From Patescibacteria group bacterium AH-259-L07 (GTDB taxonomy: Bacteria; Patescibacteriota; Patescibacteriia; UBA2591; UBA6264), in NCBI GenBank assembly GCA_027718005.1, contig JALLOP010000003.1, positions 1 to 35,545 of the forward strand: DNA of 35,545 bases. The letters are read 5' to 3'. The notes under the pieces are model-generated. The model was given only the letters and a program-made list of their open reading frames with translations. It did no database searches and was not told the origin of the DNA. Both the position numbers and the translations under genes were made by a program. How positions within the stretch are numbered: the first letter of the stretch is position 1; every line of letters begins with the position of its first letter. Shown one piece after another: positions 1 through 35,545 of the stretch.

Positions 1-1
1 A

Positions 2-52
2 CATGGTTTTACTGTTGATGATATTCATAAAACTATTAAAGTACAACTATGA
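2..52 (+). CDS. 3' end of an upstream gene truncated by the window (…HGFTVDDIHKTIKVQL*)
   Basis: Open frame from the window edge to TGA 50-52, overlapping the thrC start as ATGA. Confidence 0.5.
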   Translation, partial: HGFTVDDIHKTIKVQL

Positions 53-1341
53 AGTTTTATAGTACGAACAATAAAAAATTACGAGCTTCATTAAGGAAAG
101 CGATTCTTAAGGGATTGGCTGAAGATGGAGGCCTGTTTATGCCAGAGAAGATCCCTCAGCTTTCTGCTGGATTTTTTATTAGTAGTGCAGATCTGTCTTT
201 TCAGGAAATTTCTCTTGAAGCGCTTCGGCCATATTTTGAGGACGATATTCCTATAAACATACTTCAGGAAATTATCAAGGGTGCATTTAATTTTGATGCG
301 CCGTTGGTGAGATTAGATGACAAAATCTATGTGTTAGAGCTTTTTCACGGACCGACATTAGCATTTAAAGATTTTAGTGCGCGGTTTATGGCGCGGGTGA
401 TGTCATATTTAATAAGAAATTCTGATGATGAGCTTTTTGTATTGGTGGCAACGTCTGGTGATACGGGCAGCGCAGTAGCAAATGGGTTTTTAGGAGTAGA
501 AGGAATTAAGGTAGTTATTCTTTACCCCAGCGGGAAAGTAAGCGAGATTCAAGAAAAGCAATTAACAACCATGGGTAATAATATTACCGCGCTCGAGATC
601 AAAGGAGCATATGATGATTGTCAAAAATTAGTAAAGGCTGCTTTTGTTGATAAAGAGTTATCTTATCAAATGCAATTAACTTCAGCAAATTCAATTAATA
701 TTGCGCGTCTCTTGCCGCAAATTTGCTACTATATGTATGCGTATGCTCAGTTGAAAGACAAAGAAGTTGTTTTTTCTGTGCCGAGCGGTAATTTTGGAAA
801 TCTTACTGCAGGGCTTATTGCAAAAAAGATGGGACTGCCAGTACGTATGTTTGTTGCCGCAACAAACATTAATGATAGTGTTCCGCGGTATTTAGAATCA
901 GGCAGATTTGAGCCGCATCCATCGTATTCTACAATATCCAATGCTATGGATGTGGGTAATCCAAGCAATTTTTCCCGGATGCTTGAATTGTATAATAATG
1001 ATATTGATGCAATGCGAAAGGATGTACACGGAGTACGTTTTACTGATAAGCAAACCAGAGGCATAATAAAACAGGTGCATCAACAGTATAATTATATTCT
1101 AGATCCACATGGCGCAGTTGGATATTTAGGTCTTAAAAATTTGGAAGCTAAGCTTCCAAATAATAGAAATGGCATTTTTTTAGAAACTGCGCATCCAGCT
1201 AAGTTTTTAGACGTTGTTCAGCCGCTCGTTAAAGAGAAAATACAGATTCCTTCTCGATTACAGAAATGTTTAGATAAGAAAAAACAGTCAATTGTATTGT
1301 CAAATAAGTTTGAGGAATTAAAATTATTTCTTTTGAGTTAG
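49..1341 (+). CDS. thrC: Threonine synthase (long type, PLP-dependent)
   Basis: GLAEDGGLFMP, LELFHGPTLAFKDF (PLP lysine), ATSGDTG, NSINIARLLPQ, VPSGNFGN, SNAMDVGNPSN, ETAHPAKF. Confidence 0.97.
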   Translation: MKFYSTNNKKLRASLRKAILKGLAEDGGLFMPEKIPQLSAGFFISSADLSFQEISLEALRPYFEDDIPINILQEIIKGAFNFDAPLVRLDDKIYVLELFHGPTLAFKDFSARFMARVMSYLIRNSDDELFVLVATSGDTGSAVANGFLGVEGIKVVILYPSGKVSEIQEKQLTTMGNNITALEIKGAYDDCQKLVKAAFVDKELSYQMQLTSANSINIARLLPQICYYMYAYAQLKDKEVVFSVPSGNFGNLTAGLIAKKMGLPVRMFVAATNINDSVPRYLESGRFEPHPSYSTISNAMDVGNPSNFSRMLELYNNDIDAMRKDVHGVRFTDKQTRGIIKQVHQQYNYILDPHGAVGYLGLKNLEAKLPNNRNGIFLETAHPAKFLDVVQPLVKEKIQIPSRLQKCLDKKKQSIVLSNKFEELKLFLLS

Positions 1342-1347
1342 GTTTTA

Positions 1348-1387
1348 GGGTCCCGACCTCCAAGAGGAGGTCGGGACCCGGAGGGGG
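1348..1387. repeat. GC-rich palindromic element (CCGACCTCC/GGAGGTCGG family)
   Basis: Perfect 14-bp stem gggtcccgacctcc-aaga-ggaggtcgggaccc plus ggaggggg tail; inverted relative at 10954-10992. Confidence 0.85.
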
Positions 1388-1462
1388 CGTTTGAGGAATT
1401 AAAGTCATTTCTTTTGTCTTGATTTCTCACTTTGCTCGGGATGACAAAAAAAGTGGGATGAC

Positions 1463-1493
1463 AAAAAAGAGACATGGTATTCCATGCTCTTTT
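1463..1493. terminator. Probable bidirectional intrinsic terminator
   Basis: aaaaaa-gagacatgg-tatt-ccatgctc-tttt between convergent genes. Confidence 0.6.
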
Positions 1494-3030
1494 AGTATTC
1501 ATTAAATTCTCGATCATTATGGTCTTCTAAACGGCCGCGTCCGTATCTCCCCCCAAATGTATAAGTGCCAAATCCATATTCATCTACAAATATAAAGGTT
1601 TTAGTGACAAAATTTACATTAAGGGGTCCAAAATAGAAATCAGGGTCAGCAGCAGGCAGGCTATAAGTCCATACTTCATAGGTAATATCTCCTGTTCGCA
1701 GGCTTAAAAACTCTTTTTCTTTACGAGCATTATTTTGAGGGATTGGTGGTCCATATCTAATACAGACCATTTTTCGAAAGTCCCCCGTAAATGTATAGTG
1801 TTCATTTGCATATGCAACGCGGTAGTAGTGTTGTCCCATTTCATGTTTACCGCCGTGTTTTTTCCAGAATGCACGGTACAGTTTTTCTTTTTCCCTACCT
1901 TTTGCCTTTTTTAATTTTTTAATAACTTTTCGAGGCGGAGGATCAGTAATATAGGGTAGATTATTAATAAGTTCATTAAGCTCTACTGTTGTTTGCGGGA
2001 CAGGAGAGTAAATCCGTATTGCTTTGGCTACGCTGCGACTGCCGAGCTCAGCAATATCTGTATTTTTATCTTGTATTGAAGCTTGTAATACTAATTGATA
2101 TATACCATTTTTTGCATTTTGGGGAATACTAAATTGAATGCCGACAGTTTGCCGATGTACATTGGGGATAATTTCAAATATTTGTTTGCCTTCAACAACT
2201 TCATTTTTCTCAGAAAAGAGATTATACGTTATAACAAGTTGTTTATTATTATATGAGAGCAGTTGGTATGGCTGTGCATAATAAGCTTCAAAAACAGCAT
2301 TTATAGGGCAATGTGAATCAAGTGTTTGTGAGTTAAGCGGAACAATATCTGTTTTGTTTATTGTTGAATCAAGTATATCGTTAAAGAACTTTTTCCCTTC
2401 AGCAATACCGTTAAAAAATAAAGGATCAGACAAGTTTAGAGCGCCGGTATGAACATTTCTCATAATTATAGGAATAGTAATTTGAGACGGCGGCCTTGTG
2501 GTTGCCTTGTCAGTAATTCTAATGTTAAGTTGATAACTGCCTTGTCCTTTCAGACGTAATATCATCCCTGTATAGGTAAATGGATCTCTGGTTTTGTTAT
2601 AATCAGTTATAGCGCTCGTGGCTCCAGGGTTGCTTATATAGACAATCATAGAATCATTTTTATCATTGAAAATCCAGAGCTCGACATCATATTTTGCTTG
2701 AAATGTGCTATTATGTTTTGTAAATATAAGCTCAGAAAAAGGAATAATAGGGTAGGCAGACGCGACACTTTTTTCAAAAGAATCAGGGTCGGCAATATTA
2801 AATATTTCTGTGTAGAATCGCGGTTGTGTTTGCGATATATTATGAGGTTTTGATTGATCTAGTATTGATACGTTTTGTCTGATACCAGTACAGCCGATTA
2901 AGATAACTGAGAATAGTGCCATCACTTTCAGTGCTCGATTTTTCATCCCGTTAGAAATTCTTTGTTTTTCTAACATTATTTCTCCTTTCTTTTCTCTGCC
3001 CCCGCTAGCAAAATTTCTAACGGGGTTCAT
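1492..3030 (-). CDS. Lipoprotein with a degenerate GWxTD-like C-terminal domain; N-terminal 28 aa derive from an inserted element
   Basis: Signal peptide and lipobox LIGC after Met29; YYRVAYANEHY…IRYGPP…YEVWTY…FIFVDEYGFG parallels 3228..4640; SD GGAGG upstream of 3030. Confidence 0.75.
   Translation of the reverse strand: MNPVRNFASGGREKKGEIMLEKQRISNGMKNRALKVMALFSVILIGCTGIRQNVSILDQSKPHNISQTQPRFYTEIFNIADPDSFEKSVASAYPIIPFSELIFTKHNSTFQAKYDVELWIFNDKNDSMIVYISNPGATSAITDYNKTRDPFTYTGMILRLKGQGSYQLNIRITDKATTRPPSQITIPIIMRNVHTGALNLSDPLFFNGIAEGKKFFNDILDSTINKTDIVPLNSQTLDSHCPINAVFEAYYAQPYQLLSYNNKQLVITYNLFSEKNEVVEGKQIFEIIPNVHRQTVGIQFSIPQNAKNGIYQLVLQASIQDKNTDIAELGSRSVAKAIRIYSPVPQTTVELNELINNLPYITDPPPRKVIKKLKKAKGREKEKLYRAFWKKHGGKHEMGQHYYRVAYANEHYTFTGDFRKMVCIRYGPPIPQNNARKEKEFLSLRTGDITYEVWTYSLPAADPDFYFGPLNVNFVTKTFIFVDEYGFGTYTFGGRYGRGRLEDHNDREFNEY
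2947..3025. mobile_element. MITE-like element with CCCGTTAGAAATT inverted repeats, inserted at a start codon
   Basis: 13-bp perfect IR 2947-2959 / 3012-3024, flanked by ttcat direct repeats (2942-2946, 3026-3030). Confidence 0.8.
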
Positions 3031-3044
3031 GGTTTACCTCCTTT

Positions 3045-3085
3045 CCGCGCCAAAATTTTTCAAAGAAAAACTTAGGCGGGTAAAT
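3045..3085. repeat. Imperfect palindromic insert in the 5' UTR
   Basis: ccgcgccaaaattttt…aaaaacttaggcgg interrupts ctccttt|gtaaaggaactg, which is contiguous in the paralog leader at 4648-4666. Confidence 0.7.
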
Positions 3086-3109
3086 GTAAAGGAACTGTTG
3101 ATTGTTTTT

Positions 3110-3138
3110 AAGGTAGCAGGGATATGTATTTGTGTCAA
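3110..3138 (-). promoter_or_regulatory. Sigma70-like promoter
   Basis: TTGACA-17 nt-TACCTT with TGn extension on the minus strand. Confidence 0.65.
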
Positions 3139-3157
3139 CACCGTTAGAGGATTTGTC

Positions 3158-3189
3158 AAAAAAATTAAGCGCTGATTTTCAGCGCCTAA
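3158..3189 (-). terminator. Intrinsic terminator of 3228..4640
   Basis: Minus strand ttaggcgctga-aaa-tcagcgcttaa followed by T7. Confidence 0.75.
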
Positions 3190-3227
3190 TTTCACTGTTG
3201 AGTTCGTAGAAGTTGTGTTCCGAGAGT

Positions 3228-4640
3228 TTAGTGTATCCGTATTTCACTGTTGAGTTCATGGAAGTTGTGCCACCGAATTTTACTGTATCCACCAGCACGC
3301 CCAAAGTCAAAGTCATTTATTCCAAAGTGGTCAACAAAGATGAAAACCTTATAATTATACTGGGTGTTTGTTAGATGAAAATAGAATGAGTGAGCTGCGG
3401 CATAATTAGGGTAGTGCCATAGTTCATACTTGATAGGAGGCACCCATCGCCAGTCGCTGCGTATCTCTTTGTCAGCAGGCGGGCCAAATTTAGTATATAC
3501 GCTTCCCATATCAGTGCGCCATCCACTATAGTATTTATTTGCATATTTGACGCGTGCATAAAATTGTCTCATCACATCGTATCCTTGCTCTTCCCAGAAA
3601 TTACGAAGTACTCGAGCTTTTTCTTCTGCGGTTCTTGCTTTTTTAAAGTTCTTTTTCATTGTGTAGGGATGCGGAATAAAGAGTTTTAATGGTGCAACCA
3701 TTTTTTTCATTTCAGATATTGATCGGGGAATTGGCGAGGCAAAGTAAACAGTTTTTACTACGGTACGACTCGCGAGCTCTCTCTTATTTGTTTCAGGGTT
3801 GTGTAAATGTGCGGTAAGTATTAATTGATATAATCCGTCTTGGAATTCTTCTGGTAGATTGATTTGAAGAGTAATAATATCTTGTTTTGTGGTAACAGAA
3901 GCAGTATTGAATTGTTTTTTAAGTATGAGTTTGGTATCATTTCGGAGTTCATATTCTACTGTTATAGGTATTAAGGTAGTTTCAGTTTGATTTGAGTAAT
4001 ATGTTTCAAATGCGCATACTAGATTGTTCCATGGGCTGAGCGCAGAAGCATTAAGTGGAACAAGCTGGGAAATAGCCTGAGCAGTGTTGATAAGGTCAAG
4101 GTTTTTAATAATTATCAGGTCGCTGATATCAAATTCAGGCGAGAGTGATGTTATGGTTGCCGGGATTTGTAAAAATGCTGATCTCTTTGCTATCTTGTCA
4201 GTAACTTTTATATCCAGTATATAGTCGCCTGGTTCTCCTGTATATGGGATTGGATAGACAAAGGACTTGTTGGTATTATCAGCGATTTGGGCATAGGAAA
4301 GAGGCGGCGTGGTAAGTTTGAATATCTTATATTCTGAGGTTCCATTTTCATGATTGATACGAAACTCAATATCGAGTTTTGCCTGGTGTTTACCTTTTAT
4401 TCCTTTTATTTTTTTAAATTTGAGCTCAGAAAAAGGAATGCCTACGTAAATGTTAAGAGCTGCTGTTTTAGAGGAATCAGAATTTTGTATATTTGCTGTT
4501 TCTGCAATAAACTGCGGATGGCCTGTTGATATGTTGCGATGGAGTGGTTCATCAAAAGCAGAGGGTCGTGGAACAATACCGGCACAGCCAATCAGAAATA
4601 TTGAAATTAAGATCATTACGGTCATTGCTATCTTTTTCAT
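3228..4640 (-). CDS. GWxTD domain-containing lipoprotein
   Basis: Lipobox LIGC; RVKYANKYYSGWRTDMGSVYTKFGPP…YELWHY…FIFVD matches the GWxTD domain pattern; SD AAAGGAG. Confidence 0.85.
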   Translation of the reverse strand: MKKIAMTVMILISIFLIGCAGIVPRPSAFDEPLHRNISTGHPQFIAETANIQNSDSSKTAALNIYVGIPFSELKFKKIKGIKGKHQAKLDIEFRINHENGTSEYKIFKLTTPPLSYAQIADNTNKSFVYPIPYTGEPGDYILDIKVTDKIAKRSAFLQIPATITSLSPEFDISDLIIIKNLDLINTAQAISQLVPLNASALSPWNNLVCAFETYYSNQTETTLIPITVEYELRNDTKLILKKQFNTASVTTKQDIITLQINLPEEFQDGLYQLILTAHLHNPETNKRELASRTVVKTVYFASPIPRSISEMKKMVAPLKLFIPHPYTMKKNFKKARTAEEKARVLRNFWEEQGYDVMRQFYARVKYANKYYSGWRTDMGSVYTKFGPPADKEIRSDWRWVPPIKYELWHYPNYAAAHSFYFHLTNTQYNYKVFIFVDHFGINDFDFGRAGGYSKIRWHNFHELNSEIRIH

Positions 4641-4714
4641 GATTTGTCTCCTTTGTAAAGGAACTGATTGTTAAAGCTTGGATAAAGATATTACTCCTTA
4701 CAAGCTTCAAGGTT

Positions 4715-4747
4715 CTGGCGAAGTCACGTTAAGCGTGACGAAGCCAG
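4715..4747. repeat. Hairpin with symmetric GAA/GAA internal loop in the 5' UTR
   Basis: ctggc-gaa-gtcacg-ttaag-cgtgac-gaa-gccag. Confidence 0.6.
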
Positions 4748-4759
4748 GTTCTTATTTTA

Positions 4760-4788
4760 ATTGTATCTTATATTTTAAAGTTTGTCAA
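4760..4788 (-). promoter_or_regulatory. Sigma70-like promoter
   Basis: TTGACA-17 nt-TACAAT on the minus strand. Confidence 0.75.
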
Positions 4789-4794
4789 GGTTAA

Positions 4795-5075
4795 TGTGGT
4801 TGCACCCCTAGAATGTCACCCTTTAGCGCACAGCCCCAAGGTCTTAGTTTTCCACAGAAATATCAAGCGATTTTTAAAAATTTTTAAAAAAGATGCCAGA
4901 GAAACTTGTCCAGAAAATGACATTTAAGCTTAATATAGCTTATGCTAGGGCACTGGAGAGTATTTTAGTAACCTTGAGCATCCTTCGCCCCTTTTAATTC
5001 TATCATGTGTGCTTTCTCTATCAAGGTGACATTTTGGTGAACAGTAAGGGGTGACATTATCGCTGGATAACAACA
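4795..5075. mobile_element. Non-autonomous IS remnant with TGT…ACA ends (IS481/IS1202-like)
   Basis: Both ends read TGT-N14-AATGTCACCC inward; extra GGTGACATT at 5025-5033; no transposase. Confidence 0.6.
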
Positions 5076-5123
5076 GAGCACGCAAGAGCAAGACTTGAGC
5101 ATGCAAAACAAAAAGTGTAAAAC

Positions 5124-5159
5124 AAAAAAAGCTGGTGACCGAAGCCCCAGCTTTTTTTT
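5124..5159. terminator. Intrinsic terminator of 5180..6022
   Basis: A7-gctgg…ccagc-T8. Confidence 0.7.
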
Positions 5160-5179
5160 GTGAAGATTGGTTGAACGTA

Positions 5180-6022
5180 TTACTCCAGTGGTTCTGTTGA
5201 GCGAAAGATTCCGTCTTCCGTTCCAGCTAAGAGGTAACTGTTCGAGGTGATAGTAAGTGCCCAAATTGGAGAATTTGTTAAACCGGCGTTAATTTGCTCC
5301 CAGGTTTCGCCATTGTCAGTGGAGCGGAATGTCCCGTTGCTTTCAGTTCCGGCAAACACATCGCCGTTTGAATGAGTGGCAAGAGAAAGCACTTTATAGC
5401 CGACTAAGCCAGTTTGTCCCCAGGTTTTGCCGTTGTCAGTGGAGCGGAATGTCCCATCATCAGTTCCAGCTAAGAGATCATCGTCTGAATTAATGGTTAG
5501 GGAATGTATATATCGGTTTGTTAATCCAGTAGTATGTTGAATCCAATCCCGATCAACAGTGCTCCAGTGATAAATATAGCTGCCAGATGTTCCAACAAAA
5601 ACGTCATCGGTTGAGTTAATGGCTATCGAGAGTGCACGAAGTCCGAATCCTTTGTTTAACGTTTGTGTCCAGAAGCTATACGTATCATTGCCAGAACGAA
5701 AAACACCATCATAATACGTTCCGGCAAAGGCATCCGCGTCTGAATTAATGGCCAGAGAGAGTACCTTATAGCCGACTAAGCCAGTTTGTCCCCAGGTTTC
5801 GCCATTGTCAGTGGAGCGAAGCGCCCCGTTGTTTTCAGTTCCGGCAAAAACATCATTAGTTGGGCTGACAGCGAGGGATCTGACTATTCCATCATATCCT
5901 TGAGTTTGCTGCCAAAAAGGCGTTTCTTTGTCATCAGGAGTAGGGCCGGTCGGGCTTTTCTCACATCCGAGAAATACCAAGAAAATGCTGATGAGACCAA
6001 TCATTACTGTTCTTGCTTTCAT
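5180..6022 (-). CDS. Lipoprotein with BNR/Asp-box repeats (beta-propeller)
   Basis: Lipobox LGC; repeated RSTDNG(E/K)TW and (V/A)FAGT blades; SD AGGAGG. Confidence 0.88.
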   Translation of the reverse strand: MKARTVMIGLISIFLVFLGCEKSPTGPTPDDKETPFWQQTQGYDGIVRSLAVSPTNDVFAGTENNGALRSTDNGETWGQTGLVGYKVLSLAINSDADAFAGTYYDGVFRSGNDTYSFWTQTLNKGFGLRALSIAINSTDDVFVGTSGSYIYHWSTVDRDWIQHTTGLTNRYIHSLTINSDDDLLAGTDDGTFRSTDNGKTWGQTGLVGYKVLSLATHSNGDVFAGTESNGTFRSTDNGETWEQINAGLTNSPIWALTITSNSYLLAGTEDGIFRSTEPLE

Positions 6023-6088
6023 TTGTTTTTCCTCCTTTGTAAAGAGTGTTTTTACGGTTGAGCATACACCTTGTATGCTCTATTATCT

Positions 6089-6118
6089 ATAGTATGACAG
6101 ATTTTAAAAAAATGTCAA
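6089..6118 (-). promoter_or_regulatory. Sigma70-like promoter
   Basis: TTGACA with TACTAT (18 nt spacer) or CATACT (16 nt spacer); hairpin gagcataca-cct-tgtatgctc in the leader at 6060-6080. Confidence 0.5.
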
Positions 6119-6152
6119 CCCCTCGCATCACCCCTTGCATCAAATCATAAAT

Positions 6153-6172
6153 AAAAATCCCTTATGGGATTT
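6153..6172 (-). terminator. Possible weak terminator after the LysM-CHAP gene
   Basis: aaatccc-ttat-gggattt, T-rich tail on the minus strand. Confidence 0.4.
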
Positions 6173-6203
6173 AGTGTAATGCTCACGACTGACGTCGCTT
6201 ACA

Positions 6204-7415
6204 TTACTTTGGGTAAATATAGCCAAGGATTTTCCAGCCGCCTTGCCATACCCCGGTTTTATTTTCAATCGTACGTTGTGAATAGGCACGCGGCTTAATG
6301 CCATTCATTTCTGAAATCGTAATAGTATTTTCATCAAAACTTTCTACATAGGCAACATGACCATAACGGCTGCATAACCAGCTCGTACAGGTCATGGCAA
6401 CAATTGCCCCTTCTCTTGGAGAATTCCCTGTTTCATATCCCGCGCGTTTTGCATTATAATACCAGGATTTTGCATGCCCCCATGAGGGAACGCATTGCCC
6501 CTCTTCATCAGCCCATTGATATGCCACCCAGGAAGTGCATTGTCGGGCAATAAATCTATGACATTTTGAAGTTTTCCACCAATCCCAAAAACCAGAATAA
6601 TCTTCGTTTACAAATACTGGTGTTTGGATTTTTGGTTTCGGGGCGGGAGGAGGAGAGCCATCAGGAATGATAAGAACTTCTCCTGGTTCAAGTATTGAGG
6701 TTATCGTAAGATTATTAAATTGAACAATATTTTCTACAGCGGCCCTATATTTTTGAGCGATAGAAGACAGGGTTTCTCCTGTTTTTACTTTGTGCGTAAT
6801 ACCGTTTGTTGGTAATATTTTCAGCTCATCACCTGGTTTAATAATTGACCAATAACTGAGATTATTTTCCCATAAAACCGTAGACCATTTTAGGCCAAAG
6901 TTTTCAGCAATAGAAGAGATGGTATCACCGGGCTGGACAATATAGGTTTCTATTTCAGATCGTGTTAATGGGGCAGGGTTGTTAAATTCAGTGGCAGGAG
7001 TAATTAATGCTGAATCTTCAAGGCTTAATGCAATTTCACTGATACTTGCCGTATCATCATATTGAAGTGCAGCAATTTCAAAGTCAAGTTGGGCAGTTTT
7101 ATCGATAGCAGCAGTTCCAGATTCAATAATGATTGCTTCATTTTTAGATGCAAAATAGGAAAATAAAGAATATGAAAAGAAAACAAAAGCACCGATAACC
7201 AGAAGTATCGGCAGCTTTTTTTTAAGCAAGGGATGGTTGTAAAATTTTTTTACGTTATTAATCCTTTTTTGTATATAAACATGAGTTAATTGATTGGGTT
7301 GGCTGGGTTGATTTCTTAATTTTTTTTCCACAAAATCTGGGCGGGCTTGTTTTGACAAGCGCTTAATGCTATTATATATTATACTGAATATACTGATAAA
7401 TCGGGATTTTTGCAT
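6204..7415 (-). CDS. Membrane-anchored 2xLysM + CHAP peptidoglycan hydrolase (true start probably downstream of 7415)
   Basis: TM segment; YIVQPGDTISSIA and HKVKTGETLSSIA LysM repeats; CHAP motifs QCTSWV, YGHVAYVE, ISEMN. Confidence 0.9.
   Translation of the reverse strand: MQKSRFISIFSIIYNSIKRLSKQARPDFVEKKLRNQPSQPNQLTHVYIQKRINNVKKFYNHPLLKKKLPILLVIGAFVFFSYSLFSYFASKNEAIIIESGTAAIDKTAQLDFEIAALQYDDTASISEIALSLEDSALITPATEFNNPAPLTRSEIETYIVQPGDTISSIAENFGLKWSTVLWENNLSYWSIIKPGDELKILPTNGITHKVKTGETLSSIAQKYRAAVENIVQFNNLTITSILEPGEVLIIPDGSPPPAPKPKIQTPVFVNEDYSGFWDWWKTSKCHRFIARQCTSWVAYQWADEEGQCVPSWGHAKSWYYNAKRAGYETGNSPREGAIVAMTCTSWLCSRYGHVAYVESFDENTITISEMNGIKPRAYSQRTIENKTGVWQGGWKILGYIYPK
7352..7380 (+). promoter_or_regulatory. 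Sigma70-like promoter for leuS and downstream genes
   Basis: TTGACA-17 nt-TATATT, 70 nt upstream of the leuS ATG. Confidence 0.7.
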
Positions 7416-7450
7416 AGGAGTATATTAGCAATATTATTAAAAAAGGCAAT

Positions 7451-10045
7451 ATGGCAGTTGGGGATAAGTATAACCATCAAAAAATTGAGCAAAAGTGGCA
7501 GAAAATATGGGAAGAGTTAGGGTTGTATAAAGCTCAGGATTTTAGCAAACGGCCAAAATCCTATATTTTAATTGAGTTCCCGTATCTTTCTGGAGATGGC
7601 TTACATGTAGGACATGGCAGGAGCTATAGCGCGCTCGATGCTATTGCGCGAAAACGGAGAATGCAAGGGTATAATGTGCTGTATCCCATAGGATGGGATG
7701 CATTTGGTTTGCCTACTGAAAATTATGCAATTAAAACCGGGATTCATCCCATTGAGATTACTAAGAAAAATGTTGCGTTATTCCGCCGCCAGCTCAAAAG
7801 CTTAGGGCTTTCATTTGATTGGTCTCGCGAGATTAATACTTCTGACCCAATATATTATAAATGGACGCAGTGGATTTTTTTAAAAATGTTCGAATGTGGC
7901 CTTGCCTATTTGGCAGAGATTCCTATTAATTGGTGTCCGGAATGCAAAATTGGGCTGGCTAATGAAGAAGTAATTGGTGGCAATTGTGAGCGATGCGGAA
8001 AAGAAGTAGAGCGGCGTCAACAAAAGCAATGGATGCTCAAAATTACTGCCTATGCTGATAGATTATTAAAAGATCTTGATGGGATTGATTATTTAGAAAA
8101 AATCAAAGCTCAGCAAGTACATTGGATTGGTCGATCAGAAGGGGTAACAGTAAAATTTAAAGTCAAAAGTTTCAGCCCAAGGCTGATCCGCCCCGGGCGG
8201 AAAAAGTCAAAGGTTGATGAAGTCGTTGAAGTTTTTACAACCAGGGCGGATACGTTGTTTGGGGTGACAGCGCTGGTGTTAGCACCAGAGCATAGGCTGA
8301 TCACTGATTGTTTATCATTGGTTGAGAATAGAAAAGAAGTTGAAGAATATATTAAGCAATCAAAGAAAAAATCAGAATTTGAAAGAACTGAATTAGAAAA
8401 AGAAAAAACAGGCGTACTGCTTAAAGGTATGTATGTCATTAATCCAGTCAATAATGAAAAAGTGCCTATTTGGATTGGCGATTATGTTGTTGCAACCTAC
8501 GGTGGTGGCGCGGTTATGGTGGTGCCTGCTCATGACAAACGAGATTATGCATTTGCAAAAAAATATGGTTTGGAAATTAGGGAAGTCGTAAAAGGCGGCG
8601 ATATTAGCAAAGAAGCATTTGTTGATTATGGGATATTAATAAATTCTGGGAAGTTTAGCGGGTTAGAGTCAAAGGAGGCCATTAAAAAAATTGGGAAATG
8701 GTTAGAACGGCATAAAAAAGGAGAACAAGAAGTTCAGTATAAGCTTCGTGATTGGGTGTTTTCTCGTCAGCATTATTGGGGGGAACCGATCCCGCTTGTT
8801 TTCTGCGAAAACTGCGCGGTCAAAATCAAAAATCAAAAATCAAAAATCAAAAATTTTAGTCAGGGAGAATTGTTAAATCCTGGATGGAAAGCTGTGCCGG
8901 AAGAGGATTTGCCACTTGAGCTGCCCTATGTGAAAAGCTATAAACCAACTGAAACAGGTGAGTCGCCGTTGGCACATATTAGTGAATGGGTTAATACCAC
9001 ATGTCCGAAATGCGGCTCAAAAGCAAAACGAGAAACCGATACCATGCCAAACTGGGCAGGTTCAAATTGGTATTTTCTCCGCTATATTGACCCCAAAAAT
9101 GATAAAGTCTTAGCAGATTATAAAAAACTGAAATATTGGCTGCCTGTTGATCTATACAACGGCGGTATGGAACATACTACGCTTCATCTGCTCTATTCCC
9201 GCTTTTGGCACAAATTCTTATATGACATCGGCGTTGTACCAACCTCAGAGCCATATAAAAGACGACGGTCTCATGGCATGGTATTAGCTGAAGACGGAAG
9301 AAAAATGAGTAAAAGTTTTGGCAATGTAATTAATACAGATGATATTGTTAATACTTTTGGCGCAGACGTGTTTCGTGTATATGAGATGTTTATGGGCCCG
9401 TTTGATCAAGCTATTGCATGGAATCCTAAGACAATATTGGGCGTAGATAGATTCCTGGCTAAAGTAAGAAATATTACCCTTGGTGTCATCCCGAGTTCGT
9501 CTACCTTGTCATCCCGAGCGAGCGGAGTTCCGATGAAATCGGAACAGGCGAGCGAGGGACGAGATGACAATTTAGAACAACTAATGCATCAAACAATCAA
9601 AAAGGTAAGCGAAGATCTGGATAATATGAAGTTCAATACCGCGGTTGCGGCGTTAATGGAGTACACAAATGAACTTATAACGCAATATGGAAAACTGAAA
9701 ACTGAATATATCGAAACGCTATTGTTGTTGTTGGCGCCGTTTGTACCGCATATAACTGAGGAGTTATGGCATCGAATCCATCCTAAATTATCAGAAAAAC
9801 GAAGTATATTTAAAGAACAATGGCCTGGATATAATCTAAGGTTAGCAAAGAGCAAAGAAATAGAGCTTGTTATTCAAATCAATGGTAAAGTACGTGATAA
9901 GACAAGGACAAATGCAGATATTTTAGAAAAACAGGCCGAGAAATTGGCATTAAAACAAAAAAAAATTCAAACGTATATAAAGGGAAAGAAAATTAAAAAG
10001 ATTATATTTATAAAAGGAAAGTTAATCAATCTAGTGATTGATTAA
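7451..10045 (+). CDS. leuS: Leucine--tRNA ligase with three repeat-derived in-frame inserts
   Basis: FPYLSGDGLHVGH (HIGH), GWDAFGLP, editing domain FTTRADTLFG / VPAHDKRD, KMSKS, C-terminal QINGKVR. Confidence 0.98.
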   Translation: MAVGDKYNHQKIEQKWQKIWEELGLYKAQDFSKRPKSYILIEFPYLSGDGLHVGHGRSYSALDAIARKRRMQGYNVLYPIGWDAFGLPTENYAIKTGIHPIEITKKNVALFRRQLKSLGLSFDWSREINTSDPIYYKWTQWIFLKMFECGLAYLAEIPINWCPECKIGLANEEVIGGNCERCGKEVERRQQKQWMLKITAYADRLLKDLDGIDYLEKIKAQQVHWIGRSEGVTVKFKVKSFSPRLIRPGRKKSKVDEVVEVFTTRADTLFGVTALVLAPEHRLITDCLSLVENRKEVEEYIKQSKKKSEFERTELEKEKTGVLLKGMYVINPVNNEKVPIWIGDYVVATYGGGAVMVVPAHDKRDYAFAKKYGLEIREVVKGGDISKEAFVDYGILINSGKFSGLESKEAIKKIGKWLERHKKGEQEVQYKLRDWVFSRQHYWGEPIPLVFCENCAVKIKNQKSKIKNFSQGELLNPGWKAVPEEDLPLELPYVKSYKPTETGESPLAHISEWVNTTCPKCGSKAKRETDTMPNWAGSNWYFLRYIDPKNDKVLADYKKLKYWLPVDLYNGGMEHTTLHLLYSRFWHKFLYDIGVVPTSEPYKRRRSHGMVLAEDGRKMSKSFGNVINTDDIVNTFGADVFRVYEMFMGPFDQAIAWNPKTILGVDRFLAKVRNITLGVIPSSSTLSSRASGVPMKSEQASEGRDDNLEQLMHQTIKKVSEDLDNMKFNTAVAALMEYTNELITQYGKLKTEYIETLLLLLAPFVPHITEELWHRIHPKLSEKRSIFKEQWPGYNLRLAKSKEIELVIQINGKVRDKTRTNADILEKQAEKLALKQKKIQTYIKGKKIKKIIFIKGKLINLVID
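8170..8202. repeat. 33-bp double-hairpin element in leuS
   Basis: tcagcc-caa-ggctga followed by tccgcc-ccg-ggcgga; reverse complement of 24526-24558 at 30/33. Confidence 0.9.
8820..8853 (+). repeat. Heptamer tract (TCAAAAA)n in leuS
   Basis: Encodes KIKNQKSKIKN. Confidence 0.85.
9484..9569. repeat. Composite TGTCATCCCGAG…GATGACA element in leuS with a nested hairpin
   Basis: tgtcatcccgag at 9484 and 9507, inner gttccgat-gaa-atcggaac at 9527-9545; complementary end gctcgggatgaca also at 1434-1446. Confidence 0.85.
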
Positions 10046-10067
10046 AAGTAAAAAGGGAAAACCAAAA

Positions 10068-10156
10068 ATGAAAAACCACAAGGAAAAGTTCAAAACCGAA
10101 TTGAAATCGCAAAGGTTCTTAGAGCAAATATTTTCACTGCAAAAGGACGAAGATAG
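10068..10156 (+). pseudogene. Internally deleted four-helix-bundle protein gene remnant
   Basis: MKNHKEKFKTEL joined out of frame to IEIAKVLRANIFTAKGRR*; flanked by A-rich and T-rich degenerate heptamer arms. Confidence 0.55.
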
Positions 10157-10219
10157 TTTTACGTTTTAAAATGTCGTTTTTACTTTTTCATTTTTAAATT
10201 TTAATTTAGTGAAGCGCTT

Positions 10220-11143
10220 ATGTCTTTATTACAACAGACAAAAAATTTGTGTAAACAATATCATATTACGCCCCTCAGACGTCGGGGACAAAATTTTTTA
10301 ATTAACCCTTTCATTGTAGAAAAAGTAATAGCAGCAGCAGGTTTAGATAAGAACGATATCGTAATAGAAGTTGGAGCAGGATTAGGGACATTAACAAAAC
10401 AAATAGCAAAACAGGTTAAAAAGGTAGTAGCGATAGAAATTGATAAAAAGCTGGTTCAAGTGTTAAGCGATGAATTATGTGATTACAAAAATGTAGAAAT
10501 AGTTCATGGCGACATACGAGATCCTACCAGCTACAAGCTACCAGCTACAAGCTATAAAATCGTGGCGAATTTGCCATTTAATATTACTGGTCTAACGTTA
10601 AGAAAATTTTTGGGGCGAAAGAATAGGCCGGAGGTAATGGTGGTGATTGTGCAAAAAGAAGTTGGCGAGCGAATTATAGCCCGTCCCTCAAAAAGGGGAC
10701 GGGATGACAAAAAAGGTAAAATGAATTTATTAGCTGTTTCAGTTCAATTTTATGCTCATCCTGAGATTATATTTTGTATAAGTAAAAATAATTTTTGGCC
10801 CAAGCCAAAGGTGGATTCAGTTATTTTAAAGATCGTTCCCTCGGGAGGGCTGACCTCCAAAAGAGGCCGGACTTTTGATGAGAAATTTTTTCAGATAGTG
10901 AAAGCTGGGTTTTTACATTCTCGGAAGTATTTACTTAACAATTTAGCAACCCTCCCCCTCCGACCCCCGACCTCCCGAGGAGGTCGGGGGTCTACAGCTT
11001 TAAAAAATAGTGCTATAATGATTAAATCATTAAAACAAGAATTGATGAAAATTTTTAACGAGATTGGGTTGAGTCCAAGAGTTAGGGCCCAGGAGTTGTC
11101 AGTGGAAAAGTGGGTCGCTTTAGTTAATAAATTATGCCAGTAG
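10220..11143 (+). CDS. rsmA: 16S rRNA adenine dimethyltransferase with four repeat-derived inserts
   Basis: GQNFL, IEVGAGLGTLT, AIEID, IVANLPFNIT, QKEVGERI, FWPKPKVDS, RAQELS. Confidence 0.96.
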   Translation: MSLLQQTKNLCKQYHITPLRRRGQNFLINPFIVEKVIAAAGLDKNDIVIEVGAGLGTLTKQIAKQVKKVVAIEIDKKLVQVLSDELCDYKNVEIVHGDIRDPTSYKLPATSYKIVANLPFNITGLTLRKFLGRKNRPEVMVVIVQKEVGERIIARPSKRGRDDKKGKMNLLAVSVQFYAHPEIIFCISKNNFWPKPKVDSVILKIVPSGGLTSKRGRTFDEKFFQIVKAGFLHSRKYLLNNLATLPLRPPTSRGGRGSTALKNSAIMIKSLKQELMKIFNEIGLSPRVRAQELSVEKWVALVNKLCQ

Positions 11144-11787
11144 AAAAACAAAATAGACGTTTAGTATTATTTCTTACAATTTTTAGTGTTTTTATTTTTG
11201 TAGTGGGTTATTTTCAGTTTAGGCATGCTATTTATGCGCCGTTTGGTGGTGTTTCTAAAGAACAAACATCACAGCAAATCGAACAGGAGTTATCTACATT
11301 AGTTTTACAAGACGTGGATAAAGACGGGCTAACTGATTTTGATGAACAGTTTGTATATTCTACTTCACCATATATTGCTGATACTGATAGTGATGCATAC
11401 TCTGATAAAGAAGAAGTTGATGCAGGGAGTAACCCTTTAGACCCAAAAAGCACTCCGTATGCGGTCAGAAAAGAGTCGGGAATTCAAACACAAAAAGAAG
11501 GGCCCGCCTCTGCTGAAGCTTCCGCCTCCACTAAAGTTTCGGCGGACAAAACGGCGGGCAAGGAGGAGATTTTAGAGAAAGTATTTCCGGCCCCGGAAAT
11601 AATAGAAGAACCTACCCAAATTTTTAAAGAAAATTTGACTGGGCAGGAGATTAGAGATTTGTTAATACAATCTGGAATAGATAAAGATATTGTGGATAAG
11701 ATGGATGACAAAACCTTAATAAAGTTGTATAATGAAACTATACAAGAAACTGGTATTAACCTAGAGAAATTACAAGGCGCTGAATAG
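11134..11787 (+). CDS. Membrane-anchored protein with TSP3-like Ca-binding Asp repeats
   Basis: N-terminal TM; DVDKDGLTDFDE and DTDSDAYSDKEEVDAGSNPLD; start overlaps the rsmA stop. Confidence 0.75.
   Translation: MPVEKQNRRLVLFLTIFSVFIFVVGYFQFRHAIYAPFGGVSKEQTSQQIEQELSTLVLQDVDKDGLTDFDEQFVYSTSPYIADTDSDAYSDKEEVDAGSNPLDPKSTPYAVRKESGIQTQKEGPASAEASASTKVSADKTAGKEEILEKVFPAPEIIEEPTQIFKENLTGQEIRDLLIQSGIDKDIVDKMDDKTLIKLYNETIQETGINLEKLQGAE
11503..11562. repeat. Nested pair of CCGCCTCxGCTAAAGCTTCGGCGG-type hairpins, in frame
   Basis: Inner copy 11521-11550 (30 nt) inside outer cccgcctctgctgaagct|acggcgggcaag. Confidence 0.85.
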
Positions 11788-11825
11788 AATAGAGGGCCAG
11801 TTTTGTGTTCGGTAATATTAATTTT

Positions 11826-14800
11826 ATGAGTTACTCAGGGTTTAAAAAATCAGTTTTAGTTAGTTTGATCACTATTTTGATGTTAGTTAGTTTATTTTTG
11901 CCTAAAACGGTTCATGCTCAATTTTTGATTTCTGATCCTGCAGGATTACTTCGAGATATTGGTGAGTTTGCGTGGAAACAGGCTAAGGATTTGGCCAAGG
12001 CAGCGTGGAAGCACGGCGGTGCGTTAGCATACAAAAATACTGTTAACTTTTATTTAGGCGAGATGGCTAAGCAAAGCGCTGAATGGGTGGCGACCGGCGG
12101 AAAAGGGAAAAAACCTTTATTTGCAAGGGATCCTGCTTTTTGGTCCAAATTAGGCGATCAAGCATTAGGAGAATTGATTGATCAGTATTCAAAAGGTTTT
12201 ACCGGAAGAAGCTTATGTGATCCATTTGATCCTACCATTCGTTTTAAAATGCTGGTTTCTATGGACCCAAAGTATCGGGAGATTAAGTTTGATGAGCAAT
12301 TGCGGTGTCCGGTGAGCAAAATCAAACAACGAATAAAAGAGGCAAGCAAAAAAAAGCTTTTTGAGTTTGATTTTGATTTGCGTGATGGACCAGTTGCTGG
12401 GTATAAAGCAAACATGCGGATTATTATAGCAGGAGATAGTGTTTTAAATAAAAATTATACCGGGATCACCAATGCGACTCATGTTTGTTATTCAGATCCA
12501 TCTCTTGATTTGAGCCAGTTTCCTCTTGGGTGTTTAGGGATTTTTGGATTAGGAACGGTAAATAAGGGCGTTGAGAAATTAATTGATATTACGTATAAAC
12601 TTGAAGATATGGGGAAGGAGCTTGAGCGGATTATTACTATATTAAAGCTTTTTGAAGCAGATCAAACCGAGATACGAGAAAAATTAGATGAATTAAATCA
12701 ACAACATATAAAGGCGCAGGAGGACATAATAGCTGCAGAAAACGCAGGCGTGCCAAGGGATCACCTGATACTGTTTTTTCTTAACAAAGATAAAGACAGG
12801 ATAAGGAAACAAATAGATAAGCTTGAGAAAATGCGTATAGATAAAGCCGAACAGATTGAGGCAGTTAATGACCTTATTAAATTACAACGAGATTTAGTAG
12901 ATAATATATGGGCATGGGAATTACTAGATAAAAATCCTGACACACCTGATATTCCTGGTGGACCTCATACGCTTTCTTTTTGGAGCCATTATACTCCTAT
13001 TTGTTCTGCTTTAGGAGATATGAGAGAATACATGAATAACGATGGATGTTTTGAGATTTCTGCTTTAGCAGTAGGTACAAATTTTGCTCCACTTACTATA
13101 CAAGAGGCATATACTAATTCACTTGCATATACCAAACGAGCTAATTCATACGTAAGACAATTAGTTGACTGGGCAAACACATTAGGAGATATGATTGAGG
13201 ACACAAAACTAAGTGATGATAAGGTACTGGAGACCCCAGATCTTGATCCATTAGAGGATATTAATCGTATGTATAACCCTGAAGGCAGTGATATTGGCGT
13301 ATTAGCAAGAATAGAATCTGATCTGTTGCGAAAGCAAACAACCGAAGTAGAAAAGTCTAAATTTTTCCAAACACTTCAGGGGCAAATGAATTCGTTGACA
13401 ACACAAATTTCTGATTTAGTAAAAACGCCATCGATTTATGTGAGTGAATCTGCGAGTCAAGCAGTAGAACAAGGCACTGCTGGGCCATTACAGTATACTG
13501 AAGTTGCGGCAGTTGACGCGATTGGTATTTTTACCAATACGTTGATTAATAAACTTTTAAAACAAATTTTTGAGACTGGGTTTAATCCACAACTTACCCC
13601 AGAGCTTGCAGAGAGAACAAAGCCATTTTTAGATGATGAAGGAGAGTCCGGCAGTCCATGGAGTCCATCGCGCCAGCAAAGCCGAGCCCTGTTTGCTGAT
13701 TTAGCTACGGCTCAATTAAAACGAGGACGAGAAATAACGATTTATGATGAATTTAACGTTTGTCCAAAAAATCCAGCGTACGCACTCCCCACCAATTGTT
13801 TATTAGAAGATAAAGACGGTAATACAATATTGCGAGCAGTAGAGGAAGGGTTGACCATAGCAGATGTTATAGAGAAAGGATTGGGCAGCGGCGCTTTAGT
13901 TGGCCGGCCAAATAATAATACCGGTCTTTTAAGTTTGACTAATATTAAAAAGTTACGGCGGGCACGTATTTTCCCTCTCGGGTTAGAAATTGCTGCTTCT
14001 AAAATTTATAATGGAGAACTTGGTGAAGATCCTGAATACACCCTAGAAGATATTGTTAACGAGTTTAATCAAACAAATTCGTTGGGCACATGTACCGATT
14101 TCAACGGAAGTTTTGAAAATGATGTTAATGACGATAATATCCCAGATGGATGGGTTCTGGGAGGCGATGTTTCACTTGAGACAAGCGAGGTACATTCAGG
14201 TTCTGTTGCATTGCGATTGAGCGGGAGTGGGTGGACCTCTAAGGTACGGCGGACCATCCCTATAAAATCAAATACGGTGTATACCATTTCAACATATGCA
14301 AAAGCAGAGAATAATAAACAACTATTTATTGGTCTATATTTTTATGATAAAGATGGCAATCAATTATTAGCATCTGGTTCAGCTGATGAGATTAATATTA
14401 GCGGTGGATTTGACTGGAGAAAAGGATGCGGCGCATCCTCATGTTATGCAACTGGCAGCATTAGTTTAACCAATACGTATGAGCAGTATGCGTATAGTTT
14501 TCGTTCCTTGCCTGATGCAGCCAGTGTAGAGCTTGTTCCCGAAGGTGCAGCACTTGCTGGTGCTCAAAGCGGAGATGTATTAATTGATGATGTTCAATTG
14601 ACGAGAGGGCAAACTGCTTCAGAAGAATATATGGAGCCATCGCCATTTTGTCATTTAGTTGACTCGAATTGGATATTTAAGAATTTAACCTATCAATGTG
14701 AAACTATTGGTTATTCAGCAATTCCTTTGCCCGGCAGTACTCAGCGTCAGGAAACGTGTGTTGATCTGCGTGATTGTATTAATGAAGATGAAAATGGACA

Positions 14801-17800
14801 ATGTGATACCTGGGGGTATTGTACGCGTGAAAAAAATACATGGCGTTTTAGTGGTAATTCTTGCGATGAGCAGTATGCAACATGCAAGACCTATATACGC
14901 TCAAAAGATAAAAAGCAGGTTTCGTATATAGAAAGAACAGTTGATTTTGGTGAGTGTACTGAAGGCAGTGTTGGGTGTAAATGGTACTGTACTGATTGGG
15001 ACGAAGATAATGGGCGTTGGCAATGTGCTGAGCCGGGAAAGGCACAATGTATAATAACTTCGCCTGCGCCAAGCGGCGGACAAAATTGTGTTTGTGATGG
15101 GACTAACGGGTGTTCTTTTGGTTTTTGTACTGTTAGAGAGGGCGAGAAATCTTGTTTAGTTGATAGTCCTGGCAATGCAATATTTTTTAATACTAATGTT
15201 GAGCAGTGTTTACCCGAAGTTGAAGGATGTAATGAATATATTAGAACCGTAGATGCGCCGCCAGCCCCAGATGGCTCAATAGATGATGAAGCATATAACA
15301 TTAATGATATAATTTATTTAGCAAGCGCTCCCACGTGTCAAGCAAAATATGTAGGATGTCAAATCTATACCCCTTCTGATCAAGGAGTTGCGATTCCGGG
15401 AATTGTAAATGTAGATGATCGATGCGAGGCTCAATGTGTTGGGTATGAAACATTTCAACAAATGCCAACTCATTTTGATACAAATACGAGCTGGGTTAAT
15501 TTTATTCCCGAGACCGCGAAGATGTGTTCGGTTCCTGGATGTGAGGAATTTACTAATTTAGATACGGTGACGCAAGGAGGGGAAGGATTAGAGTATTATG
15601 CATATCTGCGGCACTGCGCCAAGCTTCCTGATGAGGCAGCAAGCTGCGCTAATTTTTATACATGGATTGGATCTGAAACTACGGGATACCAATTAAAACG
15701 GTATCAATTAAAAGCTGATAATAATAACGAGCCAGAAAGAGTTTCTGCTTATAGTGAGGCAAAGAATGTATGGGACAAATGTGAGGATGCGACTGATTCT
15801 TTTTTTAATCCACATTGTAAAGAATTTTATAACGAATCAGGCATATCATCGTATCGTTTATTTAGAAATACGATTAGCTGTTCAGAGGAGTGCTCTCCTT
15901 ATCGGAGAACTATTGATGGGTCTTCGCGTATGGCAATTCCAAATCAGGGAGAAGTATGTAGTTTAGCTGATGTTGGATGCTATGAATATAAAGGACCAAC
16001 TGCTAATAATATACGCATATTATTTACTGATGATTTTGAATCAGGAATAGTTACGCTATGGCAGGGTGGAGAAATTTCCTCAGAATCAGTCAATCCTCCT
16101 CCCAGTTCATCAATGGAAGTATCAGGGGGCGAGGCTTCAAAGAAAGTGGCTAGTTTGGTCGCGCAAAATAAATCATATTTCCTCTCTTTCTGGGTTAAAG
16201 GAATTAATAGTATTAGCGCTCGGTTTTCTTCACTATCTTCTCAACCAAGATCCGGGCTTGATGCAAGTGAATGGGAAGAAGTACAATTAGGCCCGTTTTA
16301 TTTTGATACGGCGCCTCAAACTAATGAAACACTGTTCATTACCGCTGCTGATATTTTCTATATTGACAATATTACGCTCAAAGAAATATCTGATGATGTA
16401 TATGCAATTAAGGATTCATGGTTTACGCCGCAAATTTGTGATCAAGATTTTCAAGACAATGATATCCTTGGCGCAAAGCTTGGGTGCCGTCTTTATACTG
16501 ATAAAGATAATGATCCACATTATTTAAAATCATTTACCCGTTTATGTAAAGATTCTGATGTCGGGTGTGAAGCATTAATTGATACACAAAATTATTCAGC
16601 TTCACGTACGGGCGGCACGTTTAATGATGACAATACTGATTCAAAAGATAATGTAACGGTTCCTGCTGATGAAGTAGTGTATCGTGTTAATGATAAAGAG
16701 TATTTTTGTCAGGCAAAAGATAAGGGGTGTGAGAAAATGGGGCTGCCTCAATTAAGGCAAGATAATACGGTAGAGCGCTATGATACGGTATATATAAAAA
16801 ATGATCCTGAGCTTTATACAAAAGAGCCACTGCTTTGCCAGATTGAAGATTTAGGGTGTGAGGCATATGAGGGCGAGGGCGGTAATAGATATTTTAAAGA
16901 TCCAGAGATTACTAATAAGCTGTGTGAGTATCGAGAAAATGTTTTGATAGGAGGAGAGGCTAAAGTTGGCTGGTTTAAGACTGACACTGATCAGCCATGT
17001 TATGATAATCCTGTTTATTATCAACCGGATAGTCTTACCTATGGTATTCGTTCAGCTTATAAAGTATGTGATGCCGGGGATAATATTGGCAACGCTTGTT
17101 TGAGTGATGCTGATTGTCAAGGAGAGACCTGTGTCAAGATCTATGATGGTTGGGTCGGGATTTGTCCGCGCAGTCAGAATAGTTGTACCGCGTTTTTTGA
17201 TCCAGGCTGGGCTGGCCGCAAAGGTACTAATATACAACAAGAGGGGGCAGAAGTTAGGAAACTTGAAACTGGTTTTAGGGAGGGAGATTTCCATATTGCC
17301 GTTCAAGCGGCTGCACCTGCGTTAGTATCATCATCATCATCATTTACACCTCTCCCCCAATATTATTATTATCTTAACAACGAGAGATTGGATAGAGGAG
17401 CAGAAGAATGTCAAGCGCAAGTTTCATTAAAACGAGGTTGTATCCTTTTCAACGATCCAAATATTTCTTCTTCATCATACAGTAGTTTGGCCACTTACAT
17501 AAAATCAGCTCAATCAGATGTTCCTGATGGGCCTGTAGTCCCTGTTGATTGTGAACCAACTCCTAAACCTGATTGTACTGATCCATTAAATGCAGAGCGT
17601 GAGTATTGTTTGTATTGTGATCCATATGGGCAGGAAAGAAATGATACGAATGCCATAATAAAGGTGCGCAGAGATCGGACTTGCGGTGAATGGTTGAGCT
17701 GTACTAGTTTTCATTTAGAGACTTCAGGGGGAACAACCCGTCAAGTTTGTGATGAAGTAAGTCGTTGTGATGAACTTGTTGGATCGGGAGAAGCCTCACG

Positions 17801-20150
17801 ATGTGCTAATTTTGTCGGACCACCCCCAGAAGTATTAACTGAAGAAGTGTATAAGAGCCGCGATATATCATTTTATGGCATGGATTACTCTGGCTATTCT
17901 TTACACAATATGTATCCAGTCGAAGAGTTAGTCCTTGCCGAAACGCAAGGAATTTATCGATTAACCTATGAAGGTACTGCTTCTGGAGTTGATGGAAAAG
18001 GAAATACGATTGAAAAAGCGTGCCGAATTTATCCAGAAAAGGATTCACCATTTAAGAAGAGCATAGGCCCGGGCGGTAATAATTATTATCCTGATGTTAC
18101 TGTTTGTGAAGATGAGAACGATCCGCAATGCCAATGCTCATATACCAAAGCAGAATATAGCGGCGCTGTTAAATATTATAATTCAGACAGCTCTGTACCG
18201 ATTGGGATTTGTATTGGCGGCAATGATAATGGCAAGGCATGTGTAACCAACAATGATTGCGATAAACAGAATTGTTCATTTAAGACAAAGCAGACACGGG
18301 CTGTTGGCGTAAGCGGATATTGTTTAGAGCCTGATGTGAGTAAAGAGCCAAGTCCTAATAAGCTAGATATTAATGTCTGTATTACCTGGTGGCCAGGACA
18401 GAGTTTAGGTGATCCAAGCGTAAATCAGCAGTTTAGAAGCGCAGGGTATGAGGCATCAGAAAACAGACAGTGGTATTGTCTAAATGAAATATTTGGACCT
18501 ACTGAGATTGTTTTTCAAGATACTAAGGCAGGAGGGTGTAGTAATAATTTTAATACTGAATGCGAGCTTATAACTTATTCGTTAGCAAACCTTTCTCCAC
18601 CCAATCCCGAAGTTCAATCAAAAGAAGTGGAAAAAATTAAAGTTAAACTCATAGTAGATGATGGAGCCGCAGATCAAGGTAAAAATTGTAGTAATGCAGA
18701 CTGGAGAGGTGATGTTGAATTAACGAGTGCTAATAATTGGACGCGCGGAAAACACAATGATGATGGTACGACTTCTGAGAGTAATACGTGGGATACTAGT
18801 TGTGTTGATGTTGGTGAAACAGCCGTAAAAGTAAGAGCCTGTTTTGGCAATACGTGTAATAATGGAGATGAGGATTTTTTAAATAGATTTGAATTTATAT
18901 TGTCTGACAAGTCTGGCGGTAAAGCAACGGTTGGGGTTAAGGATATAAGGATTTATCTTAAAACAGGGTGTGAATATATTGTTAATGTTGCTACGGACGG
19001 GAATATAACTACTGCATGGACTGATCGTTTATGGAGTGAGAGTAAGTATTATAAGGATAATGATGGCGCAGTAGAGTGCCGTCCCTATGGCACAGCTGAC
19101 ATTAGTGGCTCACCAGAAGAATTAGTTTTGGTAGGAGACGGCGAAGCATGTACATTAGGCCAGGCCAATGTTGCTTATAGTGAAGCAGGTCTACAAGATT
19201 TATTTGCTCGAATTGGTCAGAAAAAACAGTTTCTTTATAAGGTTCAAGATCAAACATGTGTAGGAGCACTTCAGGGGATGTGTACACTGGATTCGAGTAT
19301 ACCGTGTCATGAGAATGCCGATTGTGTTGATGAGGGATTCTGTATTGGACCGTTTCCACCTGATTTTGACAGCGCGTGTTCAAATACAGGAGATCGGTGC
19401 AATTCTGATAGTGACTGTTCCCAAAATTACGGGACGTGTAGTGGAGGGAATATAGGACATTGTTCTGTTACTACCGGTATAGAATGTAGGGAGCCTAATC
19501 CTGAAGAACTTACTCCTGATTGTCCACAAGGTGACGCTCTCATGAAGTATGTTGATGTAAATTTAGAGGTTAAAAATTGGGATATTACCAGCACTGCAGT
19601 ATCTCGCGCACCTCAGGTGGCTTCATTAGATTGTAGAACTAAGAGCACTTGTCTTGGTATAAATAAGGTTACGATTGGGAATTCTGACAGCGGAAATATT
19701 GATCGAGAAGAATCATATACTGCTAATTTAAAATTTTATGCATGGGCCAATGAGAACCATATGCCTATCAGAAATATTGCTATTGATTGGTTAGGCAATG
19801 GCGCAGAAGATATTTCTTATAAGGTAATGGCTAAAAATCATAGGCCATTTTGCGACGACAGGCCTACTCCTGGCGGAGATAGTTTTGGCGGCAGTGAGAA
19901 AGCTTGTGTTGAAGAGTATTGGGAATTTACACGTATTTTTAAATGCGTTGGTGATACGAGTGAAGGGTGGGGGGCATTTAAGAATGAAAATAGTATATGT
20001 GCTACGGCTTGCTGTTTTAAACCAACAGTGTATGTCAAAGATAATTGGGATTGGTGTAATGGCGAAGTATATGCTGGAGCGGATAGTAGATGTGTTAGTA
20101 TAAGTGGCGCGGGGACTTCGTACGATGGTGTAGTTATTGTGAGACCATGA
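11826..20150 (+). CDS. Giant exported cysteine-rich protein (putative T4SS-associated adhesin)
   Basis: Signal peptide ending VHA|Q; about 110-115 Cys by manual count; repeated C-x5-GC; two CBM-like domains; ATG 11826 preferred over GTG 11805. Confidence 0.8.
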   Translation: MSYSGFKKSVLVSLITILMLVSLFLPKTVHAQFLISDPAGLLRDIGEFAWKQAKDLAKAAWKHGGALAYKNTVNFYLGEMAKQSAEWVATGGKGKKPLFARDPAFWSKLGDQALGELIDQYSKGFTGRSLCDPFDPTIRFKMLVSMDPKYREIKFDEQLRCPVSKIKQRIKEASKKKLFEFDFDLRDGPVAGYKANMRIIIAGDSVLNKNYTGITNATHVCYSDPSLDLSQFPLGCLGIFGLGTVNKGVEKLIDITYKLEDMGKELERIITILKLFEADQTEIREKLDELNQQHIKAQEDIIAAENAGVPRDHLILFFLNKDKDRIRKQIDKLEKMRIDKAEQIEAVNDLIKLQRDLVDNIWAWELLDKNPDTPDIPGGPHTLSFWSHYTPICSALGDMREYMNNDGCFEISALAVGTNFAPLTIQEAYTNSLAYTKRANSYVRQLVDWANTLGDMIEDTKLSDDKVLETPDLDPLEDINRMYNPEGSDIGVLARIESDLLRKQTTEVEKSKFFQTLQGQMNSLTTQISDLVKTPSIYVSESASQAVEQGTAGPLQYTEVAAVDAIGIFTNTLINKLLKQIFETGFNPQLTPELAERTKPFLDDEGESGSPWSPSRQQSRALFADLATAQLKRGREITIYDEFNVCPKNPAYALPTNCLLEDKDGNTILRAVEEGLTIADVIEKGLGSGALVGRPNNNTGLLSLTNIKKLRRARIFPLGLEIAASKIYNGELGEDPEYTLEDIVNEFNQTNSLGTCTDFNGSFENDVNDDNIPDGWVLGGDVSLETSEVHSGSVALRLSGSGWTSKVRRTIPIKSNTVYTISTYAKAENNKQLFIGLYFYDKDGNQLLASGSADEINISGGFDWRKGCGASSCYATGSISLTNTYEQYAYSFRSLPDAASVELVPEGAALAGAQSGDVLIDDVQLTRGQTASEEYMEPSPFCHLVDSNWIFKNLTYQCETIGYSAIPLPGSTQRQETCVDLRDCINEDENGQCDTWGYCTREKNTWRFSGNSCDEQYATCKTYIRSKDKKQVSYIERTVDFGECTEGSVGCKWYCTDWDEDNGRWQCAEPGKAQCIITSPAPSGGQNCVCDGTNGCSFGFCTVREGEKSCLVDSPGNAIFFNTNVEQCLPEVEGCNEYIRTVDAPPAPDGSIDDEAYNINDIIYLASAPTCQAKYVGCQIYTPSDQGVAIPGIVNVDDRCEAQCVGYETFQQMPTHFDTNTSWVNFIPETAKMCSVPGCEEFTNLDTVTQGGEGLEYYAYLRHCAKLPDEAASCANFYTWIGSETTGYQLKRYQLKADNNNEPERVSAYSEAKNVWDKCEDATDSFFNPHCKEFYNESGISSYRLFRNTISCSEECSPYRRTIDGSSRMAIPNQGEVCSLADVGCYEYKGPTANNIRILFTDDFESGIVTLWQGGEISSESVNPPPSSSMEVSGGEASKKVASLVAQNKSYFLSFWVKGINSISARFSSLSSQPRSGLDASEWEEVQLGPFYFDTAPQTNETLFITAADIFYIDNITLKEISDDVYAIKDSWFTPQICDQDFQDNDILGAKLGCRLYTDKDNDPHYLKSFTRLCKDSDVGCEALIDTQNYSASRTGGTFNDDNTDSKDNVTVPADEVVYRVNDKEYFCQAKDKGCEKMGLPQLRQDNTVERYDTVYIKNDPELYTKEPLLCQIEDLGCEAYEGEGGNRYFKDPEITNKLCEYRENVLIGGEAKVGWFKTDTDQPCYDNPVYYQPDSLTYGIRSAYKVCDAGDNIGNACLSDADCQGETCVKIYDGWVGICPRSQNSCTAFFDPGWAGRKGTNIQQEGAEVRKLETGFREGDFHIAVQAAAPALVSSSSSFTPLPQYYYYLNNERLDRGAEECQAQVSLKRGCILFNDPNISSSSYSSLATYIKSAQSDVPDGPVVPVDCEPTPKPDCTDPLNAEREYCLYCDPYGQERNDTNAIIKVRRDRTCGEWLSCTSFHLETSGGTTRQVCDEVSRCDELVGSGEASRCANFVGPPPEVLTEEVYKSRDISFYGMDYSGYSLHNMYPVEELVLAETQGIYRLTYEGTASGVDGKGNTIEKACRIYPEKDSPFKKSIGPGGNNYYPDVTVCEDENDPQCQCSYTKAEYSGAVKYYNSDSSVPIGICIGGNDNGKACVTNNDCDKQNCSFKTKQTRAVGVSGYCLEPDVSKEPSPNKLDINVCITWWPGQSLGDPSVNQQFRSAGYEASENRQWYCLNEIFGPTEIVFQDTKAGGCSNNFNTECELITYSLANLSPPNPEVQSKEVEKIKVKLIVDDGAADQGKNCSNADWRGDVELTSANNWTRGKHNDDGTTSESNTWDTSCVDVGETAVKVRACFGNTCNNGDEDFLNRFEFILSDKSGGKATVGVKDIRIYLKTGCEYIVNVATDGNITTAWTDRLWSESKYYKDNDGAVECRPYGTADISGSPEELVLVGDGEACTLGQANVAYSEAGLQDLFARIGQKKQFLYKVQDQTCVGALQGMCTLDSSIPCHENADCVDEGFCIGPFPPDFDSACSNTGDRCNSDSDCSQNYGTCSGGNIGHCSVTTGIECREPNPEELTPDCPQGDALMKYVDVNLEVKNWDITSTAVSRAPQVASLDCRTKSTCLGINKVTIGNSDSGNIDREESYTANLKFYAWANENHMPIRNIAIDWLGNGAEDISYKVMAKNHRPFCDDRPTPGGDSFGGSEKACVEEYWEFTRIFKCVGDTSEGWGAFKNENSICATACCFKPTVYVKDNWDWCNGEVYAGADSRCVSISGAGTSYDGVVIVRP

Positions 20151-20196
20151 TAAACGTAATGCGTAATGCGTAATTTATTTTGAGTTTTGAAAAATA

Positions 20197-23100
20197 ATGA
20201 GATTTAATTTATTTCAAAAATTTGGATTCCTCCCAAATCGGGGGTCGGACCCCCGATTTTGGGGATTGTGGAATGACACAAAAAAGTGGTTTGTTTTACT
20301 GCTGTTTTTTATTGTTATTGGTGGTGTTTTAATTCCTGAACAAGCACATGCTCAGCTTTTTGGTATATTTAAAGCAGTTAATGAGGGCGTAGCGTCTTTA
20401 TTCGCAAATATATTTCTTTTATTGGCAAATTTGGTTGGTCAGCTTTTATCAGTCGTGATTTATGTATTAGTCCAAGTGGTTCAATATAATGGTTTTATTA
20501 GTTCTCCGGCAGTTTCAAAAGGATGGATTATTATCCGCGACTTGTTTAACATGTTTTTTGTGGTGATTTTGCTGGTTATTGCGTTTTCTGCGGTGTTAAA
20601 AATAGAGAAGTATCCATATAAGCGCATGTTGTCAGCTTTTTTAATTGCGGCCGTATTGGTGAATTTTTCTAAATTAATTTCCGGGGTATTAATTGATTTT
20701 AGTCAAATTTTAATGTTGACGTTTGTGAATGCGTTTAAAGATGTGGCAGGGGGCAATTTTGTTGAAATGTTAGGACTTAAAGAAATAATGAGTTTGAGTG
20801 CGAATGTCGGCGCAGAAGTGATTACTCCATGGAAAACAGCGATTACCATTATGTTAGGTTTTATTATGGCGCTCGTTGCATTGGTGGTAATGATAGTGGT
20901 GACCCTTATATTTGTATTTCGCATTGTAGGACTTTGGTTTTTAGTGGTGTTGTCTCCCTTAGCATTTATGGCGATGGTTCTACCATCAACACAAAGTTAT
21001 GGCAGGCAGTGGTGGCAAAAATTTACCAATTATTTAATTGTTGGGCCGGTATTGGCATTTTTTATTTGGCTTTCATTAGCCGTTGTGCAGGAACCTGGCG
21101 GCAGACAACTTTTACCCGCAACTGAAAGCATCGGTGGTGAGTTTAGCGTAGGCGTGTCCCAAATTGGCCAGCCCCAATATATGCTTAATTTTATCATTGG
21201 TATTGCCATGCTGATCGCATCACTTATGGTGGCAAAACAATTAGGCGTTGCCGGCGCGGGTCTCGCAACCCAGGCAGTTGGCAAGCTTCAAGGAGTTGCT
21301 ACGGGTGCTATTAAACTGCCGTTTAAAGGCATGAAATTCGGCGCAAAAGAGATGGTCAAGACTGCAGAAGCAGGAATAGGGATTCCCTTGACAAAAGAAC
21401 GGTGGCAGCAAGCATGGCAGACACGGCGAACAAAAGTTAAGGAAAAAAGAGAGGAAAAGTGGGCCAGGAGAAGAATGCCAGGACTTCCTGCTGGATATGA
21501 GGAGTGGGGAGATGTAATGTCATTGAAAGGATTAGCTTCATTTCCAAAACATATTATACAGGGTTTTACTGGAAAAGCGCAAAGACTACGTAAGGACGCA
21601 GAAGGAAAAGAGGATGTATATGACAAGATTGGACAGGGAATAAAAGCAAAAAGTTCCCGAGAAGATCGTGATAAGCTAGATAAAGATATTGATGAGACAA
21701 CTCAGGATATAATTACGGCTAAAAGGGATAGCAAAGACTTTGGGGCCAGGGGCACAATGACGTTCTCTCATTTTGATGATTTTTCAAAAACCTTAATACA
21801 AGAGAGAGATCTCCTGCGTGAATCAAAAGAGGCTAAGGATCAAAAGCGAGCAAAGGAATTAGATGATTTAATTAAGAGTCTTAAGATTGGGAGGGGCAGG
21901 GCTAAAAAGGCAGGACAACGAGAAGTTGGAGCAAGTAATTTAATATCTGATAGAGATTTATATAAAAATGAAGCGTCGAAATGGTATACTAAACAAATGC
22001 AGACCAAAGAAAGCCACCTGAATAATTTAACTGAGAAAAAAAAGAATACTGAATTTAGCGAAGGCGATCAAAGCGAGATTAAGAAAAATTTACAAGTTCT
22101 ACAGGCAGAGATACAAGAATTTGATATTGATGATACTGCAAAAACAGGTCTTTTAGATAATGTTAATAGTGCATTAAAAAATGTGAGCGTTCCCTTAGAT
22201 GAGTTGACACCGGAGGCAAGAAAAGAAATGGCAGATGCTATGTGGGATGTACAGCAAAAAATACAACAATTAAGAGATGAGGAGGAAATAGGAATGCCAG
22301 AAGCAGAAACCCCGCTTGAGCAAATACAAGACAGTCATTTCCGATTATCAAAAGACGTAATCGCGGATGAAGATATGAAAAAATTAAAAGAAGATCAGGA
22401 GAAAAGGAGGCAGGAAATTCTTGGTTTACGCGCTCAAGCTGAGATGATTAGCCCGACTACTATGACTCCGGATCAGCGAGAAGCCATAAACCGAGGCACA
22501 TATCGAGAATATGAAAAATTGAAAGGAATAGATAGTGCCCCAGAGTTAATGACATTATACGCTCGTGCAGAAAAAGAAAAAAATGCCAATCTTGCCCGAG
22601 CAGTAATTACAAAATTAAATGATCAATTTGACATTAATGAGCTTTTAGAAGTATATGATTTAGAACAGGGTTGGAAAGGTATGGCTGACTTAGCAGATAG
22701 ATTGAAAGAAAACTTTGATATTCCTGAACAGCAAGCATATTCATTTATGAATGATATCGGGGCGACAAATAAACTAAGAGGCAATTTTAAGTTTGTAATG
22801 CCCTTTAAGAAAGATCAAAAAACTGGCAGATTAGAGAAAGTTACCCAGAAGCAGCACGAAGAGTTTGCATATATTGAATCGGGAAAGATTGCTGCTCAGC
22901 AATTGTGGGGTAGAGGAAGTTGGGGAGGAGTATTTGCCAAGCATAAAGATCCAGTCACCGGTCAGCGCGTGCCCATTTATGATGATCTGGTTGGAAAAAT
23001 GTTTAAAAGAGCAATGGGGACAATCGAGTATGAAGGAGTTCATAGAAATAGATTGCTGCCCGAGATTACCGCGGGTTTATCTCATCCCAATGTTATGGGA

Positions 23101-23244
23101 GGACTGAAAGGGCTGCGCCCAGGGCTTGCTCCGGCTGATAGACAAAGACTTGATAATATTCTCTCATGGCTCGAGGGCCAGCAAGGGAGTTATTGGGGAA
23201 GAGAAGGCGGCGAAAAGATAGAACCGGTAATGAGTAGCGAGTAA
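20197..23244 (+). CDS. VirB6/TrbL-like polytopic membrane protein with a long charged C-terminal tail
   Basis: Multiple TM helices in aa ~30-350, including RIVGLWFLVVLSPLAF…WWQKF; ~600 aa coiled-coil-like tail; context beside PrgI and VirB4. Confidence 0.75.
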   Translation: MRFNLFQKFGFLPNRGSDPRFWGLWNDTKKWFVLLLFFIVIGGVLIPEQAHAQLFGIFKAVNEGVASLFANIFLLLANLVGQLLSVVIYVLVQVVQYNGFISSPAVSKGWIIIRDLFNMFFVVILLVIAFSAVLKIEKYPYKRMLSAFLIAAVLVNFSKLISGVLIDFSQILMLTFVNAFKDVAGGNFVEMLGLKEIMSLSANVGAEVITPWKTAITIMLGFIMALVALVVMIVVTLIFVFRIVGLWFLVVLSPLAFMAMVLPSTQSYGRQWWQKFTNYLIVGPVLAFFIWLSLAVVQEPGGRQLLPATESIGGEFSVGVSQIGQPQYMLNFIIGIAMLIASLMVAKQLGVAGAGLATQAVGKLQGVATGAIKLPFKGMKFGAKEMVKTAEAGIGIPLTKERWQQAWQTRRTKVKEKREEKWARRRMPGLPAGYEEWGDVMSLKGLASFPKHIIQGFTGKAQRLRKDAEGKEDVYDKIGQGIKAKSSREDRDKLDKDIDETTQDIITAKRDSKDFGARGTMTFSHFDDFSKTLIQERDLLRESKEAKDQKRAKELDDLIKSLKIGRGRAKKAGQREVGASNLISDRDLYKNEASKWYTKQMQTKESHLNNLTEKKKNTEFSEGDQSEIKKNLQVLQAEIQEFDIDDTAKTGLLDNVNSALKNVSVPLDELTPEARKEMADAMWDVQQKIQQLRDEEEIGMPEAETPLEQIQDSHFRLSKDVIADEDMKKLKEDQEKRRQEILGLRAQAEMISPTTMTPDQREAINRGTYREYEKLKGIDSAPELMTLYARAEKEKNANLARAVITKLNDQFDINELLEVYDLEQGWKGMADLADRLKENFDIPEQQAYSFMNDIGATNKLRGNFKFVMPFKKDQKTGRLEKVTQKQHEEFAYIESGKIAAQQLWGRGSWGGVFAKHKDPVTGQRVPIYDDLVGKMFKRAMGTIEYEGVHRNRLLPEITAGLSHPNVMGGLKGLRPGLAPADRQRLDNILSWLEGQQGSYWGREGGEKIEPVMSSE

Positions 23245-23276
23245 AAGAAAATAAAAAATAGTGATTTACTAAAATT

Positions 23277-25202
23277 ATGGCAGAGAAACAATCCTCCTCT
23301 GCTAAACCTGTCCGTCCGGCAGGCGGAGCTTCGGAGGACAAAGAAAAAAAAATAGATTTTAAAGATAAAAAAGTAAGAAAGTCGCTCTATAAAGAGATTG
23401 GCCAGGGTTTTTATGATAATCCAACAAAGATTAAACAGTGGAATAAAAAACGAGCAGCCTTGGAGGAGTTTTTAAAAGAAAATAAGACGCTGCCTGAAGA
23501 TAATCCTTCTTTATATAAAGAATGTCAGGATTTATTAACTCGGCTTCAATGGTATTCATTTTTCTTTATTTCTTCAGACGATGCAGTTAATCTTTTTAAG
23601 TCGGGGATTAATATTGCGCTTTCGGAAAAGTCTTTTCCTCTAGAGACATATTTAAGTGTATTTTTGCTCAATATTCCTTCACTTACTTTACGAGATGAGT
23701 ATAAAGGAAAAATTCGCCAAGCAGTAGTAGAAAGTAAAAAAAGAATAACCTCAGGAGATATTAGAACAGTTGCTGATTGGCTTACATTGTATAATAGGGA
23801 ATTAGGAACAGGAGAAGTGGAAAAAGTAAGAGTGGCAGAATTTTTAAATAAAAATGAACATATTATTAAACTGTCTTCATCTGAAAAAACAAAGATCAAG
23901 AGGCTTTTTGAATTGTATGAAGAATTAAAAATTCCTGCTAACACTATTGAGGGACTTGAAGAAGAAGTATATGTGCTTAATGAACAAGGGGAACTAGAAT
24001 TTCATAAAAGAGGAAAGGTGGAAAATATAACAAGAGCAGTTGAGCGGGAAGAAGCAATGGAAGAAGCAAAAAAAAAGCCGTCCCCACCTCCACCAATTAA
24101 TTTAAACACCGCAATAAAGAATGCGATGGAGGGCGCAGGCCTTACATTACCTGACCAAGCATTACAAAAAAGATTTGAAAATATTGCTAAATCATATTTT
24201 GGTAATGTACGTACTGAAATTGAAACGCGCATTGTATTAAAACGGGATACAAAAGTTGGCGGTATGGGGCTTGATGACGAAACAGCAGATAAAGTTATAA
24301 ATATATTTAAAAAAGAAAAGCCGCAGGTCACTGTTGAAGAGCCAGTTAAAACGCCCGGCGTTAAACAGGCTATTTCTAAGCCAACGCCGGGCGTTAGCAA
24401 GAAACCGGATACAGGATTGGCTAAAGAATTAAGGCCGCCGGAGGAATTAATTGCTGCAGAGACAAGAATGCAGGCTGTGTCACGTAAACCAGAAGAAAAA
24501 CCTAAAAAAGCGCTTGAAGAAAAACTTCCGCCCAAGGCGGATCAGCCTCGGGCTGAAAAAGAACCGGAAATTAAACCAGAACCAAAATTAGAAGAAAAGC
24601 AAGCGCCAGTATCTGAACCTCGGCTTGTTCAAGAAAAAAAGGTTGAACCACCAAAAGAAGTAAAAATTGAGGAAAAAGTTGAACCCAAAAGAGCACCTCA
24701 GGCAGCGCCGAAAGCAGGGGCCCCTCCGCCTACTCCAGAGCCGCCCAAGGCAGAACCAGAAAAACCTCCATCTCCTGCGCCTATAAAACCAGTAACACCG
24801 CCAGTACCAGAAATAAGAAAACCAGCTGCCCAACCGCCAGAAGGAAAACCAATAGCCGAAGAAATAAGAGTTAAGCCGCGAGCACAGGGACCTGTTGATG
24901 AATTGCGGTATCTTACTTTAGGTGACTGGCGTAGATGGGGTTCAACTCAGGATGCGGCCCAAAAAATTCAAGATAAAATTAATTTATTAGCTGAAGAATC
25001 ATTAACTAAAAAAGCAGAAGCGGTAAAAGCATGGAAAGAGTCAGAAATTAGTAAATTGTATTTACAGCTTGGCGAGGAATCAATTAATGAGGGAAAATCA
25101 GTTGAAGAGGTTATTAAAGATCGCCAGCAGACTGGAAAACAAACTTTGACCAAAGAGGAGTTTGATGCAGTAGTAGGACTTAATCGAAAGCTACGCTTTT
25201 GA
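23277..25202 (+). CDS. Hypothetical cytoplasmic protein with a Pro/Glu/Lys-rich linker
   Basis: 641 aa ORF in the operon; helical ends separated by a PEK-rich region. Confidence 0.75.
   Translation: MAEKQSSSAKPVRPAGGASEDKEKKIDFKDKKVRKSLYKEIGQGFYDNPTKIKQWNKKRAALEEFLKENKTLPEDNPSLYKECQDLLTRLQWYSFFFISSDDAVNLFKSGINIALSEKSFPLETYLSVFLLNIPSLTLRDEYKGKIRQAVVESKKRITSGDIRTVADWLTLYNRELGTGEVEKVRVAEFLNKNEHIIKLSSSEKTKIKRLFELYEELKIPANTIEGLEEEVYVLNEQGELEFHKRGKVENITRAVEREEAMEEAKKKPSPPPPINLNTAIKNAMEGAGLTLPDQALQKRFENIAKSYFGNVRTEIETRIVLKRDTKVGGMGLDDETADKVINIFKKEKPQVTVEEPVKTPGVKQAISKPTPGVSKKPDTGLAKELRPPEELIAAETRMQAVSRKPEEKPKKALEEKLPPKADQPRAEKEPEIKPEPKLEEKQAPVSEPRLVQEKKVEPPKEVKIEEKVEPKRAPQAAPKAGAPPPTPEPPKAEPEKPPSPAPIKPVTPPVPEIRKPAAQPPEGKPIAEEIRVKPRAQGPVDELRYLTLGDWRRWGSTQDAAQKIQDKINLLAEESLTKKAEAVKAWKESEISKLYLQLGEESINEGKSVEEVIKDRQQTGKQTLTKEEFDAVVGLNRKLRF
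24526..24558. repeat. 33-bp double-hairpin element (inverse of the leuS copy)
   Basis: ttccgcccaaggcggatcagcctcgggctgaaa; encodes PPKADQPRAE. Confidence 0.9.
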
Positions 25203-25277
25203 TTGACAAAAGAACTGAAGAACGAATTGTTCATAGGTTCATAAGTTCTTAAGTTCATAAGTTTAAGCGAAGCGTTT

Positions 25278-25694
25278 ATGCAATTTGTCGTTCCACAATT
25301 TATTGATGTTGAGAGTAAAATTATTGGGCCGGTCACCCCCAAACAGTTTGTTATTCTTATCATTACCGCCCTGTTTTTGTTTGTTTCATATAAACTGGCT
25401 GATTTTACCTTATTTATTATTGAGGCAGTCATTATTTTTGGATTAGGCGTAACACTTGCATTTTTAAAAGTAAATGGTCAGCCGTTTTACTTTTTTCTCC
25501 TCAATATTGGTCATTCATTAAAGAAACCAAGTTTACGCATTTGGAAAAAAGAAATGATTCCTATTGTTGAAGAAAAAGGAAAAAAATTAAAAGAAGAAGA
25601 AAAGGTAGTTACGGCGCGAAAGCCTTTAGCCACATCCAAGCTTTCACAATTAGCGTTACAAGTTGACACGGGAGGAAGATATGAGGAGGAGTAA
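25278..25694 (+). CDS. PrgI-family (VirB3-like) membrane protein
   Basis: MQFVVPQFIDVESKIIGPVTPKQF, two TM helices, NGQPF. Confidence 0.85.
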   Translation: MQFVVPQFIDVESKIIGPVTPKQFVILIITALFLFVSYKLADFTLFIIEAVIIFGLGVTLAFLKVNGQPFYFFLLNIGHSLKKPSLRIWKKEMIPIVEEKGKKLKEEEKVVTARKPLATSKLSQLALQVDTGGRYEEE

Positions 25695-25699
25695 AATTT

Positions 25700-26374
25700 A
25701 TGGCAAAAGCAAAATCGAAAACTAAATTACCATCAACTCAAAAGTATTTAGATATTTCTGAGATTAGAAATGATTGTGTTGTGTTAACAAACGGCAGTTT
25801 GTGTGGTATTGTATTAACATCTTCTATTAACTTTGCCTTAAAATCAGAAGATGAACAAAAAGGTGTAATCTCCGGCTATGTGCAATTTTTAAATAGTTTA
25901 GATTTTCCTATGCAAATCATTATTCATAACAGGCCGTTTAATATTAAGCCATATCTTGCGCAGATAGAACAATTAAAAAAAGCGCAAACGAATGATTTAT
26001 TAAAAGATCAAATGGGTGAGTATAGTGATTTTATAAAGGAATTAGTTGGTATGGGTGAGATTATGAGCAGACGCTTTTATATTGTCGTTCCGTATAATCC
26101 CTTAGGCGATAAAAAGCGCGGATTTTTTTCTCGCTTATCTGATGTGTTTAGCGCGGCAAGGGTAGTTAAAATTAAAACAGAACGATTTGAAAAGTATCGA
26201 GAAGCGCTTTTTAAACGAGTTGATACAGTACGATCCGGTTTAAGTACGATTGGCGTGAGTGCAGCACCGCTCGATACCCAAAGTTTAATTGAATTTTTCT
26301 ACACCATTTATAACCCGGCTGAGTCAGAAATGCAAAAAATGACAGAAATGAAGAACCTCAGGGTTCAACAATGA
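25700..26374 (+). CDS. VirB4/TraC-associated protein (N-terminal-domain-like)
   Basis: STQKYLDISEI…SSINFALKSEDEQ…FLNSLDFPMQI…FYIVVPY; lies between PrgI and VirB4. Confidence 0.7.
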   Translation: MAKAKSKTKLPSTQKYLDISEIRNDCVVLTNGSLCGIVLTSSINFALKSEDEQKGVISGYVQFLNSLDFPMQIIIHNRPFNIKPYLAQIEQLKKAQTNDLLKDQMGEYSDFIKELVGMGEIMSRRFYIVVPYNPLGDKKRGFFSRLSDVFSAARVVKIKTERFEKYREALFKRVDTVRSGLSTIGVSAAPLDTQSLIEFFYTIYNPAESEMQKMTEMKNLRVQQ

Positions 26375-26483
26375 AGAATGCAGAATGAAGAATGAAGAAT
26401 TGGGGTAGAGCTCATTCATTATTCTAAATTCATCATTCATCATTGAAAATAATTCATCATTCTAAATTCATAATTCATAATTG
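26370..26483. repeat. Inverted heptamer tracts (AATGAAG)n…(ATTCATC/A)n
   Basis: Left arm 26370-26401; right arm present twice (26414-26444, 26452-26483). Confidence 0.85.
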
Positions 26484-26487
26484 TAAC

Positions 26488-29400
26488 ATGGCTATTGAAG
26501 TACCAACAACGGAGAAACAAACCTCACCAAAGAAGGCAAAGAAACAAAAAACCCGCCAAGATACAATTACTGCAGAGCAAGTTTTGGTTACAGAAGAGGC
26601 GTATCGTAGAGGGCTGGTGTCTATTCGCGATTTGATTGCCCCGTCTTCGCTGCAGGTTAGTCCTATGTATTTACAGCTTGGCAATCGATATTTGCGAACG
26701 ATTTTTGTAACCACATTCCCTCGATATATTTCAGTTGGCTGGTTTGCTCCCATTATTAATTTTAATGCCTCTTTAGATGTGGCAATGTTTTTCTATCCGG
26801 TTGAGGCAAAAATTGTGCTAAAGCAATTACAAAATCAAGTAGGCAATATTGAAGCACAATTGTCTGAAGAGCATGAAAAAGGCATGCCAAGAGACCCGGT
26901 AAAAGAAACTGCGTTAAAAGATATTGAACGACTACGCGATGAGTTAACAACTGGCGTTGAACATTTTTTCCAATTTTCTCTGTATGTGACCATTTATGCT
27001 AAAGATGAGAAAGAGTTAGATACCTTAACAGAGAAAATAGAAAATTTATTTGCGTCAAAGCTGGTATATACACGCCGGGCATTTTATCAAGCTGAACAAG
27101 GATTTGACTCAACCCTTCCTTTGGCAAATGACAAGATAATGGTTTCCATAAATATTAATTCATCACCTATTGCTTCAAGTTTCCCGTTCATCTCTGCTGA
27201 CCTTACTTCAGATAATGGCATTTTATATGGGATTAATCGGCATAATAATAGTTTGATTTTGTTTGATCGATTTTCCATGCCTAACGCCAATTTCACAATT
27301 TTCGCAAGTTCAGGCAGCGGTAAAAGCTTGACAAAAGACACTCCTGTTTTAGTAAAAGACAAAGGAAATATTCAGCTAATAGAGATCGGTCCTTTGGTTG
27401 AAAAAATAATTAAAAAGCGTGGAGCCGTTCAGATAGAGGATGAAATTGAAGGGGTAGTTGATCCAGGCCTTGAGGTTTATACTTTTAATAAAGAACTGAA
27501 GGGCGAATGGTCAAACGTTACAATTGCGGCGCGAAAAAAAGCGCCAAAAACGTTGTATCAATTTAAAACACAAAGCGGCAGATCAATTACCACCACCGGT
27601 GATCATAATATGTTGGTTTTACGAGAGGGGAAAGTAGTTGCTGACAAGAGTGATAATATTAAAGAAGGAGAATACGTGCCTTTGTCTCGAGAAATTTCTG
27701 GACCAAAAAATCCAACAAAAGACTTTAATCTGCTCACTCTTTTAAAGAATGCATATAACGTATATGTTGATGGTGCACAAGAATTTATACAACAACATTA
27801 TTCTGTTCTAAAGAACGCAAAAATTAATCCTAAGTTTGATAGATATCTATATAAATATCGCCAGCGCAGACGGATTCCATTAAGTTATTTTATGCAGATT
27901 TTACAGTATCTTAGTATAGAACCGGACAAAGAATTATGTCAAAAGGTAAAAGTTTGTTCTCGCAATAATAAAGGGAAAGAAAATACATATTTACCTGCCT
28001 TATTTGAGATTACGCCAGAATTTTTACGCATTTTAGGATATATTATAAGTGAGGGAACGACTGGCGATAAGTATGTTTTGATTACTAACACTAATCCAGA
28101 AGTGCAAGACGATATTAAACTATGCTTGAAGAAGTTAAATATTGCATATAATATTCGGGCAGGCGAAACATTTGCATTTATTGGAAGAGCATTTGTTGAG
28201 CTTATTAAAGCTATAGGAGCATATGGAAAATCAGGGGAAAAAAGGGTGCCGCCATTTATATTTAATCTCTCTAATGAACATATCGCCGAATTCTTAAAAG
28301 CATACTTTGAAGGAGATGGCGGCGTTGAGTCTGCTTCAATCAATGCGACTTCCAAGTCCGCTGACCTTATATCTGATCTTTCATATCTTTTAATGCGACA
28401 TGGTATTGTTTCGCGTTCTGGAGTAAAAAAGAAATGCGCTACCAACACCCTAGATAAAAAGATGAGAAGTTATTGGCATATAAGCATTACAGGACAGAGC
28501 AATTTAAAACAGTTTTTAAATAATATTAATTTTGTTTCTGTTCTTAAGAAGGAAAAGTTAAGAGCGTTGATAGGTAAGAATGAAAATACTAATGTTGATT
28601 TGGTGCCAGGAGTTCAAAATATTTTCAGGGAGGTATATGAATTATTTTCTTTTCAATTACATGGGCTGTCAGATATTAGCAACATCAAGAATGGATTTTA
28701 TAATCCCTCAAGAGATAAACTAAAGGAGCTAATCAAAAAAATTGAACAAAGAATTGAACAATTTAAAGAGTTGGAAAAAAAGTTTGAGATTTTAGAAACA
28801 TTGCCGCAATTATCTTCCATAATTGATACTGGTAAAAATAATAAAGAAATAAATACAGAGCTGTGGAGTAGTTTAGGACATAGTTGGCGATTAATGAAAA
28901 ATAAAGAAATCCGTCCACGTTCAGTAAATGTTTTTAAAGCAGTTAAAATTATTAATGGCGCATTATATTCTTTAACTGATATTAAACAAGCAGTTCATAC
29001 GGGTTTCAAACGAATGAATCTGTCCATAAAGCATTATAAGCATTCACTCAATACCTCGTTAGTTCATAAACCAGAGAGTAATATGCGATATGATATACTT
29101 TATGAAGCAGCCACTTTTGTTCAAGATAATTATCAGAGGATGCTTGAAAGGATTCCCCAAGTCGAAGAGAAATTGCAGCATCTTAAGCTGTTGGCTCATT
29201 CCGATCTATTTTGGGATCCGATTGTTGAGATTAAAAAACTTCAAAATAAAGGTAAATATGTATATGATTTAATGGTTGATAATGAGGTTTTCTTAGCTGG
29301 CCAAAATGGGATGTTTGTTCATAATTCATTTTTCGCTAAATTGGAGGTGCTGCGATCAATGATGATGGGGACTGATGTGATTATTATTGATCCGGAAAAA

Positions 29401-30375
29401 GAGTATAAGCATTTGTCTGATGCGGTAGGCGGGACATATGTAAATATCTCCTTAAGTGCAGACGCAAAATTAAACCCATTTGATTTACCGCGCGCTCAAT
29501 CAAAAGACGTAAAAACCACTGATTTGATTCGATCCGCTGTTATTACGGTAAAGGGATTGCTAAAAATTGCGATCGGGGCTCATATCGGGGAAGGAGTCAA
29601 AGGATTTACGCCGCAGGAAGATTCGTTGCTTGATCGAGCACTTTTAGAAACGTATGCGAAAAAAGATATTATTCCCGGTGCTGATTTATCTAGAGCAGAA
29701 ATGCCTACGATGAGCGATTTGCAGCAGGTTTTAGAAGGCATGGAAGGAGGTGCAGATTTAGCCCAGCGGCTTAAAAAATATACTGAAGGGACCTTTTCTG
29801 GATTTTTAAACCACCCCACGAATGTAAAAATGGATAATCAATTAGTCGCATTTTCAGTACGTGACTTAGAAGATGAACTGCGGCCATTAGCAATTTATAC
29901 TATTGTTAATTATGTGTGGAATACTGTTCGATCAGAGTTAAAAAAGAGAATTTTATTAATTGATGAGGCATGGTGGTTAATGCAAAATGAAGATTCGGCT
30001 AAATTTATCTTTGCATTGGTTAAGCGATGTAGAAAATATTATTTAGGTGTGACGACCATTACCCAAGATGTGGCTGACTTTTTAAACTCTCCCTATGGCC
30101 GCGGCGTTGTGACAAACTCTGCCATGCAATTATTGCTTAAGCAATCTACTGCTGCAATTGAGCAAGTTTCAAAAACATTTATGTTAACTGAGGGTGAGAA
30201 ATATTTGCTTTTGGAGTGCGGCGTAGGAGAAGGTATATTTTTTGCCGGACAAAAGCATGCCGCCATTAAAATTGTTGCATCATATTCTGAAGATCAGTTA
30301 ATTACGTCTGATCCGCAGCAATTGCTAGAAATTGAGCGGTCGAAGCAAGAGTTTGCCGAAAGCCAGGAGGAATAA
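26488..30375 (+). CDS. virB4: VirB4/TraC-family T4SS ATPase containing an intein (about 628 aa after splicing)
   Basis: Walker A ASSGSGK|S, IIIDPEKEY, LNPFD, Walker B ILLIDEAW, RCRKY…TITQ; ATG at 26488. Confidence 0.92.
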   Translation: MAIEVPTTEKQTSPKKAKKQKTRQDTITAEQVLVTEEAYRRGLVSIRDLIAPSSLQVSPMYLQLGNRYLRTIFVTTFPRYISVGWFAPIINFNASLDVAMFFYPVEAKIVLKQLQNQVGNIEAQLSEEHEKGMPRDPVKETALKDIERLRDELTTGVEHFFQFSLYVTIYAKDEKELDTLTEKIENLFASKLVYTRRAFYQAEQGFDSTLPLANDKIMVSININSSPIASSFPFISADLTSDNGILYGINRHNNSLILFDRFSMPNANFTIFASSGSGKSLTKDTPVLVKDKGNIQLIEIGPLVEKIIKKRGAVQIEDEIEGVVDPGLEVYTFNKELKGEWSNVTIAARKKAPKTLYQFKTQSGRSITTTGDHNMLVLREGKVVADKSDNIKEGEYVPLSREISGPKNPTKDFNLLTLLKNAYNVYVDGAQEFIQQHYSVLKNAKINPKFDRYLYKYRQRRRIPLSYFMQILQYLSIEPDKELCQKVKVCSRNNKGKENTYLPALFEITPEFLRILGYIISEGTTGDKYVLITNTNPEVQDDIKLCLKKLNIAYNIRAGETFAFIGRAFVELIKAIGAYGKSGEKRVPPFIFNLSNEHIAEFLKAYFEGDGGVESASINATSKSADLISDLSYLLMRHGIVSRSGVKKKCATNTLDKKMRSYWHISITGQSNLKQFLNNINFVSVLKKEKLRALIGKNENTNVDLVPGVQNIFREVYELFSFQLHGLSDISNIKNGFYNPSRDKLKELIKKIEQRIEQFKELEKKFEILETLPQLSSIIDTGKNNKEINTELWSSLGHSWRLMKNKEIRPRSVNVFKAVKIINGALYSLTDIKQAVHTGFKRMNLSIKHYKHSLNTSLVHKPESNMRYDILYEAATFVQDNYQRMLERIPQVEEKLQHLKLLAHSDLFWDPIVEIKKLQNKGKYVYDLMVDNEVFLAGQNGMFVHNSFFAKLEVLRSMMMGTDVIIIDPEKEYKHLSDAVGGTYVNISLSADAKLNPFDLPRAQSKDVKTTDLIRSAVITVKGLLKIAIGAHIGEGVKGFTPQEDSLLDRALLETYAKKDIIPGADLSRAEMPTMSDLQQVLEGMEGGADLAQRLKKYTEGTFSGFLNHPTNVKMDNQLVAFSVRDLEDELRPLAIYTIVNYVWNTVRSELKKRILLIDEAWWLMQNEDSAKFIFALVKRCRKYYLGVTTITQDVADFLNSPYGRGVVTNSAMQLLLKQSTAAIEQVSKTFMLTEGEKYLLLECGVGEGIFFAGQKHAAIKIVASYSEDQLITSDPQQLLEIERSKQEFAESQEE
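27325..29325 (+). mobile_element. Intein with LAGLIDADG homing endonuclease (667 aa)
   Basis: Block A SLTKDTPV, block B TTTGDHNML, LAGLIDADG-like ILGYIISEG and FLKAYFEGDG, block F YVYDLMV, block G FVHN|S. Confidence 0.95.
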
Positions 30376-30518
30376 TCCCTCACCCAGAAATTATAATGCT
30401 CAGCATTTTTGTCATGTTCTGGGGAAGGGAAATAAAATTAGAGAAATAAAAGGTTAGAACTAAGTAAATTAATAATTATGCTTCGCATTAAAAAATGCAT
30501 AATTTCTGGGTGAGGGAT
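30375..30518. mobile_element. MITE with perfect 20-bp terminal inverted repeats
   Basis: atccctcacccagaaattat (30375-30394) / ataatttctgggtgagggat (30499-30518). Confidence 0.88.
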
Positions 30519-31080
30519 GAAAAAACAAATTTTAACTATAATCATAATTATACTAGCCGGAGTGGTGGTTTTTGCATTAGTTCAGAGCATACGAACAGGT
30601 ATAGTAAGCGAAAAAGGCCCAGTAGGATCTCAAAAAGAAGTTGAAAAACCAGAAGTGCCTAAAGAGACGGAAATGACTGAAGCGCCTGCAGAAGAGGAGG
30701 GGCAAATGCCATCAAAAACAGAATCAGAATTAAAGCTTCAAGCGCGCGCGTTTATACAGACCTATGGTACGTATTCGTCTGACAGCGGCTATGCAAACCT
30801 TGTGGGATTATTAGATTTTATGACTGATAAACTGCGGCAGGAAACACAAGCAAGAATTGACTCTGGTGTTGATAAGTCAGAAGGATTTTTTAGTATCATA
30901 GTTAAGGTGGGGTCAATTGAAACACTAAGCTTTATGTTTGACGCCAGAGCATTATTTACCGCGCAAACACAGGTTCAGGAAATGAAAAAAGGAGAGACAA
31001 AACTTTCTCAGCAAATAGTTGATGTATTGTTTATAAAAGTTGGAGATGATTGGCTGGTAGATGATATCGAATTTAAATAA
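30517..31080 (+). CDS. Bitopic membrane protein, possibly VirB8/TcpC-like (NTF2 fold)
   Basis: N-terminal TM, linker, ARAFIQTYGTYS…KVGDDWLVDDIEF; follows virB4. Confidence 0.6.
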   Translation: MKKQILTIIIIILAGVVVFALVQSIRTGIVSEKGPVGSQKEVEKPEVPKETEMTEAPAEEEGQMPSKTESELKLQARAFIQTYGTYSSDSGYANLVGLLDFMTDKLRQETQARIDSGVDKSEGFFSIIVKVGSIETLSFMFDARALFTAQTQVQEMKKGETKLSQQIVDVLFIKVGDDWLVDDIEFK

Positions 31081-31089
31081 TAAATAGTA

Positions 31090-31114
31090 ATGTTTAAAGC
31101 CGGGCTTTAAACAT
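31090..31114. repeat. TGTTTAA-GC palindrome, copy 1 of 3
   Basis: atgtttaaagcc-g-ggctttaaacat; related copies at 32518-32541 and 34106-34128. Confidence 0.85.
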
Positions 31115-31119
31115 ATATT

Positions 31120-32511
31120 ATGACTAAAAAGGTATTACTTTTATTAATAATAGCAGTTATTGGTTTTGCATTCGTGGCAATGCCTGTTTTGGCGTTGGGC
31201 CATAAAGAGCCGATAAAGTTTCAGCCGCAGGTGGAGATTCCTGGCTCAAAGTTTAAGCCAGGAGAAGAAATTGTCATTACCAAGGAAGGGACATCATTTG
31301 CTGAGTATCTTTCTGCATTTTTTGATTGGTCAATTCGGGCAATTGTACTTATTGGTGTGGTTATGATTATGGTTGGTGGATTTCAGTGGATGACCGCGGC
31401 AGGGAATGCGCCAAAAGTAGGACAGGCAAAAGCGCGAATTATATCTGCGTTAATCGGCATTGGTCTGGCGCTTGGCTCATATTCCATTTTAAACTTTATT
31501 TCTCCCTCTTTGACGCGGTTGGAGGGGATAAAACTGGGAGAGCCTCTAGGAAGAAAAGAGCTATTGGCGGGATTAAGTGAATCACCGTGTGGTAAATGTG
31601 GAAGTAATGAAATTTGTGTATATGAAGTAGTTGAGATAAGAGGAACAATAAGAGGTGAGTGTAAAGGTGGGCGGTTGATAACTAATGCTTTGCAGTGCGG
31701 CTTCGTGCATGAAACTGCTAATATACGGACTGTAGGGAACAAGTGCAGCATAGGCGAGCAGTGTAGTATAGAAGCTTCTAAAACAAAACTCCTTCCTACA
31801 ACCGACTATAAAGAGGCAAAGTGTTTAAAAGCAGAGACTGTGGCAGGGCAAAGTTGTACAGCAGAAAGAAAGGATGAAAATGGTGCAGTGATTGAGACTA
31901 TAGAGGGAATTTGTATAGATGCTGGCACTGAGGCAAGATATAAGGAATATAAAGAAGGGAAAGTGTCGGGCTATGTGTGTGCGCCAGGTGGATGCGGAGC
32001 AGGCTGGGATATTTGTTGTAGAAATTTGGGACTACAAGATCTTTATGATACTGTGTCTGGTTCGATATCTTACCCTGAAGCCTCTACCCCCATTGAAGAT
32101 TATCCAGATAATAGAAGGGTTAAGAAAGTTAGCCTTGAGGTAAAATCTTATTTACCAAAGTCAGAGGGAGGTGTTTATAGGTATTATGACACTGGTTCAG
32201 GGTATACTACTTATACTAAAGATAAAGATAGATATTCTCTTGATCCAAAAAACGCTATTTCAAGATCAAATATTGATGTAACTAAAGGCGTACAAGGTCT
32301 TTTACGGGTTATAATTCAGGATAAGGGACCCGATGTTGATGATACCTGTTGTATTGGAACAAAGGGGTATAGATTCAAAGATAATACTTTTACGGGAGGG
32401 GAAGCAAGATGCAAAGAAGAAGATGAGGACCTAGGATTGTTTTCCTTGTTTAAAGAAAATAATAAAAGTCAATTGTCCATTGATGTTAATGTATTAAAGT
32501 GCCTTCAATAA
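31120..32511 (+). CDS. VirB2/TrbC-like pilin fused to a Cys-rich C-terminal domain
   Basis: Signal peptide; IMVGGFQWMTAAGNAPKVGQAKARIISALIGIGLALGSYSILNFISP pilin motif; Cys-rich region after it. Confidence 0.8.
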   Translation: MTKKVLLLLIIAVIGFAFVAMPVLALGHKEPIKFQPQVEIPGSKFKPGEEIVITKEGTSFAEYLSAFFDWSIRAIVLIGVVMIMVGGFQWMTAAGNAPKVGQAKARIISALIGIGLALGSYSILNFISPSLTRLEGIKLGEPLGRKELLAGLSESPCGKCGSNEICVYEVVEIRGTIRGECKGGRLITNALQCGFVHETANIRTVGNKCSIGEQCSIEASKTKLLPTTDYKEAKCLKAETVAGQSCTAERKDENGAVIETIEGICIDAGTEARYKEYKEGKVSGYVCAPGGCGAGWDICCRNLGLQDLYDTVSGSISYPEASTPIEDYPDNRRVKKVSLEVKSYLPKSEGGVYRYYDTGSGYTTYTKDKDRYSLDPKNAISRSNIDVTKGVQGLLRVIIQDKGPDVDDTCCIGTKGYRFKDNTFTGGEARCKEEDEDLGLFSLFKENNKSQLSIDVNVLKCLQ

Positions 32512-32558
32512 AAAGAAATGTTTAACGCTGGGTGTTAAACGCCCTAAAAAGCTAACAT

Positions 32559-32663
32559 ATGGATAAGAAAAAGTTATTTATCCTGTTAAATAAAATCAAA
32601 GATTTTAGGCCAAAGGCCTATTTAACAGGGTGAATTAGTGATTGGTTTTATTGGAGTGGTCAT
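32559..32663 (+). pseudogene. Duplicated 5' end of gene 34191, interrupted by a 55-bp IR element
   Basis: atggataagaaaaagttatt|attagtgattggttttattggagtggtcat matches 34191-34240; insert 32579-32633 has cctgttaaata/tatttaacagg IR. Confidence 0.8.
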
Positions 32664-33065
32664 ATGACAAAGAATTTAAAATCTCAAGTTGAATATTGGA
32701 GAAATTCTGCACAACGCAATTGGAAAACTGCGTTAAGTTTGTTTGACTTAAAACATTATGATTCTTGTCTTTTCTTTTGTCATTTAACTTTAGAGAAAGC
32801 TTTAAAAGCATTGGTTGTCCAACAAATAAACAAGCCGGCGCCCTATATTCATGATTTAGCAAAATTATCTGAAATAGCTCAGTTGGAAACATCTGAAGAC
32901 CAGACTCAAAATTTAAGGACTATTACTGGATTTAATATGGCGGCTCGATACGACGATGTAAAACTTTCTTTTTACAAGAGATGCACAAGAGAATATACTC
33001 AAAAGTATTTAGAAATAACAAGAAAATTATACTCATGGTTAAAAAAACAATACCTCAAAAAGTAA
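32664..33065 (+). CDS. HEPN domain protein (copy 1)
   Basis: FFCHLTLEKALKAL…PYIHDL…ARY. Confidence 0.9.
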   Translation: MTKNLKSQVEYWRNSAQRNWKTALSLFDLKHYDSCLFFCHLTLEKALKALVVQQINKPAPYIHDLAKLSEIAQLETSEDQTQNLRTITGFNMAARYDDVKLSFYKRCTREYTQKYLEITRKLYSWLKKQYLKK

Positions 33066-33361
33066 AAAATGAGGTTAAGGAATATATTGATGTATTGAGG
33101 GCAGATAAATTGCCGATTACCAAAGCAATTGTATTTGGTTCATACGCGAAAGGCACCCAGCATAAGTGGAGCGATATTGACCTGTGTATTATTTCACCAA
33201 AATTTAAAAATGCATTTAATGCAATGCAATATTTATGGTCAAAACGTATTAAAGATTCAGGATTAACTATTGAGCCGGTTGGATTTAGCCCCAAAGATTT
33301 TAAAGATGATACATCTCTTACCTATGAGATAAAGCAGACAGGGGTAGAATTAAAGATTTAG
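33035..33361 (+). CDS. Minimal nucleotidyltransferase (copy 1)
   Basis: VFGSYAKG…SDIDLCIIS…IEPVG; ATG 33035 overlaps the HEPN end. Confidence 0.9.
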   Translation: MVKKTIPQKVKNEVKEYIDVLRADKLPITKAIVFGSYAKGTQHKWSDIDLCIISPKFKNAFNAMQYLWSKRIKDSGLTIEPVGFSPKDFKDDTSLTYEIKQTGVELKI

Positions 33362-33410
33362 TTTTTATAAAAATGGATAAGAAGAAATTATTATTTGTTG
33401 GAGTTGTTAT

Positions 33411-33809
33411 ATGACAAAAAATTTAAAATCTCAAGTTGAATATTGGGTAAAGACATCTCAGCACGATTATAAAACAATGCTTGGCTTGTTTAGAATTAAA
33501 AGATATTCTGATTGTTTGTTCTACGGGCATATAGTTTTGGAAAAGATTCTAAAAGCATTGGTGGTTTATAAAACAAAAAAATATGCGCCCTATACCCATG
33601 ATCTTGTTTATTTAGTCAATTTGGCAGGTCTTAAATTAACAAATAGCCAGTTGAACCTTTTAGATAGGGCTAACCGTTTTAATATCAGAGCAAGATATCC
33701 GGATGCCAGACTTGAATTTTATAAAATTTGCAACAGGAAATACGCAGAGAAGTATTTAAAACAAATCAAAGTTTTATACAAATTTTTATGTCAAAAAATA
33801 AAGCTATAA
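33411..33809 (+). CDS. HEPN domain protein (copy 2)
   Basis: FYGHIVLEKILKAL…PYTHDL…ARYPD. Confidence 0.9.
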   Translation: MTKNLKSQVEYWVKTSQHDYKTMLGLFRIKRYSDCLFYGHIVLEKILKALVVYKTKKYAPYTHDLVYLVNLAGLKLTNSQLNLLDRANRFNIRARYPDARLEFYKICNRKYAEKYLKQIKVLYKFLCQKIKL

Positions 33810-34099
33810 AATCAGTTAGAAAATATATTGATACGCTTAAGCAAGAAAATTTTCCTTTGAGCGCTGTTTATATTTTCGGCTCGTATGCTAAGGGGAGAGC
33901 ACATTTTGGCAGTGACATTGACGTTGCTATAGTTTCTCCTAAATTAAGAGAAAATTGGGACGAAGTGGAAAGTTGGCTTTGGGAAAAAAGAAGAGGTATA
34001 GATGCGCTCATTGAGCCAGTTGGTTATGCGCCAGAAGATTTTACTGAAGCCGACCCTTTAGTATCCGAAATTAAGGCAACAGGCATAAGAGTATTATAG
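33788..34099 (+). CDS. Minimal nucleotidyltransferase (copy 2)
   Basis: IFGSYAKG…SDIDVAIVS…IEPVG; ATG 33788. Confidence 0.9.
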   Translation: MSKNKAIKSVRKYIDTLKQENFPLSAVYIFGSYAKGRAHFGSDIDVAIVSPKLRENWDEVESWLWEKRRGIDALIEPVGYAPEDFTEADPLVSEIKATGIRVL

Positions 34100-34190
34100 A
34101 ACAAGTGTTTAAAGCCTGGCGTTAAACATTTATAAATGCAAAATTAATTCATCGCTCATTATTCTGAATTCATAATTCATCATTGTTTTT

Positions 34191-35489
34191 ATGGATAAGA
34201 AAAAGGTATTATTAGTTATCGGATTTATTGGAGTGGTCATTGTGATGGCAGTGCTTTTATATTTTGCGTTTTTTAAACGTCCGCCTGCACCACCCCCCGT
34301 AGTTGTTCCACCGGAGGAAGTAGAAGTAGTGAGACCAGCACGGTTGCCAGTGACACGAGAAATTTGGGAGCGGATGACGATTGAGGAGCGCATTACGCGC
34401 GGCTTGTCTGTATATGAGTTTGAAGAAGAGCGGGCAAAAGAAGTGACCGTGCCGCCAACAATTGAACGGCGCGTTGCACCTCAAATTGACGAGGTAGCGC
34501 AAGGCGGGAGAACCTGGATAAATCCAATATCAAGCGATCCAGTGCAAGGCGCAACCTTAGCTGCAGATGGACAAAATAATGTTTTTTATGATAAAAGTAC
34601 AGGCCAGTTTTATGAGATTGATAGTTTTGGCAATAAAACCTTATTAACTGATCAAGTTTTTTATAATGTAAGTGATGTTAATTGGGCGCCGACTAAAGAT
34701 CGGGCAATTATTGAATATCCTGACGGTTTTAAAGTAATGTATGATTTTGATAAAGATCAGCAATATACCCTGCCAAAAAACTGGGAAGAGTTTTCCTGGG
34801 ACTCAGCTGGCGGAAGAATCGCGTTTAAAGCAATGAGTAAGTATCCTGAAAATACGTGGCTGGCTGTTGCGCGTCCTGACGGATCCGGAGCAAAACCCAT
34901 TGAGCACATGGGAGACAATGCTGATAAAGTTACGGTTTCATGGTCCCCCAATAGTACGATAATTGCATTTTCAGCCACTGGAACACCGCGCGGGACATGG
35001 GAGCAGGAACTTCTTTTAATTGGCCAGCATGGAGAGAATTTTAAACCTTTAGTTGTTGATGGCCGCGGGTTTGAATCACGGTGGGCGCCAGAGGGCGATA
35101 AAATTGCCTATAGTGTATACAGTGCTGATTCTTTATACCAGCCCCGTTTATATATAGCTGGTGCTTCACCAGATAATATTGGAGAAAATAAAATAGCTAC
35201 GGGTTTAGCTACGTGGGCGCATAAATGCGCATTTAATAATGGCGGTTCGTACTTATATTGTGCCGTACCGCAGTTCTTGCCTGAAGGAGCAGGATTGGTT
35301 GCTGAATTGAGCGAAAATACACGCGATGATTTTTATAAGATAAATACTGCTACGGGAGAAGTTTCTTTTTTGGCCGAAGGAGCAATGGGAGGATATAATG
35401 TGCGCGATATGTATGTATCAGGTGATGACTCAGTTCTTTATTTTGTAGATGAAAATACAGAAAGACTAAGGAGCATTCGATTAAAATAA
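34191..35489 (+). CDS. Membrane-anchored TolB/WD40-like beta-propeller protein
   Basis: N-terminal TM, Pro linker, repeated WAP/WSP/WDS blade motifs. Confidence 0.75.
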   Translation: MDKKKVLLVIGFIGVVIVMAVLLYFAFFKRPPAPPPVVVPPEEVEVVRPARLPVTREIWERMTIEERITRGLSVYEFEEERAKEVTVPPTIERRVAPQIDEVAQGGRTWINPISSDPVQGATLAADGQNNVFYDKSTGQFYEIDSFGNKTLLTDQVFYNVSDVNWAPTKDRAIIEYPDGFKVMYDFDKDQQYTLPKNWEEFSWDSAGGRIAFKAMSKYPENTWLAVARPDGSGAKPIEHMGDNADKVTVSWSPNSTIIAFSATGTPRGTWEQELLLIGQHGENFKPLVVDGRGFESRWAPEGDKIAYSVYSADSLYQPRLYIAGASPDNIGENKIATGLATWAHKCAFNNGGSYLYCAVPQFLPEGAGLVAELSENTRDDFYKINTATGEVSFLAEGAMGGYNVRDMYVSGDDSVLYFVDENTERLRSIRLK

Positions 35490-35545
35490 GTAACCCGTAA
35501 CGAGTAACGGATAATTAATTATTCGAGATGAGCTGTTTCAACTGA

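What the first reader, a model, noticed from the sequence alone, without database searches (positions are those of the whole stretch)
7451..25202. Multi-family system of tiny palindromic elements that write new peptides into proteins
At least 11 in-frame repeat-derived inserts: leuS (8170, 8820, 9484), rsmA (10524, 10680, 10846, 10954), the TSP3 gene (11503), VirB6-like (20227) and the Pro-rich gene (23292, 24526). Related sequences are also intergenic (1348, 1434). All leave ORFs intact, including an essential synthetase. Known analogue: Rickettsia palindromic elements, but these are shorter (about 20-90 nt), belong to several families, occur in either orientation and nest. Inference: an active or recent micro-mobile-element system whose enzyme is encoded elsewhere. 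This is the best candidate for an undescribed system here.
Basis: partly seen in the sequence, partly recalled or inferred. Interest (0 to 1): 0.85.

Follow-up and report, generated by a model that had tools for sequence, protein, structure and literature searches.

The report
Hairpin repeats written into bacterial proteins
An ultra-small (Patescibacteria) bacterium carries many families of short GC-rich hairpin repeats, and a good share of them sit in frame inside essential genes and add small loops to the proteins; this kind of selfish DNA is already known from Rickettsia and other bacteria, but not from this group.

Summary
I support 8 of the 11 claimed sites as repeat-derived, in-frame palindromic inserts: 8170, 9484, 10680, 10954, 11503, 20227, 23292 and 24526. 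Two others (8820, 10524) are non-palindromic 7-nt tandem arrays, which is a separate class. One (10846) has no support.

- **Genome-wide excess.** GC-rich perfect hairpins are about 10-fold over-represented: 227 loci against 21-43 in simulations. Of these, 84 lie inside ORFs, including dnaE, rpoB, secA, ligA and nusA.
- **Comparative evidence.** Orthologues lack the inserts. A roughly 91%-identical relative in a public metagenome lacks 30 nt exactly at the leuS element.
- **A larger element.** A 160-225 nt multi-hairpin element is inserted in the same reading frame in iscS, the RNR gene and murC, and in two genes of the sister genome.
- **A candidate enzyme.** An enzyme candidate exists for one family. 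Three RAYT-like Y1 transposase genes are flanked by cognate hairpins, and the window's 20235 hairpin is identical to one of them.

The best reading is therefore a REP/RAYT-type and RPE-like system, not a categorically new one. One apparently undescribed feature is that these transposase genes carry an in-frame copy of their own hairpin, a pattern that recurs across Patescibacteria.

This scan had already noted such in-frame hairpins (e1-3837644) and in-frame heptamer arrays (e1-3837640, e1-3837641) on other pieces of this genome.

The parts
1348..1387 (.). Intergenic palindrome of the family that also sits in rsmA. A 28-nt direct repeat (1308-1335 and 1389-1416) flanks it.
   Evidence: I25, D14; cluster 1, 29 loci
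1434..1470 (-). Two degenerate TGTCATCCC tags (read on the minus strand), intergenic.
7451..10045 (+). leuS, the host gene of two palindromic inserts and one heptamer array.
8170..8202 (+). Double-hairpin element (family A) in frame in leuS. A close relative lacks 30 nt here.
   Evidence: I1; table 4
8822..8854 (+). 7-nt tandem array (4.7 copies) in leuS. It is not palindromic and belongs to a separate repeat class.
   Evidence: 8785-8891 is replaced by 144 letters in the relative
9484..9569 (+). TGTCATCCC-tagged palindrome (tags at 9484 and 9507) in frame in leuS.
9527..9546 (+). Inner hairpin nested in the 9507-9569 palindrome. It also occurs alone on 5 other contigs.
10220..11143 (+). rsmA (ksgA), the host gene of two palindromic inserts.
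10524..10554 (+). 7-nt tandem array (4.4 copies) in rsmA, with no length change against orthologues.
10676..10708 (-). TGTCAT-tagged hairpin in rsmA. It gives a clean 9-residue insert in a coil of lowered confidence.
   Evidence: absent 15/15; pLDDT blocks 151-170: 79, 71
10954..10992 (.). Palindrome of the 1348 family in frame in rsmA, at the model's lowest-confidence loop.
   Evidence: I25; pLDDT <50 at residues 251-258
11503..11565 (+). Composite palindrome (family E) in the linker of a TSP3-repeat protein gene.
   Evidence: (joint 11460>11556)
20235..20260 (.). REP hairpin identical to those flanking the C63 Y1 transposase gene. It is in frame between the conserved start and the signal peptide of ORF 20197-23244.
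23290..23341 (+). Composite palindrome (family E) giving a 19-residue insert after the first codons of ORF 23277-25202.
   Evidence: absent 6/6
24526..24558 (-). Family A double hairpin, inverted relative to 8170, in the Pro-rich linker of ORF 23277-25202.
   Evidence: (I1)

Best explanation
The window shows several families of short GC-rich stem-loop repeats of the REP / miniature-transposon kind. They have spread through an AT-rich, gene-dense Patescibacteria genome.

**Proposed mechanism**

1. The hairpins are recognised and moved as single-stranded DNA, in trans. For at least one family the enzyme is an IS200-like Y1 (HUH) tyrosine transposase of the RAYT type, encoded elsewhere in the genome.
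2. Insertions land wherever they land.
3. In genes, selection keeps only copies whose length is a multiple of three, that lack stop codons, and that fall in permissive surface loops, linkers or N-termini.
4. Those copies are translated and add 9-25 residues. A larger nested element adds 55-75 residues, as RPEs do in Rickettsia.

**Shown**

- The repeats have many copies, and stem changes are compensated.
- Elements nest within one another.
- In-gene copies are in frame.
- Orthologues lack the inserts, and a close relative differs at one site.
- The transposase genes are flanked by cognate hairpins.

**Inferred**

- That the transposases mobilise the repeats.
- That the inserts are translated.
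- Which enzyme, if any, moves families A, E and the TGTCAT-tagged family.
For: **Excess of hairpins**

- There are 227 merged loci against 21-43 in simulations. For stems of 9 bp or more the figures are 86 against 0-5.
- They form 15 multi-copy clusters, with sizes 41, 29, 14, 12, 8 and so on, plus 94 singletons.
- By location, 136 are intergenic, 84 are inside ORFs of 100 aa or more, and 7 are at ORF edges.
- The 84 in-ORF loci lie in 73 ORFs, and 53 of them are in ORFs of 300 aa or more.
- Of the 20 largest such ORFs I fetched, 16 have Pfam families above the curated cut-off: DnaE, RpoB, SecA, PNPase, LigA, NusA, a PBP, a Mur ligase and others.

**Insert status**

- The rsmA insert is absent from 15 of 15 orthologues.
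- The N-terminal inserts are absent from 6 of 6 and 5 of 5 orthologues.
- In IscS, residues ~180-242 are absent from 12 of 12 relatives that have the gene.
- A relative's contig lacks 30 nt at the leuS element.
- In the RsmA model (pLDDT 88.8), both inserts lie in coil at the lowest-confidence stretches.

**Constraint at the nucleic-acid level**

- Stem changes are compensated in the larger element: 5 of 33 consensus pairs changed on both sides. One hairpin is replaced by a different hairpin at the same position in 3 of 10 aligned copies.

**The frame filter**

- All 4 in-gene copies in G000 have lengths that are multiples of 3 and are open in one frame. Of the 6 complete intergenic copies, 3 are multiples of 3 and 2 are open in that frame.
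- Two further in-gene copies in the sister genome use the same frame.

**The enzyme**

- PF01797 gives 4 hits in this genome.
- The C63 gene (224 aa) is flanked on both sides by inverted copies of the hairpin found at window 20235.
- H79, H81 and Y138 are invariant in 28 homologues.
- The best fold match is 4er8_A, a REP-associated tyrosine transposase bound to a REP hairpin (E 2.3e-6).
- The family is present in 29 of 55 genomes of the order. It gave at least 588 confirmed stretches in genome contigs, and most of the 80 loci kept carry Patescibacteria-type titles.
Against: **Weak link between enzyme and repeats**

- Only one window element (20235) matches a transposase-flanking hairpin exactly. 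The 1348 and 10954 palindromes merely cluster with it through shared 10-mers.
- Families A and E and the TGTCAT-tagged family have no enzyme assigned.
- The cognate REP is rare. The exact 26-mer was found at 5 places, and a family pattern matched 18 places. Classical REPs number in the hundreds.

**Family membership is incomplete**

- The transposase scores 41.8 bits against NCBIfam REP_Tyr_transpos, below the cut-off of 80.
- Sequence search finds no PDB relative.
- The transposase-flanking hairpins show no GTAG tag (reading).

**Limits of the data**

- No RNA or protein data exist, so translation of the inserts is inferred.
- Up to about a quarter of the 7-bp-stem in-ORF loci could be chance, given 21-43 loci expected genome-wide.
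- ORFs were called crudely, as the longest non-overlapping frames of 100 aa or more.
- The genome is 75.6% complete and in 148 contigs.
Confidence: 0.65

Rival explanations
1. The hairpins are recognition sites of a site-specific single-strand nuclease of the Ssn (GIY-YIG) type, or of another non-transposase host factor. On this view their spread and maintenance serve a host function such as control of DNA uptake or recombination, or transcript ends, and the copies in genes are tolerated by-products.
For: - The TGTCAT-tagged hairpins resemble the published NTS repeat in layout (passages of PMC11893778).
- The tag TGTCAT[TC]CC has 102 strand-hits. I estimated roughly 12-17 expected from base composition, by hand rather than by a tool.
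- There are 27 strand-hits (23 places) of perfect tagged hairpins.
- One small single-domain GIY-YIG gene exists on C44. It resembles UPF0213 proteins (1zg2, E 1.4e-5).
- One family (12 loci, 11 of them intergenic) has hairpin-plus-T-run shapes like terminators.
Against: - The paper's degenerate SRM pattern gives 4 hits against 0, 1 and 2 in three simulations.
- The C44 gene is not flanked by such hairpins in the 1100 bases I read.
- I saw no closely spaced pair of tagged hairpins around any gene (reading of the list).
- This reading does not explain the other families or the hairpins flanking the transposase genes.
Confidence: 0.12
2. The palindromes are not mobile. They arise in place by template switching or slippage, which makes inverted copies of neighbouring sequence, and they are then homogenised by gene conversion.
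For: - At rsmA 10680 the left arm of the hairpin falls on codons that orthologues also have (A-R/Q-P).
- A 28-nt direct repeat flanks the 1348 palindrome (D14).
- Flanking direct repeats of 10 nt or more are somewhat more frequent than at control positions: 14 of 82 against 8.3% of 410 controls.
Against: - Identical or nearly identical 26-54 nt elements lie at unlinked loci in unrelated sequence contexts.
- The same 160-225 nt element sits in different genes in two sister genomes.
- There is no consistent flanking duplication.
Confidence: 0.1
3. The inserts are removed before the protein is made, either by RNA splicing or processing or by ribosomal bypassing, as with the GC-rich byp hairpins of yeast mitochondria (recalled, not read here). 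The proteins would then not carry the extra peptides.
For: - Stems are compensated, which fits an RNA-level role.
- Inserts of 55-75 residues inside core enzymes such as IscS are large.
Against: - Every in-gene copy I examined keeps the frame and is free of stops. The measured indels are 30 and 27 nt. All 6 in-gene copies of the larger element use one open frame. A removed element would not need this.
- There is no Rfam family in the window at gathering scores.
- Eight loci carrying the larger element gave only one tRNA hit at E<=0.1.
Confidence: 0.06
4. The pattern is an assembly or binning artefact, with repeats joined wrongly into genes.
For: The genome is a fragmented bin of 148 contigs. 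The relative's contigs break near some elements, at 9429/9584 and at 10963.
Against: The reading frames stay intact across every insert. Independent genomes of the order show their own in-frame hairpins in the same loops. The sister genome carries the larger element in frame.
Confidence: 0.02

Closest known systems
REP / REPIN repeats with RAYT (REP-associated tyrosine transposase) genes
   Same: - The repeats are short GC-rich hairpins dispersed in the genome.
- A Y1 HUH transposase gene is flanked by inverted copies of its cognate hairpin.
- The fold is closest to 4er8.
- The HUH histidines and the tyrosine are conserved.
   Different: - About a third of the loci are intragenic.
- Copy numbers per family are low.
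- There are several transposase paralogues per genome.
- The score is below the NCBIfam equivalog cut-off.
- The transposase gene itself carries an in-frame copy of its hairpin.
Rickettsia palindromic elements (RPE), as summarised in PMC10969869 and PMC3733652 (passages read)
   Same: - These are palindromic elements of ~150 bp inserted in frame in unrelated housekeeping genes.
- They encode a conserved peptide.
- There are several families.
- The 160-225 nt element here behaves the same way.
   Different: - The phylum and the sequences are different, though likeness to RPE sequences was not tested.
- Here smaller hairpins nest inside the larger element.
- A candidate transposase is present here.
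Intragenic GTAG- and CGTC-tagged REPs (Di Nocera et al. 2013, PMC3733652; passages read)
   Same: - Single or paired REPs are inserted in frame and encode 20-30 residues.
- Many lie at N-termini.
- The hosts include replication and repair genes and tRNA synthetases.
   Different: - The tags differ: TGTCAT in one family, and none seen in the others.
- Host genes here are spread over many functions.
- The paper's list of intragenic REPs is in a supplement that I could not open.
NTS / SRM hairpins and Ssn GIY-YIG single-strand nucleases (Chenal et al. 2025, PMC11893778; passages read)
   Same: The layout is the same: a tag followed by a GC-rich hairpin. The TGTCAT-tagged hairpins found have this layout.
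   Different: - The published degenerate pattern is barely enriched (4 hits against 0-2).
- The only small GIY-YIG gene is not flanked by the hairpins.
Heptanucleotide tandem arrays of prokaryotes (named in earlier notes e1-3837640 and e1-3837641; the papers were not read here)
   Same: - 8822-8854 and 10524-10554 are arrays of period 7 with 4-5 copies.
- Period 7 is the commonest period in this genome, at 102 of 511 arrays, and 26 of those are inside ORFs.
   Different: They are not palindromic and are not part of the hairpin families.

Membership tests
REP/RAYT system | A Y1 (HUH) IS200-like transposase gene is present | tested here: met
   PF01797 gives 4 hits in the genome. The C63 protein scores 31.3 bits against a cut-off of 23. 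The best fold match is 4er8_A, E 2.3e-6.
REP/RAYT system | HUH histidines and the catalytic tyrosine are conserved | tested here: met
   H79, H81 and Y138 are invariant in 28 aligned homologues.
REP/RAYT system | The protein passes the curated RAYT model (NCBIfam NF047646) | tested here: not met
   It scores 41.8 bits against a cut-off of 80.
REP/RAYT system | The transposase gene is flanked by inverted copies of its cognate hairpin | tested here: met
   C63 has hairpins about 50 nt upstream and about 30 nt downstream, with inverted loops. In a wider set, 44 of 70 parsed loci have a flanking hairpin and 23 have one on both sides.
REP/RAYT system | The same hairpin is dispersed in high copy through the genome | tested here: inconclusive
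   The exact 26-mer is at 5 places. A family pattern matches 18 places. The genome is 75.6% complete.
REP/RAYT system | A conserved 5' tetranucleotide tag (GTAG or CGTC) is present | tested here: not met
   I saw no GTAG or CGTC next to the C63 hairpins (reading). A different family carries TGTCAT.
REP/RAYT system | The repeats are mostly extragenic | tested here: not met
   84 of 227 loci lie inside ORFs of 100 aa or more.
REP/RAYT system | The enzyme cleaves and joins hairpin single-stranded DNA | not testable with these tools
   This needs biochemistry.
Rickettsia palindromic elements (RPE) | In-frame insertion in unrelated genes with a conserved encoded peptide | tested here: met
   All 6 in-gene copies use the same frame: IscS, RNR, MurC and one other ORF in G000, plus two ORFs in G001.
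Rickettsia palindromic elements (RPE) | Sequence likeness to the RPE families | not tested
Rickettsia palindromic elements (RPE) | The insert is retained in the mRNA and the protein | not testable with these tools
   No RNA holder was listed.
Ssn / SRM system | Hairpins match the published SRM pattern in excess | tested here: not met
   There are 4 hits against 0, 1 and 2 in three simulations.
Ssn / SRM system | A single-domain GIY-YIG gene is flanked by the hairpins | tested here: not met
   The C44 gene (88 aa) has no such flanks in the 1100 bases I read.
Self-splicing intron or other known RNA family | A match to a curated RNA model | tested here: not met
   The window gave 0 matches at gathering scores. 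Eight element-bearing loci gave only one tRNA at E<=0.1.
Heptanucleotide tandem arrays | Period 7, several head-to-tail copies, no palindromy | tested here: met
   8822-8854 has 4.7 copies at 100% match, and 10524-10554 has 4.4 copies. Genome-wide, 102 of 511 arrays have period 7.

The most novel reading that the evidence does not exclude
In Patescibacteria, RAYT-like transposases and their hairpins may form a self-referential module. The transposase gene keeps an in-frame copy of its own cognate hairpin in one surface loop, and that copy co-varies with the flanking hairpins from lineage to lineage. This would give the enzyme a recognition site inside its own gene, for autoregulation or for cis-mobilisation. 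The same hairpin families would routinely write new loops into essential proteins of these minimal genomes, making them a standing source of lineage-specific protein insertions rather than mere junk.
Probability: 0.25. Interest if true: 0.75.

Novelty: new variant of a known kind. Interest (0 to 1): 0.55.

Why it matters
- **Origin of lineage-specific inserts.** Patescibacteria proteins are known for lineage-specific inserts. Here the source of some of them can be read directly from the DNA: selfish hairpin repeats filtered by selection.
- **A map of tolerated sites.** The inserts show where LeuS, RsmA, IscS, ribonucleotide reductase, MurC and others tolerate extra sequence.
- **A caution for analysis.** Such inserts can disturb the alignment and annotation of marker genes.
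- **Wider range for a known phenomenon.** In-frame REP/RPE elements now extend to a phylum with very small genomes.
- **A testable question.** The in-frame hairpin inside the transposase gene raises the question of how such enzymes recognise, and perhaps regulate, themselves.

Tried and rejected
- **RNA evidence.** No RNA holder was listed for 7451-11800, so expression and retention of the inserts could not be examined.
- **Rfam.** There were no matches in the window. Eight element-bearing loci gave only one tRNA.
- **Ssn link.** The SRM pattern is barely enriched. The only small GIY-YIG gene lacks flanking hairpins. Its membership of the Ssn family (cd10448) could not be tested.
- **PDB by sequence.** The transposase gave 0 hits. 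Only the fold search found relatives.
- **Target-site duplications.** I found no consistent one. Flanking direct repeats of 10 nt or more occur at 14 of 82 loci against 8.3% of 410 control positions.
- **Sister genome G001.** It has no match to LeuS above paralogue level and none to RsmA or IscS. It also has none to the three less conserved window genes. It is 77% complete, so orthologous sites in the nearest genome could not be compared.
- **One hairpin family in relatives.** The exact pattern occurs at 10 places in G000 and in 0 of 40 other genomes searched. This bears on that sequence only.
- **Alternative start at 20266.** An in-frame TTG could place the hairpin outside the coding region. 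Alignment of the start region with 5 orthologues favours the ATG at 20197 but does not prove it.
- **Sites rejected.** Sites 8820, 10524 and 10846 were rejected as palindromic inserts.
- **Literature.** I found no paper on REP or RAYT elements in this phylum.
  - 'repetitive extragenic palindrom' with 'Candidate Phyla Radiation' gave 1 paper. I judged it unrelated from its title and abstract start only.
  - 'Patescibacteria', 'palindromic', 'in-frame' and 'insertions' together gave 0 papers.
  - 'RAYT' with 'Patescibacteria' gave 27 papers. The 10 listed were gut, rumen or soil microbiome studies, judged by title.


Full report
**What the window is**

The window is contig C72 of a 1.41-Mb bin of 148 contigs with 37.8% G+C. 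It is 75.6% complete, and its relatives have genomes of 0.5-1.3 Mb. Relatives of one of its genes sit mostly in records titled Patescibacteria, Parcubacteria-type candidate phyla and the like.

The claimed region holds these genes:

- leuS (7451-10045);
- rsmA (10220-11143; TIGR00755 at 207 bits);
- a gene for a TSP3-repeat protein;
- a 2781-aa ORF with a carbohydrate-binding domain;
- a 1015-aa ORF and a 641-aa ORF with no Pfam or NCBIfam family at E<=0.001.

**Checking the eleven sites**

Eight sites hold up.

1. **8170-8202.** This is a double hairpin with an inverted copy at 24526-24558 (33 nt, 91%) and copies on C142, C2 and C62. It lies in a loop of LeuS whose length varies among 16 orthologues.
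2. **9484-9569.** This is a palindrome that begins with the tag TGTCATCCC and encloses a second hairpin at 9527-9546.
   - The nested whole recurs on C15 (51 of 54 nt).
   - The inner hairpin recurs alone on five other contigs.
3. **10676-10708.** This is a clean 9-residue insert in RsmA, absent from 15 of 15 orthologues.
4. **10954-10992.** This is of the same family as intergenic 1348-1379 (I25). It adds residues in a loop where 3 of 15 orthologues have inserts of their own.
5. **11503-11565.** This has copies on C19 and elsewhere. It lies in a linker that is not conserved in the order.
6. **20235-20260.** All 26 nt are identical to hairpins on C63 and C69. Aligned with 5 orthologues, it is an insert of about 19 residues between a conserved start and the signal peptide. 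None of the listed matches in the 43 other genomes that have the gene starts before query residue 23.
7. **23290-23341.** 50 of 52 nt are identical to a copy on C134. It is a clean 19-residue insert after the first codons, absent from 6 of 6 orthologues.
8. **24526-24558.** This is a family copy in a Pro-rich linker too variable for an indel call.

Three sites fail.

- **8822-8854 and 10524-10554.** These are 7-nt tandem arrays. The first lies in a segment that orthologues also have. The second causes no length change. Period 7 is the commonest tandem period in this genome, at 102 of 511 arrays, with 26 inside ORFs. Earlier notes of this scan describe the same class on other pieces of the genome (e1-3837640, e1-3837641).
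- **10846.** It has no second copy and no indel.

**More than chance, and genome-wide**

- Perfect hairpins with a stem of at least 7 bp, a loop of 3-9 nt and stem G+C of at least 0.6 number 391. Three Markov-2 simulations gave 24-34.
- Merged, they form 227 loci. For stems of 9 bp or more the count is 86, against 0-5 in six Markov-2 and 1-3 in three Markov-5 simulations.
- By shared 10-mers they form 109 clusters. Fifteen clusters have two or more loci (41, 29, 14, 12, 8 and so on) and 94 are singletons.
- With a crude ORF call (1218 ORFs, 83% of the bases), 136 loci are intergenic, 84 lie inside ORFs and 7 are at ORF edges.
- The repeats are therefore enriched between genes, yet more than a third are in genes.
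- The 84 in-ORF loci lie in 73 ORFs, and 53 of them are in ORFs of 300 aa or more.
- I fetched the 20 largest such ORFs, leaving out the window's own and the three already identified. Sixteen have Pfam families above the curated cut-off. They include Pol III alpha, RpoB, SecA, PNPase, aconitase, NAD-dependent ligase, a PBP, a Mur ligase, NusA, CheA and an HtrA-like protease.
- Some of the 7-bp-stem loci will be chance. Simulations give 21-43 loci genome-wide.

**Are they insertions, and are they recent?**

Besides the orthologue alignments above, a public sediment metagenome holds contigs of a relative. It was sampled in two runs of one sample. One contig differs from the window at 71 letters over 848 positions.

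- One contig in each run leaves out 5+9+3+13 = 30 letters at 8169-8201, which is the leuS element and a multiple of three.
- One piece covering 10623-10963 has 27 fewer letters net. The table does not show where the gaps lie.
- A contig joins 11460 to 11556.
- The stretch 8785-8891 is replaced by 144 other letters.
- The contigs end at 9429, 9584 and 10963, next to elements.

This is presence/absence variation between close relatives at the leuS site at least.

An AlphaFold model of RsmA (16-sequence alignment, pLDDT 88.8) puts both confirmed inserts in coil. They fall at its weakest stretches: blocks 151-170 score 79 and 71, block 251-260 scores 47, and residues 251-258 are below 50.

Other genomes of the order have their own in-frame hairpins in the same loops. 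Examples are LeuS and RsmA of G027 and RsmA of G020.

**A larger, RPE-like element elsewhere in the genome**

A multi-hairpin element of 160-225 nt occurs in many copies.

- A motif search found 11 copies.
- BLAST gave 21 matches in G000, 13 in the sister genome G001, 4 in G026, 3 in G053, and none in the other 51 genomes of the order.

Four G000 copies lie inside ORFs in the same orientation and frame. The ORFs are a cysteine desulfurase, a ribonucleotide reductase, MurC and one unnamed ORF; I named the first three by eye from their translations.

- In IscS the insert (residues ~180-242) is absent from 12 of 12 relatives that have the gene. In them the two halves of the match abut or lie within a few bases.
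- The four in-gene copies have lengths that are multiples of three and are stop-free in that frame. Of six complete intergenic copies, three are multiples of three and two are open in it.
- Two G001 copies sit in other genes in the same frame. One of these looks like ribulose-phosphate epimerase by eye.
- Smaller hairpin families are nested at fixed points of this element.
- Its stems show compensated changes, with 5 of 33 consensus pairs changed on both sides. In three copies one hairpin is replaced by a different hairpin at the same place.

This behaviour matches what reviews describe for Rickettsia palindromic elements (passages of PMC10969869).

**A candidate enzyme**

Pfam Y1_Tnp finds four places in the genome. 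One, on C122, is a remnant with a stop codon next to a 401-aa ORF that looks TnpB-like to me (not tested). The other three, on C63, C59 and C12, are paralogues of about 224 aa.

The C63 gene has the hairpin of window 20235 in three places:

- about 50 nt upstream;
- about 30 nt downstream, with the loop inverted;
- a third time in frame inside the gene, at residues 53-61.

Further evidence on the protein:

- It scores above the Pfam cut-off (31.3 against 23) but below the NCBIfam RAYT cut-off (41.8 against 80).
- H79, H81 and Y138 are invariant in 28 homologues.
- Its model (pLDDT 88.7) is closest to 4er8_A, the REP-associated tyrosine transposase bound to a REP hairpin (E 2.3e-6). IS608 and ISDra2 transposases follow.
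- The in-gene hairpin lies in a low-confidence coil (residues 42-67) between a helix and the strand before the HUH motif.

**The in-gene hairpin recurs**

The family is present in 29 of 55 genomes of the order.

- *The order set.* In 30 loci of the order, 13 have a perfect hairpin inside the coding sequence at residues 51-66. Twelve of those 13 share an 8-mer with a hairpin within 350 nt of the gene. Five loci have further in-gene copies near residues 160 or 235-240.
- *The filter misses imperfect copies.* The G001 locus scored negative, but it has the same imperfect hairpin both upstream and inside the gene.
- *A wider, independent set.* This was 80 loci from named MAGs, of which 70 could be parsed.
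  - 44 have a flanking hairpin.
  - 17 have one in the same variable loop, which makes up 27% of the coding length.
  - 10 of those 17 match a flank.
  - 8 have one elsewhere in the gene, and 5 of those match a flank.
- *Lineage specificity.* Each lineage has its own stem sequence, so the in-gene and flanking copies change together.

I found no description of this in the library searches named under Tried and rejected.

**How it most likely works**

1. Hairpin repeats are moved as single-stranded DNA by Y1 transposases acting in trans.
2. In a genome with little intergenic space, many insertions hit genes.
3. Only insertions that are in frame, stop-free and located in loops, linkers or N-termini survive.
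4. Those survivors are translated.

The repeat structure, the in-frame status, the absence from orthologues, the polymorphism and the link between transposase and hairpin are shown. Catalysis, translation of the inserts, and the enzyme for families A, E and the TGTCAT-tagged family are inferred.

There is no consistent target duplication. That fits this enzyme class as I recall it, but it is weak evidence.

**Rivals**

It rests on likeness of layout only. The published pattern is barely enriched, and the one small GIY-YIG gene lacks flanking hairpins.

In-place origin, removal before translation, and assembly artefact are each argued against by the data listed under the rival explanations.

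**Comparison with what is known, and verdict**

In-frame intragenic REPs have been described in several phyla. They encode 20-30 residues and up to 82, they are frequent at N-termini, and they occur in replication and repair genes and tRNA synthetases. Rickettsia RPE-4 and RPE-6 were equated with CGTC REPs (passages of PMC3733652; its supplementary list could not be opened).

So this finding is not a new kind of system. It is a variant of a known kind, distinguished by four things:

- the phylum;
- the number of nested families;
- the larger in-frame element shared by two sister genomes;
- the transposase genes that carry their own hairpin in frame.

I set interest at 0.55.

Noticed in passing
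G000 C63:4294-4965 (locus L022 1312-1986), loci L049-L078 and L101-L180: RAYT-like Y1 transposase genes across Patescibacteria carry an in-frame copy of their own flanking hairpin in one variable loop. In the order set this is 13 of 30 loci, and in a wider set 17 of 70. The in-gene sequence changes together with the flanking copies from lineage to lineage.
   Followed up: yes
G000 C6:753-2114, C35:10300-13878, C127:22320-23966, C22:1309-2055; G001 loci L192, L195: A 160-225 nt multi-hairpin element is inserted in one and the same reading frame in a cysteine desulfurase, a ribonucleotide reductase, MurC and other genes. Smaller hairpins are nested inside it.
   Followed up: yes
window 30375-30518: Two 20-nt arms that are 100% complementary, of a hairpin family found at 10 places elsewhere in the genome, flank 104 nt of AT-rich intergenic DNA. 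This looks like a miniature element with terminal inverted repeats.
   Followed up: partly
window 1308-1335 and 1389-1416: A 28-nt direct repeat (93% identical) flanks the 1348 palindrome. It duplicates the 3' end of ORF 49-1341. Such long flanking repeats are not general.
   Followed up: partly
window 8822-8854, 10524-10554, 20155-20174, 26370-26400 and genome-wide: Seven-base tandem arrays of 3-5 copies are the commonest tandem repeat in this genome, at 102 of 511 arrays. Twenty-six lie inside ORFs and 15 at ORF edges.
   Followed up: partly
G000 C35:10300-13878: Besides the hairpin element, the ribonucleotide reductase ORF (1193 aa) contains a long extra segment that looks like an intein to me by eye. 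I did not test this.
   Followed up: no
G000 C122:2001-3526: An IS200-like tnpA remnant with a stop codon lies next to a 401-aa ORF that looks TnpB-like. I did not test this.
   Followed up: no
window 31089-31113, 32516-32540, 34106-34130 and 32558-34240: Similar AT-rich hairpins follow a run of small paralogous genes. The starts of those genes share 21-30 nt repeats (D8, D13, D16, I6, I16).
   Followed up: no
window 5293-5854: Direct repeats of 70-110 nt (66-89% identical) lie inside the ORF at 5180-6022 on the minus strand (D1, D2).
   Followed up: no

What the first reader, a model, noticed from the sequence alone, without database searches (positions are those of the whole stretch)
8159..24558. 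One 33-bp double hairpin read in opposite orientations in two proteins
leuS 8170-8202 (FSPRLIRPGR) is the reverse complement of 24526-24558 (PPKADQPRAE) at 30/33. All three differences lie in the 3-nt loops. The length is a multiple of 3. The leuS copy sits between aaagtcaaa repeats (8159, 8203). This is direct evidence that the DNA structure, not the peptide, is the conserved unit.
Basis: seen in the sequence. Interest (0 to 1): 0.75.

Follow-up and report, generated by a model that had tools for sequence, protein, structure and literature searches.

The report
Tiny double-hairpin element inside genes
The two matching 30-base stretches are copies of a very small, gene-less, GC-rich "double hairpin" DNA element that is scattered through ultra-small (CPR) bacteria and other uncultured bacteria, lands cleanly inside essential genes such as leuS and is simply translated there as ten extra amino acids.

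Summary
Window 8172-8201 (+, in leuS) and 24527-24556 (-, in a Pro/Lys/Glu-rich ORF) are the same 30-nt pair of 6-bp/3-nt-loop hairpins and differ only in the loops.

It is not a private match. It belongs to a dispersed family built from a 15-nt unit, TC[C/A/G]GCC-NNN-GGC[G/T/C]GA. G000 holds 9 double copies, and 17 of 41 related genomes have doubles. An exact-pattern scan found at least 126 loci, in many CPR lineages and in other phyla.

A metagenome contig about 92% identical to this leuS lacks exactly these 30 nt. A glycosyltransferase site is filled, decayed or empty even within genera.

Stem positions 3 and 13 covary within units, not across units. Copies inside genes strongly favour the frame that reads SAxGGSAxGG. 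The window's two copies use the two rarer frames, because the A-type unit carries TGA in the common frame.

The leuS "aaagtcaaa" flanks travel with the element in unrelated contexts.

No mobilising enzyme was found. Y1 transposase and DUF559 show no association.

Verdict: an RPE- or mitochondrial-GC-cluster-like selfish mini-element. I found no description of it in the papers searched. This scan has noted it before on other DNA (e1-1192883).

The parts
8172..8186 (+). Unit A of the leuS copy: hairpin TCAGCC-CAA-GGCTGA (6-bp stem, 3-nt loop)
8187..8201 (+). Unit B of the leuS copy: hairpin TCCGCC-CCG-GGCGGA. The loop is atypical: 2nd-unit loops normally start with T
8159..8171 (+). 5' arm AAAGTCAAAAGTT, the direct-repeat partner of 8203-8215. 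The same arm flanks copies in unrelated contexts in other genomes
8203..8215 (+). 3' arm AAAGTCAAAGGTT (12/13 identical to the 5' arm, offset 44 nt)
7451..10045 (+). leuS (864 aa). The element is read at offset 1 as FSPRLIRPGR in the beta-hairpin at the start of the CP1 editing domain. Most relatives and T. thermophilus LeuS are 10-14 residues shorter here
24527..24541 (+). Unit B of the second copy: TCCGCC-CAA-GGCGGA
24542..24556 (+). Unit A of the second copy: TCAGCC-TCG-GGCTGA
23277..25202 (+). Host ORF of the second copy (641 aa, no Pfam family). The element is read at offset 2 as PPKADQPRAE inside a Pro/Lys/Glu-rich low-complexity linker
24740..24754 (+). Possible decayed single unit GCCGCC-CAA-GGCAGA (2 mismatches to unit B), read as PPKAE in the same ORF; uncertain
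   Evidence: (listed at <=2 mismatches)

Best explanation
Both sites are copies of a gene-less, ultra-short palindromic insertion element. Its building block is a 15-nt GC-rich hairpin, TC[C/A/G]GCC-NNN-GGC[G/T/C]GA. The usual form is an inverted pair of two such units (30 nt = 10 codons) sitting at a T-rich|A-rich junction. Some subfamilies also carry arms of about 12-14 nt.

The element is added to a genome, and sometimes lost from it, as a clean 30-nt block, so it never shifts the reading frame. When it lands in a tolerant surface loop or a disordered linker it is simply transcribed and translated. Copies then persist or decay according to what the frame encodes. Offset 0 gives a harmless Ser/Ala/Gly loop and dominates. 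The A-type unit of this genome has TGA at offset 0, so inside genes it can survive only at offsets 1 and 2, which is exactly where the leuS copy and the second ORF's copy sit.

Shown here: family membership, insertion and presence/absence polymorphism, within-unit stem covariation, frame bias, and arm sharing.

Inferred: that the hairpin is needed for the copying step (from the covariation and the genome-specific 'dialects'), that spread is copy-and-paste, and that the element is selfish rather than useful. The agent that moves it is not identified.
For: Family: 9 doubles in G000, and 17 of 41 related genomes have doubles; the reversed-pattern control gave 0 everywhere.

Insertion in leuS: relatives lack 10-14 residues there. 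A sediment-metagenome contig about 91.6% identical over 7900-8298 has exactly 30 nt fewer at 8169-8201 (records 1, 9, 16).

Turnover at one glycosyltransferase site: filled in G000, G004 and G022. It is empty in G039, which is in the same genus as G022; the difference is exactly 30 nt with no duplication. Within one genus G004 is perfect, G014 decayed and G018 empty. G006 carries a single unit.

Other hosts: UvrA, PBP2, PpsA and an HI0933-like dehydrogenase.

Burst-like dialects: G022's 8 copies share stems and mostly share loops.

Covariation: 128 of 138 units are Watson-Crick at positions 3/13 against 88.1 expected. In mixed doubles, within-unit pairing is 42/48 and cross-unit pairing 5/48.

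Flank logo: TTT (56/85/61%) | AAA (60/78/60%).

Frame bias: 47 at offset 0, 4 at offset 2 and 2 at offset 1 among 53 intragenic copies of 124; 28 at offset 0 and 2 at offset 1 in the relatives. TT|AA junctions in G000 ORFs occur 4423 times at offset 0 and 3268 times at offset 2.

Arms: the same AAAGTCAAAAGT...AAAAAGTCAAA arms are shared by the leuS copy, a NifS/IscS-like gene of a Moranbacteria MAG, and three spacer copies in two other genomes, with far flanks no more alike than chance.

No Rfam family covers either site.
Against: No mobilising enzyme was found. Y1_Tnp occurs in 12/17 element-bearing genomes and 14/24 element-free genomes, and is absent from the near-complete G022 and G037, which carry 8 and 5 copies. 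DUF559 occurs in 4/17 versus 4/24.

Only 2 exact hits turned up in 2.9 million viral contigs, so no vector is evident.

No transposition intermediate, and no filled/empty polymorphism within a single population, was seen. The 'empty' leuS allele comes from a roughly 92%-identical relative and was read from gap and difference tables, not from its sequence.

Direct repeats flank 14/194 copies (>=9 nt) against 15/1131 local controls, and their spacing varies (42-54 nt). In leuS the repeat offset is 44 nt, not a multiple of 3, while the net insertion is 30 nt. A simple transposon model does not explain this.

The same 24 fixed bases recurring across phyla is unusual for a parasite that depends on lineage-specific enzymes.
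Confidence: 0.75

Rival explanations
1. Functional nucleic-acid site. The hairpins are kept at each locus because they do something, for example acting as a binding or processing site in DNA or mRNA (the unit junction is nearly always GATC), a translation pause site, or a recombination signal. Their likeness would then reflect a shared recognising factor.
For: Stem covariation and genome-specific dialects are also what a co-evolving site and binding factor would give. The same fixed bases occur across phyla. A single unit lies inside an L10-leader match, and one copy sits about 15 nt 3' of tRNA-Arg.
Against: Copies are scattered with no positional logic (loops of LeuS, UvrA, PBP2, PpsA and a glycosyltransferase, plus spacers). 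They are present or absent between congeners and decay in place. Numbers per genome are small and patchy: 0 in 24 of 41 relatives. Essential orthologues work without them.
Confidence: 0.1
2. Protein-level motif. The repeated thing is a selected flexible linker (SAxGGSAxGG and its relatives), and the DNA palindrome is a by-product of codon choice.
For: There is a strong excess of the Ser/Ala/Gly frame among intragenic copies. Insertions sit in loops and linkers.
Against: The window's two copies are read in the two other frames, as unrelated peptides. 71 of 124 cross-phylum copies and 18 of 18 G036 copies are not in long ORFs. Codon choice would not give perfect 6-bp complementarity or 3/13 covariation that costs a Gly to Arg change (G022).
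Confidence: 0.04
3. Local mutational origin. The hairpins arise de novo at fragile A/T-rich sites by template switching or fold-back synthesis, without transfer between sites.
For: The same loops of LeuS and the glycosyltransferase carry different GC-rich hairpin inserts in different lineages. Flanking direct repeats of variable length are enriched.
Against: De novo events would not repeatedly produce the same 24 fixed bases in hundreds of sites and many phyla. Nor would they produce identical 30-mers including loops within one genome (G022), or shared 12-14-nt arms in unrelated contexts.
Confidence: 0.08
4. Chance match or assembly artefact.
For: The genome is a fragmented MAG (148 contigs, 75.6% complete). 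No sequencing run holding this genome was found.
Against: There were 0 matches in 100 shuffles. Both host ORFs stay open through the element. The same element occurs in many independent assemblies and studies. Many contigs of a groundwater metagenome match just the element (depth spike at 8152-8214).
Confidence: 0.01

Closest known systems
Palindromic GC clusters of yeast mitochondrial DNA (GC42 and its sub-units; PMC4478555, passages read)
   Same: Both are short GC-rich palindromes in AT-rich genomes with no gene of their own, sporadic among close relatives, with high gain and loss. Loops vary more than stems. Flanking 'co-conversion' changes are tied to presence. Smaller units (GC18) merge into larger ones. 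The mechanism is unresolved.
   Different: GC clusters are mitochondrial and eukaryotic. GC42 copies lie in intergenic regions and introns (89 positions; none reported there in exons). They are 42 nt, have an AG target, and share no sequence with this element. Here the element is 30 nt, bacterial, cross-phylum, and very often translated in frame.
Rickettsia palindromic elements, RPEs (as summarised in review PMC10969869, passage read)
   Same: Both are palindromic repeats inserted in frame into unrelated housekeeping genes, translated as extra peptide segments compatible with protein function, and found in reduced genomes.
   Different: RPEs are about 150 bp and restricted to Rickettsia, and each family encodes a conserved peptide. 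This element is five times shorter, modular (15-nt units), readable in all frames, and found in many phyla. Sequence relatedness was not tested (no RPE sequence was in hand).
Cyanobacterial small dispersed repeats, SDR5 (Elhai et al. 2008, Genome Res 18:1484; seen only as a citation and one sentence in PMC4390886; the paper itself is not held)
   Same: Both are very small mobile repeats inserted precisely at a defined short target (SDR5 between the 3rd and 4th bases of HIP1).
   Different: The host group, sequence and target all differ (a HIP1 palindrome versus a TT|AA junction). I could not read the details.
REP / BIME / REPIN sequences with RAYT (Y1 HUH) transposases (own knowledge; superfamily overview PMC6006769 seen in a search listing only)
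   Same: Both are short GC-rich imperfect palindromes, often as inverted pairs, with genome-specific variants.
   Different: REPs are extragenic, number hundreds per genome, and accompany a RAYT gene flanked by REPs. Here many copies are intragenic, numbers are 1-18 per genome, and Y1_Tnp presence does not track the element.
Repetitive hairpin-forming / double-hairpin elements of fungal and sponge mitochondria (PMC2800124, passages read)
   Same: Both are hairpin and double-hairpin repeats that invade genomes repeatedly, mostly in spacers but sometimes inside rRNA and protein genes, with no known function.
   Different: Those are organellar and longer, and in-frame translation is not a dominant feature.

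Membership tests
This 15-nt-unit double-hairpin family (as defined here) | Two adjacent units TCNGCC-NNN-GGCNGA with complementary positions 3/13 | tested here: met
   Both window copies match with 0 mismatches. Positions 3/13 are A-T and C-G in each.
This 15-nt-unit double-hairpin family | Clean 30-nt presence/absence relative to orthologues | tested here: met
   leuS: a contig about 92% identical has exactly 30 nt fewer, and relatives are shorter. For the second copy (P0002) the test was inconclusive, because the linker cannot be aligned.
This 15-nt-unit double-hairpin family | T-rich 5' and A-rich 3' flank; loops NNA / TNN | tested here: inconclusive
   leuS copy: flanks gtt|aaa, loops CAA / CCG (second loop atypical). 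Second copy: flanks act|aaa, loops CAA / TCG (typical). Consensus.
MITE (miniature inverted-repeat transposable element) | Terminal inverted repeats | tested here: met
   The pair is an inverted duplication of one unit. 24 of 124 exact-pattern copies are perfect 30-nt palindromes.
MITE (miniature inverted-repeat transposable element) | Fixed-length target-site duplication | tested here: not met
   G022 filled versus G039 empty: +30 nt and no duplication. Direct repeats >=9 nt occur in only 14/194 copies, and their spacing varies from 42 to 54 nt.
MITE (miniature inverted-repeat transposable element) | A cognate autonomous element or transposase with the same ends | tested here: not met
   None was found. 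Genes lying between paired copies are PpsA and a dehydrogenase. Y1_Tnp and DUF559 show no association. Other transposase families were not tested.
REP/RAYT | Extragenic location and high copy number | tested here: not met
   6 of the 8 G000 doubles examined, and 30 of 43 in relatives other than G036, lie in long ORFs. There are 0-18 doubles per genome.
REP/RAYT | Co-occurrence with a RAYT (Y1_Tnp) gene | tested here: not met
   12/17 versus 14/24. G022 (98% complete) and G037 (99%) have copies but no Y1_Tnp.
Rickettsia palindromic elements | About 100-150-bp palindromic repeat encoding a conserved peptide, in Rickettsia | tested here: not met
   30 nt long, with peptides that differ by frame. 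The host is a CPR-like genome. The length criterion is from PMC10969869.
Rickettsia palindromic elements | In-frame insertion into unrelated housekeeping genes | tested here: met
   LeuS, UvrA, PBP2, a glycosyltransferase and PpsA.
Intrinsic terminator | GC hairpin followed by a 3' T-run, at gene ends | tested here: not met
   The T-run lies 5' and the A-run 3' on both strands. Many copies are mid-gene.
Any Rfam RNA family | Match at gathering score | tested here: not met
   0 matches in the whole window.

The most novel reading that the evidence does not exclude
The 30-nt palindrome may be a self-sufficient mobile DNA that needs no transposase of its own. In this reading, copies spread within and between phyla by hairpin-driven, arm-assisted templated insertion, a co-conversion of about 12-14-nt A/T-rich arms at T|A junctions during replication or after uptake of environmental DNA. 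That would make it one of the smallest horizontally spreading genetic elements, and a steady source of ten-residue loops and Pro-rich linker material in essential proteins of ultra-small bacteria.
Probability: 0.2. Interest if true: 0.85.

Novelty: new variant of a known kind. Interest (0 to 1): 0.6.

Why it matters
If the reading holds, essential enzymes of CPR bacteria such as LeuS, UvrA, PBP2 and PpsA are being remodelled by a 30-base parasite far smaller than classical MITEs or RPEs.

It offers a clean natural experiment in three respects:
- how protein loops tolerate random ten-residue inserts;
- how the reading frame filters selfish DNA, since the stop codon inside one unit type dictates which frames survive;
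- how a hairpin can spread without an obvious enzyme.

There are practical consequences too. These inserts can mislead orthologue alignments, indel-based phylogenetic markers and gene calling in metagenome-assembled genomes. Their genome-specific 'dialects' could serve as strain markers.

Tried and rejected
1. RAYT/IS200-type (Y1_Tnp, PF01797) transposase as mobiliser: no co-occurrence.

3. A gene bracketed by two copies: the paired copies in G022 and G037 lie inside PpsA and an HI0933-like dehydrogenase, so there is no cargo.

4. aaagtcaaa as a leuS target-site duplication: rejected. The offset is 44 nt while the net insertion is 30 nt, and the same arms occur elsewhere.

5. Phage vector: only 2 exact hits in viral contigs, one apparently in a 212-codon frame.

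6. Sequencing runs: no run holds the stretch (shares 0.03-0.07), and no RNA holder is listed, so expression was not assessed. The runs laid were contigs only.

7. Insertion status of the second copy: orthologues of the 641-aa ORF cannot be aligned through the low-complexity linker.

8. Excess of substitutions in the leuS arms of the 'empty' allele as proof of co-conversion: 5 of 27 against about 8% background. This is suggestive only, and was reconstructed from tables.

9. Literature: searches found no paper describing such elements in CPR/Patescibacteria. Elhai 2008 is not held. Supplements were not consulted.

10. Rfam found nothing at the sites. A separate repeat (GCCCCGTAG...GGGG) that carries the unit at its tip in two contigs also has no Rfam match at E<=0.01.

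11. The first census script was too permissive (238 generic hairpins) and was not used for counts.
Full report
**1. Observation**

The window holds TCAGCCCAAGGCTGATCCGCCCCGGGCGGA at 8172-8201 (+). Its near-twin lies on the minus strand of 24527-24556. Extended by the flanking T/A, the match is 30/33 (pair I1), and all three differences lie in the two 3-nt loops. The degenerate pattern matched twice in the window and never in 100 dinucleotide shuffles.

The first copy lies in leuS (ORF 7451-10045; Pfam tRNA-synt_1 and the LeuRS editing domain) and is read FSPRLIRPGR. The second lies in a 641-aa ORF without a Pfam family (23277-25202) and is read PPKADQPRAE inside a Pro/Lys/Glu-rich linker. Each copy folds as two adjacent 6-bp hairpins (RNA -17.9, DNA -11.7 kcal/mol). 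aaagtcaaa is indeed present at 8159 and 8203, and the repeat is 13 nt long with 12/13 matches.

**2. It is a family, not a pair**

The genome is G000: 1.41 Mb, 148 contigs, 37.8% GC, 75.6% 'complete'. Its gene content and small-genome relatives look like the candidate phyla radiation.

- G000 holds 9 double units at <=1 mismatch to TCNGCCNNNGGCNGA x2, plus singles, a triple and decayed copies.
- Among 41 genomes of the same order (G000 included), 17 have doubles. G036 has 18, G013 has 12 and G022 has 8. The reversed-pattern control gave 0 in every genome.
They lie in Kaiser-, Portnoy-, Lipton-, Doudna-, Moran-, Campbell-, Giovannoni-, Falkow- and Saccharibacteria, among others. They also lie in MAGs labelled Omnitrophota, Kiritimatiellae, Ignavibacteriota, Planctomycetales, Lentisphaerae, Chloroflexota and 'Gammaproteobacteria'.
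- Only 2 hits were found in 2.9 million viral contigs.
- In one groundwater metagenome the summed contig depth rises to about 650-6400 over 8152-8214 alone, against <=45 in most neighbouring bins. Many different contigs there therefore carry the element.

**3. Anatomy**

The flank logo from 124 exact-pattern copies is TTT (56/85/61%) before the element and AAA (60/78/60%) after it. First-unit loops end in A and second-unit loops begin with T. Of the 124 copies, 24 are perfect 30-nt palindromes. The pair is therefore an inverted duplication of one asymmetric unit.

The small hairpins are the covarying units. Positions 3 and 13 are Watson-Crick in 128 of 138 units (C-G 104, A-T 16, G-C 8), against 88.1 expected from the marginals. 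In the 24 doubles whose two units differ, pairing holds within units (42/48) and not across units (5/48).

Genomes have 'dialects'. G022 and G039 use TCGGCC..GGCCGA + TCCGCC..GGCGGA, and G022's 8 copies are nearly identical, mostly including the loops.

**4. It is inserted DNA**

*leuS.* Between WIGRS and FTTR most relatives have 18-22 residues, whereas G000 has 32. T. thermophilus LeuS (1H3N) shows a 14-residue gap at the beta-hairpin that opens the editing domain. A contig present in three runs of one sediment sample aligns over 7900-8298 at about 91.6% identity, with exactly 30 nt fewer at 8169-8201 (records 1, 9, 16). Relatives carry other hairpin inserts in the same loop: a single TCCGCC-AGCC-GGCGGA in G029, and GC-rich hairpin-like inserts in G002 and G006.

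*A glycosyltransferase* (G000 C94:17408-18655) gives the clearest series. The site DYF|NK-IKADL is empty in most of the 29 relatives that have the gene. The exceptions are:
- a perfect double in G000, G004 and G022;
- empty in G039, the congener of G022, where the difference is exactly 30 nt with no duplication;
- within genus g4: perfect in G004, decayed in G014, empty in G018;
- a single unit in G006;
- a 36-nt variant in G001;
- unrelated GC-rich inserts in G013 and G007.

Other hosts include UvrA, PBP2 and a P/E-rich surface protein in G000, and PpsA (two copies) and an HI0933-like dehydrogenase (two copies) in relatives.

**5. Frame filter**

With a shortcut that dropped 2 of the 71 sites, the census was as follows.

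| Genome set | Doubles examined | Offset 0 | Offset 1 | Offset 2 | Not in a long ORF |
|---|---|---|---|---|---|
| G036 | 18 | 0 | 0 | 0 | 18 |
| Other relatives | 43 | 28 | 2 | 0 | 13 |
| G000 | 8 | 2 | 1 | 3 | 2 |

In the cross-phylum set, 53 of 124 copies lie in long open frames: 47 at offset 0, 2 at offset 1 and 4 at offset 2.

A TT|AA target cannot occur at offset 1 in an ORF, because it would contain TAA. In G000's long ORFs it occurs 4423 times at offset 0 and 3268 times at offset 2. The excess of offset 0 therefore goes beyond the target constraint (47 of 51; binomial 8e-8).

Offset 0 reads SAxGGSAxGG on either strand. The A-type unit TCAGCC..GGCTGA reads TGA at offset 0, which explains why the window's A-containing copies sit at offsets 1 and 2.

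**6. The arms**

A Moranbacteria MAG carries a B-B copy in a NifS/IscS-like gene with the same flanks as the leuS copy (AAAGTCAAAAGTy[30]AAAAGTCAAA). It sits in the same frame, but nothing else aligns. A 53-nt pattern with <=3 mismatches found three more copies among 400 further genomes of the phylum. Two are in spacers of G129 and one lies upstream of fusA in G048.

One search shows these five copies share at least 23/28 near-flank bases while their far flanks are no more alike than chance. Other arm-sharing subfamilies exist in G036 and in a Kiritimatiellae MAG.

Across 194 copies, flanking direct repeats of >=9 nt occur in 14, against 15 of 1131 local control windows. Their spacing varies from 42 to 54 nt.

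In leuS the arms are 44 nt apart, yet the net insertion is 30 nt. The 'empty' allele keeps similar but non-identical arms (AAAATTAAAAATC / AAAAGCCAAAGG, reconstructed). So the arms are not a simple target-site duplication. Three candidate explanations remain, and I cannot decide between them:
- co-conversion of short arms during insertion, as proposed for yeast GC42 (PMC4478555);
- a composite subfamily;
- later homogenisation of the flanks.

Relatives without the core also show 14-15-nt tandem repeats at the leuS site, which remains unexplained.

**7. What moves it**

Nothing was identified. Y1_Tnp occurs in 12/17 element-bearing and 14/24 element-free genomes, and is absent from the near-complete G022 and G037. 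DUF559 occurs in 4/17 versus 4/24. No cargo lies between paired copies. Other transposase families were not tested.

**8. Comparison with what is known**

The behaviour matches Rickettsia palindromic elements, which insert in frame into housekeeping genes (review PMC10969869, passage read), but at one fifth the size and across phyla.

It matches the palindromic GC clusters of yeast mitochondria in several respects: loops vary more than stems, turnover is high, flanks appear co-converted, and small units merge (PMC4478555, passages read).

It also resembles mitochondrial repetitive or double-hairpin elements (PMC2800124) and the cyanobacterial SDRs (known to me only through a sentence and citation in PMC4390886).

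It fails the defining tests for REP/RAYT, classical MITEs (no fixed TSD, no cognate transposase) and terminators. No Rfam family matches.

My searches found no description of such elements in CPR bacteria.

This scan has reported the same 30-nt element on other genomes (e1-1192883) and related mini-hairpins (e1-794483, e1-4860033, e1-708318). I re-derived its properties independently here.

**9. Verdict**

However, the evidence is family-wide covariation and turnover rather than the two copies themselves, and the peptide does filter which copies survive.

The best reading (0.75) is a selfish, gene-less, 30-nt double-hairpin insertion element that is passively translated. Its means of spread is open.

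Noticed in passing
window 26443-30375 (+): A TraG/VirB4-like P-loop ATPase ORF of 1310 aa is interrupted by an intein with a LAGLIDADG homing-endonuclease domain (Pfam Intein_splicing, LAGLIDADG_3). It sits in a conjugation/T4SS-like cluster with PrgI-like and T4SS-pilin-like ORFs.
   Followed up: no
window 30375-30394 / 30499-30518: A perfect 20-nt inverted repeat brackets the 104-nt spacer after the ATPase gene (I6).
   Followed up: no
window 26414-26486 and 34154-34188; 32558, 33372, 34190: A repeated 35-nt A/T-rich block (ATTCATTATTCTAAATTCAT...) lies upstream of two ORF starts. A 21-nt repeat lies at the starts of three successive small genes, two of which are HEPN-domain ORFs.
   Followed up: no
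G000 contigs C4, C28, C48, C71, C100, C122, C128 (e.g. C4:857, C100:1138, C122:45): This is another dispersed repeat...cgatgcctGCCCCGTAG-tgaacttgttcta-ctatcGGGGttcgaacc. In C100:1148 and C122:55 its tip is replaced by the TCCGCC-CAA-GGCGGA unit. It has no Rfam match at E<=0.01.
   Followed up: partly
G000 C1:24218-24247 and C77:3925-3939: One (truncated) double lies about 15 nt 3' of tRNA-Arg(CCG). One single unit lies inside a match to the ribosomal protein L10 leader (48 bits, gathering score 44).
   Followed up: partly
L014 (G040), L038 (G031), L017 (G036): leuS, the loop equivalent to window ~8150-8220: Relatives without the hairpin core carry 13-14-nt tandem direct repeats (or 4 x TTTCAGA) at the same leuS loop, read in two different frames. 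It is unexplained whether these are footprints or a pre-existing fragile site.
   Followed up: partly
G000 C48, C58, C88, C94:3636, C122:5165, C127:23012, C146: A further GC-rich palindrome, CCTGCCTGCCGGCAGGCAGG, is dispersed over at least 7 contigs, some inside long ORFs.
   Followed up: no
L156 (G013) and L148 (G007), glycosyltransferase site: Different GC-rich inserts of 69 and 63 nt, with their own hairpins, occupy the same DYF|NK site that takes the 30-nt element in other genomes. The site seems to be a general hot spot.
   Followed up: no
window 11805-20150 (+): A giant 2781-aa ORF has only a CBM_4_9 match. Next to it is a 1015-aa ORF with no family.
   Followed up: no

Follow-up and report, generated by a model that had tools for sequence, protein, structure and literature searches.

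The window that we analysed, the whole stretch of DNA of 35,545 nucleotides, carries a gene for what its sequence indicates to be a real, secreted and disulfide-rich Patescibacteria protein of 2,774 residues, hereafter called the giant. On balance we favour the view that the giant serves as an adhesin for host contact, carried by the Patescibacteria type IV secretion system (T4SS), and that its huge sugar-binding-type tail probably touches the host cell. The protein belongs to an unnamed family of at least 1,150 clusters at 50% identity and is undescribed in the literature searched. It was present as a single copy in 23 of the 24 sampled genomes of its class, which bears the NCBI names Magasanik-, Uhr-, Falkow-, Kerfeld- and Veblenbacteria. 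The features of the giant and of its neighbours are collected in Table 1.

Table 1. Features of the giant gene and of the surrounding T4SS cluster (aa, residues of the giant unless a protein length is given).
Feature	Position	Strand	Basis or remark
217-aa membrane-anchored protein with TSP3-type Ca-binding repeat	11134..11787	+	TSP3_bac E 8.5e-5; one N-terminal TM-like segment
Giant protein, open reading frame	11826..20150	+	2,774 aa from ATG start; one open frame without interruption
Sec signal peptide, aa 1-31	11826..11918	+	Sequence; predicted cleavage after VHA
Processed N-terminal motif QFLISDPA, VirB5-type	11919..11942	+	Family alignment, model matches, hhalign
N-terminal helical module, aa 32-745	11919..14060	+	AF2 model, profile matches
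Coiled-coil insertion within the N-terminal module, aa ~165-470	12318..13235	+	Homologue alignment, AF2
CBM_4_9 jelly-roll, variable site 0	14100..14525	+	Pfam match aa 759-844, E 3.6e-9
Cys-rich scaffold blocks A and B, aa 935-1392, four C-x5-GC hairpins	14628..16001	+	Conserved Cys columns, AF2
Conserved Cys-free CBM-type beta-sandwich, aa 1392-1523	15999..16394	+	VIA-align, Foldseek
Cys-rich scaffold block C, aa 1523-1790, three C-x5-GC hairpins	16392..17195	+	Cys columns, AF2, alignment
Cys-rich scaffold block D, aa 1850-2220	17373..18485	+	Invariant Cys and Trp columns
Variable region, aa 2220-2600	18486..19625	+	Alignment of 16 proteins
Conserved C-terminal domain, aa 2600-2774, and stop codon	19623..20150	+	Alignment; without TM segment or LPxTG
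Extended VirB6/TrbL-like polytopic protein, 1,015 aa	20197..23244	+	Pfam TrbL E 0.003
641-aa soluble protein, no known family	23277..25202	+	Conserved after VirB6
PrgI/VirB3-like protein	25278..25694	+	Pfam PrgI E 8.4e-5
TrsD-like protein, VirB4 N-domain-like	25700..26374	+	NCBIfam TrsD E 4.8e-6, VirB4_plasma E 8.8e-10
VirB4 ATPase, CD1110 family, split by LAGLIDADG intein	26443..30375	+	NF045971, Intein_splicing, LAGLIDADG_3
187-aa single-TM protein	30517..31080	+	Conserved after VirB4
VirB2-like T4SS pilin with 18-Cys C-terminal extension	31120..32511	+	Pfam T4SS_pilin E 1.2e-5, NF045849 E 9.7e-5

The ATG at 11826 (MSYSGFKK...) was taken as the start since it fits the N-termini of the homologues; an alternative GTG lies upstream in the same frame at 11805 (+ strand). 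The signal peptide followed by AQFLISDP, which had been described from the sequence alone, was confirmed: a hydrophobic core leads to VHA and, after the predicted cut, to QFLISDP, and the Ala at position -1 is invariant in all 55 family N-termini aligned. The motif itself is conserved to different degrees among these N-termini (Ala in 55, Gln in 39, Val in 36, Asp in 35 and Pro in 33). Scanning the surroundings of the gene for promoters and terminators gave site counts no higher than in shuffled sequence, and a promoter-like site at 11705-11733, with 11 of 12 matches, is thus a lead only.

The processed N-terminus resembled VirB5/TrbJ and no other recurrent family when 24,736 Pfam and 18,950 NCBIfam models were searched. 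The VirB5 model NF010434 matched 11 of the 55 family N-termini, DUF4141, which is also precomputed on bona fide VirB5s, matched 17, and two TrbJ models matched two each. These matches are short: those to NF010434 cover profile positions 6-43 of 220 and score 15-20 bits against a cut-off of 346, and the VirB5-model matches end about 15-20 residues into the mature protein. The N-terminus of the query gave a match to DUF4141 only (E 0.0014) and none to the VirB5 models at E<=1; PF07996 had no match in the whole genome at E<=10. Alignment of the family N-terminus with VirB5 by hhalign gave a probability of 89% (E 2.3e-6) over 26 columns, which fell to 18% if the signal peptide was left out. The similarity is visible in the mature ends, QFLISDPA in the giant and QFVVSDPA in the VirB5 of A. 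fabrum. The VirB5-like nature suggested by the sequence-only reading therefore held for the motif at the signal-peptide and processed end, while no wider similarity of sequence or fold was found; at motif level only, and as judged from these alignments, the early V-x-D-P-like motif does belong to the VirB5 type.

Behind this motif, the AF2 model of mature residues 1-717 was essentially all helix (pLDDT 69.9, pTM 0.42). It opens with a helix-loop-helix (H7-31 and H35-58), the pLDDT being just 42-65 over the first 60 residues. The helical or coiled-coil character that had been assigned to the first ~650 residues agrees with the model, whereas the boundary does not, the end of the N-terminal module (N-module) lying near residue 745. 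Within the module, the coiled-coil insertion consists of long helices (pLDDT ~90) and is lineage-specific, occurring in only part of the family: it measures 306 residues in the query, 18-19 in the homologues P0014-P0016 and 185-327 in the other homologues. The core of the module, of ~230-440 residues, carries conserved Cys pairs in the family alignments, and its profile matched 2,790 cluster representatives. Foldseek against the PDB with the N-module model (pLDDT 69.9) gave nothing at E<=0.001 (best 0.06, TM ~0.1), and a PDB profile search with the family gave no match below E 0.077. In its wide mode, VIA-align matched the insertion to nothing but generic helical bundles or coiled coils, the best at Z 11.9, which is under the tool's noise for helical models. 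No VirB5 chain was among the fold matches of the module, for a 717-residue model that is large and uncertain for domain-level comparison. A co-fold prediction of two copies of VirB6 aa 53-400 with mature residues 1-175 of the giant scored 0.00 and was informative in neither direction.

The giant gene lies in a T4SS cluster in which VirB6/TrbL, PrgI, TrsD, the CD1110-family VirB4 and the T4SS pilin are encoded on one strand throughout. Its stop codon is separated from the virB6 start by 46 nt, and no terminator-like site was listed in this gap by the terminator scan. The VirB6-like protein combines about 10 TM-like segments with a charged tail of ~600 residues, for which BLASTP against the 641-aa protein gave a best E of 0.62; VirB4 scored 329.7 bits against NF045971 (cut-off 325). 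No relaxase was seen within the window. The cluster is of the monoderm type: PrgI, TrsD and CD1110-type VirB4 are given as markers of the MPF-FATA type of monoderms in a recent survey (PMC12102498). The linkage with virB6 and virB4, whose absence would have spoken against the sequence-only reading, was found to be conserved: among the 38 in-class loci that extend 3.5 kb or more beyond the giant, 33 have VirB6 downstream and on the same strand. The distance was within 1.5 kb in about 20 of the 38 and reached 6.6 kb in some loci, and in five of the 38 no VirB6 was present within 4.6-10 kb downstream. The gene for the TSP3 protein directly precedes the giant in 52 of 59 in-class loci. Gene order alone is, however, weak evidence, because the housekeeping gene for KsgA accompanies the giant as regularly as virB6 does, and that for LeuRS often does too.

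This cluster resembles the Patescibacteria chromosomal T4SS described by Wang et al. 2023 (PMC10633639) and Quinonero-Coronel et al. 2025 (PMC12102498) in VirB6, PrgI/VirB3, TrsD, VirB4 and the VirB2-like pilin, and differs in a protein at the VirB5 position, none being named in the available text of either paper. The available text of the second, a survey, also reports that no adhesin was detected for the Patescibacteria T4SS and no PrgB homologue in Patescibacteria. The T4SS was reported to be essential for epibiotic growth in Southlakia epibionticum, the single species for which the literature consulted gives Tn-seq data (PMC10633639). This essentiality is not transferable to the N-module, because the 5′ neighbour of virB6 in S. 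epibionticum is, according to the published supplement, a divergently transcribed pilin gene and not the module.

The first ~230 mature residues of the giant, which form the first half of the N-module, recur as stand-alone secreted proteins, mostly of 265-370 residues, in other classes of Patescibacteria. A profile built from giants only was weakly matched in 6 of 376 out-of-class genomes, in each case just upstream of VirB6; after the profile was widened, 37 of the 376 genomes were matched, six of these by construction since they had been used in the profile. About a tenth of the sampled out-of-class genomes, at the least, have kept the N-module. Giants and stand-alone modules have common motifs visible in a joint alignment. 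In 22 of the 24 out-of-class loci examined, the stand-alone module was encoded immediately 5′ of VirB6 on the same strand, and most such loci showed the complete series KsgA, TSP3 protein, module, VirB6, 641-aa-type protein, PrgI, TrsD, VirB4; the TSP3 gene was present in 20 of the 24. Pfam gave one match above the curated cut-off on the 24 stand-alone modules and none within the shared module. This match, to MgtE_N (E 8.7e-11), was observed in a protein of 1,203 aa, outside the shared module. Judged from sequence and position, the N-module belongs to the Patescibacteria T4SS cluster independently of the giant. Since the stand-alone modules lie directly 5′ of VirB6, the giant is a fusion of such a module, which takes the "VirB5 position" in the T4SS cluster, with a scaffold of ~2,000 residues.

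We consider it unlikely that the giant is instead a general surface adhesin or an S-layer-like envelope protein with no physical or functional tie to the T4SS, lying in a strongly conserved neighbourhood by coincidence. The equal synteny of KsgA, and often of LeuRS, speaks for such a protein, as it implies a neighbourhood that keeps its order regardless of function, and so do the five in-class loci in which VirB6 is not nearby. It would not account for the position of the adhesin-free module, which in distant classes is still found directly 5′ of virB6, nor for a processed N-terminus that resembles VirB5/TrbJ. Furthermore, the giant has neither a membrane nor a wall anchor of its own; LPxTG was absent from the last 60 residues of all 137 full-length family representatives. 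As a large candidate surface adhesin encoded with a monoderm-type T4SS, the giant recalls the PrgB-type LPxTG adhesins, from which it differs by this absence and by the lack of PrgB-type domains according to Pfam, in the giant, in its pieces and in the homologues.

The place and signal of the N-module invite comparison with VirB5 proteins of diderm systems. The VirB5 fold is a helical bundle with a globular appendage, as in the crystal structure of pKM101 TraC. The giant shares with VirB5/TrbJ the Sec signal peptide, a helical start, a gene immediately 5′ of virB6 and a VirB2-like pilin in the cluster; it differs in size (2,774 residues against ~220) and in belonging to a monoderm-type and not a diderm system. 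In R388, the VirB5 protein TrwJ is described as a pentamer mounted on a VirB6 pentamer (Mace et al. 2022, PMC9259494). A precedent for a secreted protein of larger size in the place of VirB5 is provided by TraH of F, which the HInt preprint (10.64898/2026.07.31.741991) proposes as a VirB5 analogue unlinked to VirB5 by conventional sequence or fold searches; an N-terminal helix-loop-helix is there the only locally conserved feature between R388 TrwJ and F TraH. In F, traH directly precedes traG (VirB6). TraH differs from our protein in having no giant extension, and hhalign of F TraH with the N-module alignment gave no profile similarity (probability 0.28%).

The remainder of the giant is rich in cysteine. 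We counted 114 Cys (4.1%), eight in the first 750 residues and 106 beyond, in agreement with the figure of about 105 given by the sequence-only reading. The six C-x5-GC units quoted there (CTEGSVGC, CLPEVEGC, CSLADVGC, CKDSDVGC, CQAKDKGC, CQIEDLGC) were found together with a seventh, CQAKYVGC at aa 1171, whereas shuffling aa 641-2774 2,000 times gave a mean of 0.45 and a maximum of 4; the 137 representatives have a median of 7 such units (range 4-11). To call the cysteines arranged in these units was nevertheless an overstatement, because only 14 of the 106 lie within them. The AF2 model of the Cys-rich region, which extends to about aa 1800, was all-beta (pLDDT 81.8), and in each unit it predicted a strand, C, a short 3-10 turn, GC and a strand, so that the C-x5-GC unit is, in the model, a stapled hairpin. 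No internal repeats were detected by self-BLAST of the giant. Many Cys columns are invariant across the family, 82% of the 137 representatives have an even number of Cys, and a check for disulfide-forming genes in the genome gave two VKOR and two DsbA-like genes.

A comparison of homologues, which had been called for to separate conserved scaffold from variable inserts, revealed just such an alternation: identity to the query was 45-51% in the scaffold blocks versus 26-30% at the insert sites. In block B, 14 Cys are present in the query as well as in 12 of the 14 homologues spanning this block, and block D measures 351-403 residues in 14 of 15 homologues (633 in P0016). The variable region ranged among the 16 proteins from 146 to 661 residues for aa 2220-2420 and from 83 to 215 for aa 2420-2600, with an identity to the query of 0.27-0.29. 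Site 0, filled by CBM_4_9 (PF02018, 37.5 bits, cut-off 25.9) in the query, carries an insert in three of the 16 aligned proteins, the query included, while site 1 has an insert of 188-262 residues in all 14 comparable homologues and none in the query.

A second CBM-type domain, the beta-sandwich at aa 1392-1523, occurs as one strong copy per protein in all 137 representatives. It superposed on CBM22 4xup_A with Z 15.2 and an rmsd of 3.1 over 127 aligned residues (VIA-align), and on 4xup_C with a TMt of 0.60 (Foldseek). Both domains are related in this way to CBM4/9/22, from which they differ by sitting inside a Cys-rich non-enzymatic scaffold; CBM-type folds are found in non-adhesive proteins too. 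Fold searches with the Cys-rich model (Foldseek against the PDB, VIA-align wide, BFVD) listed only matches through the embedded jelly-roll, or low-TM matches (~0.1) to beta proteins of several domains, among them binary-toxin B components, Vip proteins and phage tail proteins. TraN was absent from these matches, which barely probe the stapled-hairpin blocks themselves. For aa 1850-2774, the best score in the ESM Atlas was 0.76 (PKD), under the usable level. With the model extending to about aa 1800, the whole scaffold of ~2,000 residues would be a cysteine-stapled beta structure with CBM-type jelly-rolls at variable sites. Its modelled part is a large and confidently predicted beta architecture, in which only the embedded CBM-type domain was matched among solved structures in the searches run.

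Such a scaffold could also belong to a structural conduit of the T4SS, a rigid disulfide-stapled stalk or sheath that would bridge the envelope and the space up to the host instead of recognising it, and whose CBM-type modules would bind the wall or S-layer glycans of the cell itself. We regard this as improbable, more so than a general surface protein. The high conservation of the scaffold blocks, block B with its 14 Cys in particular, would suit a conduit, as would the near-universal single-copy gene in the class, the one CBM-type module kept in every representative, and the description of monoderm-type T4SSs as devoid of the VirB7/9/10 core (PMC12102498). However, the place and length of the inserts differ between lineages, which fits recognition better than a fixed conduit, the module of 265-370 residues alone suffices in other classes, and the fold searches of the Cys-rich model returned no pore- or tube-like fold.

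It is still far less probable that the giant is a secreted scaffold that captures or degrades polysaccharides to scavenge nutrients, as glycoside hydrolases with CBMs do. Glycanases typically contain CBM_4_9 and CBM22-like folds, but Pfam found no catalytic domain in the whole protein, in six pieces of it at E<=5 or in 16 homologues, and an N-module at a T4SS position would be left unexplained. Finally, the chance that the giant is a homologue of TraN, the F-type mating-pair stabilisation protein that is likewise Cys-rich and T4SS-linked and to which the tail had first been likened, is negligible, and this homology was rejected at the sequence level: PF06986 had no match in the genome at E<=10 with a positive E. 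coli control, hhalign of the family with F TraN gave a probability of 0.16%, and the cluster is of the monoderm type (PrgI, TrsD, CD1110-type VirB4), not of the F type of diderms. TraN is an outer-membrane protein of diderms. Its resemblance to the giant (Cys-rich, associated with a T4SS, proposed to bind the partner surface) is at most an analogy.

For the host-contact adhesin that we favour, the following mechanism can be proposed. The giant would be exported by Sec, its signal peptide would be cut after Ala31, and the VKOR/DsbA-type enzymes encoded by the genome would then form its disulfide bonds. The N-module would hold the protein on the T4SS, bound either to the VirB6-like platform or to the VirB2-like pilus rising from it, at a site corresponding to the place of VirB5 in diderm systems. 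In this class, the module bears an extension of ~2,000 residues made of conserved blocks, predicted to be rigid, cysteine-stapled and all-beta, into which CBM-type beta-sandwiches and other inserts are set at sites that differ between lineages. From a location at the tip, the extension may reach the host cell and bind its surface glycans, and may therefore set which host the T4SS engages. An adhesin that sets host specificity, as the sequence-only reading had proposed, is plausible in view of the CBM modules and variable inserts.

A bolder version is possible, if rather doubtful: the N-module would be the missing VirB5 equivalent, docking on VirB6 and capping the VirB2-like pilus, with the arm fused to it in this class, and five copies would form a megadalton tip complex whose swappable inserts choose the host. 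If true, the VirB5-VirB6-VirB2 logic of stalk and pilus would extend to monoderm-type T4SSs.

A large fraction of uncultivated bacteria belongs to the Patescibacteria, whose members seem to live attached to host cells. The secreted module at the VirB5 position is a concrete candidate for the host-contact part of their T4SS. It offers testable handles in the binding of the module to VirB6, the glycan specificity of the CBM domains and the co-variation of inserts and hosts, and the stand-alone forms provide a minimal version for study.

The giant Cys-rich protein is encoded by a single open frame of the + strand extending to 20150, in which translation may start at 11805 (GTG) or at 11826 (ATG), the latter yielding 2,774 aa. 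As the sequence-only reading had noted, a typical Sec signal peptide ending in VHA is followed by QFLISDP. Of its 114 Cys (4.1%), 8 precede residue 750 and the other 106 follow it. All six C-x5-GC units listed by that reading were found, and a seventh, CQAKYVGC, was added at aa 1171; shuffling aa 641-2774 (2,000 times) gave a mean of 0.45 and a maximum of 4 against these 7. Although the units do recur, the view that the Cys are arranged in them holds only in part, since they contain 14 of the 106 Cys. Because self-BLAST also revealed no internal repeats, C-x5-GC is a recurring micro-element and not the repeat unit of the giant. Among sigma-70-like sites in the region, the best (ATGACA, 17 nt, TATAAT; 11/12) is located about 90 nt 5′ of the ATG, within the end of the preceding gene; overall, the promoter scan of the region showed no enrichment over shuffles.

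The surrounding genes form a monoderm-type chromosomal T4SS known from Patescibacteria (excerpts of PMC12102498 and PMC10633639). The VirB6-like protein has a signal-like N-terminus ending AHA↓Q, with Ala A52 invariant in 31 homologues, and a charged cytoplasmic tail of ~600 aa that bears no likeness to the following 641-aa protein (BLASTP, best E 0.62). The VirB4 intein of ~630-670 aa carries two LAGLIDADG_3 stretches and is matched by Pfam Intein_splicing (aa 336-961) and by the NCBIfam N- and C-terminal intein models (aa 296-392 and 939-962). In the pilin-like protein, a VirB2-like two-TM core (aa ~59-128) precedes a ~330-aa extension with 18 Cys, which makes it a second cluster protein with a disulfide-rich outer part. 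A search for Dsb genes, proposed by the earlier reading, was positive: the genome (1.41 Mb, 148 contigs, 75.6% complete) carries genes for two VKOR and two DsbA-like proteins, so that extracytoplasmic disulfide formation is plausible. The LysM-CHAP hydrolase, present upstream in 19 of 72 related loci (tblastn), may serve as the wall-cutting enzyme of VirB1 type; according to excerpts of a 2025 survey (PMC12102498), such an enzyme is often not found near virB4. The gene of the TSP3 protein begins 10 nt before KsgA ends, and the pilin gene is followed at once by two toxin-antitoxin-like tandem pairs.

Features of the giant's neighbourhood, in nucleotides of the window
Feature	Position	Strand	Remarks
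LysM-CHAP peptidoglycan hydrolase	6204-7415	-	strand opposite LeuRS and T4SS cluster
LeuRS			upstream of giant
KsgA	10220-11143	+	upstream of giant
TM protein with TSP3-type Ca-binding repeat	11134-11787	+	217 aa; upstream of giant
Best sigma-70-like site	11705-11733	+	
Giant	11826-20150	+	
VirB6/TrbL-like polytopic protein	20197-23244	+	1,015 aa; downstream of giant
641-aa protein		+	no known family; downstream, after VirB6
PrgI (VirB3-like)		+	downstream of giant
TrsD-like protein		+	NF041427, E 4.8e-6; downstream of giant
VirB4 ATPase, CD1110 family	26443-30375	+	split by LAGLIDADG intein
Single-TM protein		+	187 aa; downstream of giant
VirB2-like T4SS pilin with Cys-rich tail	31120-32511	+	463 aa
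Two HEPN + nucleotidyltransferase (MNT-type) pairs	32664-34099	+	

A word-indexed search returned 15 relatives of 1,781-3,583 aa, mostly from Patescibacteria and named by NCBI only 'hypothetical' or 'carbohydrate binding domain-containing', which align end to end with the giant and share many invariant Cys. Scanning one genome per species gave 136 relatives, of which 72 loci were kept; in their record titles appear Magasanik-, Uhr-, Falkow-, Kerfeld- and Veblenbacteria, which we take to be GTDB class ABY1. With a profile of the N-module (the helical front part, aa 32-745), 2,790 of 1.84 billion cluster representatives matched at E<=0.001 and 1,150 at E<=1e-30; among the 150 matches listed, most measured 2,500-3,400 aa and all carried the module N-terminally. 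The 137 full-length representatives have a median length of 2,925 aa, a median of 105 Cys (86-166; even in 82%) and of 7 C-x5-GC units (4-11), and none contains LPxTG. Across 401 sampled genomes of the phylum, the giant was single-copy in 23 of the 24 from its own class/order, with frames of 2,035-4,310 aa.

The linkage to virB6 expected from the window was conserved. Among the 38 in-class loci whose sequence continues for at least 3.5 kb past the giant, 33 showed by tblastn a same-strand VirB6 homologue further downstream (32 by HMM, L067 being missed through the overlap filter), at <=1.5 kb in about 20 of them and up to 6.6 kb between genes in the others; five loci (L020, L024, L033, L051, L065) had no VirB6 within 4.6-10 kb downstream. 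The TSP3 protein lies directly upstream in 52/59 in-class loci; of the seven misses, L007, L043, L055 and L061 have a TSP3 match 5′ of a giant frame that is split, and in the other three the frame is truncated at the contig's 5′ end. KsgA is as syntenic with the giant as VirB6 is, so gene order alone is no proof of function, and an adhesin without relation to the T4SS, rather unlikely in our judgement, still carries some weight.

Outside the class, the giants-only profile matched 6 of 376 genomes, all weakly (E 1e-14 to 1e-5) and in frames of 274-915 aa. All six stand directly upstream of a VirB6 homologue, and VirB4 is also present in five of the clusters, the sixth contig ending just after virB6. 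Alignment A7 makes the shared elements visible: besides the signal peptide, these are two conserved Cys, a Gly-rich motif (GG-x-G-x-P-x-F) and, near its end, a motif that contains TP. A widened profile, built with the six out-of-class seeds, whose genomes match by construction, detected 61 of 401 genomes, 37 of 376 being out-of-class (23 at E<=1e-9), with frames mostly of 270-370 aa. The module was immediately 5′ of VirB6 in 16 of 18 further out-of-class loci (exceptions L098 and L102), that is in 22/24 altogether. Most of these have the order KsgA, TSP3 protein, N-module, VirB6, 641-aa-type, PrgI, TrsD, VirB4, often then the 187-aa-type. TSP3 homologues of ~290-430 aa directly precede the module gene in 20/24 loci, and the TSP3 protein looks like another unnamed member of the T4SS cluster. 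ksgA is upstream of the cluster on the same strand in 20/24 of these loci and in most in-class loci, an unusually deep synteny of a translation gene with a secretion cluster.

Of the 24 out-of-class proteins, 17 measure 265-368 aa and 7 measure 548-1,203 aa; Pfam gave nothing above the curated cut-off except MgtE_N (E 8.7e-11), outside the common module of the 1,203-aa L099 protein (8897-12508, - strand). Since the mid-sized proteins of 784-1,203 aa (L099, L079, L083, L092) have other C-terminal parts, the N-module has been extended more than once. That this module also stands by itself 5′ of VirB6 indicates that the giant belongs to the T4SS cluster as the component in the VirB5 position, to which a class-specific extension has been fused. 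In supplement rows for S. epibionticum, the gene 5′-adjacent to virB6 is a divergent pilin gene; the Tn-seq data of that organism do not cover the N-module. The giant family and a VirB5-position protein are both undescribed in the excerpted literature on the Patescibacteria-clade T4SS, and papers mentioning DUF4141 were unrelated by title.

The likeness to VirB5 suggested by the earlier reading held, in sequence, for the processed N-terminus but not for the body. The mature end of A. fabrum C58 VirB5 (Ti plasmid record) is QFVVSDPATEAE and that of the giant QFLISDPAGLLR; 55 family members share the consensus A↓Q-(F/L)-x-V-(S/T)-D-P (Ala 55, Gln 39, Val 36, Asp 35, Pro 33). Scanned singly, 17 of these N-termini match Pfam DUF4141 (best E 1.4e-5), which is precomputed on several genuine VirB5s, and 11 match NCBIfam VirB5 NF010434 (best 8.5e-5); the TrbJ models match 2+2, and no further family recurs in more than three. 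Aligned by hhalign with 23 VirB5s, the family N-termini gave Prob 89% (E 2.3e-6) over 26 columns only, Prob falling to 18% without the signal peptide. Matches to the VirB5 model span positions 6-43 of 220, PF07996 had no match in the genome at E<=10, and a PDB profile search found nothing. The AF2 model of the N-module is all-helical (pLDDT 69.9, pTM 0.42) and opens with a helix-loop-helix; no VirB5 chain appeared in the results of either fold search with this large, 717-residue model. Excerpts of a preprint (10.64898/2026.07.31.741991) describe F TraH as a VirB5 analogue found only via its predicted VirB6 interface, an N-terminal helix-loop-helix being the only local conservation. Blank sequence and fold searches are therefore compatible with a VirB5-type role, and the giant plausibly works like VirB5, with the sequence likeness to that family confined to the N-terminus.

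The Cys-rich extension was confidently predicted by AF2 as all-beta over aa 930-1799 (37 homologues; pLDDT 81.8, pTM 0.62), each C-x5-GC unit forming a strand, turn, strand hairpin in the secondary-structure string. A structural conduit, as another reading of the giant, appears to us quite unlikely. CBM_4_9 at aa 759-844 is the sole Pfam family above cut-off, and a second CBM matches weakly near aa 1398-1467. There, aa 1392-1523 form a Cys-free jelly-roll (Foldseek TMt 0.60) that superposes on the CBM22 4xup_A (Z 15.2, rmsd 3.1, 127 aa); the remaining fold matches listed for aa 930-1799 rest on this domain or on TM ~0.1. Comparison of 16 proteins, region by region with the giant as reference, confirmed the suspected conserved scaffold with variable inserts: the conserved blocks (A, B, CBM2, C, D and the C-terminus) share 41-51% identity with the giant, block B keeping 14 Cys in the giant and in 12/14 covering homologues, whereas the variable sites reach 26-30% where the insert is shared. 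Insert site 0, a CBM in the giant, is filled in only 2/15 homologues; site 1 measures 32 aa in the giant versus 188-262 aa in 14/14 comparable homologues; site 3 varies between 12 and 517 aa and the aa 2220-2420 region between 146 and 661 aa. The place of the best Pfam CBM_4_9 stretch also differs from homologue to homologue. A glycan-scavenging scaffold would be a very improbable use of these modules.

The proposed likeness to TraN fails: PF06986 had no match in the genome at E<=10 (E. coli control positive), the family aligned with F TraN by hhalign at a Prob of only 0.16%, the giant's T4SS, unlike that of TraN, is of monoderm type, and we dismiss homology to TraN almost entirely. On balance we favour a giant that is exported by Sec and then disulfide-stapled. 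Lacking an anchor of its own, it would be tethered by the N-module either to the VirB6 platform or to the pilus, and its long rigid arm would present CBM-type modules to glycans of the host surface.
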